A DNA stretch of 64,000 nt, taken from a virus. The stretch covers positions 11,506-75,505 of the IMG/VR virus record IMGVR_UViG_3300036791_001355; one strand, 5' to 3'. The notes beneath the pieces are model-generated. The model saw only the letters and a program-made list of their open reading frames with translations, did not search any database and was not told the origin of the DNA. Below are positions 1 to 64,000 of the stretch, piece after piece. The position numbers and the translations under genes were made by a program. Each line of letters opens with the position of its first letter. Positions within the stretch are counted from its first letter, which is position 1.

Positions 1-60
1 GCCGGCGCGGCGGACGAACTCCAGCAGGCTCTCGGTCCAGGCTGGATTGGCGCGCATGCC

Positions 61-309
61 TTAGTGGACCTGCACCACGCGCCACGCCATGCCATTCTTC
101 TTGAGGATGTTGTCCAGCATCCTCATGGCCTCATCGGGCTGTGTCTCCACCAGCGTACCCATCAGCGTGATGCCAATAGCGAAGCACGCCCGGTTGACGG
201 TGTGCTCGCCCTCGCAGCGCGTTTCGACATAGGTCCGCGTGGCGTCGGCGCAGTAGGTGATCATCCGCTCCATTTGCTCGCTCGCCTCGGCAAACTCGTC
301 CGGGGTCAT
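61..309 (-). CDS. hypothetical protein (82 aa)
   Basis: ATG preceded by GGGAGG; another ORF appears to start just after it and run off the window edge. Confidence 0.6.
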   Translation of the reverse strand: MTPDEFAEASEQMERMITYCADATRTYVETRCEGEHTVNRACFAIGITLMGTLVETQPDEAMRMLDNILKKNGMAWRVVQVH

Positions 310-671
310 GGCCAGCCTCCCATCAGCGTCCTTGGCCCGCTACGCCCGGTGCACGGCAGCTGCCATGCCTGCCGACACGGGGGACACAGGGCTATGTGTG
401 TCGCCGCGAACGCTGATGGAAGCTCGTACGGAATGCCAGTGCCTGCCATCCAGTGCCAATGGGGTGTTACGCTCCTATGAACTAGGTGCTAGGTGGGTGG
501 GCGTATCGCGCGTAACACAGCTGCCATCCAGTACCAGTGCGCCACCATGCGCCGGCATACCGCCAAAAATAATCTTGACTTCGGAAAAGTCACACTCGTA
601 GCGTCGTTTCGTCCGACACACTGTGTGCGAGACGTTTGCCGAAACTGTTCGGCAAAAAAGGATACGACGCG

Positions 672-1691
672 ATGGCAAAAACAAATCGCAGCCCGCAAGC
701 GACAATACCGCTGATTTCGCAGGGCGAACAGATGGTCGCGGCCATCCAGAATACCGCGAAAACCGCCACCCCCGAAGATCATGCTTTGCTTGCTGACTTG
801 CAGGCAAAATCCCGCAATCATGGCACTGCAGACACTTACGGGATGGAATTGGTTACTGCCACTCCCGGCTTTTGCGCATTGCTATTTCTCGATCAGGACC
901 ACAACCGCCCCTGGGACCCCAACTGGTCCAACGAAATCGGCCACCTGATGCGCAATGGAAAGTGGAAGCCAAACACCGATTCCTACGCGCTCTACGGCGA
1001 TGACGGAAAGCTCGGCAACGGCCAACATCGCACTGCTGCCCAGGCAGTTACCGGCTTCACATTCAAGGTTCCGTTCTTCCTGGGATTAAAGAAAGCCGAC
1101 ATCGGCGCAATCGACTGCGGCAAGCCGCGCACCGGAGTTGATCTCGCTGCCCTGTCCGGTATCAGCCGGGCCAAAGAAAAGGCAGGTATCCTCGCGGGCG
1201 TCTGGGGATGCCTTCAGGCTGCTGGGGAACTGGTCCGGCAGTATCGCTCACCGGACGATATCGCCATCGAAATCCAGCAGCACGACAAGATGCTCGCGCG
1301 CTCGTTGGAGATTGGTTACGTCTCTGTTGAGCATGCCACGACTCCGGTCCTGCCTCCCACGTTAGCGGCAAAACTGGCTGGGCTGCTCCTCTTCAAAGGC
1401 TGGCCGGAACGCCGCATGATCGACCGGCTGGACGAACTCCAGTGCGCTGATTTTGCTTCTGACAAAGCCCCGCTCGCAGTGGCCCGGCAGTACATCGCCT
1501 CGAACCGCAAGCCGGACGACACGCTCACGCCGCAGAAAGAACTGGCGGTGGCAGTGAAGGGATTCGTGCTCGCTGAGCAGGGTGCCGTCACCGCCAAGAA
1601 GGCCGAGCTGACCGTGGCCCGCCAGAGATTCCCGGACGCCTCCTATCCTGGCGTGGTACCGGCCGCTCCGACTGTCCAAGCCGCAGACTGA
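672..1691 (+). CDS. ParB/DGQHR-like N-terminal domain protein
   Basis: NRPW...WKPN...LGNGQHRTAA resembles the ParB-like LxDGQHRLxA motif; ATG at 672 follows AAAAGGA. Confidence 0.6.
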   Translation: MAKTNRSPQATIPLISQGEQMVAAIQNTAKTATPEDHALLADLQAKSRNHGTADTYGMELVTATPGFCALLFLDQDHNRPWDPNWSNEIGHLMRNGKWKPNTDSYALYGDDGKLGNGQHRTAAQAVTGFTFKVPFFLGLKKADIGAIDCGKPRTGVDLAALSGISRAKEKAGILAGVWGCLQAAGELVRQYRSPDDIAIEIQQHDKMLARSLEIGYVSVEHATTPVLPPTLAAKLAGLLLFKGWPERRMIDRLDELQCADFASDKAPLAVARQYIASNRKPDDTLTPQKELAVAVKGFVLAEQGAVTAKKAELTVARQRFPDASYPGVVPAAPTVQAAD

Positions 1692-1767
1692 TCCCGTTCG
1701 TGGATATGGGCCGTCCATGTCGCATTGATGGCGGCCCGGTCTGTGTCTTCGCGATGCGGGGGGGATC

Positions 1768-2673
1768 ATGCTCAACGTGGTAACGGAAGACGCGCGCTCC
1801 GAGGAAATCTCGTGGCGTTTGCTGCAATACGAACTGGCCGAGATCGAGCGAAACTATAGCGAGGCCCTGGAGCACTGGGTTCGGGTCGGTCACTACCTGC
1901 TGGATTTGCAAAGCAAGTATCCGCCGCACGGCGGCCAGTTCGGCCAAGCCTGCGCTCGACACGAGATAACCCTGACCGTCCAGCAACGGTCAGCGATGTG
2001 GTGGACGACGCTGGAAGACGATCAGCGGGCCACGCTGCGGGAGGAATCACCGGAGGCGCTGGAACCGGAGAGTCTGCAAAAGGCTTGCCGTAAATACCAT
2101 CCGGCATGGGCGAAGCGCAGCGAATCCTCAGTCTTCGGACGGTCCGAAGACTCAAAAACCAAACGCAAACGAGGGAAGAAGCCGATTCTCAAAGTCGCGG
2201 GAACCGAAGCCGATGAGGCAGAGCCGAAGCCCGAGAAACTGCCGCCGCGCCCCAAACCAACCGCACGCACGCCGAGTCAGTTGCGAGCGCAGCAATACAA
2301 AACCACGCCGCCGCAGCCACTACAACCGAAAGAGCAGTCTATCATCTGGTATGGCGTCCAGCTCTGGCCACCGGACCCGGCCAATGCACTGATGCACGGG
2401 GTCTACGACTATCGCCAGTGGTTTTGCGCCATCCGCGATTTCCGCAGCGTCACTGACCTGTTCGCCGACCGCTCCCCCCACAGCATCGCGCAAAACATGC
2501 GAACGCGGTGCAAGAAGTTCAAACTGATGTTCGCCGACGGATACTCTACCGACAAAGCCGAGGCACTGCGCGATTTGGTCGGCTGTCTCGACACCCTGAC
2601 AACGCTGATGGCAGTTAATCCCGAAGGCGAATGCCAAATTCCGGCTGACATCGTCCTGTTCAAGGGAACCTGA
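1768..2673 (+). CDS. DUF3102-like domain protein, probably DNA-binding
   Basis: N-terminal WVRVGHYLLDLQSKYPPHGGQFGQAC resembles the DUF3102 IGxxL...HGxFxxW pattern; basic/Pro linker. Confidence 0.5.
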   Translation: MLNVVTEDARSEEISWRLLQYELAEIERNYSEALEHWVRVGHYLLDLQSKYPPHGGQFGQACARHEITLTVQQRSAMWWTTLEDDQRATLREESPEALEPESLQKACRKYHPAWAKRSESSVFGRSEDSKTKRKRGKKPILKVAGTEADEAEPKPEKLPPRPKPTARTPSQLRAQQYKTTPPQPLQPKEQSIIWYGVQLWPPDPANALMHGVYDYRQWFCAIRDFRSVTDLFADRSPHSIAQNMRTRCKKFKLMFADGYSTDKAEALRDLVGCLDTLTTLMAVNPEGECQIPADIVLFKGT

Positions 2674-2696
2674 CGGCCAGCCAGCAGGAGAAGCCG

Positions 2697-3002
2697 ATGG
2701 ACACCCGCAACCGGATCACCATTCACGACGTGGCCGCTGACCTGGGCCTCGAACTGAGCCACGCCCAGGCATGGCGCATCGGCGATGCCGTCAAGCGCAT
2801 CCACCGCTGGGATACCGGCGAGCTGCCGGTCAAGGACAACCGCACCAAGAAGGCCGGCACCGGCAGCCACTGCTTCGCGCTCTATCCCGACACCGCCGAA
2901 TGGCGCGAGCGCATCGCCCGCCAGATCCGCACCGTCAGGGCCGAGGAGCCAACCACGCAGACCGACCTGTTTGCTACTCCCCCATCCCCGTCTTCTGCTT
3001 GA
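2697..3002 (+). CDS. hypothetical protein (101 aa)
   Basis: AGGAG RBS; 3' end overlaps the portal stop convergently. Confidence 0.6.
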   Translation: MDTRNRITIHDVAADLGLELSHAQAWRIGDAVKRIHRWDTGELPVKDNRTKKAGTGSHCFALYPDTAEWRERIARQIRTVRAEEPTTQTDLFATPPSPSSA

Positions 3003-4551
3003 ACGGCATCACCTTGGGCTGCTTCTGACCACCGCCGCCGGGAGGCCCACCACCACCGCCAGGAGGGCCGCCAGGGCCGCCACCCGCACCACCCGGCCCA
3101 CCACCACCGCCCATGCCCATGCCGCCCTGCATGGCCTGCTCCTGCTGCTCCTGCTGCTTGGCGCCAAACTCCGCCAAGGCCTCGGTGTCGAGCACCAGCG
3201 GCACGCCGAACAGCAACTCGGTGTCGGCGATGTTGTCGCAGGCCCAGTCCAGCACGCGCGCCTTGTTCTCCGGGTCCATGTTGGGCAGGAACGTCTCCAC
3301 CACGCCGATGATGGCCCGCAGCTTGACGTCGTCGGTCTTGACCCGCTCGCTCTCGGGCTCGATCAAGAGACTGGGCCACGAGGCGATGAAATCATTCTGC
3401 CACCGGCTCATGGCCGCCTCGTACGTCATCTTGCCGTACTGGTCCGGGTAGGTCTGCTGCATGCGCTGGAAGAACTCCCGGTTCCACGCCCGGTGCTGCA
3501 CGATGCGGTCGAGGAACTCGTAGGTCGGGTGCATCTCCTCGCGGAAGCGCTCGATATACCGCGCGATGTTCTTGGCATCCTCCGAGCCCTCGCCGAAGCC
3601 GGACACCAAAGTCTCGTTCTCCAGCAGCACCGCCGGCATGTCCGCCGCCGTGGCGAGGTTCTTGAGGATGTTGGTGCGCGCGAACGTCCCCGCCCCGTCG
3701 ATGTTCTGCATGTTCAGCGTCTCGATGTTTTCCTCCACGTCGATGCTGAGCACGTTGTCGGTCTGCGCCTGCTTCAAGAGCGAGCGCTTCATGCTGGCGA
3801 TGCCCACCATGACGCGGTCAATGATGCTGCCGGGGCTCTTCATCTTGGCGATCAGCACGCCCGCCTTGCGGGTGATCATGTCGTCGGTGCGCATCGATTG
3901 GATGAAGCTCTTGAGCGGGAACAGCGAGCGCTGATACACGCTCCGCCCGACATAGCCGAAGGCCGACGAGGTGAAAGCGATGTAGACCGGCTCCTCGTTC
4001 ATGATCACGCACACCCGCGAGCGGTGATAGGTCTGCCCCTGGGTGGTGATCACCGTGGTCTTCTGGAACTCGGGCGAGTTGGGATCTTGGCTGAGAATCA
4101 GCGACCCCGCCGTATTGAGCGGATCGAGCACGTTGAAATAGAGTTCTTCGTCGGCATAGCGCTCGGGCGGGATCACCTCGGTGGAGGGGATGCCCACGGC
4201 GCCGACGACGATGCTGGCGATGCCGTAGGCGCGAGCGAGACGGTGGCCGCTGTGGATGATGCGGTCGGCGTGAATCGCCCCCCACTGGCGCTCGAAGGCT
4301 TCGTGGACGTCGGGCGGCGCGCCCGCCACCTCGATCTTGCGTTTCTGCGACTGCGCCAGGGTGATCGGCGCCTCCACCATCTTCGCCCCCAGCGGGTGGT
4401 AGAGCAGGATGGTCTTGCACAGTTGGTAGCTGGGATCGGAGCCGGGCACGATGTCGTCGGCGGTGAGCATCTCTAAGAGCGCCGAACCCATGCTGGAGGT
4501 GCTGAGCGTGAGCATGGCGCCGGTCGGCTCGGGGCCTGAACTGCCTGACAT
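2974..4551 (-). CDS. portal protein (DUF1073 family)
   Basis: 525 aa; YHRSR, FGYVGRSVYQR, ATAADMPAVLL...GFGEG motifs; downstream of TerL; Gln/Gly/Pro-rich C-tail. Confidence 0.85.
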   Translation of the reverse strand: MSGSSGPEPTGAMLTLSTSSMGSALLEMLTADDIVPGSDPSYQLCKTILLYHPLGAKMVEAPITLAQSQKRKIEVAGAPPDVHEAFERQWGAIHADRIIHSGHRLARAYGIASIVVGAVGIPSTEVIPPERYADEELYFNVLDPLNTAGSLILSQDPNSPEFQKTTVITTQGQTYHRSRVCVIMNEEPVYIAFTSSAFGYVGRSVYQRSLFPLKSFIQSMRTDDMITRKAGVLIAKMKSPGSIIDRVMVGIASMKRSLLKQAQTDNVLSIDVEENIETLNMQNIDGAGTFARTNILKNLATAADMPAVLLENETLVSGFGEGSEDAKNIARYIERFREEMHPTYEFLDRIVQHRAWNREFFQRMQQTYPDQYGKMTYEAAMSRWQNDFIASWPSLLIEPESERVKTDDVKLRAIIGVVETFLPNMDPENKARVLDWACDNIADTELLFGVPLVLDTEALAEFGAKQQEQQEQAMQGGMGMGGGGGPGGAGGGPGGPPGGGGGPPGGGGQKQPKVMPFKQKTGMGE

Positions 4552-4708
4552 TCAGCACTCCTCGGAAGCCTTCGAGCGACCCTTTGAAAAAGCTCCGCGC
4601 GTCCTACGCCTTTGCACGGGGACGGGAGAGGGCGCGCGGAGAGGTGCATGGAAGAGGAACCCTGCACAGATGACCGCCTGCGCACACGCGGATGCGCGCC
4701 AGGAGTCC

Positions 4709-4729
4709 GGTCACGCAAGTTGCGTGACC
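4709..4729. promoter_or_regulatory. perfect palindrome GGTCACGCAA-G-TTGCGTGACC upstream of the portal gene
   Basis: 10-bp arms with a 1-nt centre, in the intergenic gap. Confidence 0.5.
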
Positions 4730-4745
4730 CGTGGCGCGAATTGGG

Positions 4746-5951
4746 TTAGCGACCGGGCGGCAGTCCCACCACGGTGCCGTTGCCATCGACGACGGGCGTC
4801 TGGCCGTGCCACTCGCAGTCAGGGCCGAAGGTCAGCACGCCGCCCTGTAGTTGAATGAACGTATCATTACAGTCGAGCTGCATGACGGTGCCGGTAACCA
4901 CGTTGTTGTCGAGCAAGCCCTTGTCCTGATATTCCAGCCCGTAACTGATGACGCGGCGATTGGGCGAGTTCGCCGGCTTGGCCAGGGTCGCGTTCCTGAC
5001 CTCCAAGAGGCCGCCGTTGCAGCAGTCGATCAGGGAAGCTGTCGAGTTCCGCATGGTGCCGCCATCGACATAAGCGTGCCACGCCCGCGACTTGAGCGAG
5101 TAGCCCTCGGTCGGATCGACGCTGTCGGTGTTCTTCAGTCGTACTGCGTAACCATCACCGACATAGATGTTGTGGGTGTAGCCATCGCCAAGACCGTTAT
5201 GCTCTAGCAAGCAATTCACGATGGTGATGTCCCACATCGGCCCGTTATCGGCGGCGACGCCGTTCTGATTGTTGCTGAAGTGACAACCCTCGACGGTGCC
5301 GTAGCCGGCGGCATCGCAACGTACCGCCGCCACCAGCGTATGGCTCTGCTCGCGAATGCCGGCGCCGCTGATGGTAAAGCCCTTGATGTGCCATGCCGGG
5401 GTCGAGGCGACAATCGCCGCCTTGCCCTGATAAACCAGTTCACTAACCGGAACATCACTGAAATCCCAACGAACGCCGGTGCCATCGAGCAGCAAGTTCT
5501 TGTAGATCACGAACGATTCGCGCGGGGTCGCGGGCGGCACGACGACAGTGTCGCCGTCCACCGCCGCGTCAATCGCCTGTCCCACCGTGGTGTAGGGCTG
5601 CCCCACCGTCAGCGTGCGCCCCGAACTGCCGGGTGCCACCGCAGGCAGCGACGGGGCCGGCGGCGCGCCGGGGTTGGCACCCGATGATGGCGGCTCGACC
5701 GGCGGTTGCTCCACGGGCGGCTGCTCAATGGGGGGCTGTTCGCCCCCGCCGATGTCGAGCGGAGCGCTGAAACTGGCCACCACGCCGTTGTCAAACGTGA
5801 CCGTGCCCGCCAGGGTCGGCACCTGTGCCGCCGCGCCCTGGGCCACTTCCTTGATGGTGGTATCAAATAACCCCGTCACGCCATCCGTCAGCGTCAACGT
5901 GCCAGAGAGTCGCGCCGTGGTAGTCGCCAGCGGTTTGGGTGGCTTGGCCAT
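4746..5951 (-). CDS. right-handed beta-helix (pectin-lyase-like) protein with Pro-rich linker
   Basis: TVGQAIDAAVDGDTVVV, NNQNG, NGLGDGYTHNIYVG, LKSRA; start chosen at ATG 5951 after CAGGAG. Confidence 0.7.
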   Translation of the reverse strand: MAKPPKPLATTTARLSGTLTLTDGVTGLFDTTIKEVAQGAAAQVPTLAGTVTFDNGVVASFSAPLDIGGGEQPPIEQPPVEQPPVEPPSSGANPGAPPAPSLPAVAPGSSGRTLTVGQPYTTVGQAIDAAVDGDTVVVPPATPRESFVIYKNLLLDGTGVRWDFSDVPVSELVYQGKAAIVASTPAWHIKGFTISGAGIREQSHTLVAAVRCDAAGYGTVEGCHFSNNQNGVAADNGPMWDITIVNCLLEHNGLGDGYTHNIYVGDGYAVRLKNTDSVDPTEGYSLKSRAWHAYVDGGTMRNSTASLIDCCNGGLLEVRNATLAKPANSPNRRVISYGLEYQDKGLLDNNVVTGTVMQLDCNDTFIQLQGGVLTFGPDCEWHGQTPVVDGNGTVVGLPPGR

Positions 5952-6058
5952 CGCTTTCTCCTGTGGGTTTGGTTCCACCATCCGAGGCACGGCATGATGG
6001 CCAGGGGTCACCCCCTTCGTGGCTGACCGATGCCGCCGCTTACCCATGGGAGAACGCC

Positions 6059-6343
6059 ATGATCACCCTCACCGTTGCGGGCGAGTTCACCCCCCTGGAG
6101 CTAGCCGCATTCCTCTGCCTGATCCAGGGTCTGGACCGCGCCCGCAGAGAAGACAAGCACTGGAGCGTGAATGTTGACGACGCCGACGGCGCCACGGTAC
6201 GCGAGGCCGAGGCGCTGCTGCGTCAGACCCCGCCGCCCGCCGTCGATGCCCACGAAGCCATGGTGCGCATCACCGCTGCCGGCGAGGTCGCTCGAAACCT
6301 CGCTCCCGAGGTTCGCACCCACCCCAACAAAGGAGGACACTGA
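6059..6343 (+). CDS. hypothetical protein
   Basis: GGGAG RBS then MITLTVAGEF; C-terminus contains a copy of the 24-nt element. Confidence 0.55.
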   Translation: MITLTVAGEFTPLELAAFLCLIQGLDRARREDKHWSVNVDDADGATVREAEALLRQTPPPAVDAHEAMVRITAAGEVARNLAPEVRTHPNKGGH

Positions 6344-6541
6344 ATGGCCCGCCTGCTGGCCTGGATCAGCATCGACGGCAACAGCGCCCTGGCCTGCTAC
6401 CTCAGCGAGACCGCCCAGGAGCGCCAGCCCGCGACCCAGTGGTTCCCCACCGCCGCCGCCGCCAAAGCCTGGATTCAGCACGAGGCAGCGCGGCTCAAGG
6501 TCGGCATCGCTTGGCTGGATCGTCACACCCGGCGCGGTTGA
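6344..6541 (+). CDS. hypothetical protein (65 aa)
   Basis: AGGAGG RBS, abuts the previous stop. Confidence 0.6.
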   Translation: MARLLAWISIDGNSALACYLSETAQERQPATQWFPTAAAAKAWIQHEAARLKVGIAWLDRHTRRG

Positions 6542-6738
6542 TCGCCGTCTTCCTCCAGCAGGGTCAGGCTGACCCAGTGGCCCGAGGCAAAGGCCCGCCG
6601 CAGATAGTGCCCGTCATCGTAGAGCAGCAGCGCGCCGCCGCCGCAGCACTCCACCATATGCGCCTCGATCACCTCGTGGACGGTGCCCCTATTCTCCGTG
6701 GTGGCCCCCCAGTGCGGCAGTTCCACCCGGTAGCGCAT
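6523..6738 (-). CDS. hypothetical protein (71 aa)
   Basis: tightly packed with minus-strand neighbours. Confidence 0.5.
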   Translation of the reverse strand: MRYRVELPHWGATTENRGTVHEVIEAHMVECCGGGALLLYDDGHYLRRAFASGHWVSLTLLEEDGDQPRRV

Positions 6739-6740
6739 GG

Positions 6741-6983
6741 CTATGGCCGGTGCCGGTCGGGGAAAATGACGTAGACCATATCGCCCCAGAGCGCCCCCAT
6801 ATTTCCCCGCGAGGGCGTCCAGACCAGCCGCGATGGCGCGTCCGCCATCGCCTCGCTGAAGCTGTAGAAGATTACCGCCCCGCGCCCCCTGCCCCAGATG
6901 TGTCGGCCGTGCTTGTTGAGCGTCCGATAGTAAAGCGGGCCGTTCTCGCGCAGCCGAGTCAGCACGAAGCGCCCCGCATTCAT
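6741..6983 (-). CDS. hypothetical protein (80 aa)
   Basis: ATGA overlap with the upstream ORF. Confidence 0.5.
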   Translation of the reverse strand: MNAGRFVLTRLRENGPLYYRTLNKHGRHIWGRGRGAVIFYSFSEAMADAPSRLVWTPSRGNMGALWGDMVYVIFPDRHRP

Positions 6984-7303
6984 GGTGTCCCCAGCACGTA
7001 GGTCAGGAAGTCCCGCAGCAGCTTGATGTCTTCGCGATCCAGCTGCACCCCCATGGTGCAGTGATAGGCCTCTTCCGGGCCGCTGATTTCCATATGGCTG
7101 GCAATGAGCGACAGGGTGCAGCCGCCTTCTTCGATGTCGCAGCTGAGCGACATCTCCCGGTCGTCCACATCAAACAGCGTCGCGCTGTCCCAGTTGCCCT
7201 TGGCATCGGCTGCAGGAGCGCGCTTGCGCACGTCCGCATTGCCTGACAACGGACACAAAGTGACGTGGCTGGTCAGATAAGCCAGGAACTCCTTCCCTGC
7301 CAT
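6980..7303 (-). CDS. hypothetical protein (MAGKEFLAYL...)
   Basis: ATG directly after the tandem array; true start uncertain. Confidence 0.5.
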   Translation of the reverse strand: MAGKEFLAYLTSHVTLCPLSGNADVRKRAPAADAKGNWDSATLFDVDDREMSLSCDIEEGGCTLSLIASHMEISGPEEAYHCTMGVQLDREDIKLLRDFLTYVLGTP

Positions 7304-7304
7304 C

Positions 7305-7424
7305 AAGTCGCTCGCAGCCTCGCTCCTGAAGTCGCTCGCAGCCTCGCTCCTGAAGTCGCTCGCAGCCTCGCTCCTGAAGTCGCTCGCAGCCTCGCTCCTG
7401 AAGTCGCTCGCAGCCTCGCTCCTG
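7305..7424 (+). repeat. tandem array, 5 x 24 bp (AAGTCGCTCGCAGCCTCGCTCCTG)
   Basis: five identical units read directly, no spacers; fills the gap between the TerL stop and the next ATG. Confidence 0.95.
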
Positions 7425-7427
7425 AGA

Positions 7428-8765
7428 TCAGAAGCCTTTGTTGTCGCCCAGCGCCATGGCCACGCCATAGGTGAAGCAGTCGAGCAGGTCATCGGCGCCT
7501 GAGTCCACGCCCACCCGATAGCCCACCACCTGGGCCAGCAGATGGTTCCGCGTCGTCGCCTTGTAGGTGATCACCCGGTCATAGGCGGGCTGGCTGATTT
7601 TCACCTTGCCCTGGTGCACGTAGCCGCTGACGTTGATGGCCCGCCCGTCCTTGCCCACCTTGGTCAGGTCGCTCTCGATAGGGTGCGCCCGCCAGCCGCG
7701 CCGCCGCGCCTGCTGCAGCAGGATAGTGCCGCTGTTCTTGTCCTCGATCCACGCCCCCAGGGCGCCCATGCGCGCCCGGCACTGCTTGGCCAGTTCCTCC
7801 ATGCGCTGATAGATGCCCGGCAGCCACTGCTCCAGCAGGCTGCCCTCGATCTGCACAATGTCCCAGTCGAGGATGAGCAGCGGAATGCCGAAATGACGTG
7901 ACACGCCCCAGTAGATGACGGCGGTGCCGTCGTGCTCGCTGTGGTCCTTCACGGCGGTGTCGATGGTGACGAAGATGCCATCGCAGATGGCGGGGTAGGC
8001 GGGCGCCTTGTTGTCGACCAAGAGCGAGGTCTGGGCAAAGAAGGCCGCGCCCGACCAGTCGACGAACTTGGCCTCGTACTCCTGCTCGAACACCAGCGGG
8101 TGAGTGCGCGCGCGTAAGGCCTCGATCTCGTCCTGCGGCAAATAGGGGTTATTGGCCGAGGGCGCCCAGTACTCGACAAAGCCCCACTCCTCGGGCTCAT
8201 TGCACAGGCGCCAGAAGAAGTTCTCGCTATCCAGCCCGTTGGTGTTGGAGGCGGCCAGCGCGGTGCCTTTGTAATCCAGCAGGGTCGGCTCGATGCTCTT
8301 GCGCCAGACATCGGTCATGAACGGCTTGCAGAAGGCCGCCTCGTCGACGATCACCTTGTGGTAGCGGCGGCTTCTGCCGGCGCGCTCGTTATCCAAGCTC
8401 CAGAAGTCAATCCTGCCCCCGGTCGTGGTGCGAATCACCCCGTCCATGCGGTTGGAGCGCAAGATGACCGGGCCGAGGCGCTCGACCACATCGGTGTAGG
8501 CCTCGGAGAGGAATTTATACTCCGGGGCAAACCAGCCGACGTACTCGCCGCGTATGGCGGCATCGCAGGCGATGGTCTCGCACAGCAGCGTCTTGCCCCA
8601 GCGCCGGCCGCAGCGGATCGCCTTGTGCCGCCCGGGCATGCGATAGGCCTTGAGTTGGTCGGCATGGAGCGTGGGCAGTTCCACCTCGACCTCGCGGGCA
8701 CTGTCGGGGCCGCGCCTGGGCGGCAGGTGTACGCGCTGCTCACTCTGCGGGTGGGTCTGCTCCAT
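7428..8765 (-). CDS. terL: terminase large subunit
   Basis: Walker A CGRRWGKT, Walker B VIVDEAA, FEQEYEAKF, nuclease acidic motifs IDTA, IEDK, DDLLD. Confidence 0.93.
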   Translation of the reverse strand: MEQTHPQSEQRVHLPPRRGPDSAREVEVELPTLHADQLKAYRMPGRHKAIRCGRRWGKTLLCETIACDAAIRGEYVGWFAPEYKFLSEAYTDVVERLGPVILRSNRMDGVIRTTTGGRIDFWSLDNERAGRSRRYHKVIVDEAAFCKPFMTDVWRKSIEPTLLDYKGTALAASNTNGLDSENFFWRLCNEPEEWGFVEYWAPSANNPYLPQDEIEALRARTHPLVFEQEYEAKFVDWSGAAFFAQTSLLVDNKAPAYPAICDGIFVTIDTAVKDHSEHDGTAVIYWGVSRHFGIPLLILDWDIVQIEGSLLEQWLPGIYQRMEELAKQCRARMGALGAWIEDKNSGTILLQQARRRGWRAHPIESDLTKVGKDGRAINVSGYVHQGKVKISQPAYDRVITYKATTRNHLLAQVVGYRVGVDSGADDLLDCFTYGVAMALGDNKGF

Positions 8766-9297
8766 CCGGCTCCCTGTGGTCGCTCGAAGGCTCGCTCCCG
8801 TGGTCCTCGCCGTTGGGTTCCGGCTTGGCGTCGATCACCTGCGGCAGGCCGCCCCGGATCAGGATAGTGGTGCCGCCGCCGTTGGCGTAGGTCTCGTCAT
8901 CCCGTGGCGGGCGCCACTCCGGGCCACCCTTGCAGAAGAGCCAGTATTTCTGCGCCGCCACGTTGCCGCCGAGGGCGGAGCGCACGACAGCGGTGGAGAT
9001 GCGGGCCTTGACCTCATCGAAGGCGTTGGCGAGGTCGCGGTGATAGTGCCGTTCAAGGCTCTGCTCGGTGATGCCCATGACAAGAGCGATGATGCGGTTG
9101 GTATTGCCGTTGGCGCGGAGGACTTGAACGGCGCGACGCTGTTCGTCGGTAGGTTTGAACTTCTTGCGTCCAGCGTTTTTACGAGCCCCGCCTGAATTAG
9201 CTCGTGGGCCACCGCGTCTCGATTTGGGTTTGGCAGGCGGGACGGGCTCGAACTCTGGCAGTACGGGTTGAATAGGCTCGTCGTCGCCGTCGGCCAT
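8740..9297 (-). CDS. terS: terminase small subunit
   Basis: RGGPRANSGGARKNAGRK then an HTH-like segment, GNVAAQKYWL; directly upstream of TerL. Confidence 0.8.
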   Translation of the reverse strand: MADGDDEPIQPVLPEFEPVPPAKPKSRRGGPRANSGGARKNAGRKKFKPTDEQRRAVQVLRANGNTNRIIALVMGITEQSLERHYHRDLANAFDEVKARISTAVVRSALGGNVAAQKYWLFCKGGPEWRPPRDDETYANGGGTTILIRGGLPQVIDAKPEPNGEDHGSEPSSDHREPDGADPPAE

Positions 9298-9382
9298 GGT
9301 GATTTGCCTTCAATAGCCACCGTATTTCACCAGTTATGAATGCCGCTCACCCCCGTAATCAGCAAGTTTCAGCAAGCGGTTT

Positions 9383-9571
9383 TTAGCGCGGCCAATGGGT
9401 GAGGAGCCAGATGATGGCAGCGCCGAGGGCGAGGGTGGCGGCGGAGAGGCCGAGCATGGCGCCGGTCATGGTGCCGTTTCCCTGGTCGAAATAGGTCATG
9501 ACGAAGAGCAGCAGGATGATGAGCAGGATGATGGCCAGGGAGCCCCATCCTGCGGCATCCAGGCCGCTCAG
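9383..9571 (-). CDS. small two-TM membrane protein (absent from ORF track; start uncertain)
   Basis: hand translation ...WGSLAIILLIILLLFVMTYFDQGNGTMTGAMLGLSAATLALGAAIIWLLTHWPR*; a CTG overlaps the MTase stop. Confidence 0.45.
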   Translation of the reverse strand: MSGLDAAGWGSLAIILLIILLLFVMTYFDQGNGTMTGAMLGLSAATLALGAAIIWLLTHWPR

Positions 9572-11124
9572 GGGTGTGGGCCTGTGGCGACATAGGCGAA
9601 CAGCGGGAGGTCGTCCTCGACGCGCTGCTTGGCCATGGCGCAGTAGGTGGGGTTGAGGTCGATGCCGATGGCGTGGCGCTGGAGTCTATCGGCGGCGAGG
9701 AGGGTGGTACCGGCGCCTGAGAAGCAATCTAAAACTACACAGGGAACCGGAGCAGGAGTTGTCCACTCCATGCGTGATCCACAGTGTGGGCATTGCCGCG
9801 CATCGGAAACGTCCTCTGACAATGAGGGCAGGTCACAATGTAGACGGGCCTCTTTGCCCCGTCGTGCTGTCTCTTTTCCATCAGTTCCAGATTGCTGAGG
9901 CGATTGTCGAGCCTGTTGCCATTCTTGTGGTGGACCACCTCGGCCGAGGTCAGAAGCCTGCCCAGCTTCTTCTCCATAACCAGCCGATGCTCCATCACGT
10001 AGCCATCGCCCGTTGCATTCGGATGGCCCTTCCGAAGAAGCATCCGGTAACCCTTTGAGGTTACTGTCCACCCCTTCGTTGTGGAGCGATTGGCCGCTGT
10101 CCACCTTTGAGCACAAAGCCTCGAACAGCATTTCTGCCTGCTGGCCACTGGCTGAAACAGGATCGCGCATTGGCTGCATTTGATCGGCTGAAGAATGCGT
10201 CGTCCTGGCATCCTTATGGTCTAGCACGGCCTCACATTTGACACACCGGTATTCATGGCATGGGCAGGCGGGTGTCCAGCCGGTGGTGAGGCGTTGTATG
10301 GGCTCGTTGTAGGCGTTGCCTGCGGTGCCGCGTGAGTGCCGTGCCTCTTGCTTTGGTCCCATCCAGTGATCGTGGCGGCGGTAGGTGATTTCGCTCTGGC
10401 GTATCCATGGGGCACCGCACTGGGCACAGCAGCCGTGCTCGGAGGTTCCGGCCTTGATGCATCGCTCGGCCAGTTCGGGCGGCATGGTGGCGAAGTGAGC
10501 GGCGCTATAGGAGGTGGTGGCGATGGTCCACACGTTGCGGGCGTTGGCGCCCAGAGGATTGAGGGTGACCATGGCGTCCTTGCCGCCCAGGGCGATGCGG
10601 GCGCCGCGCTCGCCGGTCATGGTGTGGCTGAAGCCGTTCACCGGGGAGCGGGCGCGCTCGATGCTATTGGCTTGGTGCGGCTCGCGGATGGCGTCGGCGT
10701 CGTAGAAATATCTGGGCTGTTTGGTGAGCAGGAAGATGTGCTCGTGGGCTGAGGTCGGGCGGTCGGTGATGGATTCCGGCATGGGATTCGGTTTGCACCA
10801 GATGATGTCCGAGCGCAGGTACCACCCGTCCGCTTGGAGCGCGAGGGCGACGCGGGCGGGCATTAGCTGCAGCTGCTTGTTGGTGTGGCCGTCGCCCAGG
10901 TTCAGCCACAAGGTGCCATCGGGGCGGAGAATGCGGCGCACCTCGCGGAAGACCGCGACCAGGGTGGTGATATAGGCCTCTGGCGTAGCTTCCAAGCCGA
11001 TCTGGGCGGCCATGCCATAGTTCCTGTGCCCGTAGTAAGGGGGGCTGGTGACACAGCTGTGGACGCTGCTTGCGGGCAGGGTGGGCAGGATGGTGCGGCA
11101 GTCGCCTTGCAGCAGGCGATTCAC
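9568..11124 (-). CDS. DNA methyltransferase, N4-cytosine/N6-adenine (beta-type order), with large in-frame insertion
   Basis: TSPPY catalytic motif, [44 protein letters not shown] motif; GTG start at 11124. Confidence 0.9.
9735..10211 (-). CDS. HNH homing endonuclease nested in an alternative frame of the methyltransferase
   Basis: CxxC...[42 protein letters not shown] (HNH_3-type), C-terminal CPHC. Confidence 0.85.
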
Positions 11125-11177
11125 AGGAGCGAGATTTCGAGCGACCCTCGCTGCGAGAGCGAGGCTTCGAGCAACCC
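11124..11177 (-). repeat. dimer of the 24-nt element joined by CAGCG
   Basis: minus strand GGGTTGCTCGAAGCCTCGCTCTCG-CAGCG-AGGGTCGCTCGAAATCTCGCTCCTG; fills the gap before the MTase. Confidence 0.85.
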
Positions 11178-11180
11178 CAC

Positions 11181-11468
11181 CTACGCGACCTGACGGGTGA
11201 CGCGCCCCGGTGGGTTGTCGATCAGGCTCAGCCACTGAGAGACGGCGGGCGTGCCGTGCAGGCGGTCAAGGCCGCGCAGCCAGGAGGCCAGGGCAGCGTC
11301 GATGGGTTCACGGCCGCGCAGCTGCTTGCGGGTGAAGCTGTCGTCGCGCTGCGCCATTTGCCACAATAACGTCTGGGACCAGCCGAGACGGGTGAGGATG
11401 GCGCGGGCTTCGTCGGGGGTCATGATCATGGGGGTCATGGCGTGATCCCATAGCATCGGGAGAGGCAT
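11181..11468 (-). CDS. small HTH-like protein
   Basis: MTPDEARAILTRLGWSQTLL...GREPI pattern; start uncertain. Confidence 0.5.
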   Translation of the reverse strand: MPLPMLWDHAMTPMIMTPDEARAILTRLGWSQTLLWQMAQRDDSFTRKQLRGREPIDAALASWLRGLDRLHGTPAVSQWLSLIDNPPGRVTRQVA

Positions 11469-11499
11469 TCCTGCCCCTCCTTTTGCTCTCTCTGGCGGT

Positions 11500-12636
11500 T
11501 CAGGCTGCCAGTCCGGGTGCGAAGCTTTGAGCACCCCTCAGCGGGTCGCCCTTGTGGGTGGCGATGGCCTGCCACTCGTGCGGGGACAACTCGATGATCT
11601 GGCCACCCATCTTCTCGAACTCCGACGCCCGGTCGTAGGCGGGGAGGTCTTCGGCGGTGCGGGTGATGGCGTTGAACAAGCCATAGCGGGTCAGGCTGGC
11701 GCCCTCGATGAGGTGGCGCAGGACGCTGGAGCGCTCGCCGTCGTTCATGCCGAACCGCTTGGCCGTGAACTCGACCACCTTGACCGGGTCCGCCTCGATC
11801 TTCTCGGCCACGGTGCCGGTGATCTGGTCGATGCGGGCGGCGAAGCGAGCCTCGTCGAAAGCCCCCTTCACGACGTCGCGTACCTGCGACCAGATGGCCG
11901 CGTCGGTCAGCCTCTTGGTCTCGTCGGACAGCAACTCCATGATGCTATCGGTGGACACCAGTTCGTGGCGGGCACCGACGTGACGGCGCTTCATGCCCTC
12001 GTTGGCAAACACGGCCAAGTTCGTGCAGGCCCGCGTCCACACCCCGGTTTCGACCGAGAGGCTGCCGGCACCGACTTCCGAGTTGGAGATGACGATGGCG
12101 GGCACGCAGGTGTCGAAGATGGTGTGGCTGCCGTCACCCATGCGGCCGCCCTTGGGGATATCGCGGTTGATGCGGTGGTCGCACGCCTTGAGGTAGAGCT
12201 TGCGCTCGGTAATCTCGCAACTGATGACCTCCAGCTGGCAATCAGCCAGCACGGGCAGGATGGCCTCGGCGAGGTCCAAGTTTTCCAACGGCCGGTACTT
12301 GTCGGAGAGGAAAGCGCGGGTGACGCCGTCCATGGTGCGGACGAGGCGCTTGTCGTCAGTCTTGAGCCACGTATTGACGTTGTGGGCCAGCAGGTCCGGG
12401 TTGGTGGTGCGGCAGCGGTCGTAGTACTTGGTCGGGATGCCGGTGTAGACACCGATCTGGTCGTGGGCGATCTCATTGATGCCGAAGATGTTGGCGGAGC
12501 CGCCTACCATGAGGCGAGGCTCCTGACCCCACACGCCCATCTCGATGGCGGTGGCGGGGGCGACGAGGTCACGCTTGGCGTTGGCCTGCCGCTCGATTTC
12601 GGCGGCGAGTTCGGAAATAGAGCGTCCGACTTTCAT
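11500..12636 (-). CDS. DUF932-family protein
   Basis: RAFLSDKYRPLEN, ISNSEVGAGSL, CTNL, RRHVG, LFNAITRTA; start at ATG 12636 after the leader cassette. Confidence 0.8.
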   Translation of the reverse strand: MKVGRSISELAAEIERQANAKRDLVAPATAIEMGVWGQEPRLMVGGSANIFGINEIAHDQIGVYTGIPTKYYDRCRTTNPDLLAHNVNTWLKTDDKRLVRTMDGVTRAFLSDKYRPLENLDLAEAILPVLADCQLEVISCEITERKLYLKACDHRINRDIPKGGRMGDGSHTIFDTCVPAIVISNSEVGAGSLSVETGVWTRACTNLAVFANEGMKRRHVGARHELVSTDSIMELLSDETKRLTDAAIWSQVRDVVKGAFDEARFAARIDQITGTVAEKIEADPVKVVEFTAKRFGMNDGERSSVLRHLIEGASLTRYGLFNAITRTAEDLPAYDRASEFEKMGGQIIELSPHEWQAIATHKGDPLRGAQSFAPGLAA

Positions 12637-12742
12637 AGGGATACCCCTTTCTGGGTAAGCGCTGGGGCGGGATTGCCCTCTGGCCGGTCCCTGTGTAGCC
12701 GGTATGGTGTGGCGATGCAAGTGGAATATTTGCGCGTTTAGG
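12637..12742 (-). promoter_or_regulatory. early promoter/leader cassette P1
   Basis: GCAAATATT box, TTGCAT-17bp-TACACA, hairpin GGGC-AATCCC-GCCC, AGGG-GTAT-CCCT before ATG. Confidence 0.7.
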
Positions 12743-12833
12743 CAAGTTTTTTCTTGCCTCCTCGGGCGGGCTCCTTTAGATATGGCGTTGCCGCCAGGGA
12801 TGGTCCCGGCGGGCTTCAGACAGGGGTTTCCCG
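12740..12833 (+). promoter_or_regulatory. early promoter/leader cassette P2
   Basis: TTGCCT(12754)-17bp-TAGATA(12777); CCGCC-A-GGGA-tgg-TCCC-GGCGG; CAGACAGGGGTTTCCCG-ATG. Confidence 0.75.
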
Positions 12834-13028
12834 ATGGCCTCCTCAGCCGCTCACATCCAAGCCTGCCAAGCCACTCTCGCCCGCATCCTCGCGCTGCGCC
12901 CCGCGCTGCACCGCATCAGCGACCGCAAGATGAACCAGCTGGTCGCCATGATTGACCGCGTGGTGCGCGACGCCACCGCCGCCGGCTGGTCGCAGGACCG
13001 CATCGTCAACTACCTCGACAACCTGTGA
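12834..13028 (+). CDS. hypothetical early protein (64 aa)
   Basis: first ATG after P2. Confidence 0.65.
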   Translation: MASSAAHIQACQATLARILALRPALHRISDRKMNQLVAMIDRVVRDATAAGWSQDRIVNYLDNL

Positions 13029-13044
13029 GGGGGAGGGCTAAGCC

Positions 13045-13308
13045 ATGAATGCTTTCGATCTTCGCGGCGGCTACACGCAGGAGCAGCTTGACGCTGCCTT
13101 CACCCTGGTGGCGCCGAGCGACAACTGGAAGCTGCCCGTCAACACCTTCCTGCCGGGCGATCTCAGCGTGCCTGAACTGGCCCTGCTGACCTTCGCGGTG
13201 CCGTTCTACACCGGCAGCGTGCCGACCCTGACCCGCTGCCGCGATGCCTGGGGCGTACTGGGCTGGCGGGTCACGGCGGACGGCTACTACGCCACCGTGG
13301 GGGCCTGA
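13045..13308 (+). CDS. hypothetical early protein (87 aa)
   Basis: GGAGG RBS; operon packing. Confidence 0.7.
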   Translation: MNAFDLRGGYTQEQLDAAFTLVAPSDNWKLPVNTFLPGDLSVPELALLTFAVPFYTGSVPTLTRCRDAWGVLGWRVTADGYYATVGA

Positions 13309-13310
13309 CC

Positions 13311-13559
13311 ATGGGCCTCCCCCCGATGACCCGCGAGGAAGCCTACGGCGTCGAGATCACCACCGTGAACGGCGAGGTCGCGGTGCTGCCGCACACCATG
13401 CACGTGAAGCAGCAGCACGCGCTGGTGGCGCTGACCAATCTGCGCTGGGGCTACCGGCACGCGCCGCCCACGCACTGGTGGCATCAGGTCAAGCACGCCC
13501 GCGTGGTGCGGGTGCAACTGTCGTGGCACATCAAGGAGAGCAGCAATGTCGCTGAGTGA
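13311..13559 (+). CDS. hypothetical early protein (82 aa)
   Basis: operon packing. Confidence 0.6.
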   Translation: MGLPPMTREEAYGVEITTVNGEVAVLPHTMHVKQQHALVALTNLRWGYRHAPPTHWWHQVKHARVVRVQLSWHIKESSNVAE

Positions 13560-13773
13560 GCATTTTCGCCGGGACAATACCGAGGGCTATGACGCGGCCG
13601 ATCTGGCGGCGCTGAACGCGGCCTGGACGCGCATCACCGCACATGGCGCACCGGGTGAGGACGAGGACGACATCGGCGTACGGTCGATGCTCAACCACTG
13701 GGGCGAGCAGCTGCTGGCCGCGTATGATGCCGGGCGGCGCGGTGATGACCTCGTGGCATGGTTCTATCAATGA
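13546..13773 (+). CDS. hypothetical early protein (75 aa)
   Basis: AAGGAG RBS; FRRDNTEGYDAADLAALNAA. Confidence 0.65.
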   Translation: MSLSEHFRRDNTEGYDAADLAALNAAWTRITAHGAPGEDEDDIGVRSMLNHWGEQLLAAYDAGRRGDDLVAWFYQ

Positions 13774-13940
13774 CCCGCCGCATCATCCAGATCGCCGTCT
13801 CGCCGGGCCGCCATGGCGAACCGGACACCTTGTACGCGCTGACCGATATGAGCGAGGTGTGGGAACTCAGCGGCGGCCATTGGTCGCGCCTGGAGCCGCT
13901 GCCGCCGGACGAGCGATGGCCGCATGGCAACCCTGCCTAA
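13770..13940 (+). CDS. hypothetical early protein
   Basis: ATGA overlap; MTRRIIQIAV...LYALTD...W. Confidence 0.6.
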   Translation: MTRRIIQIAVSPGRHGEPDTLYALTDMSEVWELSGGHWSRLEPLPPDERWPHGNPA

Positions 13941-13946
13941 ATGCGT

Positions 13947-14050
13947 GCCTAAATACGCAAATATTCCGCTTGCATTGTCAGCGCCGCCGGGCTAGAAAGC
14001 CTCTGCCGCCAGGGACTGGCCCGGCGGCTTATCAGATCGGGTTTAACCCA
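13947..14050 (+). promoter_or_regulatory. early promoter/leader cassette P3
   Basis: GCAAATATT, TTGCAT(13970)-17bp-TAGAAA(13993); GCCGCC-A-GGG-actgg-CCC-GGCGGC; CAGATCGGGTTTAACCCA-ATG. Confidence 0.75.
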
Positions 14051-14266
14051 ATGGCTCGCGTAACCTCCCGCACATGGATGCGAGTGATGGCCGGACTCTA
14101 TCGCTACGGCGACTGGACCATCGGCCGGAACGAGGACAGCAACCCTGGCTACTACTGGTCGATCCACCATCCCGACCGGGGCGAGTTCTACGCCCACACG
14201 CTGAAGGAGGCGAAGGCTGCTGCCCTGCGTGCCGACCGTGAGTGGCAGCATTCGGTGGAGGGCTGA
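14051..14266 (+). CDS. hypothetical early protein
   Basis: first ATG after P3; TLKEAKAAA. Confidence 0.65.
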   Translation: MARVTSRTWMRVMAGLYRYGDWTIGRNEDSNPGYYWSIHHPDRGEFYAHTLKEAKAAALRADREWQHSVEG

Positions 14267-14269
14267 GCC

Positions 14270-14503
14270 ATGACAAACTATCTCACCGCCAGCACCGCCG
14301 GCTGGTATTGGCTGACCTACCGCACCGCCGATGGCGCCCCCGGCTATACTTGGCCCCACCCTGACGGCCGCTTTTGCTTCTACTGGGAGCCGTCCTGGCA
14401 AGCCTGGAGCGAGACGCGCAAGCGCGACTCGTACGTCTTGCTGCACCCCAACAATGGCTGGCGTCTCGAAGGGCCGGCCCAGGAGGAGGACGCGGCGCCA
14501 TGA
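14270..14503 (+). CDS. hypothetical Trp-rich early protein (77 aa)
   Basis: GGAGG RBS; operon packing. Confidence 0.6.
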   Translation: MTNYLTASTAGWYWLTYRTADGAPGYTWPHPDGRFCFYWEPSWQAWSETRKRDSYVLLHPNNGWRLEGPAQEEDAAP

Positions 14504-14748
14504 CGACCCCCACCTATCGCGTCTGGTGCGTGGTCAGCGGCGGCGTCACCGGCACCCGGCAGGCGTGGCTGAAGGACGGCGACGGGCTGGTCCGCGAATG
14601 GACCGACCGGGCCGAGGCCGAAAGGCAAGCCAACGTGCTGACGCGGCGAATGAACTATCATCCGCTCGCCAAGGCGACGTTTCAGTATCTGGTCCGGAAA
14701 TCGCCCGACTACAGCATGCTGTCCGACAAACCAAGCTGGGAGAACTGA
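14500..14748 (+). CDS. hypothetical early protein
   Basis: ATGA overlap; YRVWCVVSGGVTGTRQAWLK. Confidence 0.65.
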   Translation: MTTPTYRVWCVVSGGVTGTRQAWLKDGDGLVREWTDRAEAERQANVLTRRMNYHPLAKATFQYLVRKSPDYSMLSDKPSWEN

Positions 14749-14752
14749 GCCG

Positions 14753-14851
14753 ATGGACCCGCTCGGCCTCGCCCTCGGCCTGCTGCTGCTCGTTCTCGTG
14801 GCGCTGATTCTGACCGCTAACCCCAATCAACGAGGACACTCAATACCATGA
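14753..14851 (+). CDS. tiny single-TM peptide (32 aa)
   Basis: hand translation MDPLGLALGLLLLVLVALILTANPNQRGHSIP; GGGAG RBS. Confidence 0.45.
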   Translation: MDPLGLALGLLLLVLVALILTANPNQRGHSIP

Positions 14852-15255
14852 TGATCAACGTACGAGCCCTTGGCGTCACTGTCGTATTGCTTGGCGGCGC
14901 ATGGGCTGCGAGCGTCGCCTCGCACAGTCCCCCAGCCAGCAATCTGCCGGTATTCGGAGCCAGCGATATTGCTGCCATCATCGAAGCAAGCCAGAGACAG
15001 GAACCGCTTTTCAACCGCGACTACAAAAACCGGGCCTTCTCGGCCTCTGGTCTCGTGAAGGAAATCACTTCGGATCTGGGCGGCGGCTACATGGTCTCCG
15101 TAGACGTTCGTGGCAGCACCGTCCTTTGTTCGCTCGACGGCACGAGGTACGATCTCGCGAGCCTCGCCCTCAATAGCCGGGTCAGCATCACCGGCACGAT
15201 TCGCTTCACGGTCTTGGGCCATTTGTCCATCAGCGAATGCAACATGCGTGCGTAA
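14848..15255 (+). CDS. exported OB-fold-like protein
   Basis: signal-like N-terminus; YKNRAFSASGLVKEITSDLGGGYMVSV...RVSITGTI; lower GC. Confidence 0.55.
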   Translation: MMINVRALGVTVVLLGGAWAASVASHSPPASNLPVFGASDIAAIIEASQRQEPLFNRDYKNRAFSASGLVKEITSDLGGGYMVSVDVRGSTVLCSLDGTRYDLASLALNSRVSITGTIRFTVLGHLSISECNMRA

Positions 15256-15258
15256 AAA

Positions 15259-15356
15259 GGCAAATATTTCACTTGCCCTGGCATCGCCACTAGGCTAGAA
15301 ACTACCTGCCGCCAGGGAATCCTCCCGGTGGCGAACATCAGACTGGGGACACCCCG
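15259..15356 (+). promoter_or_regulatory. early promoter/leader cassette P4
   Basis: GGCAAATATT, TTGCCC(15273)-17bp-TAGAAA(15296); GCCGCC-A-GGGA-atcc-TCCC-GGTGGC; CAGACTGGGGACACCCCG-ATG. Confidence 0.75.
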
Positions 15357-15560
15357 ATGAGCTTTTCCCTCCACGCCGAAGCCAAGGCCCTCGCCGCCCG
15401 CGTCCGTGCCCTGGCCAACCAGCGCGACGCCGACTTCATCCAGAGCGCCGATCCCCGCGCCTTGCAGGGCGGCGCCATCAGCTGGGACGCCCACGAAATC
15501 CACGAAATTGCCGATCAGCTGCTCGACGTCGCCCTCCAGCTTGAGAACGTGGAGGGCTGA
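15357..15560 (+). CDS. hypothetical early protein (67 aa)
   Basis: first ATG after P4. Confidence 0.65.
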   Translation: MSFSLHAEAKALAARVRALANQRDADFIQSADPRALQGGAISWDAHEIHEIADQLLDVALQLENVEG

Positions 15561-15563
15561 GCC

Positions 15564-15650
15564 GTGACCACCGCCTTCGTCCTCATCGCCCTGATTTTCG
15601 TCATTCTCGCTGTCTTCAGCGTCCTTTCGTCCCTCGGCAGGGAGGGCTGA
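15564..15650 (+). CDS. tiny single-TM peptide (28 aa)
   Basis: GTG after GGAGG; MTTAFVLIALIFVILAVFSVLSSLGREG. Confidence 0.5.
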   Translation: MTTAFVLIALIFVILAVFSVLSSLGREG

Positions 15651-15653
15651 GCG

Positions 15654-15785
15654 GTGCACTTCCTTTTCACCGTGGCCTGGATCATCGGCGGCTTCGCCCT
15701 GTCCGTGCTGCTCGCCTTCGGCCTGTCGGCCTCCGCCATCGTCGCGCACGCTGTCATCGCGCGGCACCGGAGGAGCACGCCATGA
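15654..15785 (+). CDS. tiny hydrophobic peptide (43 aa)
   Basis: GTG after GGAGG; hydrophobic stretch then RHRR. Confidence 0.5.
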   Translation: MHFLFTVAWIIGGFALSVLLAFGLSASAIVAHAVIARHRRSTP

Positions 15786-15946
15786 CCTTCATGGAGTTCT
15801 GGCGTGCCCTCAACCTCGCACTCACCGCCCGTGGCGAGCCCGAGGCGCTGTGGAGCGAAGCCCGCGAGTGGTACGCGTGGCGCCCGGTCAAGCTCGTCGA
15901 TACCCGCCTCGTCAACCGCGTCATCAACGCGCGGCGGCCGCTGTGA
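15782..15946 (+). CDS. hypothetical protein (54 aa)
   Basis: ATGA overlap, GGAGGAG RBS; MTFMEFWRALN... Confidence 0.55.
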   Translation: MTFMEFWRALNLALTARGEPEALWSEAREWYAWRPVKLVDTRLVNRVINARRPL

Positions 15947-16464
15947 CCGGCACCCCCCGCCTGCGCTGCTGGGACGGCAAGACCCAGATGGCCTGGGTCT
16001 ACGACGACGGCGGCCGGGCTGCCGCCGGCTTCAAGGGCCGCTCCGCCGACTGCGTCGCGCGTGCCATCGCCATTGCCACCGGCACGCCCTATCGCGCGGT
16101 CTACGACGCCCTCAACGCGCTGGCCCAGCGTGAGCGACCGAGGCAAGGCAAGGCCCGTTCAGCGGCCCGCACGGGCGTCCGCAAGACCATCTACCGGCCC
16201 TACCTCGAAGCGCTGGGCTGGCGCTGGGTGCCGACCATGCGGCTGGGCCGGGGCGCCACCGTGCATCTGTGCGAGGAGGAACTACCGACCGGCCGCCTGA
16301 TCGTCAGCGTCAGCCGTCACCTGACGGCGGTGATCGACCACGTCGTGCACGACAGCCACGACCCCCAGCGGGCTGGCGTCGAGACCGTCAACGGCAGCGA
16401 CCGCATCATCCGCCGCTGCGTCTACGGCTACTTCACCAAATCGGCGACGCGAGTCGCATCTTAG
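15943..16464 (+). CDS. conserved phage protein with DCVARAIAIA motif (possible Cys/His peptidase-like fold)
   Basis: YDDGGRAAAGFKG..DCVARAIAIATG...SRHLTAVID..VHD; start may be ATG 15988. Confidence 0.65.
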   Translation: MTGTPRLRCWDGKTQMAWVYDDGGRAAAGFKGRSADCVARAIAIATGTPYRAVYDALNALAQRERPRQGKARSAARTGVRKTIYRPYLEALGWRWVPTMRLGRGATVHLCEEELPTGRLIVSVSRHLTAVIDHVVHDSHDPQRAGVETVNGSDRIIRRCVYGYFTKSATRVAS

Positions 16465-16475
16465 GGAGGACCGCC

Positions 16476-16868
16476 ATGTGGATCTGTCTGTCTGACGCCT
16501 TCCTGTCCGTGGTGCAGCATCCCCAGTCGCCCCGGCGGCTGATGGTGCGGGCACGGGCACGGGGCGACATCACCCGGGTGTTTCCGCAGGCGCGGGTGCA
16601 CCATACGCCGCAGCGCGACTATCCGTGGCGGGCCTACCTGTCGCGGCAGGCGGTGGCCGACGCCGTGGCCCGCGAGGTGCGCGACATCGACTACACCAAC
16701 TTCAAGGACTCGGTGCCCGAGGACGCCCGCCACGACGCCTATACGGCCGTGTGGGTGACCATGCTGGACTGGTCGCACGGACGCTTCCGCCGCCGTCCAG
16801 CGCCCGCCTGGGAGCCGCTGGAGCAACCCTGGGCCGATGAACCGCCGTGTCTGTGGGGCAAGCCATGA
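16476..16868 (+). CDS. conserved hypothetical protein
   Basis: MWICLSDAFLSVV...LMVRAR...DYPWRA...IDYTNFKDSV; GGGAGG RBS. Confidence 0.7.
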   Translation: MWICLSDAFLSVVQHPQSPRRLMVRARARGDITRVFPQARVHHTPQRDYPWRAYLSRQAVADAVAREVRDIDYTNFKDSVPEDARHDAYTAVWVTMLDWSHGRFRRRPAPAWEPLEQPWADEPPCLWGKP

Positions 16869-17071
16869 GCCCGCACAAGATCGAGCGCACCATCCGCGCC
16901 CTGGGCTGGAGCGTCGAGCGCACCCACGGCGGCCACTACGTGTGCCGCCATCCCGACGCCGCCTATCCCGTCTATGCCGCCGCCACGCCGTCCTGCCACC
17001 TGTTTTTCGCCAACCTCAAGGCCGAGTTCCGGCGCGCGCTGCGGGCCAAACGATCCAAGGAGACCGCGTGA
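16865..17071 (+). CDS. HicA-like small protein
   Basis: ALGWSVERTHGGHY...V..AATPS...N..AEFRR matches the HicA-type pattern. Confidence 0.6.
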   Translation: MSPHKIERTIRALGWSVERTHGGHYVCRHPDAAYPVYAAATPSCHLFFANLKAEFRRALRAKRSKETA

Positions 17072-17235
17072 TGGTCAGCCGTAAGTTACTCCATCTCGAA
17101 AAGCACCTGCGCGACAAGGCCGCCGAGGGCATGCCGCTGACGCCATACGAGATGCGACATGTGGCCGATATTCTCGCCGCCATGCGCGAACTGGTGCTGC
17201 AAATGGAACTGCTGCGGGTGGACCCTGAGGCCTGA
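17071..17235 (+). CDS. hypothetical protein
   Basis: TGATG coupling, AAGGAG RBS. Confidence 0.55.
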   Translation: MVSRKLLHLEKHLRDKAAEGMPLTPYEMRHVADILAAMRELVLQMELLRVDPEA

Positions 17236-17239
17236 GCAT

Positions 17240-17347
17240 TTATTTGCCTAGCCGTGATATTTGCCTATTGCATGTCGTAAGGAGATAGGGTAGATAATGC
17301 CTCACCGGCAGGGGTGGTCCCGCCGGCCGCACACAGGGGTTTCCCGA
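17240..17347 (+). promoter_or_regulatory. early promoter/leader cassette P5
   Basis: two TATTTGCCTA boxes, TTGCAT(17268)-17bp-TAGATA(17291); CCGGC-A-GGGG-tgg-TCCC-GCCGG; CACACAGGGGTTTCCCG-ATG. Confidence 0.75.
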
Positions 17348-17408
17348 TGCTTCAGATGCCCGCTCTTCTCGCCCTCCAGGCGACCCTCGTGTGCCAGGAG
17401 GCGGCGTG

Positions 17409-17696
17409 ATGAACATCCAAACCAACAACTGGATCAGCGGCCTGTGGATGGCCTGGGATGACGACACCGATGACGGCGCCCTGGACAGCCAGTGGCGCCG
17501 CATCGCCACCGGCCTTTCCGAGGCCGAGGCGGTCGCCACCCTGCTGCGGCAGCTGTCGGATCAGGACATCGACTGGCTGGCATGGGAGGTCCGCGCTGGC
17601 CACCACGCCGCCTGGGCGGAACTGATCGCGGCCGAGGACGACAGCCGCGCCGCACTCAACCCCCACCAGTGCCTCGACTACGGCAAGGGCCTCTGA
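17409..17696 (+). CDS. hypothetical acidic protein
   Basis: AGGAGG RBS; preceded by a 20-codon mini-ORF at 17348-17410. Confidence 0.6.
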   Translation: MNIQTNNWISGLWMAWDDDTDDGALDSQWRRIATGLSEAEAVATLLRQLSDQDIDWLAWEVRAGHHAAWAELIAAEDDSRAALNPHQCLDYGKGL

Positions 17697-17698
17697 CC

Positions 17699-18820
17699 AT
17701 GACCAAGCGCAGCGCCACCCTGGCCGATGCCTTCATCGCCCATCGCTACACGGCGGGCGATCCCAACTGCAATCTCATCGCGCCCCGCGTCATCGAGCGG
17801 GTGCAGGCCAAGGCCCGGCAGGCGCGGCGCTTCGTCTTCGACGACGATGCCTCGCGCCGGATCGGCGACGTGGTGCGCGAGATTCCTGATCTGATCGTCC
17901 GCGAAGCCCAGTTCGCCCGCGCCCCCTTCCCGCTGACCTGGGTGGAATACAACTCGGTGGCGATGTGGCGCAGCGTCTACCGGGAGCAACCCCACAAGCT
18001 GGAAAACGAGTTCCCCGACCATGCCGCCCGCATCGGTTACCTCATCGAGGAGAACGAGGTCTACGTGGTGGCGGGCGGGCACGCCGTGACGCCCGAGGCG
18101 CTCAATATCGTCCATCTCGGGCATTTCGCCTATGAACTGAATGTCGTCGGCAGGGATCGCAGCCAGATCCTGCGCGATGAGATGGCGAGAAGGGGCCTCG
18201 ACGCCGCTTCCGAACGCCACGTGCGCGACTGGTTCAACCGCTTCTTCTGGTCCTCCACCGCCGACCACCTCGACGACGCCACGCTGGACGCCCTGTCCAA
18301 TCGCTTCGCCAGCTATCCGCTCTACGACACCAACGGCCCGCTGCATGGCCACATGCAGCAGGTCATGGCCGAGTGCTTCGGCGATCTGCGCAACATCATC
18401 GCCATCCTGCTGATGCTCAACCGGCCCCGCATCACCCGCTATGACAACGAACTGCCGCGCTCACGCGGCTGGCTGAAGAACCGGCAGGTGCCCTATCTGG
18501 CGCACACCCCGGTGACCATCCACCTCGACCCGCTGCCGATCCTGCGCCACCTGGGCACCCCGCTGGGCGAGGCCGAGCCCCGGCGGCGGCACGAGGTGGA
18601 CGGGCACTATCGCCATCGGGGGGGAACGCCCGGCTGCATCCACCCCTGGGTGCGCACCGACGAAGACTGGATAGCGGTGGCCGAGCATGCCGCCCCGGCC
18701 GATGTCGATCACTGGCTGTGTCCGGTGTGCGAACGCAAGCGCTGGTGGGTCAAGACCTATCATCGCGGCGACGCCGCCCGTGGCTACGTCACCCACGACC
18801 ACCGCTATGTCACGCCCTGA
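17699..18820 (+). CDS. conserved phage protein with C-terminal RxHxVxGHxR...W...HxRG motif
   Basis: start MTKRSATL at 17699; RRRHEVDGHYR...WWVKTYHRGDAARG. Confidence 0.7.
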   Translation: MTKRSATLADAFIAHRYTAGDPNCNLIAPRVIERVQAKARQARRFVFDDDASRRIGDVVREIPDLIVREAQFARAPFPLTWVEYNSVAMWRSVYREQPHKLENEFPDHAARIGYLIEENEVYVVAGGHAVTPEALNIVHLGHFAYELNVVGRDRSQILRDEMARRGLDAASERHVRDWFNRFFWSSTADHLDDATLDALSNRFASYPLYDTNGPLHGHMQQVMAECFGDLRNIIAILLMLNRPRITRYDNELPRSRGWLKNRQVPYLAHTPVTIHLDPLPILRHLGTPLGEAEPRRRHEVDGHYRHRGGTPGCIHPWVRTDEDWIAVAEHAAPADVDHWLCPVCERKRWWVKTYHRGDAARGYVTHDHRYVTP

Positions 18821-18835
18821 GCGAGGAGGTCGCTG

Positions 18836-19798
18836 ATGCTCGCTCATCTGGAAGCCGACCTGAGCGCGCGTCTGCTGCGCAGCGTCAGGCCATGGCTCAA
18901 GCCGACGCCGCAGCAGGTTCGCAACGCCGTCCTGGGCCTGCGCATGATCGTCTCCAGTCACGGCCACAACGACAAGCAAAGCGAGTTCCTGGCCACCACC
19001 AACGAGGCCTTCGTCGGCGCCATCGCCAGCGGGCGCCTGATCTGCGTCGGCCACCTGCCCAACGAGGCGATCAAAACGCTCGGCGGCCAGGGCGCCCAGC
19101 TGTTCGGCCACGGCCACATCAAGCACCCGTTCGCCGCCCCCTACTGCATTTTCCATACCTGGGAGCAGGGCGGTTCCATCCTGCTGGTCGATCCCTTCGA
19201 CTTTCACGTCCAAAGCCGGGAGCGCCTGCCCGAGGGCACCTTTCTGGTGGTCGAGGCGCAGCCGGTCATGGTGGCGGGCGAGCCGTCGCTGCTGCTGGCG
19301 GCGGGCGCCTTCGCCACGCTGGACCCGGTCAGCTGCCGCTACGGCGGCGAGATCATCCTCTCGGGCATCTACCAGGGCAACGGCATGGATGGGCTCAAGC
19401 TAAGCCTGGAACTGCTGCCCAGTATGCTGGACCCGACCATGGCGGCGCTGCTGCTGCTCAACACCGATGGCATCGAGGCGACCCAGTGGCAGCCCGGCGA
19501 GAAGCTCAACCGCGCGCGGGTGAAGAACGGCAACGCGCCGCTGCCGCCGCACTGGGAGGTCAACACCGGCCCCTACATCACCGCCCTGCTGGCACGGCGC
19601 CAGCGCGGGCCACGCTCGGCCAGCCAGGGCGGCCACCACGCCAGCCCGATCCCGCACATCCGCCGGGGGCACGTACGCCACCTCGACGAGGTGCGCACCA
19701 CCTGGGTGCACGATTGCCTGATCAACCTGACCGATCCCGACGCCCCGGTGGCGCGCTCGTTCTACAGCCTGCGCCGCGAGGAGGCGGCGAGCCGATGA
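18836..19798 (+). CDS. conserved phage protein with C-terminal SPxPHxRRGHxR motif
   Basis: GAGGAGG RBS; KLNRARVKNG..PLP...SPIPHIRRGHVRHL...TWV. Confidence 0.75.
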   Translation: MLAHLEADLSARLLRSVRPWLKPTPQQVRNAVLGLRMIVSSHGHNDKQSEFLATTNEAFVGAIASGRLICVGHLPNEAIKTLGGQGAQLFGHGHIKHPFAAPYCIFHTWEQGGSILLVDPFDFHVQSRERLPEGTFLVVEAQPVMVAGEPSLLLAAGAFATLDPVSCRYGGEIILSGIYQGNGMDGLKLSLELLPSMLDPTMAALLLLNTDGIEATQWQPGEKLNRARVKNGNAPLPPHWEVNTGPYITALLARRQRGPRSASQGGHHASPIPHIRRGHVRHLDEVRTTWVHDCLINLTDPDAPVARSFYSLRREEAASR

Positions 19799-20001
19799 CC
19801 CTGGAAGAGATTCACGCCTGCATCGTCCGATCCGCGACTCAACTGGATGAAATACACACCGTGATCAGTGCTGATCATCCCACTGACGAAGAAGGGTTTG
19901 TGAAGCCCGAAGACCCCGATCTCGCTGATGCCTTAACGACGATGGAGAACGTAGCTTCTGCTTTATCGCGGCTGGCATTCAAAATAGCTCGGGAGAGTTA
20001 G
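19795..20001 (+). CDS. hypothetical protein
   Basis: ATGA overlap; lower GC. Confidence 0.5.
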   Translation: MTLEEIHACIVRSATQLDEIHTVISADHPTDEEGFVKPEDPDLADALTTMENVASALSRLAFKIARES

Positions 20002-20114
20002 CCACGCATGTTCTGCTGTTCCCGGCCCAATAGTCCCGAAAACGCCTCTCAGTCAGCTTTTCGACGTTTACAACGGCAGTTGTATTTGCCGAATATGCAT
20101 GTAGCGCCCAAAGA

Positions 20115-20192
20115 ATGGATGATCTCTGGAAATGGGTCGCCATCTGCTTCCTCGCGGGGCTGATCGGCGGCCTCGTCGCGCGGCATCTGTGA
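20115..20192 (+). CDS. possible tiny TM peptide (25 aa)
   Basis: hand translation MDDLWKWVAICFLAGLIGGLVARHL. Confidence 0.3.
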   Translation: MDDLWKWVAICFLAGLIGGLVARHL

Positions 20193-20247
20193 CGGGGTCA
20201 CACCTCTCCAGAGGATACAAATTCTTGCGCATTTTCAGCCGGACGAG

Positions 20248-20805
20248 TCAAGATGTTGTTGTCCCGGCTGAACTTCGGCCGTGATAGTACTCATCCAACC
20301 CGTCCAGCGCGTGGCGCAGCCACAGCAGCGCCAGCCCGATATGGCCGAGGCCGTGGGCGTCCTCGAACTCGCGCGGCGGACGGTTGTCGAGCAGCACCCA
20401 CCACAGCACGGTGTCGCGGCTGATGCCGAGCATCAGGCGTACCCGCTGCACGGCGCGGATGGCCCGGCGCTGGCTCTCGGTGGCGCCCTGGTAGCCGCCG
20501 CCCCGGGCGGTCAGCAGCAAGGCCCACGAGCAGGCGGTGCCGGCGCTGGCGCGGCTGAGATCGTCGAGGAAGCGGTTGGCGGCGTCGAACTGGCGCTTGC
20601 TGACGAGGTCGCTGCGGTAGAGGTCGTCGAGCACCGACCAGCGGCGGGCGCCGCGCACCAGCGCCTTGATGGCGGGGTCGGGATCGGCGCGGTCTTCCAG
20701 CACGGCGGCACCGGCCCCCCGGCTTTCCAGTCGACCCTGCCGCGTGACATGCACGCTAGGGCCATAATCCGAGGCGTGGAAGGCAGGAAGACGCCGCCGC
20801 TTCAC
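20248..20805 (-). CDS. putative late-gene regulator (DUF6456/Q-like)
   Basis: LDDLYRSDLVSKRQFDAANRF...LRHALDGLDEYY; last gene of the replication operon. Confidence 0.5.
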   Translation of the reverse strand: MKRRRLPAFHASDYGPSVHVTRQGRLESRGAGAAVLEDRADPDPAIKALVRGARRWSVLDDLYRSDLVSKRQFDAANRFLDDLSRASAGTACSWALLLTARGGGYQGATESQRRAIRAVQRVRLMLGISRDTVLWWVLLDNRPPREFEDAHGLGHIGLALLWLRHALDGLDEYYHGRSSAGTTTS

Positions 20806-20835
20806 CCGACTACCACCCCCCCCCCTGCACTGCCC

Positions 20836-22659
20836 TCAGTGGTCATCCTGATCGCTCCAGTGGGGCGGCGCGTCATCCGGCCCGCTGCCGTGCAGATCCG
20901 CCACCGGAGTGCGGTAGCGACCCACCGAGGCGTCGAAGTCCAGCTTCGCCGAATCCCCCCGGCGACCCCAGCGGCGGAAGCGTGTCTTCCAGACGATGAT
21001 CTCGGCCTCGCCCATCTCCGGTGCCCACACCGTCACCCCGAGATCGGTCTTGTTGGCCCAGTGGGCAGAACCCGAGATGTCATAGGCACCGGGCGGGTTA
21101 CGCTTCTCGCCGTTTTTGAGCGGCGGCGGCTTGGCCGGATGCGCCACCACCCAGACATTGCAGCCATGGCGCAGGGCAAAGCCCCGCAGGCGCTGCAGGG
21201 TGCGTCCGGTGTAGTCGGTCTCGGTCATGTCGCCGCGCTGGTGCTCGATCTCGTTCCAGGGGTCGATCAGGAAGTCCGTCGTGCCGTCGCGCAGGACGCA
21301 ATAAGCCGCCCGCTCCAGCAGCCACTCCAGCGTCGGCGCCTGATCCGTGGCGTCGCATTGCAGCACCTTGACGTGGTCGCGGAGGAACTCCGAAGCCGCG
21401 TCCACCTGCGCGTCTGCCATGCCCTGCCCCGAGTTGGACCCCGGCCCCGGCCAGAACGGCTCGCCGATGAACGCCTCGGCGCACTCGACCATGAACTGCT
21501 CGAACTCGTGCTCGGGCGAGAACACCAGCCACTTGCGTCCGTGCTTGCCCATGGTGTGCAAGGCGGTGAACCGCACCCAGGTGGACTTGCCATGATTGGG
21601 CGTCCCGGTGACGACGATCAGCCGCCCCTCCACCGGCAGCTTGAGCACCTTGTCCGTGGCCCCCGTGCCGGTGGTCATGGTGGGCGGCGGCGGACTCTTG
21701 CGCCAGTCGCGCAGCGTGTCCGGCCCAAGATCCAGAATGCCCTCGATGGGATAGGGCGTGGCGGCGGCGAGAGCGGCCTCGATCTCGGCCGGGCCGTTGT
21801 CCTTGGCGGTGGCCAGCACCTCGCCCGCGTCCTTGCAGCCACGCGGCCATGTCACCAGCGAGACTTTGTGGCGGCCCAGGCGACGCGCCAGTTCCTCCTT
21901 CAGCGCCATCCCCGGCCCATCCATGTCCCCCGCCAGCACGTGGTGCTTGACCTTGGCCAGCTGTACCGCGTGCGTGGTCAGCGCGGCAAATCGCGCATCG
22001 TCCTGGCGGAACTTGGCCTGAGCCGGCGCCCCGTCGCGCAGGCTGACCACGTTGGTCTGCCCGGACTCGAACATCGCCAGCACGTCCGGCTCGCCCTCGA
22101 CCCAGAGCAGCGTCTCCGGGGGTTGCTCCAAGACCTCGGCGTTGAACAGCACCGGCTCGCCCGTGTTCTCCTGGCTCTGCGGCCCTTTCTCGGGATAGGG
22201 GCGGTATTTCCGCGTCACCACCTTGCCGTTCCAGCGGTACGGGAAGACCACGGCAGGGCGCTTGCCAAGGCCGGGAAAGAACCGCTCCACCGCGTAGATC
22301 CCGAAGTGATTCAGCGTTTTCGTCGCGATCCGGCGCTCGTCGAAGAACTTGTGGAGCCACTCCGGGCGATGCTGCTGCTGCTCCTCGCTGTGCTTGGGCA
22401 GCGGTTCCCGGCGCAACGGCGTCTGGGGCTTCCACCCGTGGCGTACCCGCCCGCTGCCACTCCAGCCACAGGTGCCCCGGTGGCAGACCCACACCGCGCC
22501 CGCGCCATCCGGGTCGATGTCAACCGAGCACGACAACTCGCGGCTCGTGCCGCCCTCGCATCGCGGGCAGCGGATGTGCTCGTTGTGACCGGGAGTCAGC
22601 CGCTTCAGCCTGAGCCCGGCGCCCGCCAGGATGGCGGGGAGACTGTCCGCGCCGTTCAT
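20836..22659 (-). CDS. bifunctional primase-helicase (T7 gp4/Twinkle-like)
   Basis: Zn finger CPRC...CHRGTC, TOPRIM VEGEPD and AGDMDGPG, Walker A TGTPNHGKST, IDPWN, VAHPAK, YDISGSAHWANKTD. Confidence 0.92.
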   Translation of the reverse strand: MNGADSLPAILAGAGLRLKRLTPGHNEHIRCPRCEGGTSRELSCSVDIDPDGAGAVWVCHRGTCGWSGSGRVRHGWKPQTPLRREPLPKHSEEQQQHRPEWLHKFFDERRIATKTLNHFGIYAVERFFPGLGKRPAVVFPYRWNGKVVTRKYRPYPEKGPQSQENTGEPVLFNAEVLEQPPETLLWVEGEPDVLAMFESGQTNVVSLRDGAPAQAKFRQDDARFAALTTHAVQLAKVKHHVLAGDMDGPGMALKEELARRLGRHKVSLVTWPRGCKDAGEVLATAKDNGPAEIEAALAAATPYPIEGILDLGPDTLRDWRKSPPPPTMTTGTGATDKVLKLPVEGRLIVVTGTPNHGKSTWVRFTALHTMGKHGRKWLVFSPEHEFEQFMVECAEAFIGEPFWPGPGSNSGQGMADAQVDAASEFLRDHVKVLQCDATDQAPTLEWLLERAAYCVLRDGTTDFLIDPWNEIEHQRGDMTETDYTGRTLQRLRGFALRHGCNVWVVAHPAKPPPLKNGEKRNPPGAYDISGSAHWANKTDLGVTVWAPEMGEAEIIVWKTRFRRWGRRGDSAKLDFDASVGRYRTPVADLHGSGPDDAPPHWSDQDDH

Positions 22660-23501
22660 AGCGAGTTCCACCCGATGCCACCGTTGCGGCGTGGCGTATG
22701 GTTGTCGAACTTACCCTCACGGATCTGCACCAGCTTCTTTGGGCTCAGCAGGAAGTCGAAATCGGCCCTCCAGGCGCGCGAGCCACCGCCTCGGCAGAAA
22801 TCCGAAGCTTCCAGCTTGCGGATCGCCTCCAGCATCCCCTCCGGGCCGTGCTCCTTCAGCCGCGCTCGCAGATGGACCCGACGCTGCGGCGTGAGCATGC
22901 GGACCACGGGCATGCCGCTCCGCTTGGCCATCTCGTTCCAGGCCTCGACGATGGGCTGCTCGTCCTCCGCGCCCTGTGGTTTGGCTTTGGTCCGCGCTGG
23001 TTTGGTTTCTGGCTCTGGCGCGGATTCGGGAAACAATTCTGCCGCGCGGTCCACGAGAGTCTGCGAAGCAGACTCGGTATCTTTCTTCCTAAGGGGGTAC
23101 TTAAGGGGATTGGGTGCATCTCTTGCACCCTTGGGGTGCACCTGTTGCACCCTTGGCTTCGTCATGGGTGCAGTGGTTGCACCCCTCATGGGTGCATGTG
23201 TTGCACCCTTGCTTTCGACGGAATGGCCCCGCAACAGCGTAAAAATCAAGTGTTTCCCCTCCATTCTGACACGCAGAAGAGGGTCTGGCGCATTACTTAG
23301 CGCCCGCACCGCGTACTGCACCGTGCGCTCGCTCAGCCCGGTGTCGTCTCGGATGGTGCCAATCGCGATGGGGCCTTCACGGTTAAACCTGTCCACCCGC
23401 TCGGCGACGGTGACCAGCACCCACCGCTGAGTCGAGGGAAGATTGCGCTGCCGTGCCGCCTTGATGGCCCAGGCGCAGTTGGGACAGGACGCGGGAATCA
23501 T
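22656..23501 (-). CDS. replication initiator (N-terminal wHTH; lambda O-like layout)
   Basis: DTGLSERTVQYAVRAL HTH; internal iterons; C-terminal WN...LTPQRR...WRADFDFLL..EGKFD. Confidence 0.8.
   Translation of the reverse strand: MIPASCPNCAWAIKAARQRNLPSTQRWVLVTVAERVDRFNREGPIAIGTIRDDTGLSERTVQYAVRALSNAPDPLLRVRMEGKHLIFTLLRGHSVESKGATHAPMRGATTAPMTKPRVQQVHPKGARDAPNPLKYPLRKKDTESASQTLVDRAAELFPESAPEPETKPARTKAKPQGAEDEQPIVEAWNEMAKRSGMPVVRMLTPQRRVHLRARLKEHGPEGMLEAIRKLEASDFCRGGGSRAWRADFDFLLSPKKLVQIREGKFDNHTPRRNGGIGWNSL
23112..23208. repeat. four palindromic iterons GGGTGCA-N5-TGCACCC; probable replication origin
   Basis: copies at 23112, 23134, 23166 and 23190 inside the initiator gene. Confidence 0.8.
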
Positions 23502-23725
23502 GACCGCACCTCCCCAGCGAGAAGGTATTCCCACTCGGGAAGCAGCGTGACTGGGCCATGCACCTCAGAAGTTGTCCCAGTGATCTCACAGTCACGCCGG
23601 GCGCACTGCGCAATAAAGAGATCGCGCACCTCATCTAACCCGATTTGCGTCATGCACGTACCGTGGACAGGACACGAGCAAATGCTGAGACGCCGAGCGC
23701 GATCAGCTGGGGATTGCCGTTTCAT
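23498..23725 (-). CDS. small Cys-rich hypothetical protein
   Basis: AAGGAG RBS; CSCPVHG...CARRDC. Confidence 0.55.
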   Translation of the reverse strand: MKRQSPADRARRLSICSCPVHGTCMTQIGLDEVRDLFIAQCARRDCEITGTTSEVHGPVTLLPEWEYLLAGEVRS

Positions 23726-23901
23726 CGGCACAGACTCCTTGCGTTCCGTGCAAGGCCGTGCCAGATTCCAAGCGGTTCTAAGGCTTGGTCTGCGGCACGT
23801 CCCTGCACAGACTGGTTCAACCAATCAGGCGCCTCCGTCTTCACAGGACGGGGGCGTCGCCTATTTTGGGCCAAGCCCCCGCCTACGCCAAGCGGATTCA
23901 T
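23722..23901 (-). CDS. hypothetical protein
   Basis: ATGA overlaps at both ends. Confidence 0.35.
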   Translation of the reverse strand: MNPLGVGGGLAQNRRRPRPVKTEAPDWLNQSVQGRAADQALEPLGIWHGLARNARSLCR

Positions 23902-24107
23902 GCGTCCCTCGGCAAACGCAACGAACGCGGCCTCAGCGGCAGGCCGTGCTGCAGGCAGCGGGCGCGATCCGGCACCGCCCGGCACAGCAGAATGCCCGCC
24001 TCGCGTACCTCCTCCTGACCCGGCCACACCAGCACGGCAGGCGCTCCGCAGACACACCGCCGCTCGGCGAAGGCCTGCGCCAGCGCCGCCGATCCCGCCG
24101 GCTTCAT
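23898..24107 (-). CDS. small Cys-containing hypothetical protein
   Basis: ATGA overlap; CVCG...CLQH. Confidence 0.5.
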   Translation of the reverse strand: MKPAGSAALAQAFAERRCVCGAPAVLVWPGQEEVREAGILLCRAVPDRARCLQHGLPLRPRSLRLPRDA

Positions 24108-24655
24108 GGTACCCCCTCTCTCCCCCCCTTCGGGGGAGAGAGAGACCCACCGTTCAGACGGCCGTAATGCCACAGCCACACCAGCGCCGCGTCGGCGGCA
24201 TGGTGGGTCGCCACCTTGATGCCCCGGCGGTGGCAGTAACGCAGCACCTCACGCTTGACGACGTCCTTGGAGTAGCGGCAGCCGAGCAGTTCATCGCGCA
24301 CGGCCTGGGCATTGATCTCGCTCACCGCACAGCGCGCGTGCCACGCCTCGGTGTGCGCCTGCCACGTCAGCCCGTATTGCTGGCGGGCACTGCGCATGTT
24401 GGTCTGCGCCAGCGGCGGCAACGGCGCCTCCAGCACGAGGTGGGCCGGCTCCACCTCCTCCAGCAACTCGGCCAGCCGCTCGGCGAAAGCCGCCCCCCTG
24501 GCGCCCTCGCCGCCGACCATCGGCAGCTGCCACGTACCGTGCGCCAGTTCCTGCGGCTGGTGGCCATAGGCCCAGCCGACGGCACTGGACAGATCCAGCG
24601 CCAGCACGCCGCCGGTTAGCACCAGACGCGGTTCACCCTCGCCATCACGCGGCAT
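24104..24655 (-). CDS. RuvC-like Holliday junction resolvase
   Basis: VLALDLSSAVGWA, LVLEAP, K..V...C, AADAALVW. Confidence 0.75.
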   Translation of the reverse strand: MPRDGEGEPRLVLTGGVLALDLSSAVGWAYGHQPQELAHGTWQLPMVGGEGARGAAFAERLAELLEEVEPAHLVLEAPLPPLAQTNMRSARQQYGLTWQAHTEAWHARCAVSEINAQAVRDELLGCRYSKDVVKREVLRYCHRRGIKVATHHAADAALVWLWHYGRLNGGSLSPPKGGREGVP

Positions 24656-24659
24656 GGCC

Positions 24660-25262
24660 TCACGCCCCCGGTGACGGGGTGACGACCAGCACCAGCGGCG
24701 GTTTCCTGCGCGCCCGCTTCTGGTGCTCCTCCGTCCCCGGCAGCGGCGGCTGCTTGCGGCGGCGGCGAGTGCGCGTGGCGGTGACCTGTTCGGTGTCCGG
24801 CCCCAGCTGCCGCGCGATGGCTGCCTGTCCCCGGTGCCACCCGGCCAGCCACGCCAGCGCCAGTTCCGACCCCGACGGGTAGGGCGCATCGGCGATATCG
24901 ACGCCCTCGCAACCGGCCCGGTAGCCCCGGTCCTCGGCATCCCACGGGTCTTCGCCCCGTACCGAGGTCACCTCCGTCATGCCAGCGAAGAGATCATGGG
25001 CGCCAATCGGAATGCGGCGCAGGCCGAGGTAGTAGAGGCGGTGCCGCAGGGCGACGCGAACCTCGTCGCCGTCGCGCTTGCCATCCCTGATGGCGGCTTT
25101 CAGTTCGGTGACATTCTCGCCCGCCACGCGGGCGCGCTTGTAGAGATTGCGCAGCACGCCCTGCTCTTCCTCGACCCGTCTCTGCTGCGCCATGATGTCA
25201 CGCAGCCAGCGCAGCGAGTCTTGCGGGTCCAGATCGACGGAAACGGTTGTGGCATCTGACAT
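24660..25262 (-). CDS. GapR/DUF2312-like protein with C-terminal GYxAG...PY...WLxGW module
   Basis: helical N-terminal half (LRNLYKRARVAG...LKAAIR); GGAGGGG RBS. Confidence 0.5.
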   Translation of the reverse strand: MSDATTVSVDLDPQDSLRWLRDIMAQQRRVEEEQGVLRNLYKRARVAGENVTELKAAIRDGKRDGDEVRVALRHRLYYLGLRRIPIGAHDLFAGMTEVTSVRGEDPWDAEDRGYRAGCEGVDIADAPYPSGSELALAWLAGWHRGQAAIARQLGPDTEQVTATRTRRRRKQPPLPGTEEHQKRARRKPPLVLVVTPSPGA

Positions 25263-25422
25263 TTCCCCCCTCCGTGATCTGTTACTGGCGTGATTCCGCC
25301 CTGCGAAGATGCAGGTGCACAAAGCAACTTTGTCAATAAAGCCGCCCTTGGGCTGCGTCACGGTGAGCCGTCGGCCATCCTGCGCCGTTCACACAAGTGA
25401 CGCAAGGCGTGTGACGCTTTTG

Positions 25423-25456
25423 TTGACATCCGGGGAGCAATAGGCAAATATTGCCC
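25423..25456 (+). promoter_or_regulatory. sigma70-type promoter P6 overlapped by the GGCAAATAT box
   Basis: TTGACA(25423)-17bp-AAATAT; GCAATAGGCAAATAT is identical to the reverse complement of the P5 box. Confidence 0.7.
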
Positions 25457-25494
25457 GCTTCGGGCCGCTACCCGAGAATGAGGACAACACATTG

Positions 25495-26061
25495 ATGGAC
25501 AAGCCGACTCCGTTGCCAACCCGGGCACGCGGGAATTTTTCTCGTCCCCCGTCCCCGTTCCAGATCGAGGCGGCGCTGGCGGAAGCCTTGCGCGGCCGAA
25601 AGCAGTTGCTGGAAATCGATCCCACCATCGCCGACGATCCCAAAGCCTATGCCGACACCTTGGAGGGCATCACCGACGACTGGGTGGAGGAACTGCACCG
25701 CTGCATCGAGGGGGTGCAGAAGGCCGAGGATTACCAGCAGGTGATCGGCCAGCGCATCGCCGAACTGGAGAAGCGCCGAGCCCGCTTCAAGGCGCAGGAA
25801 AAGCACTGGCGCAGCGTCGCTCTACGCATGCTCGAACTGCTCGATGTCAGGCGCTTCGAGCGCCCCGAGTACACCCTCAGCATGCGGCCCGGTGCGGCGC
25901 ATGTGCAGCTGACCGACGAGACCCTGCTGCCGCCCGAGTTCCAGCGCGTCACGGTGGAGGCGGACAAGGCGGCTCTGCTCAAGGCGCTCAAGGCGGGCGA
26001 GACGGTACCCGGCGCCGTGCTCTCCAACCCGCAACTCACCCTCTACCTGACGGAGCGCTGA
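25495..26061 (+). CDS. Siphovirus Gp157-family protein
   Basis: DTLEG, coiled coil, LLPPEFQRVTVEADKAALLKALKAGETVPGAVL. Confidence 0.85.
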   Translation: MDKPTPLPTRARGNFSRPPSPFQIEAALAEALRGRKQLLEIDPTIADDPKAYADTLEGITDDWVEELHRCIEGVQKAEDYQQVIGQRIAELEKRRARFKAQEKHWRSVALRMLELLDVRRFERPEYTLSMRPGAAHVQLTDETLLPPEFQRVTVEADKAALLKALKAGETVPGAVLSNPQLTLYLTER

Positions 26062-26064
26062 GCC

Positions 26065-27288
26065 ATGACCACGAAGAAAGAAGTGGCGACGGCGGCCCCT
26101 GTGGTTCCTGCCTTGCCAGAAGGTGCGACCAAGTCGGCTTCGCTGATCGACATCATGGCACCAGTGCTGGCGGCGCTTTTGCAGCGCGAGAATCCGAACA
26201 TGGATGCGGTGGACCGGGCCATGGCCATGGCCGAGCGGCTGGAGTTCGCGCGCCGGGAACAGGAGTTCAAACAGGCCTTCGCCGTTATGTGGCCCAAGCT
26301 GCCGCAGATCGCCAAGAAGGGTGACGCCAGCCTGGGCGGCAAGGGCGGCTACAAATACGTGCGCGAAGAAGACGTCATGGAGGAGTGCAAGCCGATCATG
26401 GAAGACCATGGTTTCGGCCTGTCCGCCCAGCCGGTCGAGCAGGATCTGAAGACGGGCACACTGACCATGGAAGTCGAACTGATTTTCCGGAATGGCTTTT
26501 CCAAGCGCGCGCGGATGAGCGGCTACGCCGATGCCGGACCCGGACGCAACGCGCTGCAGGCAATGGGCTCGGCCCAGACCTACCTGACCAAATACCTGAC
26601 TAAGGGCCTGCTGGCATTGGTCCAGAGAGGCGCCGACGACGACGGCAACCGGGTAGGCCTGCGGGAAAGCGGCGGCGACTATATGGGCAACGCCAAGACG
26701 CGCCCTGGCGGCAGCGGCAGCAGTGACCGGCTGAATACCCCGCCCCAGGATCTGCCCGGCGACCAGCCAGCCCCACCGCCGCCCAAGGCCAAGGCGGCCG
26801 CAGCGCAGTGGATCGACCCCGATGGCATCGTGCATGACAACGCCAAGGCATGGTCGCTGGCCTTCAACGAGCACTGGGCGATGGCCAGCCCGGAGGAGCG
26901 GCTGGAACTGCACGAGGAGTATGGCGCCACCCTGCTGGCGGCCCGCAGCGCTGACCGCGAAGCGGCAGTCATCCTGGCGGGGGTGGAGAACAGACGCGAC
27001 CAGAGCGAGACCGAATCGGGACCGACAGATTCGCCCGACTCGAAGCCCGACTCGGCCAAGCTCAGCGACGATGAACAATGGGCCGGAAGAGTGCCCGACG
27101 TGTTGAAACGCCTGCCCAGGACCAACGAAGGCCGCGTGAATTTCGCCAAGCTGCTGCAAGAAGCCACGGCCAGGATGCAACGGCTCAAGAAAGCCAGCCC
27201 CACGGTCTACGAACAGACCCGGGCAAAGTTCACGGCGACCAGCGAGAGGATAGATTTCGCCCCCGCCAACAAAAGGGCGACACCGTGA
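26065..27288 (+). CDS. erf: Erf-family ssDNA annealing protein
   Basis: LPQIAKKG...YKY..EEDV...KPIM..HGF, QAMGSAQTYLTKY...DDDG; follows Gp157. Confidence 0.85.
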   Translation: MTTKKEVATAAPVVPALPEGATKSASLIDIMAPVLAALLQRENPNMDAVDRAMAMAERLEFARREQEFKQAFAVMWPKLPQIAKKGDASLGGKGGYKYVREEDVMEECKPIMEDHGFGLSAQPVEQDLKTGTLTMEVELIFRNGFSKRARMSGYADAGPGRNALQAMGSAQTYLTKYLTKGLLALVQRGADDDGNRVGLRESGGDYMGNAKTRPGGSGSSDRLNTPPQDLPGDQPAPPPPKAKAAAAQWIDPDGIVHDNAKAWSLAFNEHWAMASPEERLELHEEYGATLLAARSADREAAVILAGVENRRDQSETESGPTDSPDSKPDSAKLSDDEQWAGRVPDVLKRLPRTNEGRVNFAKLLQEATARMQRLKKASPTVYEQTRAKFTATSERIDFAPANKRATP

Positions 27289-27596
27289 GCGCCCCGATGA
27301 CGGACGAACAGCTGGGCTCGCTGCTGCGCGGCGAGAAACAGCTCCAGGCGCGGCACCTGAAGCTCTTGGCCATCCTGCCGCCGGGCGGGCTCTCGGTACA
27401 GGATGCCGCCCATGCCATGCGGATCAGCACGCCATGGGCTAGCCGCACCGCGACACTGCTGGTCAGGCACGGCTATATCAAGCGCATGGAAGGCGAGGAT
27501 GACCGCCGGGTGGCGTACCTGACGCCGACGCCCTCTGGGCTGGCGCTGGCGGCCCGTGTCACCGTGGTATCACGCTCACGGCGGAGTGCCGCGTGA
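27285..27596 (+). CDS. MarR-type winged-helix regulator
   Basis: SVQDAAHAMRISTPWASRTATLLVRHGYIKR....DRRVAYLTPTPSG. Confidence 0.8.
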   Translation: MSAPMTDEQLGSLLRGEKQLQARHLKLLAILPPGGLSVQDAAHAMRISTPWASRTATLLVRHGYIKRMEGEDDRRVAYLTPTPSGLALAARVTVVSRSRRSAA

Positions 27597-27620
27597 ACGA
27601 CGCGAAGGAGCGTCTTGGCG

Positions 27621-27824
27621 ATGCCTGACCTGCTCAAGATCTCCCTGGAGGACATGGCGGCGGAGGTGGCGCGGGAATGTGGCCTGCGCCGCAAGGTTTA
27701 TCCGCGCATGGTCCACACCGGGCGCCTCAAGTCCGACCGGGCGGAGCGGCAGATGGAGGTGATGGAGGCGGCGGCCGACTATCTGCGCGAGCAGGCCGAC
27801 GCCGAGAGGAAGGGCCATGGTTGA
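27621..27824 (+). CDS. conserved phage protein
   Basis: EVARECGLRRKVYPRMV..GRL...AERQMEVMEA. Confidence 0.7.
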   Translation: MPDLLKISLEDMAAEVARECGLRRKVYPRMVHTGRLKSDRAERQMEVMEAAADYLREQADAERKGHG

Positions 27825-28029
27825 CGTGGTGGTGGAGCTCCAGCGCGTTCTCGACGAGGTCGCGGCGCTGCGGCAGCGGCTGACGCCCGGCGACGTGCTG
27901 GCGCTGCTCGAGGTGAAGCGGAGAGAAGCGCTGGAGGAAGCGGCGCGGGTCGTGGAAAGTTACGGCTACGGACGGTCGCACGGCTACGAACTTGCCGCCG
28001 CCATCCGCGCGCTGAAGGACAAACCATGA
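27817..28029 (+). CDS. hypothetical protein with EALEEAA...AAAIRALK tail
   Basis: overlap packing; C-terminus shared with the next gene. Confidence 0.6.
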   Translation: MVDVVVELQRVLDEVAALRQRLTPGDVLALLEVKRREALEEAARVVESYGYGRSHGYELAAAIRALKDKP

Positions 28030-28316
28030 GCGCAGTGGTGACGGAGCTGCGCCACTGGCTCAATCAGGGCGTATGTCCGCCGCTGCAATTGGTGCGCTGC
28101 GCTGTCACCGAGATTGAGGCGCTGCGGCAAGAGTTAGAGCTTCGCAGCAGCGCCGAGTTCGTGGCGGCCAATGAATTGACGCAGGCCCGCGCCGAGGCGC
28201 TGGAGGAGGCGGCGAAGGTGTGCGAGCAGTTCAGCCCCGCTCACGGCGATGACAATTGGCGGCCTCAGTCCGAGAGATACGCCGCCGCCATTCGGGCGCT
28301 GAAGGAGAAGCCGTGA
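28026..28316 (+). CDS. hypothetical protein with EALEEAA...AAAIRALK tail
   Basis: ATGA overlap; C-terminus shared with the previous gene. Confidence 0.6.
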   Translation: MSAVVTELRHWLNQGVCPPLQLVRCAVTEIEALRQELELRSSAEFVAANELTQARAEALEEAAKVCEQFSPAHGDDNWRPQSERYAAAIRALKEKP

Positions 28317-28768
28317 TGCCGCGTCGCCGGGATCGCGCTGTCGGGTGGTGTGTCTATGTGCTGCTCGATCTGGCGGGCGTGCCCCGCTATGTCGGCATGA
28401 CCACCAATCTGGATCATCGCATCGCCCAGCATCGGCAGACTGGCGGTCGATTCAAACGATCCAGGCAATACCACCAAGATCTCGTAGCGTTTTGCAAGAA
28501 TGGTTTCCGGATCGGCGTGTTTGCGCGCGGATTGACTGAGGCAGAGGCAAGCAATTACGAAGAAATGCTGATCGACCTGTTTGGTAGAACGTGGGACGAG
28601 ACCGGATCTTTATATAACCGTGTAAAGGGAGGTAGATACGCCGGCGGCGCTTATGCTCCACTTTGTCCGCCGAGGGTTATTGATGACTGGCTGGCAGCCC
28701 CCGGCAATGCGGCTTGGGAGCTTGAACGTAAAAAGTATTTACACCAAGCCGGCAAGGAAACGGATTAA
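28316..28768 (+). CDS. GIY-YIG endonuclease
   Basis: VYVL...RYVGMT.NL..R..QH, E..LI, LYN..KGG; lower GC; TGATG coupling. Confidence 0.8.
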   Translation: MPRRRDRAVGWCVYVLLDLAGVPRYVGMTTNLDHRIAQHRQTGGRFKRSRQYHQDLVAFCKNGFRIGVFARGLTEAEASNYEEMLIDLFGRTWDETGSLYNRVKGGRYAGGAYAPLCPPRVIDDWLAAPGNAAWELERKKYLHQAGKETD

Positions 28769-28811
28769 CTCCTCTGGAATCAAACGGTTACATTTCGGAA
28801 CAGAAATTGCA
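28728..28811 (+). promoter_or_regulatory. sigma54-type promoter with IHF site and upstream palindrome
   Basis: GTAAA-N5-TTTAC (28728-28742); AATCAAACGGTTA matches WATCAANNNNTTR (28778-28790); TCGGAACAGAAATTGCA has GG-N10-GC (28797-28810). Confidence 0.7.
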
Positions 28812-28846
28812 TATGTGTCCCCGTGAACACAGAGGACCACACCGCC

Positions 28847-29497
28847 ATGAAACAGCTCCTTCTCGCCAGCGCCGTGACGCTGGCGATCCCGCTCGGCGCC
28901 GCTGCCGCGCCGAATGAGATCATCAACTTCGCCGGCCCGCTATCCAGCGACTTCATCGCCACCAACCCGACCAGCACCTCGACGGCGCTGTCGGTCAACA
29001 ACGTCAACGTCACCATCAGCGGCCTGTTCGGCAACCCGTCCGTGACCAGCGGGGTGATGAACCTCAGCGCGGTCAACACCGATGCGGCAACGAATGTGAC
29101 CGGATTTGCCATTCAGCACTACAATGGGAGTTTCAGCATCACCAACGGGGGTGCGGTTAACTACCTCTCGGGCACCTTCACCGACGCGGCATTCGGCGCC
29201 CTCGGCGGCGATGGATTGACGGTAAATGTAACAAATCCACCGGAGTCGTTAACATTGACTTCCAGCGTCATCCCGGCCAGCGACCTCGTGCCACCGACGG
29301 CGTTCGACCTTTCCATGAGCGCGGTCAACCCACCGTTGACGATTGCCAACGGCACCATCCAGGCATTCGCCGCCAGCTTCACGGGCGACGCCTCGGCTAA
29401 CGTGGCGACAGGAGTGCCCGAGCCGGCCTCGCTCGCCATCCTCGGCACCGGCCTGCTGGGCCTTGGCTTCGTCATGAGGAGGAACCATCGTGCGTAA
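28847..29497 (+). CDS. PEP-CTERM sorting domain protein
   Basis: signal peptide MKQLLLASAV...AAA; C-terminal VPEPASLAILGTGLLGLGFVMRRNHRA. Confidence 0.92.
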   Translation: MKQLLLASAVTLAIPLGAAAAPNEIINFAGPLSSDFIATNPTSTSTALSVNNVNVTISGLFGNPSVTSGVMNLSAVNTDAATNVTGFAIQHYNGSFSITNGGAVNYLSGTFTDAAFGALGGDGLTVNVTNPPESLTLTSSVIPASDLVPPTAFDLSMSAVNPPLTIANGTIQAFAASFTGDASANVATGVPEPASLAILGTGLLGLGFVMRRNHRA

Positions 29498-30125
29498 TCT
29501 TCTTCTCGGTACAGTCGTCCTGGCCGGTTTCGTCGGTCCAGCCTACGCGGCGGCCTCGCTCGGTCCCGACGCCGCCACCGAAGGCCTGACCTACACGCTG
29601 ACGGAAACCAGCACCTCCGGTCTGATGGCCAGTTTCGAACTACAGATTACCGGCGCCAACACCGCCAGTGACACAATTGGCGGCAGAACCGGAATAAACG
29701 CCATCGCCTTCACCAACCCGACCGGTGGCCTTGCTACTGCCGTGATGACCTCGCCGGCCGGCTACAACTTCGTCCCGGGCGGCCTGAACAGCACAGGATG
29801 CAACGGCAACGGTGGTTTCTTCTGCTTCGACAATTTAGCCATCCCGCCGACGCCCACTACTTTGGTCAGTGGCACGCAGACGCTCGATTTCACGGCGACG
29901 CTGAATGCCGGCGGCTCTTGGAGCGGCTACAGCCCCGATTTCAAGATCGACTGGGTGGGCCGGCAGAACAACTACAGCCTCGTTTCCGAGGCGATACCAG
30001 TTAATATGGGCGGTGGACCGCCGCCGCCTCCGCCTCCCCCGCCGCCGCCGATCCCGGAGCCGGCCTCGATGCTGGTGCTGGCGAGCGCGCTGGCAGCACT
30101 GGGGGTAATCCGTCGTCGCCGCTAA
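29490..30125 (+). CDS. PEP-CTERM sorting domain protein
   Basis: signal peptide MRNLLLG...PAYA; poly-Pro linker; IPEPASMLVLASALAALGVIRRRR. Confidence 0.92.
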   Translation: MRNLLLGTVVLAGFVGPAYAAASLGPDAATEGLTYTLTETSTSGLMASFELQITGANTASDTIGGRTGINAIAFTNPTGGLATAVMTSPAGYNFVPGGLNSTGCNGNGGFFCFDNLAIPPTPTTLVSGTQTLDFTATLNAGGSWSGYSPDFKIDWVGRQNNYSLVSEAIPVNMGGGPPPPPPPPPPPIPEPASMLVLASALAALGVIRRRR

Positions 30126-30169
30126 GGCGCAAACAACTCCTGGCTTAGCTCCTGTTTGCCAGGACACTC

Positions 30170-30203
30170 GGGGGGCGAAAGCCATGATCGCCCCCCTCTT
30201 TTT
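30170..30203 (+). terminator. intrinsic terminator after the PEP-CTERM genes
   Basis: GGGGGGCGA/TCGCCCCCC stem then TCTTTTT. Confidence 0.8.
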
Positions 30204-30216
30204 GCCGCTGGATAGC

Positions 30217-30244
30217 AAAAACCCCCCGCCTCGACAGCGGGGGG
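30217..30244 (-). terminator. intrinsic terminator of the late operon
   Basis: CCCCCCGC/GCGGGGGG stem then T5 on the minus strand, directly after the last stop. Confidence 0.8.
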
Positions 30245-30517
30245 CTATTCCTTCGGCGGCAGCGGGCGGCTGGCGGCAATCAGCGCCAGGATCGCCGTCA
30301 GCAGTTCAGTCATGATCTCGCGCACATTGTTGCCGAGATTGCCGCACGCCCCGTCCGGCTGCGGCAGGTCAGACCGCGCCACGTAATTCCACACGCAGCC
30401 GACCACGGCGACCATCGTCTCGCCCATGGCGATGCAGACGACGACCGCCAGCAACAGGAAACAGGCACGGACGATATCGAACGGCCGCCTGGGCGGCGGC
30501 TCTCGCGGCTCCGTCAC
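30245..30517 (-). CDS. small two-TM membrane protein (holin candidate)
   Basis: two hydrophobic segments; last gene of the late operon. Confidence 0.5.
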   Translation of the reverse strand: MTEPREPPPRRPFDIVRACFLLLAVVVCIAMGETMVAVVGCVWNYVARSDLPQPDGACGNLGNNVREIMTELLTAILALIAASRPLPPKE

Positions 30518-30587
30518 GCGTCGTCAACGGGATCAGGCGGCAGAAGGGGTCACTGGCTGTCCCTCCTGCCGCTGCGGGCTTACTCCC

Positions 30588-31184
30588 TTACTTGCTGGGA
30601 GTCGGCACGCCAGGATGGCTCTCGCTCGGCACGATGGCCATCGCCCAGCCCGCCTCGGGTGTCCAGTAGGCGATGACGTCCCAGTTTTCCAGCGGCTTCG
30701 GATCTGGCTTGCCGCCCTCACCCGGGGGCAAGGCGATAGGATGCGTCGGGCGCGGCGGGTACACCACGGGCGGCAGCGGAATCACGATGGGATGCTCGGG
30801 CCTTGCGTCAGGCGGCCAGATTTCCGGCGGCAGGACAATCGGGTGAGATGGGTAGCCCGGCACGGCCGGGGGCGGAATGACTATCGGGTGCTCGGGGTGG
30901 ACCCCATCAATGAAACCGGGCGGCAGGACGATGGGATGGGTCGGAAACCCTGGAATATAGATGGGATGGGTCGGCACCCCGGGTGCCCCGCCGGGAGCAA
31001 TGGGATGCGCCGGATACGGCGGCAGGGAGCCTGGACCGCCCGAGATAACCGGCGGCCAGTAGATTGGGTGGGTCGGCGTCCCGCCGCCGCCGTCACCGCC
31101 ACCACCGGGCGGCAGGATCGGTCCCTGGTAGACTTCGGGGATATGAATCTTGCCGACGAAGACAGCATCCAATACTGGCATCAT
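30588..31184 (-). CDS. Pro-rich repeat protein (PxHPI repeats)
   Basis: eight PTHPI/PAHPI/PEHPI/PSHPI units; GGGAG RBS. Confidence 0.75.
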   Translation of the reverse strand: MMPVLDAVFVGKIHIPEVYQGPILPPGGGGDGGGGTPTHPIYWPPVISGGPGSLPPYPAHPIAPGGAPGVPTHPIYIPGFPTHPIVLPPGFIDGVHPEHPIVIPPPAVPGYPSHPIVLPPEIWPPDARPEHPIVIPLPPVVYPPRPTHPIALPPGEGGKPDPKPLENWDVIAYWTPEAGWAMAIVPSESHPGVPTPSK

Positions 31185-31261
31185 AAGTCTCCCAAATTGT
31201 TGCGGAAAAGCACGGGTCGGGATGCGGAGGAGCGCAGGCTGCTTCTGCGGTCGGCAAAAGC

Positions 31262-31660
31262 CTAGCCCATCAGGGGCGAGACGACCATGGTCAAGTCTCT
31301 GATAAACAATCGGCCCATGATCGTCTTATTCACCGTCAAGACGAGCCGGTACTGCACCCCCGCCGCACTGGCTGGGGCATAGAAGCCCGCCGTCACCACC
31401 AGTCCGGAACTATCCACCGACAGCGGCCAGTTGGCCCCGGCCAGCATCAGATCGGCCGAGGTCATCGGCTGCCCGTCCGAACGCGAGATGCCGAGAGTCA
31501 CCGCCGAGGCGGACGGAATCGCGTCGCCCGCCGCGCCGAGATCGGGCGTGGTATCTATATAGCGCCCGTCGATCTCGCCCGCGCGCATGGCCGGCACCTG
31601 TACCGGCGCGGGCTGAATCACGGAGTAGGTGCAGGCCACGGAAGAACTCACGTCGCGCAA
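31262..31660 (-). CDS. hypothetical virion-associated protein
   Basis: TTG start; beta-rich; in the late operon. Confidence 0.55.
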   Translation of the reverse strand: MRDVSSSVACTYSVIQPAPVQVPAMRAGEIDGRYIDTTPDLGAAGDAIPSASAVTLGISRSDGQPMTSADLMLAGANWPLSVDSSGLVVTAGFYAPASAAGVQYRLVLTVNKTIMGRLFIRDLTMVVSPLMG

Positions 31661-31715
31661 CGGAGTGAAGCGACCCTCCGCCCTCCGGTAGTCATTTCGC
31701 TACGCTTCATGACGG

Positions 31716-34007
31716 TCATACCAGCACCTCCACGCGGGTCATGGGATAGAGCTTCACCCCGATGGTCGCCGTCTGCCGATAGCTGTAGGCAACGCTGACC
31801 CGGGCCTCGCCGTTGATGGCGACGGCGTCATAGACCGGCGGCGCAGCGGGATACAGCACCATGCTGCAGACACCGTTGATTGTCGTCCGCGCCAGCACCC
31901 GCAGCCCTGGCGCCACGGCCACGCCGCTCTGCCCGGCGATGAGGGCAGTGGCGAACAGGGTGGTGGCGGTGGTGACGTGGCCGCTGCCGGCGATGACAAC
32001 GCCGGGGGCCAGCACGGCGGTGACGGCGACGCTCACCCCGGCCGTGCCGGCGATCTGCAGCGCGGCCAGAGCGGAGAGGTTGGCACTGACGCTGCCCTGG
32101 CCCGCGATCACGGCAGGCCTGACCGGCACAGTCAGGGCGGCGCTGGCAGCGACGCTGCCGAGGCCCGCGACCGGCGTGCTGGCGGTCGTGCTCACGCTGG
32201 CCGCCGCGCTGACGCTGCCGCTGCCGCCGAGGGCGAGGACGGCGGGCCGGTAGGTGGCCACGGAGGTGACACCGACGGTGCCCTGGCCGGTGACGAAAAC
32301 CGAGGCGGACGGGGCCACAAAGGCCGCCGCCACACTGGCCACGCCCGCCACCGTGGCGCCGCTGCTGAGCCGCGACGAGGCGCTGGCGGTGACACTGCCG
32401 AGACCCGCCATGGGGACGCTGGCGAGCAGCGTAAAGCCAGGGAGCGCCATACCTGAGAGGCCGCTGATGCCGCTGCCGGCAGCCAGCACGAGCGAGGCCG
32501 AGGCGGCGACGCTCCCCGCCCCGGTCAGCAGCGCCGAGCCGGCCTGTGGCGCCCCGGCCGAGGCAGCGGTGGCGACGACGGTGGCGAGGCCGCCGAGCGG
32601 TGCCGTGGCGCGCGCCAGCACGCCGGCGGCGACGGCAAGCTGTCCGCTGCCCGCGCTCGGCGCCGAGGCGGGCCGGATCGGACCGGCGGCAGCGGTTACG
32701 CTGGCAATCCCGGCAAGGGCGAAGCTGCCGGCGGCCAGCAGAAGCGTGGCGGCGACCGTGACGCCGCCACTGCCCTGGATCGGCGGGGCGACACTGGCGA
32801 CCGCCCTGACGATGGCGGCGGCGGCCACAGTGCCGACGCCGCTGAGGGTGGCCGACGACACCGGCGGCCCGACGGCCGCCACCTTGAGGCCGACCTGGGC
32901 GGTGTACCATGTCGTGTTGTTGGTACTGCCAGAGGTGAAGGTGGCGGTGGTGCTGCCCGCCGACGACGTGGTGCGATCCTCGGTCGAGGCGGCAAAGCCG
33001 ATGGAACTGCTGGGCAGCCGTCCGGCCCAGCCGGTGCCAGCACTGGTGGGCGGGATGTTGAAGTAGGTCAGCCCGGCCGCCCATTGAATGTTAGTGGCAT
33101 TGGTCGACGTCAGCGCCCCGGACGTGACGGCGTCCGTGGTGATGTTGTTCATGCCGGTCTGGAAGTTCTGCAGGTGGGTATCGAGGGCGGAGACGCCCTG
33201 ATATTCATCGCAGCCGCAGGTCTGGCTGGCCCAGCCGCTGCCCGCCAGGGTGATGGTCTGCGGATTGCCGGTGACGTTGGCGCGGGAGAAGACGACGTAG
33301 GAGCAGTTCTCGCCCGTGGCGGCGTCGTAATAGCTCTGCACGACGCTGTAGCTGTTGCCCTTGTCGTCGGTGATGCCGGTCAGGTTGGCGACGGTGCCGA
33401 TCCAGGCGGCAAAGCCGATGATCAGGTTGCCGGACCCGACCGGGTGGGTCAGCGCCAGCGGAATGGTGGCGGCACTGCCGCCGGTATAGACCACCGTCTG
33501 CACCCAGGTCGGCCCGGGCGGCGGCGTGGTGGTGTAGACGAGATCACAGCCGACATACTGGAAATTGCTGGCGGTGGTGATGCTGGTGGGCGGATCGACC
33601 GTCGAGTAGCACGACACCGCATTGGTGAAATCGGCCGAGGTGGTGCCGGTGGCGTTGTTGTCGCTCCACGGCGCGTTGCCCGATGAAGCCGGCATGTGCG
33701 CCAGCACCGCGTAGCTGGAGGCGCCGTTCAGCAGCACGGGGGTGCTGAGGGGGACGTAGGCGAACGTGCCGGCGGTGCCGGCGCTGAGATTAACCGTCAC
33801 CTGAGCCAGATTCGCCAGCACGGTGGTACCGGCCGTGCGCAGCAGGGCGACGTCGCGGTTGCCGGTCGCGCCCGGCATCACGTAGGTGCCGATCTGCGTC
33901 ACCCACAGGCCGGTATGGGTGGCGGCCGGCGTGATTTGGCCGCCGACCCAGAATGGCCCGTCGTTGCGGGCGGTGCCCGGGGTAAAGGTGGCGACCATGT
34001 TGGCCAT
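31716..34007 (-). CDS. large Ala/Gly/Ser/Thr-rich virion protein (N-terminal globular domains plus GxGxVxA repeats)
   Basis: start MANMVATF by TGATG coupling; repeated IxGxGSVxAxA units in the C-half. Confidence 0.7.
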   Translation of the reverse strand: MANMVATFTPGTARNDGPFWVGGQITPAATHTGLWVTQIGTYVMPGATGNRDVALLRTAGTTVLANLAQVTVNLSAGTAGTFAYVPLSTPVLLNGASSYAVLAHMPASSGNAPWSDNNATGTTSADFTNAVSCYSTVDPPTSITTASNFQYVGCDLVYTTTPPPGPTWVQTVVYTGGSAATIPLALTHPVGSGNLIIGFAAWIGTVANLTGITDDKGNSYSVVQSYYDAATGENCSYVVFSRANVTGNPQTITLAGSGWASQTCGCDEYQGVSALDTHLQNFQTGMNNITTDAVTSGALTSTNATNIQWAAGLTYFNIPPTSAGTGWAGRLPSSSIGFAASTEDRTTSSAGSTTATFTSGSTNNTTWYTAQVGLKVAAVGPPVSSATLSGVGTVAAAAIVRAVASVAPPIQGSGGVTVAATLLLAAGSFALAGIASVTAAAGPIRPASAPSAGSGQLAVAAGVLARATAPLGGLATVVATAASAGAPQAGSALLTGAGSVAASASLVLAAGSGISGLSGMALPGFTLLASVPMAGLGSVTASASSRLSSGATVAGVASVAAAFVAPSASVFVTGQGTVGVTSVATYRPAVLALGGSGSVSAAASVSTTASTPVAGLGSVAASAALTVPVRPAVIAGQGSVSANLSALAALQIAGTAGVSVAVTAVLAPGVVIAGSGHVTTATTLFATALIAGQSGVAVAPGLRVLARTTINGVCSMVLYPAAPPVYDAVAINGEARVSVAYSYRQTATIGVKLYPMTRVEVLV

Positions 34008-35647
34008 CACACGGTCTCCGTCGTCGGGGCCGGCATCACACCGCGCGGCAGCGGCGCCAGTTCGCCGCCCCGCTCCAGCGGCGCCAGCGGGATGCCACGG
34101 GCCACCGGCGGCAGATCCGTCTCGCGCGCGACAGGTGCCAGCGGTACGCCACGCGGCATGTCTTCCAGTTCCACGCTGCGCTGGCACGGCGCCAGCCTGA
34201 TGCCTTTGACGGTGATCTGGTCATAGGTCTCGGCCACGGCGAGCGCGGCGGTGCCGTCGATGCGAACGGCGGCGGTGAAGGTCTGGCCCTGGTACCACGT
34301 CAGACTGCCCTGGCCGCCGATCAGGCTGCGCCCTGGCAGGGCCACGCCAGCGGGCAGGAGCACAGACCCCACCCCGGGCAGCGCCGCCCTGACGGCCATC
34401 CTGAGGGCTGCCAGCCGCAGGTCCACCAGCACGCCGCCATGGATGGCGACCGAGGCTTCCTGGCTCAGGGAGGCGAAGAGGTTGCCGTAGCCCCACACCG
34501 GGATGGGCTGGGCCAGGAAGCGCGCCACCGGCCGCGCCACGAGGCTGCCCTGGCCAGGGATGGCGACGTACGCGGCGCTGCGGCACTGCGCGGTGACCGC
34601 AAGCGTGCCCTGGCCGCTGATGAGCGAGACAGCGGCGAACAGCCGTGCCGGGGGGGCAACGGCAACGCTGCCGGTGCCGCCGATGACGGCACTGGCCGGG
34701 CGCTGCGGGATGACGACGACGGCGACGCTGCCGTTACCGCCGATAGCGACCCGGGCCGCTGCCAGCACGGTGGCGGCGACGGCGACATTGCCGGTGCCGG
34801 CAATAAGGCAGCGAGGACCGAGGAAAGCAGCAGCGGGAGCGCCGACGCTGCCCGCGCCCGCGATAGTGCAGACGGCAGCCAGTTGCCGGCTGGCGGTGAC
34901 GCTGACGGTGGCCCGGCCGAGGGCGAGGTACCACGCCGTGCAGAACTGCGTGGTGGCGACGCTGAGGCTGCCGACGCCGTCGATCTCGGCGCTGAGAGAC
35001 CGCAGCGGAGTGGCCGCCACCGTGACGCCGCCGACGCCGTCGATCTCGGCGCTGGCGGGCCTTTGTGGGATCGTATCGACGGCGATGCCGCCGACCCCCC
35101 CGATGGCGCAAGCGGCAGGCCAGACGGTGCCCGTAAAAGCGGCGGCGAGGACGAAGCCTTCACCGGGCAGCCGGGCAGTGGCGCCCAGCAGGCCGGTGAC
35201 AGGAGCGAGGCTGACGCTGGCGGCACCGCCGATGCTCGCCGCACCCGCCAGCCTGAGCGAGGCCTGGACCGAGACGCTGCCGCTGCCGGCGATGCTGATG
35301 TACGGGAGGGCGACGTAGGTGCTGCGAGTGGTGACGCTGCCGACACCGCTGATCTGCGCCGAGACCTGCAGCCCGGTGCCTTCGTGCACCGAGACGGCGG
35401 CAACGCCGTCGATCTCGACGCTGGCACCGGCGATGACGTTGACGCTGAGACGAAGCTTCTCCCAGTCGCCGCCGACCGTGCCGCTGCCGTTATCCCAGAC
35501 GAGGGTGGTGTTCCACAGGTAGCGCGGCGCGTTCCAGACCTCGCCCGCGCCATGGATGGCAGCGCTGGGGCCAGCGCTGAACTGCGGCTCGGCGACGCTG
35601 ACGCTGCCCCCGGTGTCGATGCGTACGCGGGCCAGGAACCACGCCAT
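34007..35647 (-). CDS. Ala/Gly/Val-rich repeat virion protein
   Basis: many IxGxGxVxV repeats, e.g. duplicated SAEIDGVG. Confidence 0.7.
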   Translation of the reverse strand: MAWFLARVRIDTGGSVSVAEPQFSAGPSAAIHGAGEVWNAPRYLWNTTLVWDNGSGTVGGDWEKLRLSVNVIAGASVEIDGVAAVSVHEGTGLQVSAQISGVGSVTTRSTYVALPYISIAGSGSVSVQASLRLAGAASIGGAASVSLAPVTGLLGATARLPGEGFVLAAAFTGTVWPAACAIGGVGGIAVDTIPQRPASAEIDGVGGVTVAATPLRSLSAEIDGVGSLSVATTQFCTAWYLALGRATVSVTASRQLAAVCTIAGAGSVGAPAAAFLGPRCLIAGTGNVAVAATVLAAARVAIGGNGSVAVVVIPQRPASAVIGGTGSVAVAPPARLFAAVSLISGQGTLAVTAQCRSAAYVAIPGQGSLVARPVARFLAQPIPVWGYGNLFASLSQEASVAIHGGVLVDLRLAALRMAVRAALPGVGSVLLPAGVALPGRSLIGGQGSLTWYQGQTFTAAVRIDGTAALAVAETYDQITVKGIRLAPCQRSVELEDMPRGVPLAPVARETDLPPVARGIPLAPLERGGELAPLPRGVMPAPTTETV

Positions 35648-35702
35648 GCCTCAGGCCTCCCGGGAGCGAGGTTTCGAGCGACCCTCCCTGGGCGCGGTGG
35701 GG

Positions 35703-36029
35703 TTAGCTCCCTAGCTTGGCTTCCAGCGCCGCGATGCGCTGAATCAGCGGCTGCACCATGCCGTCGAGATAGGCTTTCGGCACCGCGTCGTAGGGCTCGA
35801 CCGGTGCCGTGCGGGGCAGCTTCAGCGGCTCGATCTGGCTGGGGTCGGGCAGGGTGGGAGGCGGCGGCGGATCGGGCACGTTGCCCTCGGCCAACCACGC
35901 CTCGTATTCGGCCCGGTCACGGTTAGCCGGATCGTTCGGGATGTGGGCCTGATCGGCGACGCGCAGGATGGTGTCCGAGACTTTCGTCGGGTCCATGCCG
36001 TCGCGAATCTGCTGGTAGGGTTGGGCCAT
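35703..36029 (-). CDS. tail-fibre-associated/assembly protein
   Basis: IPNDPANRDRAEYEAWLAEGNVPDP motif, typical downstream of fibre genes. Confidence 0.7.
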   Translation of the reverse strand: MAQPYQQIRDGMDPTKVSDTILRVADQAHIPNDPANRDRAEYEAWLAEGNVPDPPPPPTLPDPSQIEPLKLPRTAPVEPYDAVPKAYLDGMVQPLIQRIAALEAKLGS

Positions 36030-36030
36030 G

Positions 36031-37092
36031 TCAGATGTCCGCCGAGGCTGTAATGGTAAAATTCATACAGTTGTATCCAGCGGCATTAGCATTGGCTATC
36101 ACAGTCACGCCGCATCCAAGAGGCGTTAGGCTCACAAATGATGTTGGGCTACCTGTAGTGCCATAGTTGTTTAACATTACACACGTTGCACTAGCTCGCA
36201 TAGGCACCGGAAAATAGATACTGGAATATAGTTGCCCGCCCGCGGCAGCCGCATATAAACCGTTTACTGCTACCTGCGTAGGGCAATAAAACCGTTGGCA
36301 GCGTTGAAGGTCTGTCATCCAGTCAATTTTCTCCAACGGAGTCATTACATTTCCGACCTCAAGCTGCATACCCCAGAGTTGCACTACGCCGCTCTGCACG
36401 CCGATATTGCCAGCACTAGGACCGTTAGTGGTGCCGCTAGAGAAAAATATCTGAATTATCGTGAAGTCAGTACCGAGATTAGTGCCTAGCGTCTTCCCAA
36501 CTGTAGTCGGGATCGTCATTGTTACGCTGTAGCGAGCAGCGCTCGTGGTGATTGGCACGGCGGTGCCCGTGGGAGAAAACGAAACTGCGGTTGACGGTGA
36601 TCCTCCGGTGCCAAAAGACTGATAGCCATTGATGCCAAGCTTCAGGGCCGCGCCAGCCGACGCCAAGAAGCTCAGGGTCACGGTCTTGCCGCCAAGTCTG
36701 CGCACGTTCTCTATCGCGTGAACGATTTCATTGTATGCACCGGCTGCAGCATTGCCGGTGAAGGTATTCTGAAGAAGATATTGCACGGCGTCATCGCCAA
36801 CTACCGAACGCCAGCCATCAGTAGCTTGGATCAGATTAACGCTGGCCGTATCCGACGAGACATTCAGCGCCCACCGATCCGCCGTATAAGTCGCGGTCGT
36901 GGTCCACGGCCCAGCCCCACGTTGCTGGATATTGAAATACGGGTTATGCAGGAGGTTCCGTCCCGCATTATTAACGAACTGCGCCGCCGGGCTGCCACTA
37001 ACCCACTTCACCCCATCGTAGGTGTAGGTCAGCCCGTTGGAGCCGAGGACGGTCTGGCCGATGGTCAGCGGGGGATTGGGGAAATCGAACAT
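36031..37092 (-). CDS. putative receptor-binding/carbohydrate-binding tail protein, paralog 3
   Basis: GRNLLHNPYFNIQQRG..ADRW...GKTVTLSF...QLEVG...DLQRCQRF...ASADI. Confidence 0.7.
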   Translation of the reverse strand: MFDFPNPPLTIGQTVLGSNGLTYTYDGVKWVSGSPAAQFVNNAGRNLLHNPYFNIQQRGAGPWTTTATYTADRWALNVSSDTASVNLIQATDGWRSVVGDDAVQYLLQNTFTGNAAAGAYNEIVHAIENVRRLGGKTVTLSFLASAGAALKLGINGYQSFGTGGSPSTAVSFSPTGTAVPITTSAARYSVTMTIPTTVGKTLGTNLGTDFTIIQIFFSSGTTNGPSAGNIGVQSGVVQLWGMQLEVGNVMTPLEKIDWMTDLQRCQRFYCPTQVAVNGLYAAAAGGQLYSSIYFPVPMRASATCVMLNNYGTTGSPTSFVSLTPLGCGVTVIANANAAGYNCMNFTITASADI

Positions 37093-37095
37093 GGG

Positions 37096-38361
37096 TCAGA
37101 GGTCCGCCGACGCTGTCCAGTTAAATACGCCATAACCACCACCTGTCGCTGTGACAGCAACCACGCAAGTAAACCCAGTAACGTCGTTATCAGCCATCCT
37201 CGCCCCAGAACAATTCGAATAGGCTGGGGTGCCTATCACTGCCGTTGTTGGTGCTGCTCTCATCTGTACAGGAAGGCACCATGTGTTTCCTACCGTGCCT
37301 CCAGCCGAGCTGTTGCTGAAACAGACAACATACTTTCCTGTTTGGAAAAACCGTTGGCAGCGCTGAAGATCGAGCATCGGATCGATTTTCTCTAACGGCG
37401 TCATTACGGTGCCGACCTCACACTGGGCACCCCACAAGCTGACGGTACCGGACTGCACCCCAATATTGCCTGCGTTGTTCGCGTAGGTACTCCCGGAGGA
37501 TAGCCAGAACGCCACCTGCAAGTAGCTGTCATTGTTGGTGCCGTAGGTCATGCCAGCCGTGCTCGGGAGCGTGGCGGTCACGCTGTACCGCCGCCATGTC
37601 GTTGTGAGTGCGACCGGTGTTCCGGTGGGCCGGATCATTGCAGAGGGCGATCCGCCAGTACCAAAGAGCAGCAAATTGCCAACGCCCACTGACAGCGGCG
37701 TCGCGCTGCACATTGCCCAGAAACTGGTAGTGATCGTTTTGCCAGACAGACGATGAAGATTCTCTATCTGTTGGATTATCTGATGGTAATCGCCTGCGGC
37801 ACCAGTGCCGGTAAAGGTATCGACCACCTTATAGAGCGCTGCCTCATCGCCGATGGCGGCACGATCAGCATCGGTCATCGCGGTCAGGCTCATGCTGCCG
37901 CTACCGCCGCTCCACCCGATGCTCCAGCGATCAGCCGTAAATCCGGGCGTCGTGAAGGAAGTACCGCGCTGCTGAATATTAAAATATGGATTGTGCAGGG
38001 CATTCCTGCCGACGTTATAGCCGCTCTGCGCGCTGGTGACCCCGGTCACCCATTGCGCGTTCTGGCGCAGGTAGGCGTTGGCGTCCTGCGGTGCGTCGGC
38101 CAGCGTGCCCTGCGGGGTGGCGGGCACCCATTGCGAGCTGTTACCATCGTTGTAGTACAGCATCAGGGCCAGCCCGATGCTGTCCCACCAGAGCTGCCCG
38201 TTGGCCGGATTGGCGGGCGGGCTGTCGCCGACCGCCAGCGCGTTGCCGCCCGTCACCAGCCACTTGGTGCCGTCGTACAGCCAGGAGGTGGCGCCGTTCG
38301 GGCTGGTATAGGTCTGGCCAGTGGTGACCGGCGGGTCGGGGAAGTTGAGGGCGCCCGACAT
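37096..38361 (-). CDS. putative receptor-binding/carbohydrate-binding tail protein, paralog 2
   Basis: same core motifs plus LWWDS and ADAP N-terminal modules. Confidence 0.7.
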   Translation of the reverse strand: MSGALNFPDPPVTTGQTYTSPNGATSWLYDGTKWLVTGGNALAVGDSPPANPANGQLWWDSIGLALMLYYNDGNSSQWVPATPQGTLADAPQDANAYLRQNAQWVTGVTSAQSGYNVGRNALHNPYFNIQQRGTSFTTPGFTADRWSIGWSGGSGSMSLTAMTDADRAAIGDEAALYKVVDTFTGTGAAGDYHQIIQQIENLHRLSGKTITTSFWAMCSATPLSVGVGNLLLFGTGGSPSAMIRPTGTPVALTTTWRRYSVTATLPSTAGMTYGTNNDSYLQVAFWLSSGSTYANNAGNIGVQSGTVSLWGAQCEVGTVMTPLEKIDPMLDLQRCQRFFQTGKYVVCFSNSSAGGTVGNTWCLPVQMRAAPTTAVIGTPAYSNCSGARMADNDVTGFTCVVAVTATGGGYGVFNWTASADL

Positions 38362-39638
38362 CAGAGATCGGCCGAGGCTGTATAGCCAGAGGTAACTTGC
38401 CCCCCTCCAGTAGCGGTAAAGGTAAACCAGTAACCAATACCGTTGGCATCGAGAGCCGCTGTAGCGAGGGCCGAACCGTTGGTATAAGCGATGTTGTAAA
38501 GCCCCACAGTGGGTGCGGCTCGCATTGGAACGGGAAACAACATACGACTAGCGGGGCCTTGGCCGGCAACGTGATAGCCCGCTAAATAGATTGCACCAAC
38601 CTGATAAAAGCGTTGGCAGCGCTGAAGGTCAGTCATGGGGTCAATTTTCTCTAGCGGGGTCATTACGTTTCCGACCTCGATCTGGACTCCCCAGAGGTTG
38701 ATGGCGCCGGATTGGACGCCGACGTTGCCGGCACGAGTAGCGAGAGCCGAACCGGCAGTTGGCCAAAAGTTAAAATTCGTATAGTCATTGGCATTCGTGC
38801 CAAGTGTCATACCCGCCGCACTCGGCAATGAAAGCGTCAATGAGTAGCGGGCAAATGCCGTTGTCATTGTCACCGCTTGCCCAGAACCAAGGACGCTGGA
38901 GGACGGCGAGCCGCCAGTGCCGAAACTCTGATCTAATGAGACACCTAATTTCAGTCCCGCTGATGATGCGATAGCCCAGAATGACACCGTGACCGTCTTG
39001 CCAGCCAGTCGCCTCACTCCTTCGATACGTTCAGAGAAGTAAGCATGATCACTGGCGCCGGACGTTCCAGTGAACTGGATACCGGCGACGTTGGTGCAAC
39101 TCTCATCACCGATTTGCGAACGATTGGCGTCGGTTGCGACGTTCTGTGTCACAGACATTGACGCGCCCGTGCCATAGAAGCCCATCACCCAACGGTCCAT
39201 GGTGTAAGCACCACTCACCGTCCAGTTTCCCGACCCGCGCTGAGCGACGTTGAAATATGGGTTCTGGATGACATTGCGACCAACGTTGTCCGCCACTGCT
39301 GGGAGCGTCGCTACCTGGGTCCACGCTGCCGCGCGCCGGGCATAGGCATAGGCATCGTTGGGCGCGTCGGCCATGCCGCCGGTCAGCTGGTTGACCGCCA
39401 CCACCCACTGTTTCGAGGTGCCATCGTCGATGTAGACGAAAAGCTGGCCCGACACGGTATCCCACCACTCGTTTCCATTGCTCGGGTTGGCTGGAGGGGT
39501 GGCCCCGACGGTGATGCTGGCGCTGCCGCCGCTACCCCCGCCGGTGATCGGCATCCACTTGATGCCGTCGTACAGCCACGACGCGCCGCCGCCGGTAAAG
39601 ACGGTGTTGACCGGCGGATTGGCGGGGAAGTCCAGCAT
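38361..39638 (-). CDS. putative receptor-binding/carbohydrate-binding tail protein, paralog 1
   Basis: same core motifs plus WWDT and ADAP N-terminal modules. Confidence 0.7.
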   Translation of the reverse strand: MLDFPANPPVNTVFTGGGASWLYDGIKWMPITGGGSGGSASITVGATPPANPSNGNEWWDTVSGQLFVYIDDGTSKQWVVAVNQLTGGMADAPNDAYAYARRAAAWTQVATLPAVADNVGRNVIQNPYFNVAQRGSGNWTVSGAYTMDRWVMGFYGTGASMSVTQNVATDANRSQIGDESCTNVAGIQFTGTSGASDHAYFSERIEGVRRLAGKTVTVSFWAIASSAGLKLGVSLDQSFGTGGSPSSSVLGSGQAVTMTTAFARYSLTLSLPSAAGMTLGTNANDYTNFNFWPTAGSALATRAGNVGVQSGAINLWGVQIEVGNVMTPLEKIDPMTDLQRCQRFYQVGAIYLAGYHVAGQGPASRMLFPVPMRAAPTVGLYNIAYTNGSALATAALDANGIGYWFTFTATGGGQVTSGYTASADL

Positions 39639-41462
39639 TCACCGCGCTTCCAGCGCCGCTACCCGCGCCACCAGGGCCTCGTTCTGCGCCGCCAGCTGCT
39701 CGACCATGGCGCTGAGTTCCTGCACCGCGTTGACCATGGCGTAGTCGAGCCGCTCGGTTCTGATGTGGCGCATGTCATCGACTTCCTCGCCATCGACATA
39801 GCCCGGGTGGCGATAGATCAGCTCCGGCCAGAACTCCTCGGCATCCTGGGCAACGATCCCCGCATGCACAGTGGTGGTATCGCGGGGCTGCCTGGGCGGG
39901 GCAGGGTCCAACTGCGGATCGCGCTTGGGATTGTCGTCGTTGCCCTTCCATGTGAAGTCCATCACCTTGAGGCGCTTGATCTCATCGAGTCCGCGCTGGT
40001 GCGGACCGATGACGTTCTTGATCCGCGCGTCGCTGGTATTGGCAACGATGTAGCAGTAGTTGCCGCCGTCGATGTAGAGGTAGGTGGCGTGGTTGCCGTC
40101 GATGGACGCCATGAACCAATGGCCGGTGGCCGAGAAATAAACGCCGTTGCCGTTGTTGGACTGACAGCCGCCATTGCAGACGCACTGCCCGTCTACCTGG
40201 GCGGTGCCTGTCGTATGCATGTAGGTGCAGGTGACTGCGGCGCGTGGCCAAATGTTGCCGGCAGTATCAATGTAGAAATTAGTCGTGCCGTTCTCGACGA
40301 AAGTCCAATTGCCGTTGCTGGAGTCGCGATTGAGACGATAGGCCCAGTTATTCGGCGAGATGCCGCAATTGCTGCCGGTGCAGTAAAACACGTCGCCCGT
40401 GCTGCAGGCGGCGTTGGAATGCATGGAACCATTGACCTGCAAATTCCCGTAAGAAGCCAGATAGTTCGCGTACATCCCCTGCGCCACCAGCGCATTGCCA
40501 GAGCTGTCGATGTGCATCCGTTCCGCACCGGCACTGTTGTCCCACACCGTCCAGTTGCCATTATTGAAACAGCCGGTCAGCCAAGAGCGGACGTTCGTGC
40601 AAGTAAAGTCAACACAGGCATGGTTGGCTTGCGGCGAGGTGAGGTAAAGGTAACCCGCTGAATTAACGGAGAGTGTGTTATTGACGGTCAGAGTGCCGTC
40701 CGCCTGCATATTGCCAGTGCTGTGGACATAGCCCCCGGTCAGGGTGCTGCTGGCGGTAACGTTGGTCGTGCTCAGCGTGCCCGTCGCCGACAGGCTCATC
40801 ACCGACGTCCACGTCACCTGCGCACCGGCCGCGCCAGCGGGGGCGTTCAGCCAAGCGAAGCTGCCATCGGGCTGGGATTGCGTGGCCGAGGCCGCGCTGG
40901 TGCCGAGATATCTGAACAGTCCGGTGGTGTTGGAGATATACGCCCCCGAGACCAGTCGCGCGTTCAGCCCGGATGGCGCCACCGCGCCCGCGCCTGCCGT
41001 CATCAGCGTGCCGGGCAGGGCGTCGGCGGGAATGGCGGTGCCGCCCAGCCCCAGGCTGCCGGGGCCGTTCAGCGTGCCGCCGCTGATCGGCAGCACCTGC
41101 CACCAGCCATTCTGGTAGCGGCCATAGGTATGGCTGTCGACCGGCGCATCGGCGATGCCGCTGCTATTGGAGGCGGCCACCCACTGACTCGTATTTGGAT
41201 CGGTATAGTAAATGAAAAGCTGGCCCGAGACGCTGTCCCACCACAGTTTCCCCGCTGTCGGGGAGGCGGGCGCGGTGTCGGAGATGGTCACCGACATGAC
41301 GTAGGACTGGAGATAGCGCAGCGGCACGGCATCGAGCGGCTGCACCGGGTCTTGGTAGAGGGTGAAGCCGCCCTGCATGATGCCGCCCGCCAGCAGCAGA
41401 CGGGCGTTCAGGGCCGCGTTGACCTCGTTGGCATCGGCGGGCTGACCGGGCGAGATCGGCAT
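39639..41462 (-). CDS. tail fibre with C-terminal intramolecular chaperone (peptidase S74-like)
   Basis: SDARIKN...GLDEI..L...F.W...GIVAQD....PELI...MVNAVQEL plus coiled coil. Confidence 0.8.
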   Translation of the reverse strand: MPISPGQPADANEVNAALNARLLLAGGIMQGGFTLYQDPVQPLDAVPLRYLQSYVMSVTISDTAPASPTAGKLWWDSVSGQLFIYYTDPNTSQWVAASNSSGIADAPVDSHTYGRYQNGWWQVLPISGGTLNGPGSLGLGGTAIPADALPGTLMTAGAGAVAPSGLNARLVSGAYISNTTGLFRYLGTSAASATQSQPDGSFAWLNAPAGAAGAQVTWTSVMSLSATGTLSTTNVTASSTLTGGYVHSTGNMQADGTLTVNNTLSVNSAGYLYLTSPQANHACVDFTCTNVRSWLTGCFNNGNWTVWDNSAGAERMHIDSSGNALVAQGMYANYLASYGNLQVNGSMHSNAACSTGDVFYCTGSNCGISPNNWAYRLNRDSSNGNWTFVENGTTNFYIDTAGNIWPRAAVTCTYMHTTGTAQVDGQCVCNGGCQSNNGNGVYFSATGHWFMASIDGNHATYLYIDGGNYCYIVANTSDARIKNVIGPHQRGLDEIKRLKVMDFTWKGNDDNPKRDPQLDPAPPRQPRDTTTVHAGIVAQDAEEFWPELIYRHPGYVDGEEVDDMRHIRTERLDYAMVNAVQELSAMVEQLAAQNEALVARVAALEAR

Positions 41463-41463
41463 G

Positions 41464-42651
41464 TCAGCGCGCCTCCAACGCCGCCACGCGGGCGGTCAGT
41501 TCCTGCACCGCGTTGATCAGCGCGAAATTCAGCTGCTCCAGGCGCAGATAGCGCAGATCGTCGACCGCGTTGCCGTCGATATGGCCCTGACGGCGGGCCA
41601 CCAGTTCGGGCCAGAACTCCTCGACGTCCTGCGCCATGATGCCAGGGTGCACCGTGGTGGTGTCGCGGGGCGGCAGGTCCGGGGCAGGCGATACTTTCTC
41701 TGCCGCGCTGGGATCGTCGTCGTTGCCCTTCCACGTGTAGTCCATCACCCGCAGACGGTTGATGTCGGCCAGCCCGCGCTGATGCGGCCCGACCACGTTC
41801 TTAATCCTGGCGTCGCTGGTGTTGGCGGTGATGTAGCACCAGTTCCGGCCATCGACGTAAAGATAGGTGGTGCCGTTGCCGTCCACCGAGGCCATGAACC
41901 AATGACCGACGGCGGAGAAATAGACGCCCTGGCTGCCGTTGGACTGACAGCCGCCATTGGCAATTAGCTGGCCGTCGATCTGCCCGTTGCCGGTCGAATG
42001 CACGTAGCCGCCCTGCACCGTGCCGCCGCAGGTCAGGTTGCTATTGGCATTCACCGTGCCGTTGACCTGGGCGCCGCCGTCGATCTGCAAGCTGCCGGTG
42101 GAGTGAATCCAGCCGCCGACCAGGGAGTTGGGCGTGGAGATATTGCCCTGGCACCAGAGATTGCCGCTGCCATCGAGCGTGGCATACCAGTTGCCATTCA
42201 TCGACCAGATGCGCATGCCGTCGCTCTCGCGCCAGCAATCGTACCAGTTGGCGGCCCAGTTCAGCAGCCGCAGGTTGCCTGAGCGACCGAGGTAGAAATC
42301 ACTGACCTGATTATAGGCGGCGTTGACGTTGTTGTCGCATAACGTGCTGCCGCCGATGTGGTGATGGTTGCCGCCCGCGCCGCCGATGGTGAAGCGGTAA
42401 GAGCCGGCGGTCTCATCAGCGATGGCAAGGGTGCCGGTGTTGTCGCAGCCCGCCGACCACGTGCGCGCGCCCGCCACGGTGTAGCGGATGCGCGAGTAGA
42501 AGCCACTCGGCACGTTGACATTGATGGGATCGCTGCCGGGGGCATTCATCGCCACCGGCCCGGTGAGTATGCCGCCCGCCAGCGCGAGGCGTGCGTTGAT
42601 CGCGTTGTTGACATCCGCCGCGAGCGCGGGCTGGCCGGTGACGATTGCCAT
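41464..42651 (-). CDS. tail fibre with C-terminal intramolecular chaperone (peptidase S74-like)
   Basis: SDARIKN...GIMAQDVEE.WPELV...LINAVQEL. Confidence 0.8.
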   Translation of the reverse strand: MAIVTGQPALAADVNNAINARLALAGGILTGPVAMNAPGSDPINVNVPSGFYSRIRYTVAGARTWSAGCDNTGTLAIADETAGSYRFTIGGAGGNHHHIGGSTLCDNNVNAAYNQVSDFYLGRSGNLRLLNWAANWYDCWRESDGMRIWSMNGNWYATLDGSGNLWCQGNISTPNSLVGGWIHSTGSLQIDGGAQVNGTVNANSNLTCGGTVQGGYVHSTGNGQIDGQLIANGGCQSNGSQGVYFSAVGHWFMASVDGNGTTYLYVDGRNWCYITANTSDARIKNVVGPHQRGLADINRLRVMDYTWKGNDDDPSAAEKVSPAPDLPPRDTTTVHPGIMAQDVEEFWPELVARRQGHIDGNAVDDLRYLRLEQLNFALINAVQELTARVAALEAR

Positions 42652-42660
42652 GACCGGTCC

Positions 42661-43059
42661 CTATGCCAACGTAATGACTAGCGATCCCACGGCGATGACG
42701 AGGCTGTCACCCGAAGCCAGCGTGCGCGCCGTCGCCAAGGTGCCGTAGTAGAGCATGTTGCCCGCTGCCGCCGCCGTGGTGTCCCACACCTGAATGCCGG
42801 TGATGGCCGCCGATGACAGCGCCGGACCGAAGGTCATGGCCGACGAGTTCGAGGCGCTGCCCGCAGGCGAGGAGGCGCCGGGGAACGGACAGGTGGCGCG
42901 GCTCAGCCCCGAGCCGGTGCCGATCTCCGATCCGGAGACGGAACTGGGCGCCCCCAGCGCCAACCCCACCGACCAGTTGGCCGGCCGCGTCGGGATCGCC
43001 CCGCCGAGGCTCCAGTCCAGCATAGCCTTTTGCATGTACGCAGCGATCCCGGCCATCAC
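42661..43059 (-). CDS. small tail-fibre-associated structural protein
   Basis: SNSSAMTFG....ITGIQVWD....GNMLYYG.L...RT...GD pattern. Confidence 0.65.
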   Translation of the reverse strand: MMAGIAAYMQKAMLDWSLGGAIPTRPANWSVGLALGAPSSVSGSEIGTGSGLSRATCPFPGASSPAGSASNSSAMTFGPALSSAAITGIQVWDTTAAAAGNMLYYGTLATARTLASGDSLVIAVGSLVITLA

Positions 43060-43814
43060 TCTGTCTCCTTGATATCCTCGCGTATCGGGTCGGCTTCATG
43101 TACCGCGAGATAGCTCATGAAGCAGGGAAGCAGGACGTAGCCGCGCTCTTCCAGCCACGCGCGCAGCGCCGCGTCGTCGCTCTTGATCTTCTCGATCAGC
43201 ATCACGGGATGGAAGGTGCGTAGCAGCGCATTGGCGCCCTGCAGCACCGCCAGTTCCATGCCCTCGACATCGAGCTTGATGAAATCCACCCGCAGGATCG
43301 GCACTTCATCCAGCGGGATCGACGGCACCGGCATGGTGCGGCTGATGTCCTGGCCGATGTTCTCGCCAGGACGGTCCTCGCCCAACTCGACGCTGCCATA
43401 GCTGCCCGGTTGGTCATAGTCGGGCTGCGGCACATCGACCCAGCCGACACGGTCGCTGAGCACGTTCAGACGCGCGCTGGCGTTGGTCAGGTTGTTGAGG
43501 CAGATGTTGCCCGCCAGGGCATAGAACAGCCGCTCCTGGGCTTCTATGGCCAGCACACGGCCCCATCCCTGCATCACCCGTGCCATGGCCAGCGTGTGGG
43601 TGCCGATATTGGCCCCGGCATCGACCGCCATGACGCCGTCGCCCCGGTATTTGCGCCGCAGCCGCAGCAGTTCGCAGCACAGCGACACCTCGGCGGGATC
43701 GAAGCTGCCGGTGTCCAATAGCTGGCCGCCAACGCCTTGCCAGCCGGGACCGTAATCGAGCCGGGGCACCAGCATGCTGCCGTGCTCGGTGGCGGCCAGC
43801 ACAAAGGCGATCAC
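43056..43814 (-). CDS. FkbM-family methyltransferase
   Basis: VDAGANIGTHT, AIEAQ, VDFIKLDVEGMELAVLQGA...PVMLIE; GTGA overlap start. Confidence 0.9.
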   Translation of the reverse strand: MIAFVLAATEHGSMLVPRLDYGPGWQGVGGQLLDTGSFDPAEVSLCCELLRLRRKYRGDGVMAVDAGANIGTHTLAMARVMQGWGRVLAIEAQERLFYALAGNICLNNLTNASARLNVLSDRVGWVDVPQPDYDQPGSYGSVELGEDRPGENIGQDISRTMPVPSIPLDEVPILRVDFIKLDVEGMELAVLQGANALLRTFHPVMLIEKIKSDDAALRAWLEERGYVLLPCFMSYLAVHEADPIREDIKETE

Positions 43815-44971
43815 TCCGCTGCCTGCGGCACCTCGGGCGCCGCCTGGGCGAACCACTTGGCGGTCTCCATCAGCTGCTCGGGGTTGATGTCAGCGATGCA
43901 CGCCGCCGCCTCCGCGTGCTCGGCTTTGCGACACGTTTCGATACTATCATGAAGGCGGTGGCATGGCCAGCACGGTACCCGCTCCTGATCGGCGTGCAGC
44001 GTCGCGGTGTAGCGCCAGTGCTTGGTGATGTTTTCCTCGCTGGCGTGGCTCAGCAGCACGATCTTGCCAATGTCCCCGCGCATCGCCACCGACCACATCG
44101 GCCCGGTGTCGGGGCCGATCACCAGGGTGCACAGCCGCAGCTGCGACAGCGTGCGCCGGATCGGCCATAGCGGCTCGGGCTTGTCGGCGAGCTTGATGTG
44201 CACCGCATCGGGTTCCACCGACCAGCCTTGCGTCTCGGTGCCGGGCGAAATGGCCTGATGCAGGCCGGCGAGCGAGCCGTTCTGCGCCTCCACTTGCTCC
44301 ATGATCGCTTTCGAGATGGCGAAGTCACGCGGCCCGGAGCCGAACATGATGACCGGCCAGCCGATTTCCTTGATCAGCCGCGCCACCACCATCGACGAGT
44401 AGGGATAGATTTTGTCGATGCGGCTGCCCGAGACGCACCAGCCGATGACCTCGGTGCTGCCGAGCTTGCGCTGCGTCGCCAACGCTTTGTCCCGCTCCTG
44501 CTCGGTGGGGAAAAAATCGGGCGCGAACTGATAGGGCACCTCGGCGATGTCGTGCACGTACTCGAGATAAGACCGCCCGCACAGCTTGCGACGCATGGAA
44601 TCCGGCCAGTTGAAAGCTGTCTGTGCCTGCACCAGGGCCAGCGCTACCTCGCAGGAATGGGAGAGATGCACGAACTTCGCCACTTCGCGGGCGCGGGCGG
44701 TGAACCATTGCTGCCATTCGATGCCGCCGTGCTGCGGCAGGTCTTCCGGCTTTTTGAGCACCAGCTTGGCGATGTGCGGGTTGTGCTCGAACACCGCCGA
44801 TGCCGGTTCCTGGGTGATCACCTCGACGAGATAATCGCGCGCCAGCAGGGGCAGAATCGACGAGGCGATGAGGTTATCGCCGATGGAGCCCATGCGGCAG
44901 ACGGTGGCCCACTGGGTCGCTCGAAAGCTCGCTCCCGCAGCGAGGTCGCTCGAAACCTCGCTCCCGGTCAC
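43811..44971 (-). CDS. glycosyltransferase family 9-like protein
   Basis: RMGSIGDNLI, FEHNPHI, LVIGPDTGPMWSVA, CWPCH...C. Confidence 0.8.
   Translation of the reverse strand: MTGSEVSSDLAAGASFRATQWATVCRMGSIGDNLIASSILPLLARDYLVEVITQEPASAVFEHNPHIAKLVLKKPEDLPQHGGIEWQQWFTARAREVAKFVHLSHSCEVALALVQAQTAFNWPDSMRRKLCGRSYLEYVHDIAEVPYQFAPDFFPTEQERDKALATQRKLGSTEVIGWCVSGSRIDKIYPYSSMVVARLIKEIGWPVIMFGSGPRDFAISKAIMEQVEAQNGSLAGLHQAISPGTETQGWSVEPDAVHIKLADKPEPLWPIRRTLSQLRLCTLVIGPDTGPMWSVAMRGDIGKIVLLSHASEENITKHWRYTATLHADQERVPCWPCHRLHDSIETCRKAEHAEAAACIADINPEQLMETAKWFAQAAPEVPQAAE
44914..44966 (+). repeat. dimer of the 24-nt element joined by CAGCG
   Basis: GGGTCGCTCGAAAGCTCGCTCCCG-CAGCG-AGGTCGCTCGAAACCTCGCTCCCG, at the 5' end of the GT9 gene. 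Confidence 0.9.
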
Positions 44972-45198
44972 CCCGCCGATGACCCCGAGCCCATGATGGA
45001 GATTTCGCCCGGGCCGATGACATGGACGCGCCCCCCCGCATGGAGCGCAGCGGAGTGCGCTTCCTTGGCAGCCTGCGGTGGCGGCTCCTGGCGCGGCGGC
45101 TCCTTGGGCGGCTCCTCCTGCGGCAGTGGCGGCGGCTGCCCCGGCGGCGGCGGCTGCACTGGTTCCGGCGGCGGGTCGCCCGGCGGCTTGTCGCTCAT
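44968..45198 (-). CDS. small Pro-rich protein
   Basis: AAGGAG RBS; ATGA/GTGA coupling on both sides. Confidence 0.5.
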   Translation of the reverse strand: MSDKPPGDPPPEPVQPPPPGQPPPLPQEEPPKEPPRQEPPPQAAKEAHSAALHAGGRVHVIGPGEISIMGSGSSAG

Positions 45199-46805
45199 TG
45201 CCTCTGCTCCTTCAGGTGCTTGACCTCGTATTCCAGGGTGGCTACCCGCGTTGCCAGTTCCTTGCAGGCATTGACCAGCGCCCACAGCACGGGCGGCTCT
45301 TCGATGCCGAGCATGCCGGGCAGGCGCTTGGTGGCGACTTCCTGCTGCATGCGGGCGGCGATTTCAACCACCGCCTCGGGCAAGATATCGCGGGTCTTCT
45401 GGGCGCTGACACCGTAATAGACGGTGCCGTCGTCCACGGTGTCGCCCTCGCCGTTGTATTGAAACGAGACCGGTTCCAGGCTGATGATTTCATTGAGGCC
45501 GCGCTGATAGGGGCGCACGGCGCGTTTGGCCCGGTCGTCGCAGATATTGGGCGCCCAGATCGAACTATAGGCAGAAACATTGCCACTATAGTCGCATTGG
45601 AACAGATGGGCGCCGTCCGGGCGCTGGTAGGTCATGGTGCCGTACCAGCCGGCCGTCTGCAGCCACTTGAGCGCGAAGCCGTTGCCGGGTTGGTTGCACC
45701 AGTAAACCAATCGCGACAGTTGCTGGTCGACCGCCAGCCCGAACCAGCCGCCGCTCAGACCATAGCCGCCGACCCCGAGTTCGCCATTGCACATCATGTT
45801 GCTGTTGGCGTTGACATCGTGGTCGGCATTGACGTCGCCGCGCGAGTGGACGTACCCGGCGTTGACGGTGCCGCCCGCGTTCACGTCGCTGTTGGCATTG
45901 ACGAAATTGCTGGAATAGACCGCTCCCGCCGCGTGCAGGTCGTAGCCGCTGACATTGCCGCCGACCGCCACCGTGCCGCCGGTATAGGTGCCCGCCGCGT
46001 TGATGTTGCCGTTGGAATAGACGTAGGCGGAGCCGACCCAGCCACCCGCCCACACCGTGCCATTGACGCTGACGTTGCCGCCCGTGAAGGTGTTGCCGGC
46101 GTTGACGTTGCCGGATGACGACAGATAGCCCGCCGTGATGTTCTGGGTGGTGCTGAGATTGCCGCCGCAATAGATGCCCGCCCCCGAGCCGTCGATGGTG
46201 ACGGCGCCGGTCGAGAGATTCCAGGCAAACGGACGCAGCGCGGTCCACGAGCCGTTGGCGTCGTTGGCGTTGGTCTGCAGCCAGTAGGCGTTGGCGCCGT
46301 CGTTGCGCAGCATCACGCCGTAGGCGCCGCCGATGGCACGGAACTGCCCGTAGGGGTCCATGCCGCGCGAGATGAAGCCGGTTGAGGAGCGGACCTGATT
46401 GGTGGTGTCGATGTAGTTGGTCGTTTGCAACCAGCCCTGCACCGTGGTGTTGGCGAACACCGGCGCGATGCTGGCGTCGGTCATGTGCGGGATCTGCACC
46501 ATGGCCGACATCTGGCCGCTGGTGGGACCGTTCCAGGCATAGTCGCCGATCACCCAGGACTGCGCCGTGGTGCCTTCCTGGCCGCGCAGCACGGTCAGCA
46601 CGTCACCGGTCCGGGCGGTGCAGTAGCACACCTCGTAATTGACGCGGGTGGCGAGGTCGTTAAGCGTCAGCGCGAACTGCTGGTTCGCCGCCGGGATGGG
46701 AAAGGCGGCGCCGCCGCCCGCCGCCAGGGTGATGACGGTGGCGCCGGGACCAATCGCCTGCCCCAGGCTGGAGCGTGCATTGTCGGAGAAGACAAAGGCC
46801 GCCAT
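45195..46805 (-). CDS. main tail fibre (baseplate anchor, beta-repeats, S74-like chaperone)
   Basis: N-terminal NARSSL...EVCYCTARTGDVLTVLRGQEGT; RNDG...LRPF domain; C-terminal DDRAK...GVSAQ..PEAV. Confidence 0.8.
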   Translation of the reverse strand: MAAFVFSDNARSSLGQAIGPGATVITLAAGGGAAFPIPAANQQFALTLNDLATRVNYEVCYCTARTGDVLTVLRGQEGTTAQSWVIGDYAWNGPTSGQMSAMVQIPHMTDASIAPVFANTTVQGWLQTTNYIDTTNQVRSSTGFISRGMDPYGQFRAIGGAYGVMLRNDGANAYWLQTNANDANGSWTALRPFAWNLSTGAVTIDGSGAGIYCGGNLSTTQNITAGYLSSSGNVNAGNTFTGGNVSVNGTVWAGGWVGSAYVYSNGNINAAGTYTGGTVAVGGNVSGYDLHAAGAVYSSNFVNANSDVNAGGTVNAGYVHSRGDVNADHDVNANSNMMCNGELGVGGYGLSGGWFGLAVDQQLSRLVYWCNQPGNGFALKWLQTAGWYGTMTYQRPDGAHLFQCDYSGNVSAYSSIWAPNICDDRAKRAVRPYQRGLNEIISLEPVSFQYNGEGDTVDDGTVYYGVSAQKTRDILPEAVVEIAARMQQEVATKRLPGMLGIEEPPVLWALVNACKELATRVATLEYEVKHLKEQRQ

Positions 46806-46815
46806 GCAACGTCTC

Positions 46816-48051
46816 CTAGGGGGTGTGAGCGATGATGGTGCCCGCGCCCGCGATGGTCACCGTGGCATAGAGCGGCCCGGCCCCTCTGGCCCGTATGCTG
46901 CCGCTGCCCGACAGGGTCAGCCCGGCCTGAATCTGCGCCCCGGGTGCCACCACCACGAAGCCCTCGCCGGGCAGGCTGACGGCATTGGTGGCGAACTCGA
47001 TGGTGTTGACCATGAGGCTGCCGACGCCACCGATGGCGGCACTGCCCTGGCGGCCGATCATGACGGCGCCGACGCCCGCGATGATCGCGTTGGCCTGCCG
47101 CGTGATGACGCCGGCACTGACCAGCACGCTGCCGCTGCCGCCGAGGCTCGCGTACGCCACGCGCTGCACGTAGACGCCGTAGTAGTCCCACACCGCCTGA
47201 TCCCAGGAGAACTGATCCCAGGTGGTAAAGACAGGCTCCAGCAGCGTCACCGAGGCGGTGGCAGGGATGGTGGCCGGGTTGTTGCCAAAGTCCGCGCCCG
47301 CCACCACCGACACGCTGGCGGTGCCCTGGACGGTCGCCAGTTGCGGCACGAACCTGATGGTGTTGGTGGCGATATGCACCCCAGCCGTGCCTGCCAGCAG
47401 GATGATCGGCTCGATGCGGACGGTGAAGGAATACTGCACCGGCAGCCCGAGCACGCCGTCGAACACCGCGTACTGGAGAATGCGAGCGATGACGGAATCG
47501 GCGACGTCGATGGTGACGGCGGTGCCCTGGCAGGTGATGGAAACGTCGGCGGTGTTGTCGTTGACGGCGAGATAGCCGTTGCGGCCATGCAGGAAGCGGT
47601 GCACCCGCTGTTTCAACCACCTTGTGGTGTACTGCCAGCCGTCGCCCTTGTAGGTGTGCCACGTGAGGATGCGCTTGAACTGATCGTCGTTGAGAACGAC
47701 GTAAGCGGCGCCCGGGGGGCCGACCATCAGGCCCTGGTCGTAGGCCAGCACGCGGTACTCGACGGTGTTGTACGGCCCGGCATCGCCGGTCGCGGGGGCG
47801 ATGATGGAGAGGATGGGGCGGATGATGCCGTAGAGCCCGTGCGCCACCCAGTCTAAGAGATCGCCGGTCAGCAGTGAGTAGACCGGCAGATTCAGGGCGT
47901 TGAGGTCATCGACCCATTTCTGGCCCTGATAGTTCTGAGCCGCAACGAAAGTCTGCAACGTGTCGTCATCGCTGTACTGCTGATAGAGGTACGACTTGAC
48001 CACCGTGGCCAGCGAAACGGGGCCAACCGGCGGAAACTGCGCCCCTGCCAC
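46816..48051 (-). CDS. baseplate wedge protein (DUF2612-like) with C-terminal extension
   Basis: SYLYQQYSDDD...LLDWVAHGLYG..RP...DDQFKRILTW..YKGDG; follows baseplate J. Confidence 0.75.
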   Translation of the reverse strand: MAGAQFPPVGPVSLATVVKSYLYQQYSDDDTLQTFVAAQNYQGQKWVDDLNALNLPVYSLLTGDLLDWVAHGLYGIIRPILSIIAPATGDAGPYNTVEYRVLAYDQGLMVGPPGAAYVVLNDDQFKRILTWHTYKGDGWQYTTRWLKQRVHRFLHGRNGYLAVNDNTADVSITCQGTAVTIDVADSVIARILQYAVFDGVLGLPVQYSFTVRIEPIILLAGTAGVHIATNTIRFVPQLATVQGTASVSVVAGADFGNNPATIPATASVTLLEPVFTTWDQFSWDQAVWDYYGVYVQRVAYASLGGSGSVLVSAGVITRQANAIIAGVGAVMIGRQGSAAIGGVGSLMVNTIEFATNAVSLPGEGFVVVAPGAQIQAGLTLSGSGSIRARGAGPLYATVTIAGAGTIIAHTP

Positions 48052-48052
48052 T

Positions 48053-49540
48053 TCATGGCCCCTGCGTCACTGTCACTTGCGCCGGCGCGGTCTGAAAATA
48101 GCCATTGGGATCTCCCATGATGGTCATCAGACCAGCGGGCGGGCTGACGGCAAGATTGTCGATGGTGACGATCCAACTCATGCCGGAAATCTGGTTCAGG
48201 CTGATGAGCGTCTCCATGGCATCCTGAGCCTGCTCCTGCGCGGCCAGCAGGTTGAGCGGATTGCCGGCGGGGATTTCGTTGACGTAGGTGACGATGGCGG
48301 TCTGGGCCAGCTGGTTCAGTACCTGCGCCGAGGGCACCGTGACGGTGGCCTCCCACTTCATGACGATGCTCACCTGTTGCACCGGCGGGGTGACAAAAGG
48401 GATGAAGTAGGTATCCGGAAAATCGCTGACGGGGACGGAGTTGTTGCGCAGATTGGGTGCTGCCACACCGCCGCCGGTATAGGCGGGCCACGTGGTGGTG
48501 TTGACGCCGATGGTGAAGTTCCACGGGTCAACCACGGTCACCGTATAGGAGCCGGTGTTTAGGTTGACCATGCCCAGGACACCGGAGAACGTCACCACCT
48601 GCCCGCTGGCGTAGAGATGCTTCAGCCCGGTGGTGATGCGGCCGGGATTGGCCTGCGTCGCCGCCGTCAGGTTCAGCACCGAGCCGGTCAGCACGCAGGG
48701 CACCGGCATGGAACGGTAAATGGCGCCCGCCACGGCGTAGGGGTCAGGATTGGAGCCGCCGCAGATCACCATCCACTGGTTGGGCGGCACCGCCACCACC
48801 GAGGTCTGCTGCGGCGACACGCCGGGAATCTTCTCCAGCTGGGTCTTGAGGAAAGCGGGCGTGCCCTGGCAGGTGGCGACCGAGGCCTGCAGCACGCGCA
48901 GGCGGTATTGCTGCTCGGTCTCGACGGTCTGCCCGCCCGAGCCCTGCAGCGGGTTCTGCACCGCCAGCCCAACGGTGAGCGGCACGCTGGTGAGGATCTG
49001 CGTCACCGTCCCGGCGGGCACGGCGAACGAGCCGGCCGTGCTGGCCACCGCCGTCAGCGGGATCGACTGCCCGTTCTGGCCGATGATGCCGCCGTCCTGC
49101 ACGATGTAGGTATTGGTGCCGTCGCCGATGAGGAACCCGGCCTGGATCAGATAGCCGACGGTGCCCGAGAAAATCACCTGCACGGATACATTCGTCGTGG
49201 TTCCGAACGGGATGCCGAACAGCTGGCCCAGCTGCGCCATGATGAAGGCGTTGGCGCCGTACGGGGTCAGGCTGTTGATCAGTTCGACGCGGGCCTGATC
49301 GCACAGCACCACCGCGCCGACATCGGTCGAGGAAATGTCCTCGATCAGCGAGCCCGGCAGGGTGGCGGTATAGCCCGGCAGCGGCGGCATCACCTGATTG
49401 CCGCCCGCGTCGGTGCCGTAGGTGACGAGATTGATCAGCTGCGTACGCAACGAGGCCGGGGTCTGCGGCAGCGTGCCCGCCCGCGTCATGACGACGGGGT
49501 AGTAGAAGGCGTCCTCGACCGGTTCGGGCGGGGTCGGCAT
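48053..49540 (-). CDS. baseplate J-like protein
   Basis: PGYTATLPGSLIEDISST, ETEQQYRLRVLQA, DPYAVAGAIY. Confidence 0.85.
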   Translation of the reverse strand: MPTPPEPVEDAFYYPVVMTRAGTLPQTPASLRTQLINLVTYGTDAGGNQVMPPLPGYTATLPGSLIEDISSTDVGAVVLCDQARVELINSLTPYGANAFIMAQLGQLFGIPFGTTTNVSVQVIFSGTVGYLIQAGFLIGDGTNTYIVQDGGIIGQNGQSIPLTAVASTAGSFAVPAGTVTQILTSVPLTVGLAVQNPLQGSGGQTVETEQQYRLRVLQASVATCQGTPAFLKTQLEKIPGVSPQQTSVVAVPPNQWMVICGGSNPDPYAVAGAIYRSMPVPCVLTGSVLNLTAATQANPGRITTGLKHLYASGQVVTFSGVLGMVNLNTGSYTVTVVDPWNFTIGVNTTTWPAYTGGGVAAPNLRNNSVPVSDFPDTYFIPFVTPPVQQVSIVMKWEATVTVPSAQVLNQLAQTAIVTYVNEIPAGNPLNLLAAQEQAQDAMETLISLNQISGMSWIVTIDNLAVSPPAGLMTIMGDPNGYFQTAPAQVTVTQGP

Positions 49541-49554
49541 CGCTCAGCTGCCGC

Positions 49555-49770
49555 TCAGCGTACGATACGGCCGCGCAGGATCTGGTCGGCGCAGTGGCGC
49601 ATGGCCACGGCATCACCCCGGCGGCAGGCGTCCATGTACTTGCTCTGGGCGTCAATCCCAGTGAAAGTGCCCTTGTTCTTCCCGGCGTACAGAATGCTAG
49701 CGCCTTTTTCCTTGCCATACTCCTTCTGGAGCGCAGCTTTGATCGTCTGTCCTTTGTGCGTCAGAGGCAT
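49555..49770 (-). CDS. small conserved phage protein
   Basis: MPLTHKGQTIKAALQKEYGKEKGASILYAGKNKGTFTGID. Confidence 0.7.
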   Translation of the reverse strand: MPLTHKGQTIKAALQKEYGKEKGASILYAGKNKGTFTGIDAQSKYMDACRRGDAVAMRHCADQILRGRIVR

Positions 49771-50242
49771 GAGTTCCCCTCCGATTGAGTCTTGGCATAG
49801 CTTCAAAAAAGCACTCGTTCTCTGCAAAGTCCGCATCGGTCATGCGCGTCACGAGACGCCCGCTGATGGGACTATGGGTAGGTTCACGAAGCGGCACGGA
49901 CAGCGCAAGATCAGCCTGTCGTCGTTTCACGATAAGGTAAGGCAGGGCAGATTCGATGACCCATTTAGCGTGCGCTGCTGCGATGGACCATAAATACGTT
50001 GGTTTGCGGCCACGCTTTTCCGTGCTGCGCTGGGAATAGAAGTACAGGCCTCCGCCAAACTTAGTACACAACCATTGAATCAATAACCGGCTTGTATTGC
50101 TTACTTGCAAAGTGACGATGAGATATCTGCGCCCGTGTCTTTTTCGGCCGCCGAACCCGATACACCCCTCGCCGTCGATGATCCCAGCAAGATAAGCTTT
50201 CTCGCATTCCGTCAGAGACGGATATAATTTGCGCGTAGCCAT
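49697..50242 (-). CDS. LAGLIDADG homing endonuclease (single motif, free-standing)
   Basis: AYLAGIIDGEGCI, LQVSNT, FGG, LPYLIVKRRQA; lower GC than neighbours. Confidence 0.88.
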   Translation of the reverse strand: MATRKLYPSLTECEKAYLAGIIDGEGCIGFGGRKRHGRRYLIVTLQVSNTSRLLIQWLCTKFGGGLYFYSQRSTEKRGRKPTYLWSIAAAHAKWVIESALPYLIVKRRQADLALSVPLREPTHSPISGRLVTRMTDADFAENECFFEAMPRLNRRGTHASDAQRTDDQSCAPEGVWQGKRR

Positions 50243-50272
50243 TGAACGAGGTTCCCTCTCGATTGGTGGTTA

Positions 50273-50307
50273 GGAGCGTCACCGCATTTGCCGTGCCGTG
50301 ACGCTCC
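50273..50307. promoter_or_regulatory. hairpin upstream of the LAGLIDADG gene
   Basis: GGAGCGTCAC...GTGACGCTCC 10-bp stem next to an AT-rich stretch. Confidence 0.55.
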
Positions 50308-50324
50308 GTATTTTAAGACATTGT

Positions 50325-50690
50325 TTATCCAAACCCCACCAATAGAGTTGCGGTCGTACCGGTGGCGCGGACGTAGCTGGCGCACACCGGCAGCAAGGTG
50401 CCCGCCGCCACGGTGGAGAACACCACCGGAGTGCCGGCGGGATCGTCGGCCGCCGCGATCACCGCCACGTTGCCTGCGCCACCGACCCAGATGCCGCTGA
50501 CGCGGCGGGCCAGCGGTGTGGCGTCGGACGGCGTGATGACGAAGCAGTGCACGGCAGGCCCGTAGGGCGGCGTAATTGGCCCTGTGGGGGCGGCCAGCAG
50601 AGAGGGTGATGGTGGGGGCGGGGCGGGCGGTGGCGGCTCCTGGCGGCCGTTGCGGTGGGTGTTGTGGCTGTTATTCGTTCTCTGGGACAT
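50325..50690 (-). CDS. small virion protein (spike-base/decoration-like)
   Basis: ITPSD......IWVGGAGNVAV....GTLLPV...VRATGTTAT; AAGGA RBS. Confidence 0.6.
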   Translation of the reverse strand: MSQRTNNSHNTHRNGRQEPPPPAPPPPSPSLLAAPTGPITPPYGPAVHCFVITPSDATPLARRVSGIWVGGAGNVAVIAAADDPAGTPVVFSTVAAGTLLPVCASYVRATGTTATLLVGFG

Positions 50691-50700
50691 GCTCGTCCTT

Positions 50701-51075
50701 TCAGGGGCAAACTTGCACCGTGCCGGCGTTGTTCCACAGCGTGCCAGTGACGAGCCCGGTGCAGGCGGTGGGCAGCTTGGTGGGGGCGGACATGACGTAG
50801 GCCGACAGCTGCTGCAGGTTGACCTGTCCCAACGCATTGGGAAACATCGACGGCCGCCACAGCAGCAGCAGGTCCGAGCCCGAGGCCGACGCAAAGGCGG
50901 GCTGGCAGCCGATGGAACCGACCGGCGCGCCGACCGGATTGCAGGCGCCCTGGGCTTTGCCCGGACGCGGCGTTAGCACCAGCGTCACGACCAGGGCCAG
51001 CGCCAGCACCACTATCGTCAGCGCCGCCCACGCCACAGCTTTGAGCGACAGGTTAGACGGCAACAAATTTCCCAC
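50701..51075 (-). CDS. hypothetical protein with N-terminal TM
   Basis: hydrophobic N-terminus; LPT...GTLWNNAG tail. Confidence 0.55.
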   Translation of the reverse strand: MGNLLPSNLSLKAVAWAALTIVVLALALVVTLVLTPRPGKAQGACNPVGAPVGSIGCQPAFASASGSDLLLLWRPSMFPNALGQVNLQQLSAYVMSAPTKLPTACTGLVTGTLWNNAGTVQVCP

Positions 51076-51565
51076 TCTTCACCCCCACGCTGACGGCATA
51101 GCCGTGGCCGTCCAGCACCGCCTGTCCGAAGCCGTCCACCAGCGCCTGCGGCACCACCTGGGTGGAAATCTGCGCCCCGGTGTGGAACTGCACGTTGAGC
51201 TGATAGGTCGGCACCACGGTGGCCCAGTAGTTGGAATTATCGACCGGCATCTTGTTGATGATGAGCGACAGGAAATAGGGGCTGAAGCGCTGTTGCATCA
51301 ACGTCATGTAGTAGTCGGGGAAAACTTGGCTGACCACCGACTGCCGCGCGGCGATGCCCCAGTTGGCATAGAACGGACTTTCATTCCAATTCAATTTGCA
51401 ACATTGAATCAGCGTGGTCAGATAGATGGAATCGTTCCAGCCGCCGCTATCGGGATTGACCTGGACCCAGAATTTCGCCCCCGAGGCGGTGTCGATGACG
51501 CGCCCATAGGTGCGCATACCCTGCCCGGCATAGGGGGCAACGGCAGCGGGCGGCAGCAGTGCCAT
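51053..51565 (-). CDS. baseplate protein (gp25-like position)
   Basis: MRTYGR...LIQCCKLNWNESPFYANWGI.A.QSV..Q.FPDYY; start may be 51517. Confidence 0.7.
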   Translation of the reverse strand: MALLPPAAVAPYAGQGMRTYGRVIDTASGAKFWVQVNPDSGGWNDSIYLTTLIQCCKLNWNESPFYANWGIAARQSVVSQVFPDYYMTLMQQRFSPYFLSLIINKMPVDNSNYWATVVPTYQLNVQFHTGAQISTQVVPQALVDGFGQAVLDGHGYAVSVGVKSGKFVAV

Positions 51566-51567
51566 GG

Positions 51568-52230
51568 CTAGGTGCCGGTGACCGGCTTGTCGGTGTTGGC
51601 ACCGCCGCGTGTCACCCCGCTGTGGGCATGGGTGGTGAGGTGAATCTGGGTCGCGCCCGCCATCACCTCGCCATTGACGGTCAGTGAGCCGGTCATGGTG
51701 ACATTGCCGTTCTGAATCGTCAGCGCGGTGCCGCCGAGGTCGATGACCATGCCCGAAGCGGTGATGTTCATGGTCACCCCGCCGCTGCCCCTGGCGGCGG
51801 TAGCAGACTGGATGGTGACGCCCGCCGGGCCGTAGAGCACCAGCTTGTTGGAGACCACCGGGAACCAGTTCTTGTTGCCCACCGGCATGAACACCAGGGC
51901 GCCCAGGTTGGGCGGCTCACGCCAGTCCGCCGTGCCGGTGCCGAGACCGCTCATCTGGCCGATGAAGACATCGGCGGACAGCGCGATGCCCTTGTCGCCG
52001 ACCTGAATCGGGTAGCGGATATATTCCGGCCCGAACACCGGCATGGTGACGTGCGGCAGGGTCTGCGGGTCAGCCTTCATCTCGAACTTGACGGTGACGA
52101 TGGAGCCGTTGACCGCCACCACCGAGCAGGGCAGCACCTTGCCAAGGCGCTGCACCCGGCTCTGGGCCGCCTGCCTGCCCGCCATGCCGATGGACTGCGC
52201 CAGCGGCAGCTTCTGTGCATTGGTGGCCAT
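51568..52230 (-). CDS. baseplate central spike protein
   Basis: LPCSVVAV, PIQVGDKG, C-terminal THAHSGV (HxH iron-binding tip). Confidence 0.85.
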   Translation of the reverse strand: MATNAQKLPLAQSIGMAGRQAAQSRVQRLGKVLPCSVVAVNGSIVTVKFEMKADPQTLPHVTMPVFGPEYIRYPIQVGDKGIALSADVFIGQMSGLGTGTADWREPPNLGALVFMPVGNKNWFPVVSNKLVLYGPAGVTIQSATAARGSGGVTMNITASGMVIDLGGTALTIQNGNVTMTGSLTVNGEVMAGATQIHLTTHAHSGVTRGGANTDKPVTGT

Positions 52231-52233
52231 GGC

Positions 52234-53484
52234 TTAACTCGTGGCCGGCAAGGCCGGTGGCGTTTGCGCGATGGGCTGGCCGCCTTTGCCGAGTTGAAAT
52301 GCCCAGATGGTGGTGTTCCAACTGGCAGCGTCGGGCTGGCGGTAATTGCCCCAGTGCTGGATCTGCTGGATCTGGAAGATCTGGTTACCAAAGGCCAGCG
52401 AATCGGCCAGCCGCCCGGTGCCGCCCTGGGCCGGGAACGAGCCCGCCGTGACTTGCGAGATCAGCCCCTCGGGAAACCTGATGATATCGCTGACATCGAG
52501 ATCGCCGCGCATCACCAGCTTGGCCTGGATCGAGCCGTAGCCGATCCACGTCACCTGTCCCATCAGATCGTCGAACTTGATCTTCTTGGGGTCCGGCACC
52601 GGTCCCGCCGGTTGCGGTCCCGCCCCCGTCGTCAGTTCCGAACCGGTAACGCCAGCGCCGGGCGCCGCCGCCTCAATCGGCCCGCCAGGAATCGGTGGTC
52701 CGATTAACGGTGCAAGGTTGGGGTCTCTCTCCATCACATGCACACGCTTGCGACTGATCACCACGGCGACGCCTTGATCGGTATCGCCCAGCTGCCCCTG
52801 CGTGGTTCTCTGTACCCAGCCTGCGAAGTCCTCCAGCGAGCCATAGGTGCCGGAATAATCCTGCGGCGCCACCCGCGCTTGGCTCAGCGAAAGGTTGACG
52901 TCGAGATTGTTCATCTGCTTGAGCACCCGGTTGCAGAGCGCGGACAGCTGCTCTCCCTTGGCCCAGGTGAAGGAGTAATTGACCGGCGCGGCGGTCGAAC
53001 CGGTGCCGCCCGTGCCGCCGTTGGCCAGGATGAGATCGAGCGTCATGTCGGTGCCGACCCAGTTGCCGAAGGCCTGATAGATGAGGCCCTCGGCCAGGAC
53101 GCCCTGCTGATCGACCTTGGCCAGCGGGTAGCCCTTGGCCATGCCGCCCTCGACCTTGATGCGCTTGGCCGTCTTCATGTCGCTCGGATCGGTATAGTTC
53201 AGATTGAGCGCCGAGGAGATGTCCCGCAGTCCCAGACCCCAGATGCGAACGTAGGATTTGACATCCCCCACCTGATGCAACTGATACGATGCTATATCAA
53301 GTTCGATGTTCAGCGCGGCGGGGTTCGTCATCCCGTTGCTCATCAGTGACGTAATCACGCCGGGCTGTGACTGGGCGCCCGAGCCGATGCCCGCGCCGGG
53401 GCCGCCCAACGGGCCGCTGCCAAAGCTGTTGAGCTGAATCGGCTTGCCTTCGGAGTCGGTGATGGTGATGCGATAAAAGCGCAT
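52234..53484 (-). CDS. baseplate hub protein
   Basis: GGMAKGYPLA, QAFGNW.G, DLMGQ.TW, HWGNYRQPDAASW.T; position. Confidence 0.75.
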   Translation of the reverse strand: MRFYRITITDSEGKPIQLNSFGSGPLGGPGAGIGSGAQSQPGVITSLMSNGMTNPAALNIELDIASYQLHQVGDVKSYVRIWGLGLRDISSALNLNYTDPSDMKTAKRIKVEGGMAKGYPLAKVDQQGVLAEGLIYQAFGNWVGTDMTLDLILANGGTGGTGSTAAPVNYSFTWAKGEQLSALCNRVLKQMNNLDVNLSLSQARVAPQDYSGTYGSLEDFAGWVQRTTQGQLGDTDQGVAVVISRKRVHVMERDPNLAPLIGPPIPGGPIEAAAPGAGVTGSELTTGAGPQPAGPVPDPKKIKFDDLMGQVTWIGYGSIQAKLVMRGDLDVSDIIRFPEGLISQVTAGSFPAQGGTGRLADSLAFGNQIFQIQQIQHWGNYRQPDAASWNTTIWAFQLGKGGQPIAQTPPALPATS

Positions 53485-53756
53485 TACGGAGTCTGCTCGA
53501 ACTGCTGGGTATCGGTGCGAAACACCAGCGTCGATTGCTGGAAGTAAGGCCCGACCAGATTGATGTCGCCCTCGGCTGGGGAGCCGATGACAGGAACGCT
53601 GAACATCAGCACATTGTTGGTGGCGACGCAGTTAAGAAACCAGCGCTGGCCGAACAGGTTCCACATCACGACCATCTGGTAGACGGTGCCGTCCAGGGTG
53701 GCACTGAAGGCAAAGGTCTCCCTCGGCGAGGGCTGGAACTGGGTGTAGGTGGTCAC
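53484..53756 (-). CDS. small baseplate protein
   Basis: F.ATLDG..Y....WNLFGQRW...INLVG.YF. Confidence 0.7.
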   Translation of the reverse strand: MTTYTQFQPSPRETFAFSATLDGTVYQMVVMWNLFGQRWFLNCVATNNVLMFSVPVIGSPAEGDINLVGPYFQQSTLVFRTDTQQFEQTP

Positions 53757-53779
53757 TTCGCTAGCCTCCGCTCCCGAGG

Positions 53780-54559
53780 TTATGGCTTCAGAAATCCGCC
53801 GAATGTGCCGACGATATTGCTCAGCGTGCTGGCGCCCGCGACCGGCGGCAACGGCTCTGCTGTCACACCGCCCGGGCCGAGGCCAGTGACATTTGGCAGC
53901 GTCTGGCCGATGTTGATGTCAGGCGTTGACATCGAGGAGCTATTGATCTGCAGGCCGGCGGTGACTTTACTGTAGAAGCTGTTCTGCACCGCGTCCGCCT
54001 CTTCCTGGGTCAACAGCGGCTGCTGAAAATCCAGCTGCCACGTATGTTGCACCTGATTCGACTCGCCGCCGGAAATGTCGCGCATCGCCGTCATGATGCA
54101 GTTCAGATAAAGATAGCTCGGCGTGGCGATGGTGTAGGTGCCACCCTGCGCATTGTGCTGGAAAAGTACCGACTGCATCGTCATCATGGTGGCGAGCTTG
54201 GCGGCATAGCCCAGCCGGTCGCGCACCGGGCAGATCATCTTCAGGCTGATTTCCAGCGGCTGGCAGATCAGCGCGTTGGCCGCCACCCGCTGATTGGCGA
54301 AGGGATACTGGGCGATCTGGTTGTTGATCAGCGTGGCGCCGCCGATGGGGGCGAAGTGAGCGAAGAAGTCGTCCAGTTCGACGTTCTCTCCGCCCGAGGC
54401 GAGGCTGGTGACGAGATGCAGCGGCTCGGTCAGGAAAATCAGCGGAAACATGCCGCCGCCAATCCAGTTCACCAGCGAGGACGAGCCGGTGAGGAAGATC
54501 GGCGACAGCTGGAAGGCCAGCTTGAAGGCATAGCCGAGCGGGGGGAGCGAACCGGACAT
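53780..54559 (-). CDS. tail tube initiator-like baseplate protein
   Basis: start MSGSLPP by TGATG coupling; YPFANQ.VAANA, HN..GGTY...TPS, WQLDFQQPL. Confidence 0.7.
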   Translation of the reverse strand: MSGSLPPLGYAFKLAFQLSPIFLTGSSSLVNWIGGGMFPLIFLTEPLHLVTSLASGGENVELDDFFAHFAPIGGATLINNQIAQYPFANQRVAANALICQPLEISLKMICPVRDRLGYAAKLATMMTMQSVLFQHNAQGGTYTIATPSYLYLNCIMTAMRDISGGESNQVQHTWQLDFQQPLLTQEEADAVQNSFYSKVTAGLQINSSSMSTPDINIGQTLPNVTGLGPGGVTAEPLPPVAGASTLSNIVGTFGGFLKP

Positions 54560-56571
54560 CAGGCCGCAGCCAGATGGCTGGCCAGGACGGCATTGCCGCC
54601 AGTCTCGTTGCGCAATACCACCGTCACATGATGCGGCCCGACTGGACGCTGCCCTGCTGTCATAGTGCCTCTGCCGCCGCCTCCTGCTCCTGCCAGTTCC
54701 GTGGTCACCGCCCGCTGCGTCTCCCCGGGGGCATGGGCAAACCAGTCTTTGCCATACCGCTTGACCGCCGCCATGACATTGCCTTCGCCCCAGTTGTAGC
54801 CCGCCAGCGCCTTTTGCATGTCGCCAGGGAACATGTGCATGAGGTAGGCGAGGTATTTGGCCGCCCCCGTGGCCGCATCCTGCCGGTTGTAGGGATCGCC
54901 GCCGCCGCCCCACTGCTTCCAGCTGCTGGGGAGGAACTGCATCCACCCACTGGCGCCTGACTTCGGGTTATACATATCCCGCCCGTGGCCGGATTCGACG
55001 CCCTCGACGGCGCTGAGAATGCCCGCTGGCAGTCCCCGCTCCCGCTCCATACCGGTGAACATCGCCTGCGCATCGCCGCCGCCAGTGGCGGCCCCAAAGC
55101 TGAACCCCGACAGAGAGGTGCCCTTGCCGCCGCCCGCGCCATAGCCCGGGTAGCCCGGGATCATGCTGAACCAACTCGACAGGTCGGGCAGATGAAGCAG
55201 TTGACCGGCCTGTTTGCCCCAGTCGGACATCTTGTCGCGGACTGTATCCAGGGTCGGCACATGCTGGCTTACCCACTCCACCACCGAGATGATCGCCTTG
55301 CCGAGTTCGACCACGTAGCCGCCCAGTTCGCTGAACTCGTTTTTAATCTCAGTCAGTTTTGCCATGAAGGCGTTGAAGTCGGTCTCTATCTGACCCGAGG
55401 TGATGTACTTGGTGAAATCGTCGATCCACTTATTTAACTTCTCGATGAAGCCGGCGCCTGTTAGCTGCACCAAGATTTTGTTGACGAGATTGCTAAAGGC
55501 ATTGGTCAGGCGCTCCAGATGCGGCGTCAGCGGCGTCAGGCCGACAATGAAGGTCTTCGTGATCATGTTAGTGGAGCGTTCCAGCGCGGTATTGAAAGAA
55601 GCCCACTCACGCGCCTGCTGCTCGTTGAGACCCATCGCTCTGGCATCGCGGCGCGCGCCCGCCTGCCGCTTCTGGAACTCCTCTTCTGTCCCTCCCGTGA
55701 TCTGGCGCAGCTGCTCGGTGCTGGTGATGCCGAATTTGCCCCACTGCCGCATCTCGATCTGCTGCGCCCACGTGCCGGGATCGGTGCCCTGAAGCGTCCG
55801 GCGGATGCCTTCCAATACCTTGAGCGACGTCTCCATCGGGTCGGCTCTGGGGTCTCGCCTCATGCCCAGGGCACCGAACGCTGCCCCGGCAGTGATGTCC
55901 TGCTGGGCGTTGGCGACGGCGGTGATCATCGAGGGGTCGGCATACGGGCTCATGTTGGCGCCGAACGCCTGCATGCCGCCGATGGTGGTGCCGGCGCGCC
56001 ACGCCTGCCTGCGCTGGCCGCTCACCATGCCGGCGATGCCGCCCATGCCGAGGAAGCCGAAGCCGGTGGCCAGCCCCGTCAGAGCCCCCAGGATGGTGCC
56101 GAAGTGCAGAAAGCGCGTCGCCATCTGCTCGACGTTGCGCAGCATGCCCCTGGAGGATTCGCGCATGTCCTGCCAGAGCTTTGTGAGCTTGCCGGTCGGG
56201 CCGAGCGATGCTTGCGCGTTCGATGCGATCTGACGGGTGAATTGCGCGATCCGCTGCGCCGCCGCTACCGCGCGCGGGGTAAAACCGACCGGCTGTGCTG
56301 GCTGGCCGCTGCCGCCGCCGCCACCAGCCCCGCCCCCCGGCGGCACGCCCGGCCCAGGCGGTGCGCGTGGCGCCCCCGGCGAGGTCGGCCCGACCGGTGG
56401 GCCACCCGCCCCGGGGCCACCGCCGCCGCCACCACCGCCGCCGCCGCCGCCCGTGACGTTGACGTTCACACCCGCTGCGGCGGCCTGCTGGAAGGCGTTG
56501 AACTTCTGTATGAAGGCATCGAAGGCGGTGGTGTTAACGTCGATGTCGAGGACCGAGCGTAGCGCCATCAC
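54559..56571 (-). CDS. tape measure protein with C-terminal lytic transglycosylase (SLT)
   Basis: VESG...SGASGWMQFLP..W, ALAGYNWGEGNV, ET; helical N-terminal region. Confidence 0.88.
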   Translation of the reverse strand: MMALRSVLDIDVNTTAFDAFIQKFNAFQQAAAAGVNVNVTGGGGGGGGGGGGPGAGGPPVGPTSPGAPRAPPGPGVPPGGGAGGGGGSGQPAQPVGFTPRAVAAAQRIAQFTRQIASNAQASLGPTGKLTKLWQDMRESSRGMLRNVEQMATRFLHFGTILGALTGLATGFGFLGMGGIAGMVSGQRRQAWRAGTTIGGMQAFGANMSPYADPSMITAVANAQQDITAGAAFGALGMRRDPRADPMETSLKVLEGIRRTLQGTDPGTWAQQIEMRQWGKFGITSTEQLRQITGGTEEEFQKRQAGARRDARAMGLNEQQAREWASFNTALERSTNMITKTFIVGLTPLTPHLERLTNAFSNLVNKILVQLTGAGFIEKLNKWIDDFTKYITSGQIETDFNAFMAKLTEIKNEFSELGGYVVELGKAIISVVEWVSQHVPTLDTVRDKMSDWGKQAGQLLHLPDLSSWFSMIPGYPGYGAGGGKGTSLSGFSFGAATGGGDAQAMFTGMERERGLPAGILSAVEGVESGHGRDMYNPKSGASGWMQFLPSSWKQWGGGGDPYNRQDAATGAAKYLAYLMHMFPGDMQKALAGYNWGEGNVMAAVKRYGKDWFAHAPGETQRAVTTELAGAGGGGRGTMTAGQRPVGPHHVTVVLRNETGGNAVLASHLAAA

Positions 56572-56867
56572 AGCCCCCGTTTGCTGGCCTGGATCAGATG
56601 CCGCTGGCGGAACTCATGCGACGAGCGCCAGGGAAACTGGCCGTCACCGCGCTCGTAGATGACGGCCTCAAACCCCGCCCCGGCAGCCCAGTCGAGGATG
56701 CAGGCTAGGACGGAACCGGGGGCGTCGCGCCAGTACTGTCGGTCTCGGTCGAGGTCGCCAATGAACTCGCGAACACCGACAAGTTCGATGACAATGTCCG
56801 CGCACCCCACAGATTCGCAGCGCCAGTGGCGATGGTCCGGCGCTCCGCTTGCCGATGCAGCCGCCAA
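56568..56867 (-). CDS. probable frameshift extension of the tail assembly chaperone
   Basis: -1 frame open from a T8 run to the tape-measure start; no convincing start of its own. Confidence 0.5.
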   Translation of the reverse strand: MAAASASGAPDHRHWRCESVGCADIVIELVGVREFIGDLDRDRQYWRDAPGSVLACILDWAAGAGFEAVIYERGDGQFPWRSSHEFRQRHLIQASKRGL

Positions 56868-57280
56868 GCGCAGGTAAAAAAAACCAGCACGCCCATGATC
56901 TCGTCGATGTCCTCGACGTCCACCAGCTGGTCGCGGATAGCGTCTTCCAGCGGGATCATCTGCCAGCCCTGCTGGCCGTTGGCGCCCGGCGCCACCACGT
57001 TGGCCAAGCGCCGTATCTCGCCCAGCAAGCCCCGTTGCAGACCCATCGGGCCATCCCAGGTGCCGGCCTCCTCGCCGACCTTCTTCAGCATCAACGCAGC
57101 GATACGAGGACCGGCGACGACGCCCAGCCCCTCGGTGTAGATGGCGGCAAAGGTCTTCGACAGCGGCAGCCAGTAGCGCTCGAACACCTCGCGTCCCAGC
57201 GGCGCGGCGTGGACATAGACCGTGGTGCCGTCAGCCCGGTCCAGCGGCAGGACGAGATAAAGCTGCTCGTCAATCCGCAT
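56705..57280 (-). CDS. tail assembly chaperone
   Basis: between tube and tape measure; GPRIAALML, EIRRLANV, VFFT. Confidence 0.7.
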   Translation of the reverse strand: MRIDEQLYLVLPLDRADGTTVYVHAAPLGREVFERYWLPLSKTFAAIYTEGLGVVAGPRIAALMLKKVGEEAGTWDGPMGLQRGLLGEIRRLANVVAPGANGQQGWQMIPLEDAIRDQLVDVEDIDEIMGVLVFFTCAWRLHRQAERRTIATGAANLWGARTLSSNLSVFASSLATSTETDSTGATPPVPS

Positions 57281-57283
57281 TCA

Positions 57284-57721
57284 TCAGTCCCACATGGTGC
57301 TGTTCACCAAGTAATAGCCCCGCACGGTAACGGCAAATTCCGGCTCGGTGCCGGCGAAGATTAGCTCCCGTATGCTCTGGATGGCGCAGTTGAGGATCTG
57401 ATACGGCGGCAGGGTCGAGGCATCGCCGCGCACCGTGCCGTCGCCGATCAGCGAGTTGGTCTCCATCTGCGCCTTGTAGAGCCCGGCCAGCGGCTGGCTC
57501 TTGAGCAGGTGAATGGTGCAGGTCACCATCATCATCGGCTCCTGCGAGGTCACCGCTCCGGTCATGGTGGGGAAGAACTGCGTCGCCTCGCCGTCGAGGG
57601 CAAGGCGTACGCCGTCCCGCCCGAGATAGGACGCCACCACGTTGAGCGAGGCATTGGACGGCCACACGATGGACGCGCGTACGCGGTTCAGCGTGCCTTG
57701 CGCGATGAGCGGATTCGGCAT
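57284..57721 (-). CDS. tail tube protein
   Basis: 145 aa directly after the sheath; NPLIAQGTLNR. Confidence 0.75.
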   Translation of the reverse strand: MPNPLIAQGTLNRVRASIVWPSNASLNVVASYLGRDGVRLALDGEATQFFPTMTGAVTSQEPMMMVTCTIHLLKSQPLAGLYKAQMETNSLIGDGTVRGDASTLPPYQILNCAIQSIRELIFAGTEPEFAVTVRGYYLVNSTMWD

Positions 57722-57767
57722 CTCAGCCTCTCAGGTAAGAGGACGACGCTAAGGAGCGTCTTAGGGG

Positions 57768-59144
57768 TCAGAAGGTGATGAAGTCCGACACCACGACATT
57801 GAGGACAATCTGGATGAAGCCTCTGGCCGGGATGTAGATGATCGACAGGCCGGCGTATTTGCCGATCTTGAAGTCACCGGGATTCGCCGTCGTGTAGGAC
57901 ACGAACGGGATGGCGTTGATGACGGCTTGCGCCGTGAAGGCGTCGGCATTCAGCGCGGTCTGGAACGAGATGCCGTCCATCTCCGTCTGCAGCACCGAGC
58001 CCACCGCCAGCCCGAAGGAAATCTCCGCCGTCATCATCTGCGCCAGCCGCGCCTGCAGCCGGTTGATGCCAAACTGATCGTAATAGAGCGGATTGACCGG
58101 GTTGTTGCTGCCGTTGATGACCTCGTTGGTCAGCACCAGCTTGGCCTGGATCTGGGTGTAATCGACCGAGAACCAGTAGGTGAAGTCGCGCCCGTCCAGC
58201 GTGGTGCCCCAGTAGATCATGGTCTGGGTCTCGCCGCCCTCGGCACCGGAGCCGATGACGTTGACGTTGGCCGCCTTCAACTGCGTCAGCAGGGCCTGAT
58301 TGCCGAGCGAGGGATAGGCGGTGGTGCCGTAGGTGAACGAGAAGGCGAACGGCGCCACGCGGTTGGTCGGCGACGGATTGTAGGTCAGCGACTGATAGAG
58401 CGCGGCGGCGAGGGAGAACTCGGTGACCGCAATGCCGGGCGCCTCGACCAGGGCGATGACGCATTTCATCTGGCTGTTGTAGGCGGTGTACGTGCTGGCC
58501 GTGGTGGTGACCCAGAAATACTGCATCGCCGTCGGCGCTTCGTAGGACGCCAGCAAGGTCAGGAACGATGCCTGCGCATCCCAGTTGCGCGGCACGAGGA
58601 AGCTGTAGACGGTCTGGGGATTGTTGGTCAGCCACGTCTGGAAGGCGGCGATGGTGTGCACCGGATCGCCCAGGCCGAGTTCCAGCACATAGATACTCAT
58701 CGCCGTGCCCTGGGCGAAAAACGTCGTCGCCATGGCCAACAAGGTCGTCGCCGAGCCCGGCACCCAGGTGCCCATCGTCGTTGCCGTCCCCGGATTGGCC
58801 ACCAGCGGATAGGTGAAGGTATTGGCCCCGGTCACGGTGACCGTGAAGGTGCCGTTGTAGCCGGCCGGCACCGCCCCCTGGATGGTCACCTGCGGCGTCT
58901 GGCCGGTCGGGATGTTGTGCGCCGAGGTGGTCTGCACGGTGGCCACGCCGGTGGCCCAGGAGATGGTCTGGACCGGCGCTGGCGGCACCAGCACGGCAGA
59001 AAGATCAGACATCTGCGTAATCAGCTTGAGTGAACCGGCGGTGCCCGTGGTGCCGCCCTGGCTGATGAAGGCGCCGGTCTGTTGCAGCGTGCTGGGCGTG
59101 GGTGCCTGGAGCACGCTGACGTTAACGGTGACGATGCTCGGCAT
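57768..59144 (-). CDS. tail sheath protein (DUF3383-like)
   Basis: IVTVNVS...P..LQQTGAFISQGGT, INGSNN..NPLYYDQ.GINRLQ, Y.P.RGF..I. Confidence 0.8.
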   Translation of the reverse strand: MPSIVTVNVSVLQAPTPSTLQQTGAFISQGGTTGTAGSLKLITQMSDLSAVLVPPAPVQTISWATGVATVQTTSAHNIPTGQTPQVTIQGAVPAGYNGTFTVTVTGANTFTYPLVANPGTATTMGTWVPGSATTLLAMATTFFAQGTAMSIYVLELGLGDPVHTIAAFQTWLTNNPQTVYSFLVPRNWDAQASFLTLLASYEAPTAMQYFWVTTTASTYTAYNSQMKCVIALVEAPGIAVTEFSLAAALYQSLTYNPSPTNRVAPFAFSFTYGTTAYPSLGNQALLTQLKAANVNVIGSGAEGGETQTMIYWGTTLDGRDFTYWFSVDYTQIQAKLVLTNEVINGSNNPVNPLYYDQFGINRLQARLAQMMTAEISFGLAVGSVLQTEMDGISFQTALNADAFTAQAVINAIPFVSYTTANPGDFKIGKYAGLSIIYIPARGFIQIVLNVVVSDFITF

Positions 59145-59159
59145 GCTCCGGTTCCCCTA

Positions 59160-59462
59160 TCAGCCAAGGGTGATGTTCAGCACCTGCGCGGCGCCGGGGG
59201 CGACGACCACGCCCTGGTTGCAGGGCCAGTTCGCCGTGTAGATGCCAACCGTGGCGGGGATCGTCAGCACCAGCCGCCCCGAGGTGGCGGCACCCGTCGC
59301 GGCGGCGTCGTAGACGGCCCCAGCGGTGCCAGCGGTGATGACATTGACCAACCCGACCCGGGCCGGGCCGGTCCGCATCACGGTGGCGGCGGAGACGCCG
59401 TAATAGGCGGATGACGCGACATCAGACGGATAGACCGACACGCGCTGGGCATATTGCGCCAT
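59160..59462 (-). CDS. small structural protein (100 aa)
   Basis: beta-rich; directly upstream of the sheath. Confidence 0.65.
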   Translation of the reverse strand: MAQYAQRVSVYPSDVASSAYYGVSAATVMRTGPARVGLVNVITAGTAGAVYDAAATGAATSGRLVLTIPATVGIYTANWPCNQGVVVAPGAAQVLNITLG

Positions 59463-59484
59463 GACTACACACTCCGGTTCGAGG

Positions 59485-59584
59485 GACGACGCGAAGTCGC
59501 GTCTTGGGGGATTCGCGCGTCGAGGCCCGCGCGCTGGCCTAACAAGCCGCGTCTTAGCGAGAACGACGCGAAGTCGCGTCTTAG
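59485..59584 (+). repeat. two copies of hairpin repeat ACGACGCGAAGTCGCGTCTTRG (family B)
   Basis: copies at 59485-59507 and 59561-59584 with a partial copy between. Confidence 0.8.
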
Positions 59585-60129
59585 CGCATGCGGCGGGCGC
59601 GGATGGACCCGGCGGCCGATACGGTGCCGCTATGCCAAAGCAACCGGCAGGAGAGATAGATCGGGGTCGCGCTGCCGGTCAGCATGCGCACCGGCCCGGT
59701 TTGCAGCTGCGTGCGCGTGCTCATGCCATTGACGATGTTGAGCATCATGACGGCGAAGTCTGCCGAGAGGTCGGGCGGCGGCAGGGTAGTGGATTGACTG
59801 TTGAGCCAGACCATCACCTCGCTGATGTCGGCCGAGGTGCCTGACGTGGCGAGATAGCCTAAGACATCCCAATCGCCCGGCGGCAGCGTCAGCGACAGCA
59901 CATCGGTGACGGAGTTGGTAGTCAGCGGCGTCGCGTTCGCCGTCAGGATGGTGGTGTAGAGCCGCTCGCCGATCTGCCCTGGCTGGGCCTCGGAGCCGTC
60001 GGTAACGCCGAGGAGCATGCTATGGGCGAGGTTGTCGATGTCACTGGCGGCGGCGGCAAAGTTCTCGCGGATCTCGGCCGAAGCCACCATCGTGCCTTCT
60101 TCGGGAATGGTGATGTCGATGGTGCTCAT
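59581..60129 (-). CDS. putative virion protein (182 aa)
   Basis: GVTDGSEAQPGQIGE, LTLPPGDWDV, IRARRMR; fibre-tip-like. Confidence 0.6.
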   Translation of the reverse strand: MSTIDITIPEEGTMVASAEIRENFAAAASDIDNLAHSMLLGVTDGSEAQPGQIGERLYTTILTANATPLTTNSVTDVLSLTLPPGDWDVLGYLATSGTSADISEVMVWLNSQSTTLPPPDLSADFAVMMLNIVNGMSTRTQLQTGPVRMLTGSATPIYLSCRLLWHSGTVSAAGSIRARRMR

Positions 60130-60623
60130 GCCGTCTCTCTCTCGATGACGAAAAACCGGTCCCCGTCATTGGCGGCATCGCCGGCACCGTTGCGGTAGCG
60201 GATGACGCGCTCGTGCACCGGCTGTCCCGTCCACTGGTCGGCCACCAGCAGGCCATCCTCGCCGACCGCCAGCAGCACGGCGGCATGCGAGCGGCCATCG
60301 ACGTGGTTGCCGTAGCGGCCATCGGCATCGAAGCAGGCGATGGCGGTGCCTCTGGCCAGCGTCGGCGTGTCCGCCACCCTGGCCCCGCGTCGCCAGTGGG
60401 TCGTCATCGGCGCGTCGGTCACCGAGCGGACGAAGGCGACACAGTGACCGCTGCCGATGCGTCGGCCCAGGCAGTGCTCATGAGCGGCGGCGACGAAGGT
60501 CACTCGAAGTCTCGCTCCCGAGGTCACTCGAAGTCTCGCTCCCGAGGTCACTCGAAGTCTCGCTCCCGAGGTCACTCGAAGTCTCGCTCCCGAGGTCACT
60601 CGAAGTCTCGCTCCCGAGGTCAT
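60126..60623 (-). CDS. BPSL0067-like Cys/His peptidoglycan amidase (endolysin candidate)
   Basis: GHCVAFVR...W.RG.RV...GTAIA.FD.DGRY.N...SHAA...V.DQW; N-terminus is the in-frame repeat (SGARLRVT)x5. Confidence 0.75.
   Translation of the reverse strand: MTSGARLRVTSGARLRVTSGARLRVTSGARLRVTSGARLRVTFVAAAHEHCLGRRIGSGHCVAFVRSVTDAPMTTHWRRGARVADTPTLARGTAIACFDADGRYGNHVDGRSHAAVLLAVGEDGLLVADQWTGQPVHERVIRYRNGAGDAANDGDRFFVIERETA
60497..60622 (+). repeat. tandem array, 5 x 24 bp plus 6 bp (AGGTCACTCGAAGTCTCGCTCCCG)
   Basis: five identical units read directly; 19/24 identical to the unit at 7305. Confidence 0.95.
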
Positions 60624-61678
60624 ACCCAGATGATGCCGCTGTCCCAGGTCACCGGTCCGCCCCAGTTTGCCGTGCCCGTCTGCAACGCATTGACAGCAAC
60701 GGTCGCCACCCCTTCTGAGCAGATCTTCGGCGCCATCATGTCGGGCGTGATCACCGCTGCCTGAGCGTCGAGAATCATCTGCCGCGCAATGTCGTTGATG
60801 CGCGTCTGATAGTAGGAAATCTCGAACTCGATGCTCTTGCGTTGCTCCAGCACCATGCCGGGCGGCCACGGCCGCTTCTCGTCGCGTACCGTAGTGGTGG
60901 CACCCATCATGCCGATGACGTCGGTGTCGAGCGAGTAGCGGTTGACGAGGTCGAGAAAGTCCGCCGCCATGGCGTTGTTGGCGCCGAACAGGGTCACCCG
61001 CACCCGCTCCGAGGTCAGCTGGTAGTGCGAGGTGCGGACGTCGAAATGCGGCAACGGCTGCAAGGCCCTGGTATCGCCCGGCTCGACATGCACGGCACCG
61101 TAGGGCGGCGGCAGGTTGTCGGGCACCAGATAGCTGGGATAGAGCGTGATGCCGGGATTGAGCGGCGCCAGCCAGATCGGCGTGTAGTTCACCAGCGCCA
61201 GCCACGCGGGGAGGCTGTTGGAGACGATCAGCGCCTCGGGATCGAGTTGCGCGGGATCGTCGATCAGCTGGGTCGAGGCGCCCGGACGGACCGCGTCCCC
61301 GGTGTAGTGCCAGATGCCCGCCGGCTCGAAGAACCAGCCCTGCTTGTCGAAGGCGAACAGGCGGCTGTCGATGTCGCCGACGATCAGTTGCTGGGTGTTG
61401 ACCTGATTGAGCGGGGCGATGCGCTCACCCGTGGTGAACACCACCGAGTTCCGCGTCGTCGTCTCGTCCTCGGCCTGCTCGCGCTCGCTCATGAAGTGCA
61501 GCGCGCCGGTCGCCTCGAAGCCCGAGGAGCGCAGCCAGAAGACGAAGCCGTCCAGCGGCAGCACGACCTTGGTGTAGATGGTGAACGAGACGGTACGCTG
61601 CTGGCTGATATCGGCGATGCCCGCCAGCAGGGCATCGTGCAGCGGGCCGCCGCCAGCTACCTCGTCAAGGAGACTCAC
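60620..61678 (-). CDS. neck/tail-completion protein
   Basis: YTKVVLPLDGFVFW, LYPSYLVPDNLPPPY..VH, SYYQ; position. Confidence 0.7.
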   Translation of the reverse strand: MSLLDEVAGGGPLHDALLAGIADISQQRTVSFTIYTKVVLPLDGFVFWLRSSGFEATGALHFMSEREQAEDETTTRNSVVFTTGERIAPLNQVNTQQLIVGDIDSRLFAFDKQGWFFEPAGIWHYTGDAVRPGASTQLIDDPAQLDPEALIVSNSLPAWLALVNYTPIWLAPLNPGITLYPSYLVPDNLPPPYGAVHVEPGDTRALQPLPHFDVRTSHYQLTSERVRVTLFGANNAMAADFLDLVNRYSLDTDVIGMMGATTTVRDEKRPWPPGMVLEQRKSIEFEISYYQTRINDIARQMILDAQAAVITPDMMAPKICSEGVATVAVNALQTGTANWGGPVTWDSGIIWV

Positions 61679-61689
61679 GGCGGACTACC

Positions 61690-61875
61690 TCAAGGCAGCG
61701 GGCGGAGATGAGCCAGCGGCAGCAGATAGGTCACCAGCACGATGAGCAGAATCACCGCCAGAATCAGTTGCGCAATGACCTGAAACGGAGGCGGCAACGG
61801 AATCATGGTGATGACGTAATAGATAACGCCAAAGATCAGCAACACCACGAGCAAGGTGATGAGCAGTTCAAGCAT
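61690..61875 (-). CDS. small two-TM membrane protein
   Basis: two hydrophobic helices around IPLPPPF; GGAGGT RBS. Confidence 0.75.
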   Translation of the reverse strand: MLELLITLLVVLLIFGVIYYVITMIPLPPPFQVIAQLILAVILLIVLVTYLLPLAHLRPLP

Positions 61876-61895
61876 AGCAATTCACCTCCGGTGAA

Positions 61896-62408
61896 CTAGC
61901 TCGTCCAGGCCTTGAACGAGGCCTGATAGAGGCCGGTGTCGATGAACGACGGACGCGAGGGACGGCGGGCGTAGGGGTTCTTGAAGCGGTGCGACACACC
62001 CTTCTTCGCCGCCAGCGTCGGCACCCCCTGGATCTTGCCGTCATAGGCCCGCATCGCCAGCGCGTCCTTGAACAGGTGCTCGATCTGGCTGGTCGCCGAG
62101 GCCAGCATCTGGCCGCCGCCCTTGACCGGACCCCCCATCAGGATGGTCTCCAGCGCGCCCTGCATGCTCTTCTCCACCTCCTGATTGATCTGGCTTTCGC
62201 GAATCTGGAGAAAGACCTGCATGACGCGGTAGCGCGCCTCCAGCATGTCCGCCACGTCGCCCGTGGTGTTGCCGCTGGTCGGGGACGCCATCTTGCCCGC
62301 CATGAACTGCTTGTAGGCGTGCAGCGCCTTGGCGGCGGAGATGCCGCCGGCCTTCTTCTGGCCCCATGAATATGGAAGATCAATGACGCCGAGATGCATC
62401 ACCGGCAT
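61896..62408 (-). CDS. neck/head-completion protein
   Basis: LGVIDLPY, TTGDVA..LE, GVPT.AA..GV.HR, RPSFIDTGLYQASF. Confidence 0.7.
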   Translation of the reverse strand: MPVMHLGVIDLPYSWGQKKAGGISAAKALHAYKQFMAGKMASPTSGNTTGDVADMLEARYRVMQVFLQIRESQINQEVEKSMQGALETILMGGPVKGGGQMLASATSQIEHLFKDALAMRAYDGKIQGVPTLAAKKGVSHRFKNPYARRPSRPSFIDTGLYQASFKAWTS

Positions 62409-62942
62409 TTAACGGGTGAGCCCCCACAGCGTGGTGCCGTACTCCTGGGCAAAGCCGAGATAGGCCCGGCCGTAGGGCGTGTTCATCATCTGCATGTTGG
62501 ACAGCGTCAAACTCTTGATCCAGTCCGGCAGCATCCAGCTTTGGCTGGTGCCCTGGTCTGAGGAGGACTGAATGATGCCCATCTGCATGTTGTTGATGCC
62601 GAGGGTCTTGCGCAGATCGGCGAAGTAACACTGGCCGGGCTGGTCGGGGGCGAAGTTAATCAGCCGGTCGGTGGCGTAGTTATACACCATCAGCGTGTAA
62701 ATATCGGACGACACGGCGGCAAAAGCGTTATTCACCTTGTCGATGGCGATATTGTAGCTGGTGGTGATCCACGGCGAATTGTCAGGCAGATAGGCGGAGG
62801 GAATGCCGACATACTGGCGCAGAAAGATGACGTAGTCAGCCAGCGACGGCGTGGTGGGATCAGCGAGTCCCGGCGGCTGCGGTGCCGGGACGTAATCGGC
62901 CTGAACGGCGACGCCGCCCTGGCCACCCAGTGTCTGGCTCAT
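62409..62942 (-). CDS. head-tail adaptor (DUF4054-like)
   Basis: VYN.A...LIN.A.D, GIIQSSSDQGTS, TPYGRAYL. Confidence 0.7.
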   Translation of the reverse strand: MSQTLGGQGGVAVQADYVPAPQPPGLADPTTPSLADYVIFLRQYVGIPSAYLPDNSPWITTSYNIAIDKVNNAFAAVSSDIYTLMVYNYATDRLINFAPDQPGQCYFADLRKTLGINNMQMGIIQSSSDQGTSQSWMLPDWIKSLTLSNMQMMNTPYGRAYLGFAQEYGTTLWGLTR

Positions 62943-63036
62943 GACGAAGCCCTCGCGTCGCAGGTCACTGCGCTGCGCTTCGTAACGGAGTCATCAGGCG
63001 CCGGGCGCTTGGTCATTCCGCTCCGCTGCATGACGT

Positions 63037-63552
63037 TCATGCGCCCCGTCCCTGGCGCCGTCCGCCGCTCTTGCGCAGCGCCTCATCCTTGACCACGCGA
63101 ATACCCCGGCCAAGCTTGGGCGTGTCGCTATCTTCCAGCAGCTGCGTCTCCACCGCCCGCATCGGCTCGCCGATCTGATCCTCCAGGGTACGGGCGACGG
63201 TGATGGCCGCCGCCTCGCGCTGCTGCTCGCCGCGTTCCAGCAGCACGCCCTGGTTATGCTCGACGGCAAACTCCAGCCGGTTGAGGTCCACCGGCTTGTC
63301 GAACGAGTAGCACAGCCCGACGAAAGTTCTGGCGTTGGTCACCTCCGTCACCGGCACCAGCCCATATTGCCGGTGCTGCTCGACAATCGCCTCCAGCACC
63401 ACGGGAGCGGCATCGGCCACGAGCATCTGCTGCGTACCCGCCTCGATGCGAACGGAGCGGACGCGGGACCGCTCCGCCGGACCTTCGGCCGGCATGCGAT
63501 AGAGAAACTCGTGCGGCTGCTTGGAGCAGTTGGCGATGTAGAGGGATGCCAC
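63037..63552 (-). CDS. conserved protein downstream of the capsid gene
   Basis: LYIANCSKQ...F.YR, I.EQH..YG, GLCYS.DKP; GGGAGGG RBS. Confidence 0.7.
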   Translation of the reverse strand: MASLYIANCSKQPHEFLYRMPAEGPAERSRVRSVRIEAGTQQMLVADAAPVVLEAIVEQHRQYGLVPVTEVTNARTFVGLCYSFDKPVDLNRLEFAVEHNQGVLLERGEQQREAAAITVARTLEDQIGEPMRAVETQLLEDSDTPKLGRGIRVVKDEALRKSGGRRQGRGA

Positions 63553-63562
63553 GCTGCCCTCC

Positions 63563-64000
63563 CTAATACCCCATGTTGATGATGGTCACCGCCTCCGGAC
63601 GCACCGGCCAGCCCGGCGTGGTACGCCACTCGGACAGCACGTCGATGGCACCGCCGGCCAGTGGCGTCGGGATCTCCACCGGAGCGCTCATGTCGATATA
63701 TTGCAGCAGGGTCGCCTCCAGGCCGGGGGCGATCTGGGCGAACTCATTGGTATTGAAGCGCCGCCCCACCGGCTTCTTAACCTCGGGCATGGCTAAGACA
63801 ATGACGTCGGTGCCGCCCGCGCCCTTGCCCACCAGGGTGTCGTCATAGGCCCAGACGATGTCGTCGCCGAGGTCGCCCTCGACGTTCTGCACCACGCCCG
63901 CCGCGGTGGCCGAGCCTGCGCCGGGACGCTGATAAGACGTCAACTGGACGATGTTCTGCGTCGCCATGCCGCCGAGAATCCGCTGTGGACCAAGGAAGAC
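63563..64000 (-). CDS. major capsid protein, 3' part (runs off the window)
   Basis: TSYQRPGAGS, DDTL.GKGAGGTD, P.EIPTPL.GG.IDV..E.R.T.GW.VRPEA; upstream of the neck genes. Confidence 0.75.
   Translation of the reverse strand, partial: VFLGPQRILGGMATQNIVQLTSYQRPGAGSATAAGVVQNVEGDLGDDIVWAYDDTLVGKGAGGTDVIVLAMPEVKKPVGRRFNTNEFAQIAPGLEATLLQYIDMSAPVEIPTPLAGGAIDVLSEWRTTPGWPVRPEAVTIINMGY

Follow-up and report, generated by a model that had tools for sequence, protein, structure and literature searches.

MIRUs (Supply et al. 1997) are, as two papers (PMC12548453, PMC3184786) summarise them, intercistronic, gene-less elements present in one to several tandem copies, with short direct repeats at filled sites and empty sites in relatives. 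Their internal ORFs overlap the neighbouring stop and start codons (−4 overlap), keeping the coupling, and the same papers describe insertion at start codons. Rickettsia palindromic elements (RPE), 105–146 bp in length with long hairpins, and in-frame fused repeats are tolerated in genes, where the frame is kept and permissive protein parts are occupied (PMC3184786). REP/BIME and REPIN elements are imperfect palindromes, short (about 20–40 nt) and rich in GC, at operon gene ends, found as singles, pairs, or clusters and combining a conserved stem with a free loop. Mycobacteriophage stoperators are 13–17 bp single sites bound by repressor in one orientation to transcription.

The window is the 64,000-nt stretch of DNA analyzed here, and its numbering is used throughout; the whole record is a 75.5-kb contig of an uncultured soil phage. 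It harbors a 24-nt repeat, family A, which is real: 17 units with at most three mismatches occur in the window versus 0 in shuffles. Every full copy in the first-pass annotation was found at its position and on its strand, and the partial and degenerate copies (4563–4582 and 53751–53780) are both recognisable. A PWM scan of the whole record confirms the family and adds one copy, at genome 8333–8356 (window −3172). The contig contains nine sites and two decayed copies, about twenty copies altogether. The features in the window are the following.

4563..4582, − strand: partial copy, first arm and centre (GGGTCGCTCGAAGG) retained
6285..6308, + strand: monomer coding for EVARNLAP in the C-terminal tail of a 94-aa ORFan (6059–6343, +)
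7305..7424, + strand: 5x array of five perfect units
8777..8800, + strand: monomer; the small terminase subunit (8740–9297, −) has it as GSEPSSDH in its C-terminal tail
11124..11177, − strand: dimer, 24 + CAGCGA + 24, units at 11124 and 11154
11121..11180, − strand: relay ORF of 19 codons, formed by the 11124 dimer
35661..35684, − strand: monomer in an untranslated 55-nt spacer from a 108-aa gene (stop 35703) to a 546-aa gene (ATG 35647)
44914..44966, + strand: dimer, 24 + CAGCG + 24, units at 44914 and 44943
53751..53780, + strand: one degenerate, indel-bearing unit (direct reading of the sequence)
60497..60622, + strand: array of 5.25 perfect units, full units 60497–60616, then partial AGGTCA

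Three copies cluster around the terminase genes, and one lies mid-gene, within a 1523-aa gene. TRF assigns 5.2 units to the 60497 array, reaching 60622, and the units inside an array are 100% identical. The dimer linkers, described at first as the same CAGCG, are near-identical, the one at 11124 having an additional A. The reported absence of copies from 12–30 kb holds, though without significance (about 0.75^9 = 0.08).

Family A sites lie within long co-directional gene runs. Seven of the nine are located 15 nt or less from a gene boundary, compared with 9.8% of random 24-mers, in agreement with the claim that copies lie at or near gene starts and stops. They sit at stop/start junctions of co-transcribed genes, right behind a start codon, or in disordered protein tails and linkers, the last accounting for the copies that remain once the junctions are set aside. 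Decay of the second arm in the 4563 partial copy has left GAGGAG, the Shine-Dalgarno region located 8 nt ahead of the portal ATG (4551), and the copy is situated at the portal-side edge of a 2.9-kb block absent from relatives. The 6285 monomer lies 36 nt before the ATG of the next gene and is followed by AGGT, the beginning of a further unit. The 7305 array is found between the TerL stop (TGA 7430–7428, −) and the ATG of a 107-aa ORFan (7303–7301), the 8777 monomer 12 nt upstream of the TerL ATG (8765). The 53751 copy fills the exact gap from an upstream TAA (53782–53780, −) to the GTG ACC start (53756) of a 90-aa gene.

Start and stop codons overlap at several copies, as ATGA (60497), as GTGA (44914), and through the TAG/GTG...GTGA relay ORF (11124). 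The relay ORF has a GTG start immediately after the upstream TAG (11183–11181), and its TGA overlaps the GTG start of a DNA methyltransferase gene (11124–11122) as GTGA. The GTG of a GT9/heptosyltransferase-like gene (44971–44969) overlaps the upstream TGA as GTGA, while in the 60497 array the TGA of the upstream gene (60622–60620, −) falls within the partial unit AGGTCA and overlaps the ATG (60623–60621). The 35661 copy is untranslated, with no internal ORF joining the neighbouring stop and start; GGGAGG is present on both of its flanks, 27 nt apart, so that the Shine-Dalgarno sequence is duplicated there.

Because the unit is 24 nt long, a multiple of three, and has almost no stop codons, ribosomes read through it, and the translated copy ends up as an extension at the N terminus, a tail at the C terminus, a linker, or a short relay ORF. 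Pre-existing ATGA, GTGA, and TGATG overlaps survive, and translational coupling with them. The frame is kept where copies are coding, as had been observed, but this is weak evidence alone because 35% of random tandemised genome 24-mers are open in all six frames.

Homologues provide the empty sites. From its ATG (60623–60621), translation of the 60497 array gives M-T-(SGARLRVT)x5 and continues in the same frame into a BPSL0067-family domain. Nine BPSL0067 homologues begin M-[PT]-F-V-A, versus M-T-(8 aa)x5-F-V-A in the window protein, and the array is absent from the 13 start regions inspected (68 viral loci with the gene were found). Judged against these homologues, the array is clearly a 120-nt in-frame insertion after codon 2 of the BPSL0067-family gene. 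On the − strand, the 44914 dimer encodes 17 extra residues after codon 2 (V-T) of the GT9-like gene, which has no alternative in-frame start, whereas GT9-like homologues start 2–6 residues ahead of the conserved W-A-x-x-x-R-x-G-x-I-G-D. The alignment makes the dimer a clear 51-nt in-frame insertion after codon 2 of this heptosyltransferase-like gene. In most relatives, TerL adjoins the portal gene, with the overlap TTCTGATG in L015 and L023. The 7305 array splits the TGATG stop/start overlap that is intact in relatives, and 2.9 kb of ORFan genes then follow; taking out 125 nt together with one TGAT regenerates TTCTGATGG, the overlap that relatives have. Comparison of these predicted proteins and junctions shows the copies to be derived insertions. 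The proposal of a tiny insertion element surviving at gene and protein termini thus stands in substance, on two derived in-frame insertions and one split overlap.

Around the TerL genes of relatives (0.96 + 0.66 Mb, ~1.6 Mb), neither family A nor an analogous repeat family was found. A search of IMG/VR and the JGI metagenomes for closer relatives, in which filled and empty alleles could be compared at the DNA level, yielded TerL identities of at most 74%. A literature search with the family A core sequence returned no paper.

The 6-bp direct repeats reported beside the monomers (CGAGGT, GTGGTC, CCTCCC) are present; their reading as a target-site duplication is not upheld. Two of the three have a 24-nt period and so are simply the start of the next unit. 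Across sites, flanking repeats are 3–6 bp long, vary in register, and have the sequence of the unit's own end (GACC/GGTC, ACCTC); those of 3–4 nt at 7305 and 11124 are within chance. A classical target-site duplication was rejected on the variable length and register and the overlap with the unit consensus, and a partial next unit or microhomology accounts for the flanking repeats better than a transposase footprint would.

Each unit contains two TCGCTC half-sites 12 bp apart, giving ten in a 5x array. Variation is free in the central 4 nt and almost absent from the arms, with departures from consensus at 12/40 central versus 6/180 arm positions (Fisher P = 2e-6). A recently spread neutral element should not show such a contrast; the approximately tenfold difference therefore points to constraint, and it would fit a binding site too. 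In single purine-strand units, a G.A hairpin is the minimum- or near-minimum-energy fold (−4.6 to −6.1 kcal/mol), while in the pyrimidine-rich sense it is weak (−1.6 to +0.9 kcal/mol). Positions 2 and 23 co-vary in the 7305 array (G-C to A-T), the three single-base changes in the arms allow G.U pairing on the sense strand, and the 11124 dimer has a central 7-bp Watson-Crick hairpin. Single sites have fold z-scores from −2.3 to +1.1; the arrays, at +3.3 to +3.7, fold worse than shuffles. Relative to the transcript, 5 sites are purine-sense and 4 pyrimidine-sense, and with this mixed orientation the hairpin cannot act uniformly in mRNA. A terminator or a stable RNA or DNA hairpin was rejected, since the z-scores are not significant and copies have no terminator-like sites; promoter-like sites coinciding with family A copies were likewise sought and not found.

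Family A shares with MIRUs, as the latter are portrayed in those papers, the operon-junction position, ORF overlaps, filled and empty sites, and short flanking repeats. It differs in its unit (24 nt versus 40–100 nt, by the same accounts), its phage rather than mycobacterial chromosomal host, its occurrence in both orientations to transcription, and the location of some copies inside proteins; its ~11 sites are all in one genome, and the comparison is of architecture, not sequence. On the basis of unit length, family A is a MIRU analogue rather than a member. The REP/BIME and REPIN elements are similar in size, position at operon gene ends, arrangement as singles, pairs, and clusters, and conserved arms around a free centre. 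However, family A lacks a Watson-Crick palindrome, pairing through tandem G.A on one strand only, its dimers are direct rather than inverted, it has no GTAG-type 5′ tag, its copies are translated, and, in contrast to REPIN-RAYT systems, the contig encodes no Y1 transposase. As in RPE, a small repeat lies in frame in permissive protein parts, but the unit is 24 nt and mostly at junctions. Stoperators are likewise short asymmetric motifs that recur in many of the short gaps between phage genes; in contrast to them, family A forms tandem arrays, has mixed orientation (5 versus 4), and includes coding copies.

With a probability of roughly one half, family A is a dispersed micro-repeat, gene-less and MIRU-like, that recently increased in number in one phage lineage and spread to tolerated junctions. 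Local growth into perfect arrays may proceed via replication slippage or unequal exchange. New sites would be reached by short-homology copying, through template switching or single-strand annealing, at 4–6 nt matching the unit's own end (GACC/ACCTC), and the phage ERF-type annealing protein may assist (an ERF-family protein is encoded at 26065–27288). The near-invariant arms and free 4-nt centre would reflect something recognised, which could be a strand-specific hairpin containing two tandem G.A pairs, or the TCGCTC half-site pair. The copies need not serve the phage. The statement that no cognate enzyme is identifiable holds for the contig, which has no Y1 transposase, reverse transcriptase, or GxxExxY nuclease; PF01797 (Y1/RAYT) is absent from the 75.5-kb record, which is ~80% complete. 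A repeat-armed small-gene cassette (GxxExxY nuclease/23S IVS-like) was also considered and rejected: PF13366 is absent from the contig, and the arrays, which are in direct orientation, lack an inverted partner in their vicinity.

It is unlikely, though worth weighing, that the units are instead double-stranded DNA binding sites of a phage or host protein, iteron-, centromere-, or stoperator-like, acting in late gene expression, packaging, or replication. The direct repetition of the half-sites and the grouping of units in fives are reminiscent of iteron or ParR/omega-type sites. A free spacer between conserved arms, the lack of significant strand-specific folding, and the clustering near the terminase genes would all suit such a site, as would orientation independence, but mixed orientation does not favour a stoperator-like role. 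The copies occupy tightly coupled operon junctions and coding 5′ ends away from promoters, and one is mid-way in the 1523-aa gene; the identity within arrays suggests recent expansion, not maintained sites. Moreover, relatives do without family A or an analogue in the TerL region, and the phage proteins examined include no candidate binder.

Rather improbably, the units may act in mRNA, as a portable translation-initiation or standby cassette or as a small G.A hairpin with a role in tuning coupling or in protecting the message. The purine-rich strand forms a Shine-Dalgarno-like block (GGGAG/AGGAG...GAGG), with a GTG start in some variants, and all copies but one lie 0–36 nt upstream of a start codon. 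On the − strand, the degenerate 53751 copy supplies GGAGG 8 nt before the 90-aa gene's GTG, and GTGA is present in each 60497 unit. The G.U-compatible arm changes and the purine-strand hairpin at or near minimum energy are in keeping with this function, but the 4/9 pyrimidine-sense sites have a weak hairpin and no Shine-Dalgarno sequence, the arrays fold worse than shuffles, Rfam has no match in the window or in 18 core-carrying loci, and homologues of the downstream genes manage without the repeat.

Somewhat more doubtful still is a “nano-transposon”, in which a hairpin with two tandem G.A pairs (GGAGCGAG-N4-CGAGCGAC) would be the only cis requirement and a structure-specific enzyme would recognise and copy it. 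The 20–21-nt core has 11 matches in IMG/VR versus 0 for a reversed control, and is embedded in unrelated repeats of other phages, Actinomycetota, Acidobacteriota, Myxococcota, Bacteroidota, and haloarchaea; in one acidobacterial protein it is translated in the reading frame of family A. A host-wide repeat family was rejected, as the core occurs in 81 GTDB loci with only 1–12 copies per genome and lineage-specific flanks; no obvious host emerged from the GTDB scan. All-against-all BLAST of ORFs neighbouring the core in 90 core-carrying loci revealed no shared partner gene. A constant position of the core at the tip of a longer hairpin was discarded, being weakly above control (mean 3.23 versus 3.00 ± 0.14).

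It is very improbable that the 5x arrays serve as RNA repeats like those of type III antitoxins or decoys (cf. ToxI, pseudo-ToxI), pairing with the small gene that follows or countering host abortive infection. Pseudo-ToxI repeats are known in phages, and both arrays of ~5 short tandem units precede a small gene; however, the unit is 24 nt rather than the 34–45 nt of known systems, also occurs as monomers in unrelated genes, and in the arrays is translated in frame into the downstream protein, with no terminator between array and gene. The genes downstream encode a BPSL0067-family protein and an ORFan, without a PADLOC or ToxN-like match, and a defence or toxin function of the neighbouring genes was set aside on the PADLOC result.

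In an independent k=31 assembly (Logan, probably of the source run), all monomers and dimers compared are bridged. The 7305 array interrupts the contigs, which a perfect repeat exceeding k should do. Among public runs a single one, probably the source, was recovered, and it is stored as contigs. Local unitig depths of 31 and 21, versus ~18.5 in flanking sequence, favour ~3 units over 5, which leaves the array copy number uncertain or polymorphic; the ~5 units of each array could reflect a required size or an assembly limit. An assembly artefact, to which this break and depth and the 121–126 nt of both arrays, near common k-mer sizes, might point, is hardly credible for the repeats themselves, which exist as bridged copies of differing sequence in unique flanks and as arrays preserving the reading frames of adjoining genes, the doubt being limited to copy number.

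Returning to the MIRU-like reading, the homologue-based empty sites show a 24-nt repeat to be capable of colonising a phage genome, inserting right after start codons and into stop/start overlaps while leaving both genes unbroken. For annotation, this means that starts are mis-placed by gene callers; the source glycosyltransferase call loses the conserved N-terminal motif. The two arrays also mark the edges of accessory genes absent in relatives, linking the repeat to module gain. The MIRU principle of coupling-preserving insertion would thereby extend to viruses and to a far smaller unit. If the conserved arms are a recognition structure common across phyla, they would point to an unknown mobilisation mechanism, and a true “nano-transposon”, together with the spread of the core, would amount to a cross-domain mobilisation system targeting gene junctions.

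Family A, the dispersed 24-nt repeat that the first-pass annotation had picked out from the sequence alone, stands as a repeat: a search with the consensus proposed there found 17 units at ≤3 mismatches versus none in 100 shuffles. TRF identified two perfect arrays, at 7305-7425 (5.0 units) and 60497-60622 (5.2 units), and a PWM scan of the entire record recovered the same sites as well as one beyond the window (genome 8333-8356). A partial copy at 4563 and a degenerate copy at 53751 are both recognizable. The IMG/VR record, of which the window represents bases 11506-75505, is 75,505 bp long, ~80% complete (CheckV), and 64% G+C. The genome is that of a tailed phage, encoding small and large terminase subunits (TerS and TerL), a portal, an ERF-type annealing protein, a Toprim/AAA primase-helicase, a CcrM-like methyltransferase, a DUF6456 protein (20248-20703), HNH and GIY-YIG nucleases, PEP-CTERM proteins, and many ORFans; the 96 genes called with a codon-usage model cover 93% of the contig.

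An independent k=31 assembly of the one public run found to contain the phage DNA, and probably its source, bridged the monomers and dimers placed on it. It was interrupted at the 7305 array, where two cycle unitigs have depths of 31 and 21 versus ~18.5 in the flanks; these depths match ~3 units better than 5, and array copy number is therefore uncertain. Logan contig 1 (22,023 nt) extends from window position 7334 leftwards to ~3.2 kb beyond the start of the IMG/VR record and terminates in 28 nt that match 6285-6312 exactly. The phage genome thus extends beyond the record and harbors at least one further family A copy.

Seven of the nine sites lie ≤15 nt from a gene boundary, versus 9.8% of random 24-mers. 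Read on its transcribed strand, each copy is accommodated as follows:

60497 array: the final partial unit contains the TGA of the upstream gene, which shares bases with an ATG (ATGA); translation from this ATG reads the five units in frame, M-T-(SGARLRVT)x5-F-V-A..., and continues as a BPSL0067-family domain
44914 dimer: the upstream TGA and a GTG share bases (GTGA), and the 17 residues read from the dimer continue in frame as a heptosyltransferase-like protein
11124 dimer: a 19-codon ORF, its GTG immediately behind the upstream TAG and its final TGA overlapping the methyltransferase GTG start (GTGA)
7305 array: in the gap from the TerL stop codon (TGA) to the ATG that follows
8777 monomer: GSEPSSDH in the TerS tail
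6285 monomer: EVARNLAP in the tail of a 94-aa ORFan
Genome 8333 copy: GSETPSDH in the linker from the NUDIX part to the kinase-like part of a 1523-aa protein
35661 monomer: untranslated
53751 degenerate copy: fills a TAA-to-GTG gap exactly and provides GGAGG 8 nt upstream of the GTG

Orientation relative to transcription is mixed, with the purine-rich strand as the sense strand at five sites and the pyrimidine-rich strand at four.

At the sites that can be tested, comparison with homologous sequences identifies the family A copies as insertions. The protein behind the 60497 array matches the BPSL0067 family (NF033857, E = 2e-22). Nine homologues have the N-terminus M-[P/T]-F-V-A, and the window protein carries exactly 40 additional residues between M-T and F-V-A; no array was present at this gene start in the 13 loci inspected among 68 viral loci with the gene. 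Similarly, 16 homologues of the glycosyltransferase behind the 44914 dimer start 2-6 residues ahead of a conserved W-A-x-x-x-R-x-G-x-I-G-D, and the window protein reads V-T, 17 repeat-derived residues, and Q-W-A-T-V-C-R-M-G-S-I-G-D. It has no alternative in-frame start, and therefore the repeat must be translated; the source gene call begins too late and loses the conserved motif. The source calls at 43811-44971 and 60126-60623 have starts giving 360 aa and 125 aa, respectively. The homologue alignments instead place the first start at the GTG (44971) and the second at the ATG (60623), or alternatively at the GTG of the last unit (60503); these starts overlap with upstream stops.

At the terminase junction, 6 of 11 relatives have TerL immediately next to the portal gene, with TTCTGATG in L015 and L023; removal of 125 nt and one TGAT from the window sequence restores GGCTTCTGATGG. 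A 2.9-kb block of ORFan genes, absent from relatives, is bordered on one side by the 7305 array and on the other by the partial 4563 copy. Adjoining the partial copy is a 160-nt non-coding stretch (4583-4745), between a beta-helix gene and the portal gene, which contains a perfect, terminator-like hairpin, GGTCACGCAAGTTGCGTGACC. The gene preceding the 60497 array has relatives that are followed by another conserved gene, so the BPSL0067 gene is itself extra at this locus. Neither family A (zero copies in 1.6 Mb) nor an analogous repeat family was found in the relatives' DNA. Two relatives (L016 and L017) have a dispersed motif of their own upstream of TerL, ACAGAGGA(A/G)CACCA, in 6-7 copies each; it is unrelated to family A and probably reflects ribosome-binding and start regions that early genes have in common.

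The 6-bp direct repeats that the first-pass annotation reported around the copies exist, but the argument for target-site duplication built on them is not supported as stated. At 6285, 8777, and 60497, the flanking repeats recur at 24 nt, the period of the unit, and are thus a partial next unit. The remaining ones are 3-6 nt long (GACC at 44914, TGAT at 7305, GTG at 11124, and GGGAGG at 35661). The flank upstream of GGGAGCG has (G/A)ACC, the unit's own end, at five of nine sites, and the two proven insertions both lie behind (A/G)TGACC. We read these repeats as microhomology between target and unit end instead of a transposase footprint.

The ten distinct unit sequences share GGTCGCTCG and CTCGCTCC, flanking a 4-nt center, with TCGCTC repeated at 12-nt spacing. 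Deviations from the consensus affect 12/40 center positions versus 6/180 arm positions (Fisher P = 2e-6). The unit has no ordinary palindrome and gives unremarkable z-scores on folding; the arrays fold more poorly than shuffles. The purine-rich strand can form a small hairpin of five G-C pairs and two tandem G·A/A·G pairs in a favorable CGAG context. For isolated units, this fold has the lowest or nearly the lowest energy (−4.6 to −6.1 kcal/mol as RNA); on the opposite strand, the hairpin is weak. In the 7305 array, positions 2 and 23 covary (G-C to A-T), and the three single changes that affect paired arm positions would all allow wobble pairs on the sense strand; these observations are only suggestive. 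Both dimers, 11124 and 44914, are built as unit, CAGCG(A), unit, which creates a true 6-7-bp hairpin at the dimer center.

The tenfold contrast between arms and center indicates constraint; neutral decay would account for it no better, and perhaps less well, than a direct repeat bound by a protein or a recognized hairpin. On this ground, two functional roles are retained: that the units are DNA-binding sites for a protein is unlikely, and that they act in mRNA as a portable Shine-Dalgarno and start block is more doubtful still. Most likely, family A is a gene-less, MIRU-like micro-repeat, recently amplified in this phage lineage. The insertion-element proposal is supported in this modified form. 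MIRUs have been described as intercistronic, with short direct repeats at their flanks and ORFs that overlap neighboring genes, and as inserting at start codons so that a −4 overlap results (PMC12548453; PMC3184786). The family A repeat would persist where a stop-free 24-nt insert is harmless; because stop/start overlaps are preserved, translation presumably runs through the copies. The contig has no Y1 transposase, reverse transcriptase, or GxxExxY nuclease genes. Spread may occur via template switching or annealing at short homologies, perhaps with assistance from the phage ERF protein, and the perfect arrays could arise via slippage.

The core GTCRCTCG-NARN-CTCGCTCC also occurs in 11 unrelated IMG/VR contigs versus 0 for a reversed control, and in 81 loci of GTDB genomes, embedded in larger lineage-specific repeats such as a Nocardia element of ~130 nt or more. 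One acidobacterial locus (L152:4264-4527) encodes a 1376-aa FG-GAP/TPR-type protein with four in-frame copies of a 51/81-nt repeat containing the core, which read RSESSSDR in the same frame as the phage GSEPSSDH; a second acidobacterial MAG (L137) has one core copy with the same flanks. Copy number per GTDB genome is low, no neighboring gene common to the core-bearing loci was found, and the apparent placement of the core at the tip of longer hairpins is only weakly above control. We treat the recurrence as unexplained and do not take it to indicate a shared mechanism. An unrelated viral contig of 41% G+C (L005:3870-3960) has the core in a hairpin immediately beside two DnaA-box-like TGTGGATA(A) repeats, within a 250-nt non-coding gap that may be a replication origin.

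Adjoining the primase-helicase region of the phage, 23112-23208 holds a repeat family distinct from family A. It consists of two neighboring tandem pairs (TRF scores 76 and 78) whose 22-24-nt units are GGGTGCA...TGCACCC palindromes and may be operators or origin repeats. The segment bounded by the inverted family A copies 35661 (−) and 44914 (+) includes a stretch of 55% G+C (36000-38000) versus ~65% elsewhere, as well as the heptosyltransferase-like gene, and looks like an acquired glycan-modification island. Lastly, 24660-25262 (−) encodes a 200-aa protein in which a domain of the ribosome modulation factor type was identified (PF04957, E = 9e-8, residues 107-146); carried by a phage, such a domain could bear on host ribosome shutdown.

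Follow-up and report, generated by a model that had tools for sequence, protein, structure and literature searches.

It used to be assumed that a homing endonuclease gene can spare its host only by occupying an intron, an intein or an intergenic site. In the stretch of viral DNA analysed here (the window: 64,000 nucleotides of IMG/VR record IMGVR_UViG_3300036791_001355), an HNH endonuclease gene lies inside a DNA methyltransferase gene, on the same strand and in a shifted frame, and the methylase frame runs through it without a stop. This raises the question of how such a gene can lodge within an enzyme-coding sequence and leave the enzyme intact. The initial annotation suggested a splicing-free strategy and took introns, inteins and intergenic sites to be the known means by which homing endonuclease genes spare their hosts. 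The latter view has been outdated by two reports on hidden HNH genes, published in 2023 and 2025 (Gosselin et al., 2023, PMC9957025; Arsenault, Gosselin & Gogarten, 2025, PMC11855218), and a splicing-free strategy is therefore not new as a kind. The 2025 report on ShiLan constitutes one exception, in mycobacteriophages (PMC11855218).

The host gene and the insert comprise the following features.

9568..11124, minus strand: DNA methyltransferase gene (PF01555, beta-class N6A/N4C type), whose frame runs straight through the insert
11035..11046, minus strand: catalytic motif IV, SPPY, conserved in the 14- and 44-sequence homologue alignments
10258..10431, minus strand: the methylase's own cysteine site, CCAQC (10417-10431) and CPC (10258-10266), from the homologue alignments
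9748..10257, minus strand: insert of 510 nt, or 170 host codons (approximately residues 327-496), of lower GC, delimited by alignment to insert-free homologues
9703..9738, minus strand: methylase motif I, the AdoMet-binding loop (VLDxFxGxGTT), directly after the insert

The Pfam family, the SPPY and FxGxG motifs and the fold identify the host as a beta-class N6A/N4C methyltransferase, and the insert-bearing protein is predicted to be active. The host ORF is open over 9568..11235 on the minus strand (555 aa), up to a GTG at 11235; the GTG at 11124 is likely to be the true start, since this is where homologues start, and the database copy P0001 is 518 aa long. The long ORF matches PF01555 (N6_N4_Mtase; E 3.6e-44, 151.8 bits) in two pieces, residues 58-267 and a C-terminal piece at approximately 499-543, and the window methylase has every residue that is invariant among 44 homologues. 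Its core, as modelled by AlphaFold2, matches M.BceJIV (8urk), TTHA0409, CcrM, M.RsrI and M.PvuII (Foldseek E 2e-11 to 3e-9). The methylase's own cysteine site, directly after which the insert begins, occurs in insert-free homologues too; C270, C273 and C324 are invariant and C326 nearly invariant in the 14-sequence alignment, and the same four cysteines (there C233, C236, C287 and C289) are invariant or nearly so in the 44-sequence alignment. A weak small-terminase match and then a large terminase follow downstream.

The insert has a GC fraction of 0.563, compared with 0.659 and 0.639 for the two methylase parts and 0.648 for the window. Approximately 170 residues are missing from the insert-free homologues P0010, P0016 and P0018 between GWxPxCxC and VPxxVLD, and at least ten diverged homologues bear the insert with the host frame open in all. 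The boundaries were fixed by protein alignment; the contigs of the probable source DNA sample yielded no insert-free allele and no joints. The length of the insert is a multiple of three and it lies just 5' of the motif I DNA, a region (9703..9738) that is likely to contain the homing site. AlphaFold2 models the methylase core with confidence and gives residues 310-433 as a 124-residue disordered loop with pLDDT below 50. The hydrophobicity of the host-frame product lies under the mean of synonymous shuffles in all 14 carriers of related inserts, by just 1-3 percentage points, and the Kyte-Doolittle means are not consistently lower than those of the shuffles; because the effect is small and the latter measure inconsistent, this signal was not relied on. 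One further homologue, P0069 (431 aa), has at the same site a short Cys-rich piece with CxxCxGxG twice and no HNH, which might be left over from the element or point to a zinc module owned by some methylases.

The DNA of the insert encodes a second protein.

9735..10211, minus strand: HNH endonuclease ORF, 158 aa plus TAG, in the +1 frame, from Pfam, PHROGs and AlphaFold2
9882..9992, minus strand: HNH catalytic core, EHRLVM .. HHKNG .. DNR .. SNLEL, from the alignment of relatives

Its codons begin one base after the methylase codons, as (11235-10211) mod 3 = 1, and its TAG (9735-9737) falls within the methylase codons C499-V500-V501 of PCVVLD, where it is built from those of V500 and V501. 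The initial annotation, which had described a methylase frame stop-free over some 170 codons, a complete 158-aa HNH protein in a shifted frame of lower-GC DNA and an HNH stop within the PCVVLD codons, is borne out on these points by the list of open reading frames, the alignment with insert-free homologues, the GC content, and searches in which the short ORF matched PF13392 (HNH_3; E 2.9e-13, 49.7 bits, gathering cut-off 24.8) and phrog_20891, an HNH endonuclease (E 4e-23). The protein consists of an N-terminal CxxC..CCxxxC finger, the HNH core and a C-terminal CPHC..HxxxH finger, and H75, H95, N103 and N107 are invariant among 26 relatives. The AlphaFold2 model is confident (mean pLDDT 86.6), and its top match among 48,161 chains compared with VIA-align is I-HmuI (1u3e; Z 6.4, rmsd 3.1 A over 69 residues); Foldseek against the PDB returned nothing at E<=0.001, with I-HmuI ranked first at E 0.26. 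By family, catalytic residues and fold, the short ORF is thus an HNH_3/I-HmuI-like endonuclease, for which DNA cleavage is predicted. Its start in the window has a poor ribosome-binding context, with AAGG directly before the ATG, and a decent Shine-Dalgarno motif precedes the HNH gene in approximately six of 14 relatives. The window HNH, with a single N-terminal zinc finger against two or three in close relatives, may be a weakened copy. A programmed frameshift from the methylase frame to that of the HNH was weighed and discounted, as most carriers have an HNH-frame TAG 6-15 nt before the start.

Whether the open methylase frame is fortuitous was addressed with 14 carriers for which DNA was available, chosen by HNH similarity alone. 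All 14 are free of host-frame stops over the insert, including carriers of 39-48% GC, and the third same-strand frame contains 5-17 stops across the carriers (five over the window HNH ORF). When the codons of the window HNH ORF were shuffled synonymously 5000 times, the methylase frame was never open and contained 6.3 stops on average; over the 14 carriers such shuffles lead one to expect 2.8-10.5 host-frame stops, and the probability of an open frame per carrier locus ranges from <2e-4 to 0.035. Among free-standing HNH relatives the equivalent frame is open in none of 74, with a mean of 10 stops per 100 codons. Comparison of close pairs among the window, L002 and L174 gave 56-64 changes that are synonymous in the HNH and nonsynonymous in the host frame, and 21-35 of the reverse kind. 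These results indicate that the methylase frame is held stop-free by selection, and that we are dealing with a hidden HNH gene under selected read-through appears to us very probable.

The two ends of the insert behave differently from its centre, and each codes in the host frame for a pair of cysteines.

10234..10245, minus strand: 5' host-frame knuckle, CVKC (putative zinc), upstream of the HNH start with an HNH-frame TAG between
9781..9792, minus strand: 3' host-frame knuckle, CPHC (putative zinc), overlapping the non-conserved tail of the HNH ORF

A host-frame cysteine pair is present at both ends in all 14 carriers, as CxxC in every case except the 3' pair of L018, which is CxC, and the only invariant host-frame columns of the insert are these four cysteines (C4, C7, C155 and C158) and one glutamine. 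The pairs lie outside the conserved HNH coding sequence: the 5' knuckle is 10-67 nt upstream of the HNH start in all carriers (25 or 34 nt in ten), and the 3' knuckle falls within the HNH tail or past the HNH stop (L018 and L106). Conservation at the two ends is higher in the host frame than in the HNH frame (0.33 versus 0.17 and 0.39 versus 0.20), whereas in the centre the HNH frame is the better conserved, at up to 0.75 versus 0.40. The cysteines of the host frame persist in L174 and P0004 (CPDC); in L174 the histidine that overlaps them in the HNH frame is replaced by arginine. AlphaFold2 predicts a hairpin for the 5' knuckle (model residues 290-304, strands 290-294/300-304, pLDDT ~91) and a similarly confident structure for the 3' knuckle (model residues 441-460, strand 451-455, pLDDT 86-92). 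A complex prediction for two 31-residue knuckle peptides with zinc gave a score of 0.13 (mark 0.32), which speaks neither for nor against a shared site. From the conservation and the models we consider it fairly probable that the two knuckles bind one zinc ion in a zinc-ribbon-like clasp that would pin the ends of the insert. The CxxC pairs that the initial annotation had pointed out at the insert ends thus proved to be the most conserved host-frame feature, modelled as confident hairpins flanking a disordered loop; its splicing-free proposal, which looked to other carriers for open frames and retained pairs, is supported by stop-free host frames and paired cysteines throughout the 14.

The element is widespread. 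The host-frame insert profile matched 429 cluster representatives (50% identity) at E<=1e-3 and 56 at <=1e-30, and both knuckles and motif I are present in at least 113 of the best 150 profile matches. The sources are soil and other metagenomes and one Steroidobacteraceae MAG, and the GC content ranges from 39 to 65% across the lineage. Twelve clasped HNHs group in a single clade (SH-aLRT 99) that mixes three methylase subtypes with unrelated upstream context, and the HNH tree does not track methylase subtype. Thirteen of the 14 carriers are methylase-hosted, all with motif I and the C-terminal methylase part intact past the insert, and the host of the L018 element is a non-methylase ORF. The occurrence of one element clade at the same site in unrelated methylase subtypes argues for site-specific invasion, and the lower GC of the insert suggests recent arrival. 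The genes downstream of the methylase differ among carriers and are not terminases in relatives. A viral scan with the window host-frame insert as the single query gave no match, nor did blastn (insert) and tblastn (host-frame peptide) against 50,697 deposited phage genomes, to which the low-complexity filter may contribute; the clasped variant is consequently not assignable to a cultured phage.

Taken as a whole, these observations are probably best explained by a splicing-free mobile element, a hidden HNH gene with a clasp, residing in a phage methylase gene just 5' of the motif I DNA. The centre of the insert would encode the I-HmuI-like nuclease in the +1 frame, and selection on its synonymous codons would keep the methylase frame stop-free, such that the ribosome reads the methylase through and adds a hydrophilic, disordered passenger loop of approximately 125 residues. 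The ends of the insert would be coded for the host frame, each as a CxxC knuckle on a beta-hairpin, and the two knuckles, most likely sharing one zinc as a zinc-ribbon-like clasp, would tie the ends of the loop beside the methylase's own cysteine site, allowing the Rossmann fold still to close. Translation of the nuclease presumably begins at an internal start of the shared mRNA, and the enzyme presumably cuts insert-free alleles near motif I, whereupon the element would be copied in. We lean, by a small degree, towards regarding the knuckles as part of the mobile element itself, a zinc 'structural splice' that ties the passenger ends together and that would add to introns and inteins a third general route to harmlessness, in use in hundreds of methylase lineages and in at least one gene that does not encode a methylase.

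The origin of the clasp and the fate of the host protein could be read otherwise. Some methylases might own a zinc ribbon before motif I, in the loop of which the HNH gene was inserted, the clasp then being older than the insertion; P0069, with ..RCITCEGTG..x17..CQGCKGNG.. at exactly this site and no HNH, would agree with this, as would the cysteine site that window-type methylases already carry right beside it. However, no such pairs are found here in the insert-free P0010, P0016 and P0018 or in Mantra gp64 and Cr-LKS3 g59 (at least two host subtypes), and they accompany the HNH in three subtypes with unrelated upstream sequence and in the non-methylase L018. The distance from the first cysteine to the HNH start is moreover nearly fixed whatever the host, at one of two values in ten of 14 carriers, and the branching of the HNH tree cuts across host subtypes, so that a methylase-owned ribbon seems unlikely. 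It is also conceivable that the methylase is inactive and that its frame is kept open to avoid termination or polarity on downstream packaging genes, or for some other fusion role. Phage methylases are often dispensable (PMC11855218), and putative small and large terminase genes lie directly downstream in the window; yet the downstream genes vary among carriers, motif I and the C-terminal part are intact in all 13 methylase-hosted carriers, the window protein keeps all residues invariant in 44 homologues, and the conserved host-frame knuckles fit a folded product rather than mere read-through. We judge this account to be quite unlikely.

Removal of the insert by an unrecognised form of RNA or protein splicing, perhaps via the terminal cysteines, has some precedent, since related HNHs occur inside intein-like sequences of other methylases (L009; L015 515-1411, Hint_2 E 5.6e-4) and non-canonical inteins with out-of-frame nucleases have been reported (bioRxiv 10.1101/2025.01.02.630785). 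In the window, however, Pfam at E<=0.1 detected no Hint or intein domain in the methylase ORF, and Rfam over 9400-11400 at E<=10 detected no intron family, giving only three chance-level matches; the initial annotation had likewise seen neither intein hallmarks nor a group I intron. The insert ends ..TTPAP|VPC, with no Cys or Ser at its beginning and no His-Asn plus nucleophile at its end, the knuckles enclose no folded domain in the AlphaFold2 model, and the approximately 45 nt of the insert that fall outside the HNH ORF leave no room for a ribozyme core. An insert removed by splicing could dispense with an open host frame, but selection for this frame is strong. Judging from the absent motifs and this logic of the open frame, the insert does not appear to be spliced, and an unrecognised splicing route is very improbable. 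The position of the window methylase gene directly upstream of the putative terminase genes also brings to mind a domesticated nuclease, either a packaging HNH of the terminase or a restriction-like partner of the methylase, and HNH proteins encoded beside terminases are known to act in packaging (PDB 5H0M type, cited in PMC11855218). Against such a role, the nuclease is I-HmuI/HNH_3-like in both fold and family and shares extra zinc fingers with homing enzymes, the terminases are not downstream in relatives, a single element clade is found at one site across unrelated methylase subtypes, and the lower GC of the insert suggests a recent arrival; domestication in place of homing is similarly improbable.

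Its interest lies in a lineage that is separate from ShiLan and much larger, with selection measurable on both frames, and in an element that appears to bring its own tolerance device in the form of a split zinc ribbon. If confirmed, it would provide a clear case from nature of dual coding over a long span (150-230 codons), a design principle for placing large passengers inside enzymes and a warning for annotation, which at present treats these genes as ordinary methyltransferases of excessive length and overlooks the nuclease.

The closest known system is the 'ShiLan domain', a hidden out-of-frame HNH in the mycobacteriophage DNA methylase gp65 (Gosselin et al., 2023; Arsenault, Gosselin & Gogarten, 2025), the layout of which is also present in Mantra gp64 and Cylindrospermopsis phage Cr-LKS3 g59. 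ShiLan and the window share a PF01555 host, an insert that is a multiple of three with zero host-frame stops, a complete same-strand HNH in another frame that starts a few bases inside the insert and stops at its end, the absence of an intein or intron signature, a resemblance between the start of the insert and the sequence after it (..VLD / ..VLD in the window) and a disjunct distribution across methylases. They differ in the insertion site, which is before motif I in the window and at the EPxVVARKP motif in ShiLan, Mantra and Cr-LKS3, and in the offset of the HNH frame, which is +1 in the window and +2 in the ShiLan type. The window and Mantra HNHs are only ~36% identical and belong to separate clades. 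ShiLan-type inserts are without host-frame CxxC pairs, and none are mentioned in PMC9957025 or PMC11855218; the published ShiLan cases are from actinophages, whereas the clasped family comes from metagenomes and the Steroidobacteraceae MAG. By its site, frame, clade and HNH identity, the window element falls outside the ShiLan domain proper. With its insertion, open frame, complete HNH and disjunct hosts, it belongs to the hidden-HNH-in-methylase kind of PMC11855218, a layout that was already published; the cysteine clasp apparently was not. The helicase-methylase Pacc40 gp60 (PMC11855218), compared by description only, likewise has an out-of-frame nuclease-like ORF in an in-frame insertion with a disordered in-frame product, but differs in host family, site and nuclease. 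Free-standing HNH_3/I-HmuI-like enzymes, of which relatives are abundant, share PF13392, the catalytic residues and the fold with the window HNH; their equivalent frame is, by contrast, interrupted by stops at the density given above, and flanking host-frame knuckles are absent. Inteins and group I introns that bear homing endonuclease genes resemble the window element in placing such a gene in a conserved host site without destroying the host. They carry a splicing domain or a ribozyme, which the window element does not, and harmlessness in the window would be achieved by dual coding and a probable zinc clasp rather than by removal.

The initial annotation had placed two readings on the same DNA, a methylase frame left open through an insert and a complete 158-aa HNH protein encoded in a shifted frame of the same strand, and both were confirmed. 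The methylase and its surroundings are as follows.

7428-8765: large terminase (Terminase_6N, E 3.5e-4), next after the putative small terminase
8740-9297: putative small terminase (phrog_309, E 2.7e-4), on one side of the methylase
9568-11235, minus strand: unbroken methylase ORF of 555 codons, PF01555 N6/N4 DNA methylase (E 3.6e-44)
9703-9738, minus strand: motif I, intact
9735-10211, minus strand: HNH ORF of 158 codons, one base out of phase with the methylase; PF13392 HNH_3 and phrog_20891
about 9748-10257, minus strand: insert of about 170 additional codons between motif IV and motif I, placed by alignment to homologues
11035-11046, minus strand: motif IV SPPY, intact
11500-12720: DUF932/phrog_1362 gene, on the other side of the methylase (11181-12720 region)

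The GTG at 11124 is likely to be the true methylase start, since the N-termini of homologues and a 518-aa database copy (P0001) agree on it. The PF01555 match falls in two pieces, residues 58-267 and about 499-543, and the excess of about 170 codons reappears in the alignment with the insert-free homologues P0010, P0016 and P0018. The insert begins right after a cysteine site, CCAQC..CPC, which insert-free homologues also possess, and has the lower GC content originally described (0.563 versus 0.64-0.66 in the flanks). The nested ORF scores 49.7 bits against PF13392 (cut-off 24.8) and matches the phrog_20891 HNH endonuclease in PHROGs; its stop codon lies within the PCVVLD codons, being formed from those of V500 and V501. 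Every statement of the observation therefore holds. The finding far exceeds chance, and its interpretation was right.

A protein search showed the insert, with the frame open, in at least 15 diverged methylases of 38-57% identity among the best 120 homologues; others, P0010, P0016 and P0018 among them, are insert-free. Carrier DNA was gathered from viral, metagenome and genome collections, each searched with the HNH protein alone, so that ascertainment was blind to the host (methylase) frame. Wherever the HNH scored at least 140 bits against the family profile, it occupied the +1 frame of a longer ORF on the same strand; loci with scores below about 130 bits proved to be free-standing genes. 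Fourteen carriers entered the full analysis (the window, L002, L015, L018, L094-L102 and L106); contig ends truncate L166 and L118, and L174, which comes from a Steroidobacteraceae MAG, joined the set later. L174 is the closest organism-labelled relative (HNH 73% identical), which agrees with the 65% GC of the window. Host-frame stops, which would often be expected in homologous inserts if the initial reading were false, number zero in every carrier, those of 39-48% GC included, and the third frame holds 5-17. Shuffling synonymous codons within each carrier's HNH ORF gave an expectation of 2.8-10.5 host-frame stops and a chance of an open frame of <2e-4 to 0.035 per locus, and the equivalent frame contains stops in all 74 free-standing relatives (mean of 10 stops per 100 codons). 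The open host frame is therefore kept by selection.

The two frames are constrained in different parts of the insert. Among the close relatives (the window, L002 and L174), differences concentrate at the HNH third codon position, and HNH-silent changes that alter the host peptide are about 2-2.7 times as frequent as the reverse. Across the 14 carriers, mean pairwise identity in the insert centre reaches 0.75 in the HNH frame versus 0.40 in the host frame; at the two ends it is 0.33 and 0.39 in the host frame versus 0.17 and 0.20 in the HNH frame. The central part of the host-frame product is hydrophilic and varies freely, as a passenger would.

The only invariant columns in the host-frame insert alignment of the 14 carriers are four cysteines and one glutamine. 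Every carrier keeps a CxxC near the insert start and a second one 12-20 residues ahead of motif I (CxC in L018). The 5′ pair never lies inside the HNH ORF; it is 10-67 nt upstream of the HNH start (25 or 34 nt in ten of the 14), and in most cases a TAG in the HNH frame separates the two. The 3′ pair falls within the last 7-20 HNH codons, where HNH-frame sequence and length vary, or beyond the HNH stop in L018 and L106. CPxCG, the classical zinc-knuckle consensus, is a common form; in L174 and the protein-only homologue P0004 the host frame reads CPDC, and the HNH-frame histidine that overlaps it is replaced by arginine in L174. The pairs occur in three methylase subtypes whose sequences ahead of the insert are unrelated to one another (GWxPxCxC.., ..LVRLVTPP.. 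and ..MCPPY...) and in the non-methylase ORF of L018, and are absent from insert-free members of two of the subtypes, which argues that they travel with the element. A 431-aa homologue, P0069, has at the exact insertion site (residues about 320-357) a brief cysteine-rich stretch in which CxxCxGxG occurs twice and no HNH is present. It is either the remnant of an element that has lost its nuclease or a zinc module of separate origin.

An AlphaFold2 model of the methylase, built from the window's protein with 44 homologues, has a confident core (Foldseek matches M.BceJIV, TTHA0409, CcrM, M.RsrI and M.PvuII). The 5′ knuckle lies on a hairpin (residues 290-304, pLDDT about 91), the following 124 residues (310-433) fall below pLDDT 50, and the 3′ knuckle and a strand form a confident segment (441-460, pLDDT 86-92) that runs into motif I. 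Such a pattern is what one would expect of a putative split zinc ribbon enclosing a disordered loop. The HNH product is also modelled confidently (pLDDT 86.6); a structural comparison with 48,161 chains ranks the homing endonuclease I-HmuI first (Z 6.4, r.m.s.d. 3.1 Å over 69 residues), ahead of I-PpoI and other HNH enzymes, and the catalytic His and Asn do not vary among 26 relatives. The N-terminal region of the HNH product is similar to small zinc fingers. The CxxC..C..C repeat found there is single in the window (10113-10178), L096 and L100, double in L174 (2381-2600) and most protein-only homologues and triple in L002 (2770-3000), and the host frame stays in phase whatever the repeat number. 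With its single finger, the window's copy may be a weakened nuclease.

The element would home into DNA coding for the conserved motif I and may be tolerated there through three properties: a length that is a multiple of three, a choice of HNH codons that avoids stops in the host frame, and ends encoding two knuckles that would hold zinc and thereby close the loop. Translation of the HNH would begin at an internal start, for which the window offers weak signals (AAGG abuts the ATG); about six of 14 relatives have decent ones. Twelve elements with both cysteine pairs, the window's included, group as one clade (SH-aLRT 99) in a tree built from 153 HNH sequences; L018, L106, L166 and L118 lie outside it. 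Host subtypes are mixed within the clade; L096 (39% GC, Mantra-type methylase) groups with the window and L002. At E ≤ 1e-3 a profile of the host-frame insert matches 429 sequences, each representing one 50%-identity cluster; 236 remain at 1e-10 and 56 at 1e-30. Most matches span the whole insert and lie in proteins of 400-900 aa, and at least 113 of the best 150 contain both knuckles and motif I.

Further hidden nucleases were encountered in relatives. The methylase ORF of L002, the closest viral relative (1041-3677), contains another in-frame insert, about 155 residues long, opposite which a 196-aa PF01844 HNH is encoded (1972-2559, minus strand; E 2.7e-8); the host frame has 0 stops there and the other frames 1-12. 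A single methylase gene therefore conceals two nucleases, one of them antisense and the other sense. L102 (ORF 574-3180) has, besides the clasped insert before motif I, a second hidden HNH (1118-1747) between GSGFPKS and GTALKPAWEP, with host-frame cysteines on both sides (TCRC .. VCGGCG). A clasped HNH at L018:2324-2890 (KCSRCG .. RCSCGSG in the host frame) lies in an ORF (1981-3168) that is not a methylase and whose sole weak match is DNA_pol_B_thumb (E 0.045); the arrangement is therefore not restricted to methylase genes. Related +1-frame HNH ORFs at L009:2539-3273 (ORF 1908-4562) and L015:515-1411 (ORF 1-3168) lie inside intein-like host-frame sequence (A/CLSDDTEVLTSDGW .. TLNHR .. VFVTGN/SGFPKS), with a Hint_2 match in L015 (E 5.6e-4) and none in L009. 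The region expected to hold the intein nuclease domain is gibberish in the host frame, and that frame is kept open (shuffle P 0.037 and <3e-4). An actinophage intein survey reported out-of-frame EndoVII-like nucleases, but HNHs in-frame only. L010:78-2237 is a 720-aa PF01555 methylase ORF with an in-frame LAGLIDADG domain, then an out-of-frame (+2) HNH-like ORF (1550-2050).

Hidden HNHs in phage methylases have been published (Gosselin et al., 2023, PMC9957025; Arsenault, Gosselin & Gogarten, 2025, PMC11855218). Our literature search, these two papers included, found no description of the host-frame cysteine clasp. A tblastn search of deposited phages with the window's HNH independently recovered this type within two methyltransferases, Mantra gp64 and Totinger gp66, and within g59 of Cylindrospermopsis phage Cr-LKS3; all three hosts are PF01555 methylases. 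The Cr-LKS3 gene (L013, OM373202.1; CDS 1983-3833, HNH frame 2237-2989), annotated merely as 'DNA methylase', has the EPxxxARKP site and +2 frame of the type known from mycobacteriophage ShiLan, which therefore extends beyond actinophages. In Mantra and Cr-LKS3 the HNH is inserted at a duplicated EPxVVARKP motif, in the +2 frame and with host-frame ends that lack cysteine pairs, whereas the window's lies just before motif I, in the +1 frame and between CxxC pairs; the window and Mantra HNHs are only about 36% identical and fall in separate clades. Judged by these sequence features, the window's element does not belong to the ShiLan family proper. The kind has been published since 2023 and 2025, and the window's lineage is a distinct, widespread variant of it.

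Follow-up and report, generated by a model that had tools for sequence, protein, structure and literature searches.

Introduction

The PeSLs (promoter-early stem-loop cassettes) of T4-type phages are repeated modules of ~100 bp lying amid small ORFan genes (PMC2839356; Comeau et al. 2014, PMC4122927). In these modules, the stop codon of the preceding gene is followed by an AT-rich stretch, a sigma-70-like -35/N17/-10 promoter, a G-run/C-run stem-loop, a Shine-Dalgarno sequence and an unrelated gene's start codon, and cassette-mediated gene shuffling has been shown for them (PMC2839356; PMC4122927). Their stem-loops are usually located between the -35 and -10 boxes or overlap the -10, and act as terminators or attenuators of upstream transcription (Arbiol et al. 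2010, PMC2839356). In Cluster K mycobacteriophages, the SAS/ESAS element, of unknown function but with a suspected role in translation initiation (Pope et al. 2011, PMC3203893), is a repeated asymmetric element found at the translation starts of some unrelated genes, with the ribosome site within GGG...CCC (5'-GGGATAGGAGCCC); an imperfect inverted repeat with a variable spacer precedes about half of the SAS sites (PMC3203893). Finally, among bacterial and phage mRNAs with 5'-terminal stabiliser stem-loops, the ompA, papA and aprE leaders carry a stable hairpin upstream of the ribosome site, with few unpaired 5' nucleotides at most (PMC3997798). Blocking of RppH and of 5'-end-dependent RNase E or RNase J by such stem-loops and by other 5' obstacles is an established mode of protection (reviewed in PMC3997798), also covered in PMC9943677 and PMC11194081.

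Here, we analysed a 64-kb window (the whole stretch of DNA studied) from the 75.5-kb record of an uncultured soil phage. Our results support the presence, in its early region, of repeated promoter-leader modules that precede unrelated small genes. As in PeSLs, predicted sigma-70-like promoters with an AT-rich upstream block recur before unrelated small ORFs, and the components come in a similar succession. However, the hairpins lie wholly downstream of the -10, in the transcribed leader, starting 7-9 nt after it, with no U-tract. Membership in the PeSL class was therefore rejected, and the analogy with these cassettes drawn by an earlier sequence-only reading of the locus fails on anatomy (PMC2839356). 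Like SAS/ESAS, the module keeps to one orientation relative to the gene and places the ribosome site within a G-run and a C-run, but the sequences and host phylum are different, with no sequence relationship, the ESAS arms are 17 bp long, and the SAS/ESAS unit contains no promoter. The geometry of the 5'-terminal stabilisers (hairpin within ~0-3 nt of the 5' end) would fit if transcription starts 7-9 nt after the -10. By contrast with the ompA, papA and aprE hairpins, which are gene-specific and not conserved in sequence, the hairpin type described here recurs ahead of many unrelated genes, and many mobile elements have kept its apical 14 nt.

Results

A search of both strands for TTGCMY-N17-TASAHA returned five matches in the window, P1 to P5, and no other (Table 1), in agreement with the sequence-only reading; the chance expectation from shuffles is 0.03 for this pattern, which was built post hoc from the same sites. 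A cassette model derived from sequence alone likewise found exactly five copies across the whole 75.5-kb record. Each cassette of ~120 nt comprises, in order, an AT-rich block, TTGCMY, 17 bp, TAsAhA, a leader hairpin, CAGA, a G-run/C-run and ATG. P1 points leftward and P2-P5 rightward, all with unrelated small genes behind them. The five-copy alignment spans ~140 columns with a mean identity of 61%; CAGA is the sole second conserved linear element, and the alignment also contains an upstream block (TGCCTAAA..GCAAATATTCC) that was absent from the earlier description. In P3, this block is directly 3' of the preceding gene's stop codon, and the one shared by P1 and P2 is possibly an UP element or a factor site. 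Megablast identified no close relative of the phage, the best relatives showing ~65-69% identity in one protein. In two related phages with homologous cassettes, the position of the hairpin is kept while its stems are altered yet paired, G-U pairs included.

A consensus promoter scanner called no promoter at the cassettes, whose -10 boxes are without the usual final T. Caulobacter-type TANAWC boxes resemble these -10 boxes. Given their repetition, their spacing and the analogy with known promoters, the five sites are best explained as putative host-type (sigma-70 family) early promoters. The soil metagenome of origin was the single sequencing run with this DNA, the listing including no RNA run. 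Palindromes are present inside the promoter spacers of related phages (L011, L219, L220, L222).

Table 1. Location of the cassette features in the 64-kb window.
Cassette	Feature	Position	Strand	Basis or remark
P1-P5	TTGCMY-N17-TASAHA sites	12692-12720; starts 12754, 13970, 15273, 17268	-; +	pattern match
P1/P2	AT-rich block shared by the back-to-back promoters (GGAATATTTGC / TTAGGCAA)	12721..12753	.	conserved columns upstream of -35; direct reading
P1	putative promoter TTGCAT, 17 bp, TACACA	12692..12720	-	pattern match
P1	leader hairpin, exact 14-mer GGGCAATCCCGCCC: GGGC/GCCC stem, AAUCCC loop	12665..12678	-	folding, motif match
P1	ribosome site AGGGGTATCCCT, then ATG	12634..12648	-	direct reading
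P2	putative promoter TTGCCT, 17 bp, TAGATA	12754..12782	+	pattern match
P2	leader hairpin GCCGCC-A-GGG-AUGGU-CCC-GGCGG(G)C	12790..12814	+	starts 8 nt after -10
P2	GGGGTTTCCC, G, ATG: G-run Shine-Dalgarno paired with C-run, then start codon	12823..12836	+	
P3	upstream AT-rich block and putative promoter TTGCAT, 17 bp, TAGAAA	13949..13998 (promoter 13970-13998)	+	pattern, alignment
P3	leader hairpin GCCGCC-A-GGG-ACUGG-CCC-GGCGGC	14005..14028	+	starts at 7th nt after -10
P3	GGGTTTAACCC, A, ATG	14039..14053	+	
P4	upstream AT-rich block and putative promoter TTGCCC, 17 bp, TAGAAA	15255..15301 (promoter 15273-15301)	+	pattern, alignment
P4	leader hairpin GCCGCC-A-GGG-AAUCCU-CCC-GGUGGC	15308..15332	+	G-U pair; family AAUCC retained in loop
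P4	GGGGACACCCC, G, ATG	15345..15359	+	
P5	upstream block and putative promoter TTGCAT, 17 bp, TAGATA	17240..17296 (promoter 17268-17296)	+	pattern, alignment
P5	leader hairpin CCGGC-A-GGG-GUGGU-CCC-GCCGG	17305..17326	+	one base pair flipped vs P2-P4
P5	GGGGTTTCCC, G, ATG	17336..17349	+	direct reading

The leader hairpins of P2-P5 share one layout: a basal stem of 5-6 bp, a bulged A, GGG, a loop of 5-6 nt, CCC and the returning basal stem, as the earlier reading had described. All four have retained the asymmetric bulged A. P1 is not hairpin-less, as it has its own, different hairpin (GGGC-AATCCC-GCCC). RNAfold recovered the P2-P5 hairpin in 4/4 short leaders and in 3/4 longer ones, and the folding energies were not better than those of shuffled sequences (z -1.8 to +0.8). 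The basal stems read CCGCC/GGCGG in P2 and P3, CCGCC/GGUGG in P4 and CCGGC/GCCGG in P5. These are the changes that had been called compensatory; the stem sequences are as reported, but covariation within the window amounts to one double change plus G-U pairs and is not significant, 137/500 shuffles scoring equally high. Loops and linkers have diverged among copies while stems remain paired. The hairpin of P1 ends 28 nt before its start codon, those of P2-P5 20, 22, 24 and 20 nt before theirs. The bases 3' of the hairpins (CUUCAG, UUAUCA, GAACAU, CGCACA) form no U-tract, and the terminator scan was blank at these sites; an identity as intrinsic terminators was rejected on these grounds.

The arrangement G-run, N3-5, C-run, N, ATG is present at 5/5 cassettes and at only three further sites in the 64 kb, which bears out the earlier description. 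It is found only at cassette-led genes of the units, the internal genes being tightly coupled with GGAGG-type sites. The ATG of P5 opens an ORF of 20 codons, the stop of which overlaps with the following start at 17409. No significant similarity was seen among the first ORFs downstream of the cassettes, in keeping with the earlier claim that they are unrelated. The leftward gene behind P1 (11500-12636) is DUF932-like (phrog_1362 match 3.7e-43, DUF932 weak). Neither a terminator scan nor reading of the sequence revealed an intrinsic terminator between the four rightward units.

The leader hairpin of the module belongs to a widespread and apparently uncatalogued RNA hairpin, GGGC-AAUCCC-GCCC, which many phages and integrated mobile elements carry just before the ribosome site of genes predicted to be expressed first. 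We defined this family here with searches anchored on the exact 14-mer, and its invariance is thus partly built in. Among 120 IMG/VR sites, the 14-mer precedes Shine-Dalgarno-led start codons at 65, vs 10 in the opposite orientation, at a median distance of ~21 nt (mostly 17-28 nt). The basal stems of the family covary (0.265 vs 0.133 +/- 0.016 in shuffles; 0/500 as high), permutation tests agree, and wobble pairs are G-U on the sense strand. Covariation among homologs, the absence of which had been named as refuting, is thus present at the family level. The 14-mer is invariant across phages of 42-72% GC, including lineages with unrelated terminases, and across integrated elements of several bacterial phyla. 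The downstream genes are diverse small ORFans in phages, and include RadC and DUF2958 genes in integrated bacterial elements, while the proteins common to motif-bearing loci are terminases, DUF932 and DUF7227. A strict sigma-70-like promoter lies just upstream in only 13/65 family leaders, and the hairpin is therefore not always 5'-terminal.

Within the window, the family features are the apical GGGC/GCCC stem with an AAUYCC loop (exact in P1), the sense orientation ~15-30 nt before a Shine-Dalgarno-led start and the variable basal stem. Intermediates such as CCGCC-A-GGGC-AATTCC-GCCC-GGCG connect P2-P5 to the P1 14-mer. P2, P3 and P5 are derived members, linked through L231, L009 and L220, that keep only GGG/CCC of the apical part and have mutually different loops; P4 retains AAUCC. 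The bulged A is confined to a subset of the family (L220, L231, L009), on different basal stems. The notion that loops vary freely did not hold in the wider family: the apex GGGC-AAUCCC-GCCC is usually invariant, including in multi-copy genomes (L269 with three copies, L300 with three, L279 with two), and P2, P3 and P5, having lost it, are exceptional. Rfam 15 covariance models gave no gathering-score match in the window or in 15 related loci, as the sequence-only reading had proposed checking; at E<=5-10, only chance eukaryotic matches appeared. Literature searches returned no match to the hairpin.

Discussion

We propose that the hairpin is an RNA leader element starting at or near +1, which shields and organises the ribosome-binding region, a reading to which we assign a probability of roughly 45%. 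Each early promoter would be fused to a standard leader of ~50 nt, with a predicted transcription start 7-9 nt after the -10, at the hairpin foot, and each early mRNA would consequently open with a stable GC-rich stem-loop and 0-2 unpaired 5' nt. The hairpin is the local form of the mobile-element leader hairpin, with its conserved apex on a covarying basal stem; P1 keeps the canonical apex, which P2-P5 have given up in favour of a bulged A and a basal stem of greater length. From the orientation bias and the basal-stem covariation of the family, the hairpin behaves as RNA, a strand-specific, transcribed element. The observation made by the sequence-only reading is confirmed and its leader-RNA interpretation partly supported, by the family rather than by the window, where covariation is too thin; the antitermination and bulged-A protein binding that it also suggested are conjecture. 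Speaking against our reading, a generic protective hairpin leaves the invariance of the apical 14-mer across phages and integrated elements unexplained.

This invariance, maintained while the flanks covary, would be accommodated if the hairpin is the recognition site of a conserved trans-acting partner, a translational operator adjoining the Shine-Dalgarno sequence. Such a partner, either a common host component (ribosome, RNA polymerase, RNase) or a regulator borne by the mobile elements, would enhance the translation of first-wave genes, set its timing or switch it off. The usually exact copies within one genome, the tight distance to the start codon, the occurrence in phages with unrelated terminases and in integrated elements of several phyla, and the recurrence of the bulged A on different basal stems are all consistent with this possibility. 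P1, with its canonical loop, and P2-P5, with a diverged loop and the bulged A, would then form two classes, the latter recognised differently or not at all. The MS2 and PP7 coat-protein operators also carry one bulged A in the 5' arm, separated from a small loop by a few base pairs, but contain the replicase start codon and conserved loop bases. In the soil phage, by contrast, the P2, P3 and P5 loops differ and the hairpin is 20 nt upstream of the start. However, no candidate partner emerges from the proteins common to the motif loci, the downstream genes are unrelated, part of the invariance stems from the anchored searches, and P2, P3 and P5 lost the loop and kept the stem, which suggests that structure alone suffices in this phage. 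We consider this explanation possible but rather unlikely.

Processive antitermination of the nut or put type, in which the nascent hairpin, with or without a phage N-like protein, modifies RNA polymerase for read-through of terminators, including Rho-dependent ones, appears improbable. Lambda nut boxB and HK022 put are also small leader hairpins, located shortly after early promoters of phages and acting in cis on the expression of early operons, and the soil-phage hairpin, strand-specific and leader-located, immediately follows early promoters. With 14-24 nt, a GC stem and a loop of 5-6 nt, it is similar in size to boxB. Since no intrinsic terminator separates the rightward units, long read-through transcripts are expected, for which protection against Rho would be useful. 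However, there is no conserved boxA-like partner sequence, no linear element beyond CAGA and no two-hairpin put fold; the P2, P3 and P5 loops differ mutually, in contrast to the boxB sites that a single N protein reads; such a mechanism has no use for a fixed distance to the Shine-Dalgarno sequence and start codon; the early ORFs searched yielded no recognisable N, Q, NusG or RfaH-like protein; and there is no Rfam match. A lambda-type nut site was rejected on the absence of further linear elements, the differing loops and the lack of a family match among the early ORFs.

It is very improbable that the inverted repeat works as double-stranded DNA, whether as a +1 to +25 operator through which a dimeric phage repressor shuts off early transcription, or as a cruciform or recombination site, PeSL-like, that shuffles gene cassettes. 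The repeat does overlap the start region of every rightward promoter, the clear spacer palindromes of related phages imply that some early promoters in this group are under operator control, and homologous exchange, demonstrated for PeSLs (PMC2839356), could take place between repeated 120-nt modules. Nevertheless, the retention of an asymmetric bulged A throughout P2-P5, the flip of a base pair across both arms inside a single genome, wobbles that are G-T on the sense strand and not A-C, and the strong gene-orientation bias (65 vs 10) argue against a DNA site, as do basal arms that covary with unrelated sequences, which a single DNA-binding protein could not follow. There is equally little to recommend a functionless passenger, with hairpin and G/C-run inherited by five recent duplicates of one promoter region: copies ~60-80% identical are compatible with common descent, and covariation and folding energies within the window are not significant, but the stems stay paired despite loop and linker divergence, other phages retain homologous hairpins whose stems differ, and the wider family displays significant stem covariation and positional constraint.

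Returning to the leader that we favour, its most likely job would be protection of the transcript's 5' end and ribosome-binding region against decay that depends on the 5' end, through RppH followed by either scanning RNase E or RNase J. The weak G-run/C-run pairing at the Shine-Dalgarno sequence, specific to this phage and its nearest relatives, may tune initiation. This promoter-leader module probably starts five early gene blocks of the soil phage. The hairpin would also give the ribosome site a defined setting, whereby the leading gene of each unit, unable to rely on translational coupling, would be strongly expressed right after infection.

Five promoter-leader cassettes in the window

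The source record is a 75.5-kb linear phage, ~80% complete (CheckV) and with ~64% GC, of which the window comprises bases 11506-75505; a soil metagenome is the sole sequencing run containing this phage DNA. The arrangement of genes around the cassettes is a phage early-region layout. The five repeated promoter cassettes proposed by the sequence-only reading were borne out: the pattern TTGCMY-N17-TASAHA matches at five places in the window and at no other in the genome, and a sequence-only cassette model run over the genome recovered exactly five copies. P1 lies on the minus strand, before the DUF932-like gene, and stands back-to-back with P2. The five copies align over ~140 columns with a mean identity of 61%, and the alignment takes in an AT-rich block 5' of the -35 box (TGCCTAAA..GCAAATATTCC) absent from the earlier description. 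The stop codon of the preceding gene directly abuts the starts of P3, P4, and P5, with no terminator found in between. Unlike the cassette-led first genes, among whose ORFs, as had been claimed, no relation was found, the inner genes of each unit have GGAGG-type sites, and their stop and start codons overlap. A consensus promoter scanner called none at the cassettes because their -10 boxes end in A; these boxes resemble the TANAWC-type boxes of alphaproteobacteria, and we infer that they belong to promoters.

The bulged-A hairpin described in P2-P5 is present and was recovered by RNAfold. P1 has a leader hairpin too, of a different kind, GGGC-AATCCC-GCCC, hereafter the 14-mer. Folding energies were no better than those of shuffles in this GC-rich DNA. 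Compensatory change in the stem, also proposed from the sequence, holds within the window to the extent of one flipped pair in P5 and G-U pairs in P4, but 137 of 500 shuffles scored as high. The element at the ribosome site (G-run, N3-5, C-run, N, ATG) was found at all five cassettes and at only three other places in the 64 kb. Its weak G-run/C-run pairing is specific to this phage and, in part, to two related contigs (L009 and L010), and we read it as a putative local tuning of initiation. A loop-to-Shine-Dalgarno pseudoknot, possible for P1 (AUCCC with GGGGU), was dropped as not general.

Further elements were observed in the window. P5 is followed by a 20-codon ORF (MLQMPALLALQATLVCQEAA) whose stop codon runs into the next gene's start (GTGATG), which suggests a possible leader peptide or coupling ORF. 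A small hairpin repeat of the GACGC-GAAG-GCGTC type (family D18) may represent terminators or another dispersed element, and a dispersed 24-nt repeat (GGTCRCTCGAAGNCTCGCTCCCGA) occurs as monomers and as 5x tandem arrays.

Positions of the cassettes, neighboring genes and other elements (window coordinates unless a contig is named)
Feature	Position	Orientation	Remark
24-nt repeat	7305-7430 and 60497-60622; single copies at 6286, 8778, 44915-44981
Large terminase	7428-8765	leftward	before cassettes
DNA methylase	9568-11235	leftward	before cassettes
DUF932-like protein, phrog_1362	11500-12636	leftward	behind P1
P1 hairpin	12665-12678	minus
~25 small ORFs	right of 12834		tightly packed; no or unknown families
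P3	13970	plus	after P2
P4	15273	plus	after P2
P5	17268	plus	after P2
20-codon ORF	17347-17409		after P5
Erf-like annealing protein	26065-27288		farther right than the small-ORF block
D18 hairpin repeat	27591-27620, 57737-57766, 59480-59509, 59557-59586		four copies
Promoters with spacer palindrome	L011:5214-5265, 9415-9466, 9949-10000
Intergenic module	L012:6100-6560, 7220-7280, 10260-10330, 11650-11720		70.6-kb relative
Two 14-mer leaders	L369:6713-6746 and 7512-7550		Pseudoxanthomonas winnipegensis contig; before RadC-JAB and DUF2958 genes

Relatives share the plan of the cassettes

Homologues of the DUF932-like protein number in the thousands, with many on 60-80 kb contigs, and the closest (70-75% identity) are in Logan assemblies. 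A tblastn search with this protein returned distant relatives only (≤40% identity), giving no clue to the host, and megablast found no match to the cassette region among cultured phages. Among 80 IMG/VR loci gathered by a profile of the protein, cassette homologues were detected (nhmmer, model R1) in only two phages, L010 (three copies) and L009 (two weaker copies). These cassettes comprise a -35/-10 pair, a hairpin 8-14 nt past the -10 box, (TT)CAGAC, a purine-rich ribosome site and CCCCGATG. Their hairpins, GGCC-G-GAGC-AATTCC-GCTC-G-GGCC and CGCCGGGGC-AATTCC-GCTCTGGCG in L010 and GCCG-A-GGGC-ATTCC-GCCC-CGGC in L009, the latter again with a bulged A, are unlike those of the window and still paired. 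Other relatives have different repeated designs, some with a palindrome in the promoter spacer and some with leader hairpins of their own; promoter plus leader hairpin is therefore a common plan in the group, with lineage-specific sequence.

L011, L219, L220, and L222 have repeated CTTGCG-17-TATAT promoters with a perfect palindrome inside the spacer (e.g., TAGGACAccgTGTCCTA, GGGCAATTGCCC), a probable operator for a phage repressor. L012 has a module, unlike the window cassette, ordered as CTGAYCCGCGA, a variable long hairpin, a CCTGG..CCAGG hairpin, ACAGAGGACACC and ATG.

Viral scans for the window-type hairpin with its promoter gave zero matches and then a single chance match (L007). A scan of metagenomes for CCGCCAGGG..CCCGSYGG..CCCNATG yielded at least 120 matches; the 120 listed were chance matches in coding sequence, none with promoter context, and their free positions showed no clear excess of complementarity (GC 55, GT 15, CC 26, CT 24). 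AT[CT]C loops on stems of ≥4 bp were found in 14 of 71 DUF932 leaders versus 6-10 in controls, which is not clearly above; only long-stem cases 20-37 nt from the ATG stand out.

A 14-mer hairpin family crosses phage lineages

Since P1 and L010 share GGGCAAT(C/T)CCGC(C/T)C, IMG/VR was scanned for this motif. Together with a downstream CCCNATG it was found in 23 contigs, most matches having a sigma-70-like promoter on one side and a ribosome site on the other. The exact 14-mer alone gave at least 120 distinct sites; 65 of the 120 listed are followed, in the motif orientation, by a Shine-Dalgarno sequence, a start codon and an ORF of ≥40 codons, versus 10 in the opposite orientation. Among these listed sites, the distance from motif end to start codon clusters at 17-28 nt (median ~21), and several contigs have two or three copies, always in one orientation. 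The phages range in GC content from 0.42 to 0.72 among the matches listed. The terminase of the largest motif-bearing clade has no detectable relation to that of the window, and the motif thus crosses phage lineages. The family searches were anchored on an exact word and cover the matches listed, so that prevalence and loop conservation are not free of bias.

At many sites the two flanks of the 14-mer are perfect complements of each other, in sequences unrelated between sites (GGAGTG/CACTCC, CTGGAG/CTCCAG, GCCGG/CCGGC, CGCC/GGCG, GGGGTCC/GGGCCCC). Covariation among homologues, expected from the sequence-only reading, did emerge here: when 63 leader sites were aligned without gaps, the score for the basal helix was 0.265 versus 0.133 +/- 0.016 for shuffles, none of 500 scoring as high, with 74.0% versus 64.6% of cells paired and the true register above all slid registers. 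Separate permutation tests agree, and the in-stem mismatches, few in number, are sense-strand G-U and not A-C. Because kinship among some rows inflates the numbers, we take these statistics as good support, short of proof. Bridging forms connect the family to P2-P5, namely CCGCC-A-GGGC-AATTCC-GCCC-GGCG (L231), GGTC-A-GGGC-AATCCC-GCCC-GACC (L220) and the L009 hairpin; the P4 loop, AAUCCU, like these forms, points to the 14-mer family.

The genes behind the motif form 65 clusters for 75 sites and mostly encode 40-150 aa. A strict promoter lies just upstream in only 13 of 65 family leaders, and linkers before GGAG are mostly U-rich. A candidate binding protein shared by motif-bearing loci was sought, and only terminases, DUF932, DUF7227, and unknowns were found. 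Distant blastn of an AT-richer motif cluster (L269) gave no match among cultured phages. In one IMG/VR phage group (L236, L244, L269, L282, L290, L300, L337; GC 0.47-0.64), GGGCG precedes the 14-mer, so that another hairpin of 7-8 bp, GGGCGGG-GCAAU-CCCGCCC, could form instead, with a U-run and then GGAG after it. Since its 5' arm overlaps the promoter discriminator, this hairpin could be a terminator for read-through transcripts and not for promoter-started ones.

The 14-mer in bacterial genomes

In species-representative genomes, the 14-mer followed by GGAG and ATG gave at least 120 matches, with roughly 50 expected by chance. Many listed matches are in Burkholderiales (Variovorax, Polaromonas, Hydrogenophaga, Ideonella), the rest being scattered over other phyla. 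Near-identical leaders recur in many Burkholderiales genomes, and in many of the bacterial matches (L352-L469) ~60 nt upstream of the 14-mer are also conserved. On the P. winnipegensis contig, the leader-led genes neighbor two ParB/RepB genes, a large serine recombinase and an AbiEii toxin, and the locus looks like an integrated mobile element; RadC-like JAB and DUF2958 genes are types typical of establishment or leading regions. Because some matches must be chance and one locus was examined, the link to bacterial mobile elements is a lead.

Discussion

Repeated promoter-leader modules organise the first minutes of expression in many phages. To our knowledge, few have been analyzed besides the T4-type PeSLs and the unexplained SAS/ESAS repeats. 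The PeSL analogy drawn by the sequence-only reading stands for the AT-rich block, promoter, G/C stem-loop and ribosome site ahead of ORFans. However, PeSLs have a stem-loop inside or over the promoter that is a tested terminator (PMC2839356, PMC4122927), whereas the window hairpin lies in the predicted transcribed leader, without a U-run, a defining feature on which the cassettes fall outside the PeSL class. The closest anatomical parallel, with no sequence relation, is offered by the SAS/ESAS repeats of Cluster K mycobacteriophages, whose function is unknown. These have GGGATAGGAGCCC at start sites, and at half of the sites an inverted repeat of variable spacer length comes first (PMC3203893). 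Rfam gave no existing family for the window hairpin, nor any match for the window or 15 related loci, and in the papers searched the 14-mer or its complement turned up in nothing but unrelated primers.

The P2-P5 hairpins start at the 7th to 9th base after the -10 box, the usual start point of bacterial RNA polymerase. Because the hairpin foot falls there, the stem-loop would open each message and leave hardly any free 5' end. Stem-loops at the 5' terminus block RppH as well as RNase E or RNase J acting from the 5' end, and structured obstacles shield downstream sites from scanning RNase E (PMC3997798; PMC9943677, PMC11194081). The spacing to the ribosome site, fixed in the window and the family, suggests that the hairpin would also frame the initiation region of genes recruiting ribosomes de novo. 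Of the functions considered, we tentatively favor a leader with protective and organising roles as the likeliest, with a probability of about 0.45.

A protective leader does not account for the sequence invariance of the apical 14 nt across the wider family, itself found by the exact 14-mer. This invariance keeps in play a specific partner reading the hairpin, although we consider such a partner rather unlikely. Still more doubtful is a broader proposal, taken as a whole, that the 14-mer on its covarying stem would be a general "entry-phase" leader signal of mobile DNA, read by a conserved cellular component and giving first-wave genes privileged expression or protection. Such a signal would be common to unrelated phages and to elements that integrate or conjugate, standing ahead of establishment genes of the RadC, DUF2958, and DUF932 types, and the window's phage would have two early-unit classes, the canonical P1 and the bulged-A derivative P2-P5. 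Antitermination is rated lower, as a boxA is absent, the loops are not alike and it gives no role to the link with the start codon. A DNA operator or recombination site, likewise given a lower rating, is at odds with the asymmetric bulge, the pair flipped in both arms, the sense-strand wobbles and the strong orientation bias. Finally, passenger sequence, also placed lower, would not be expected to show the covariation and positional constraint of the family.

These data tie the cassettes of one phage to a small RNA hairpin for which Rfam has no entry. With an unchanged apex and compensating stems, this hairpin recurs before unrelated early ORFans in many uncultured phages and apparently before establishment-type genes of integrated bacterial elements. 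Should it stabilise first-wave messages or boost them, the hairpin would make a compact, portable expression part, and it would be a practical marker by which regions of early and anti-defence genes could be found in metagenomic sequences of phages and ICEs. A specific binder, if there is one, would be a control point common to the establishment of mobile elements.
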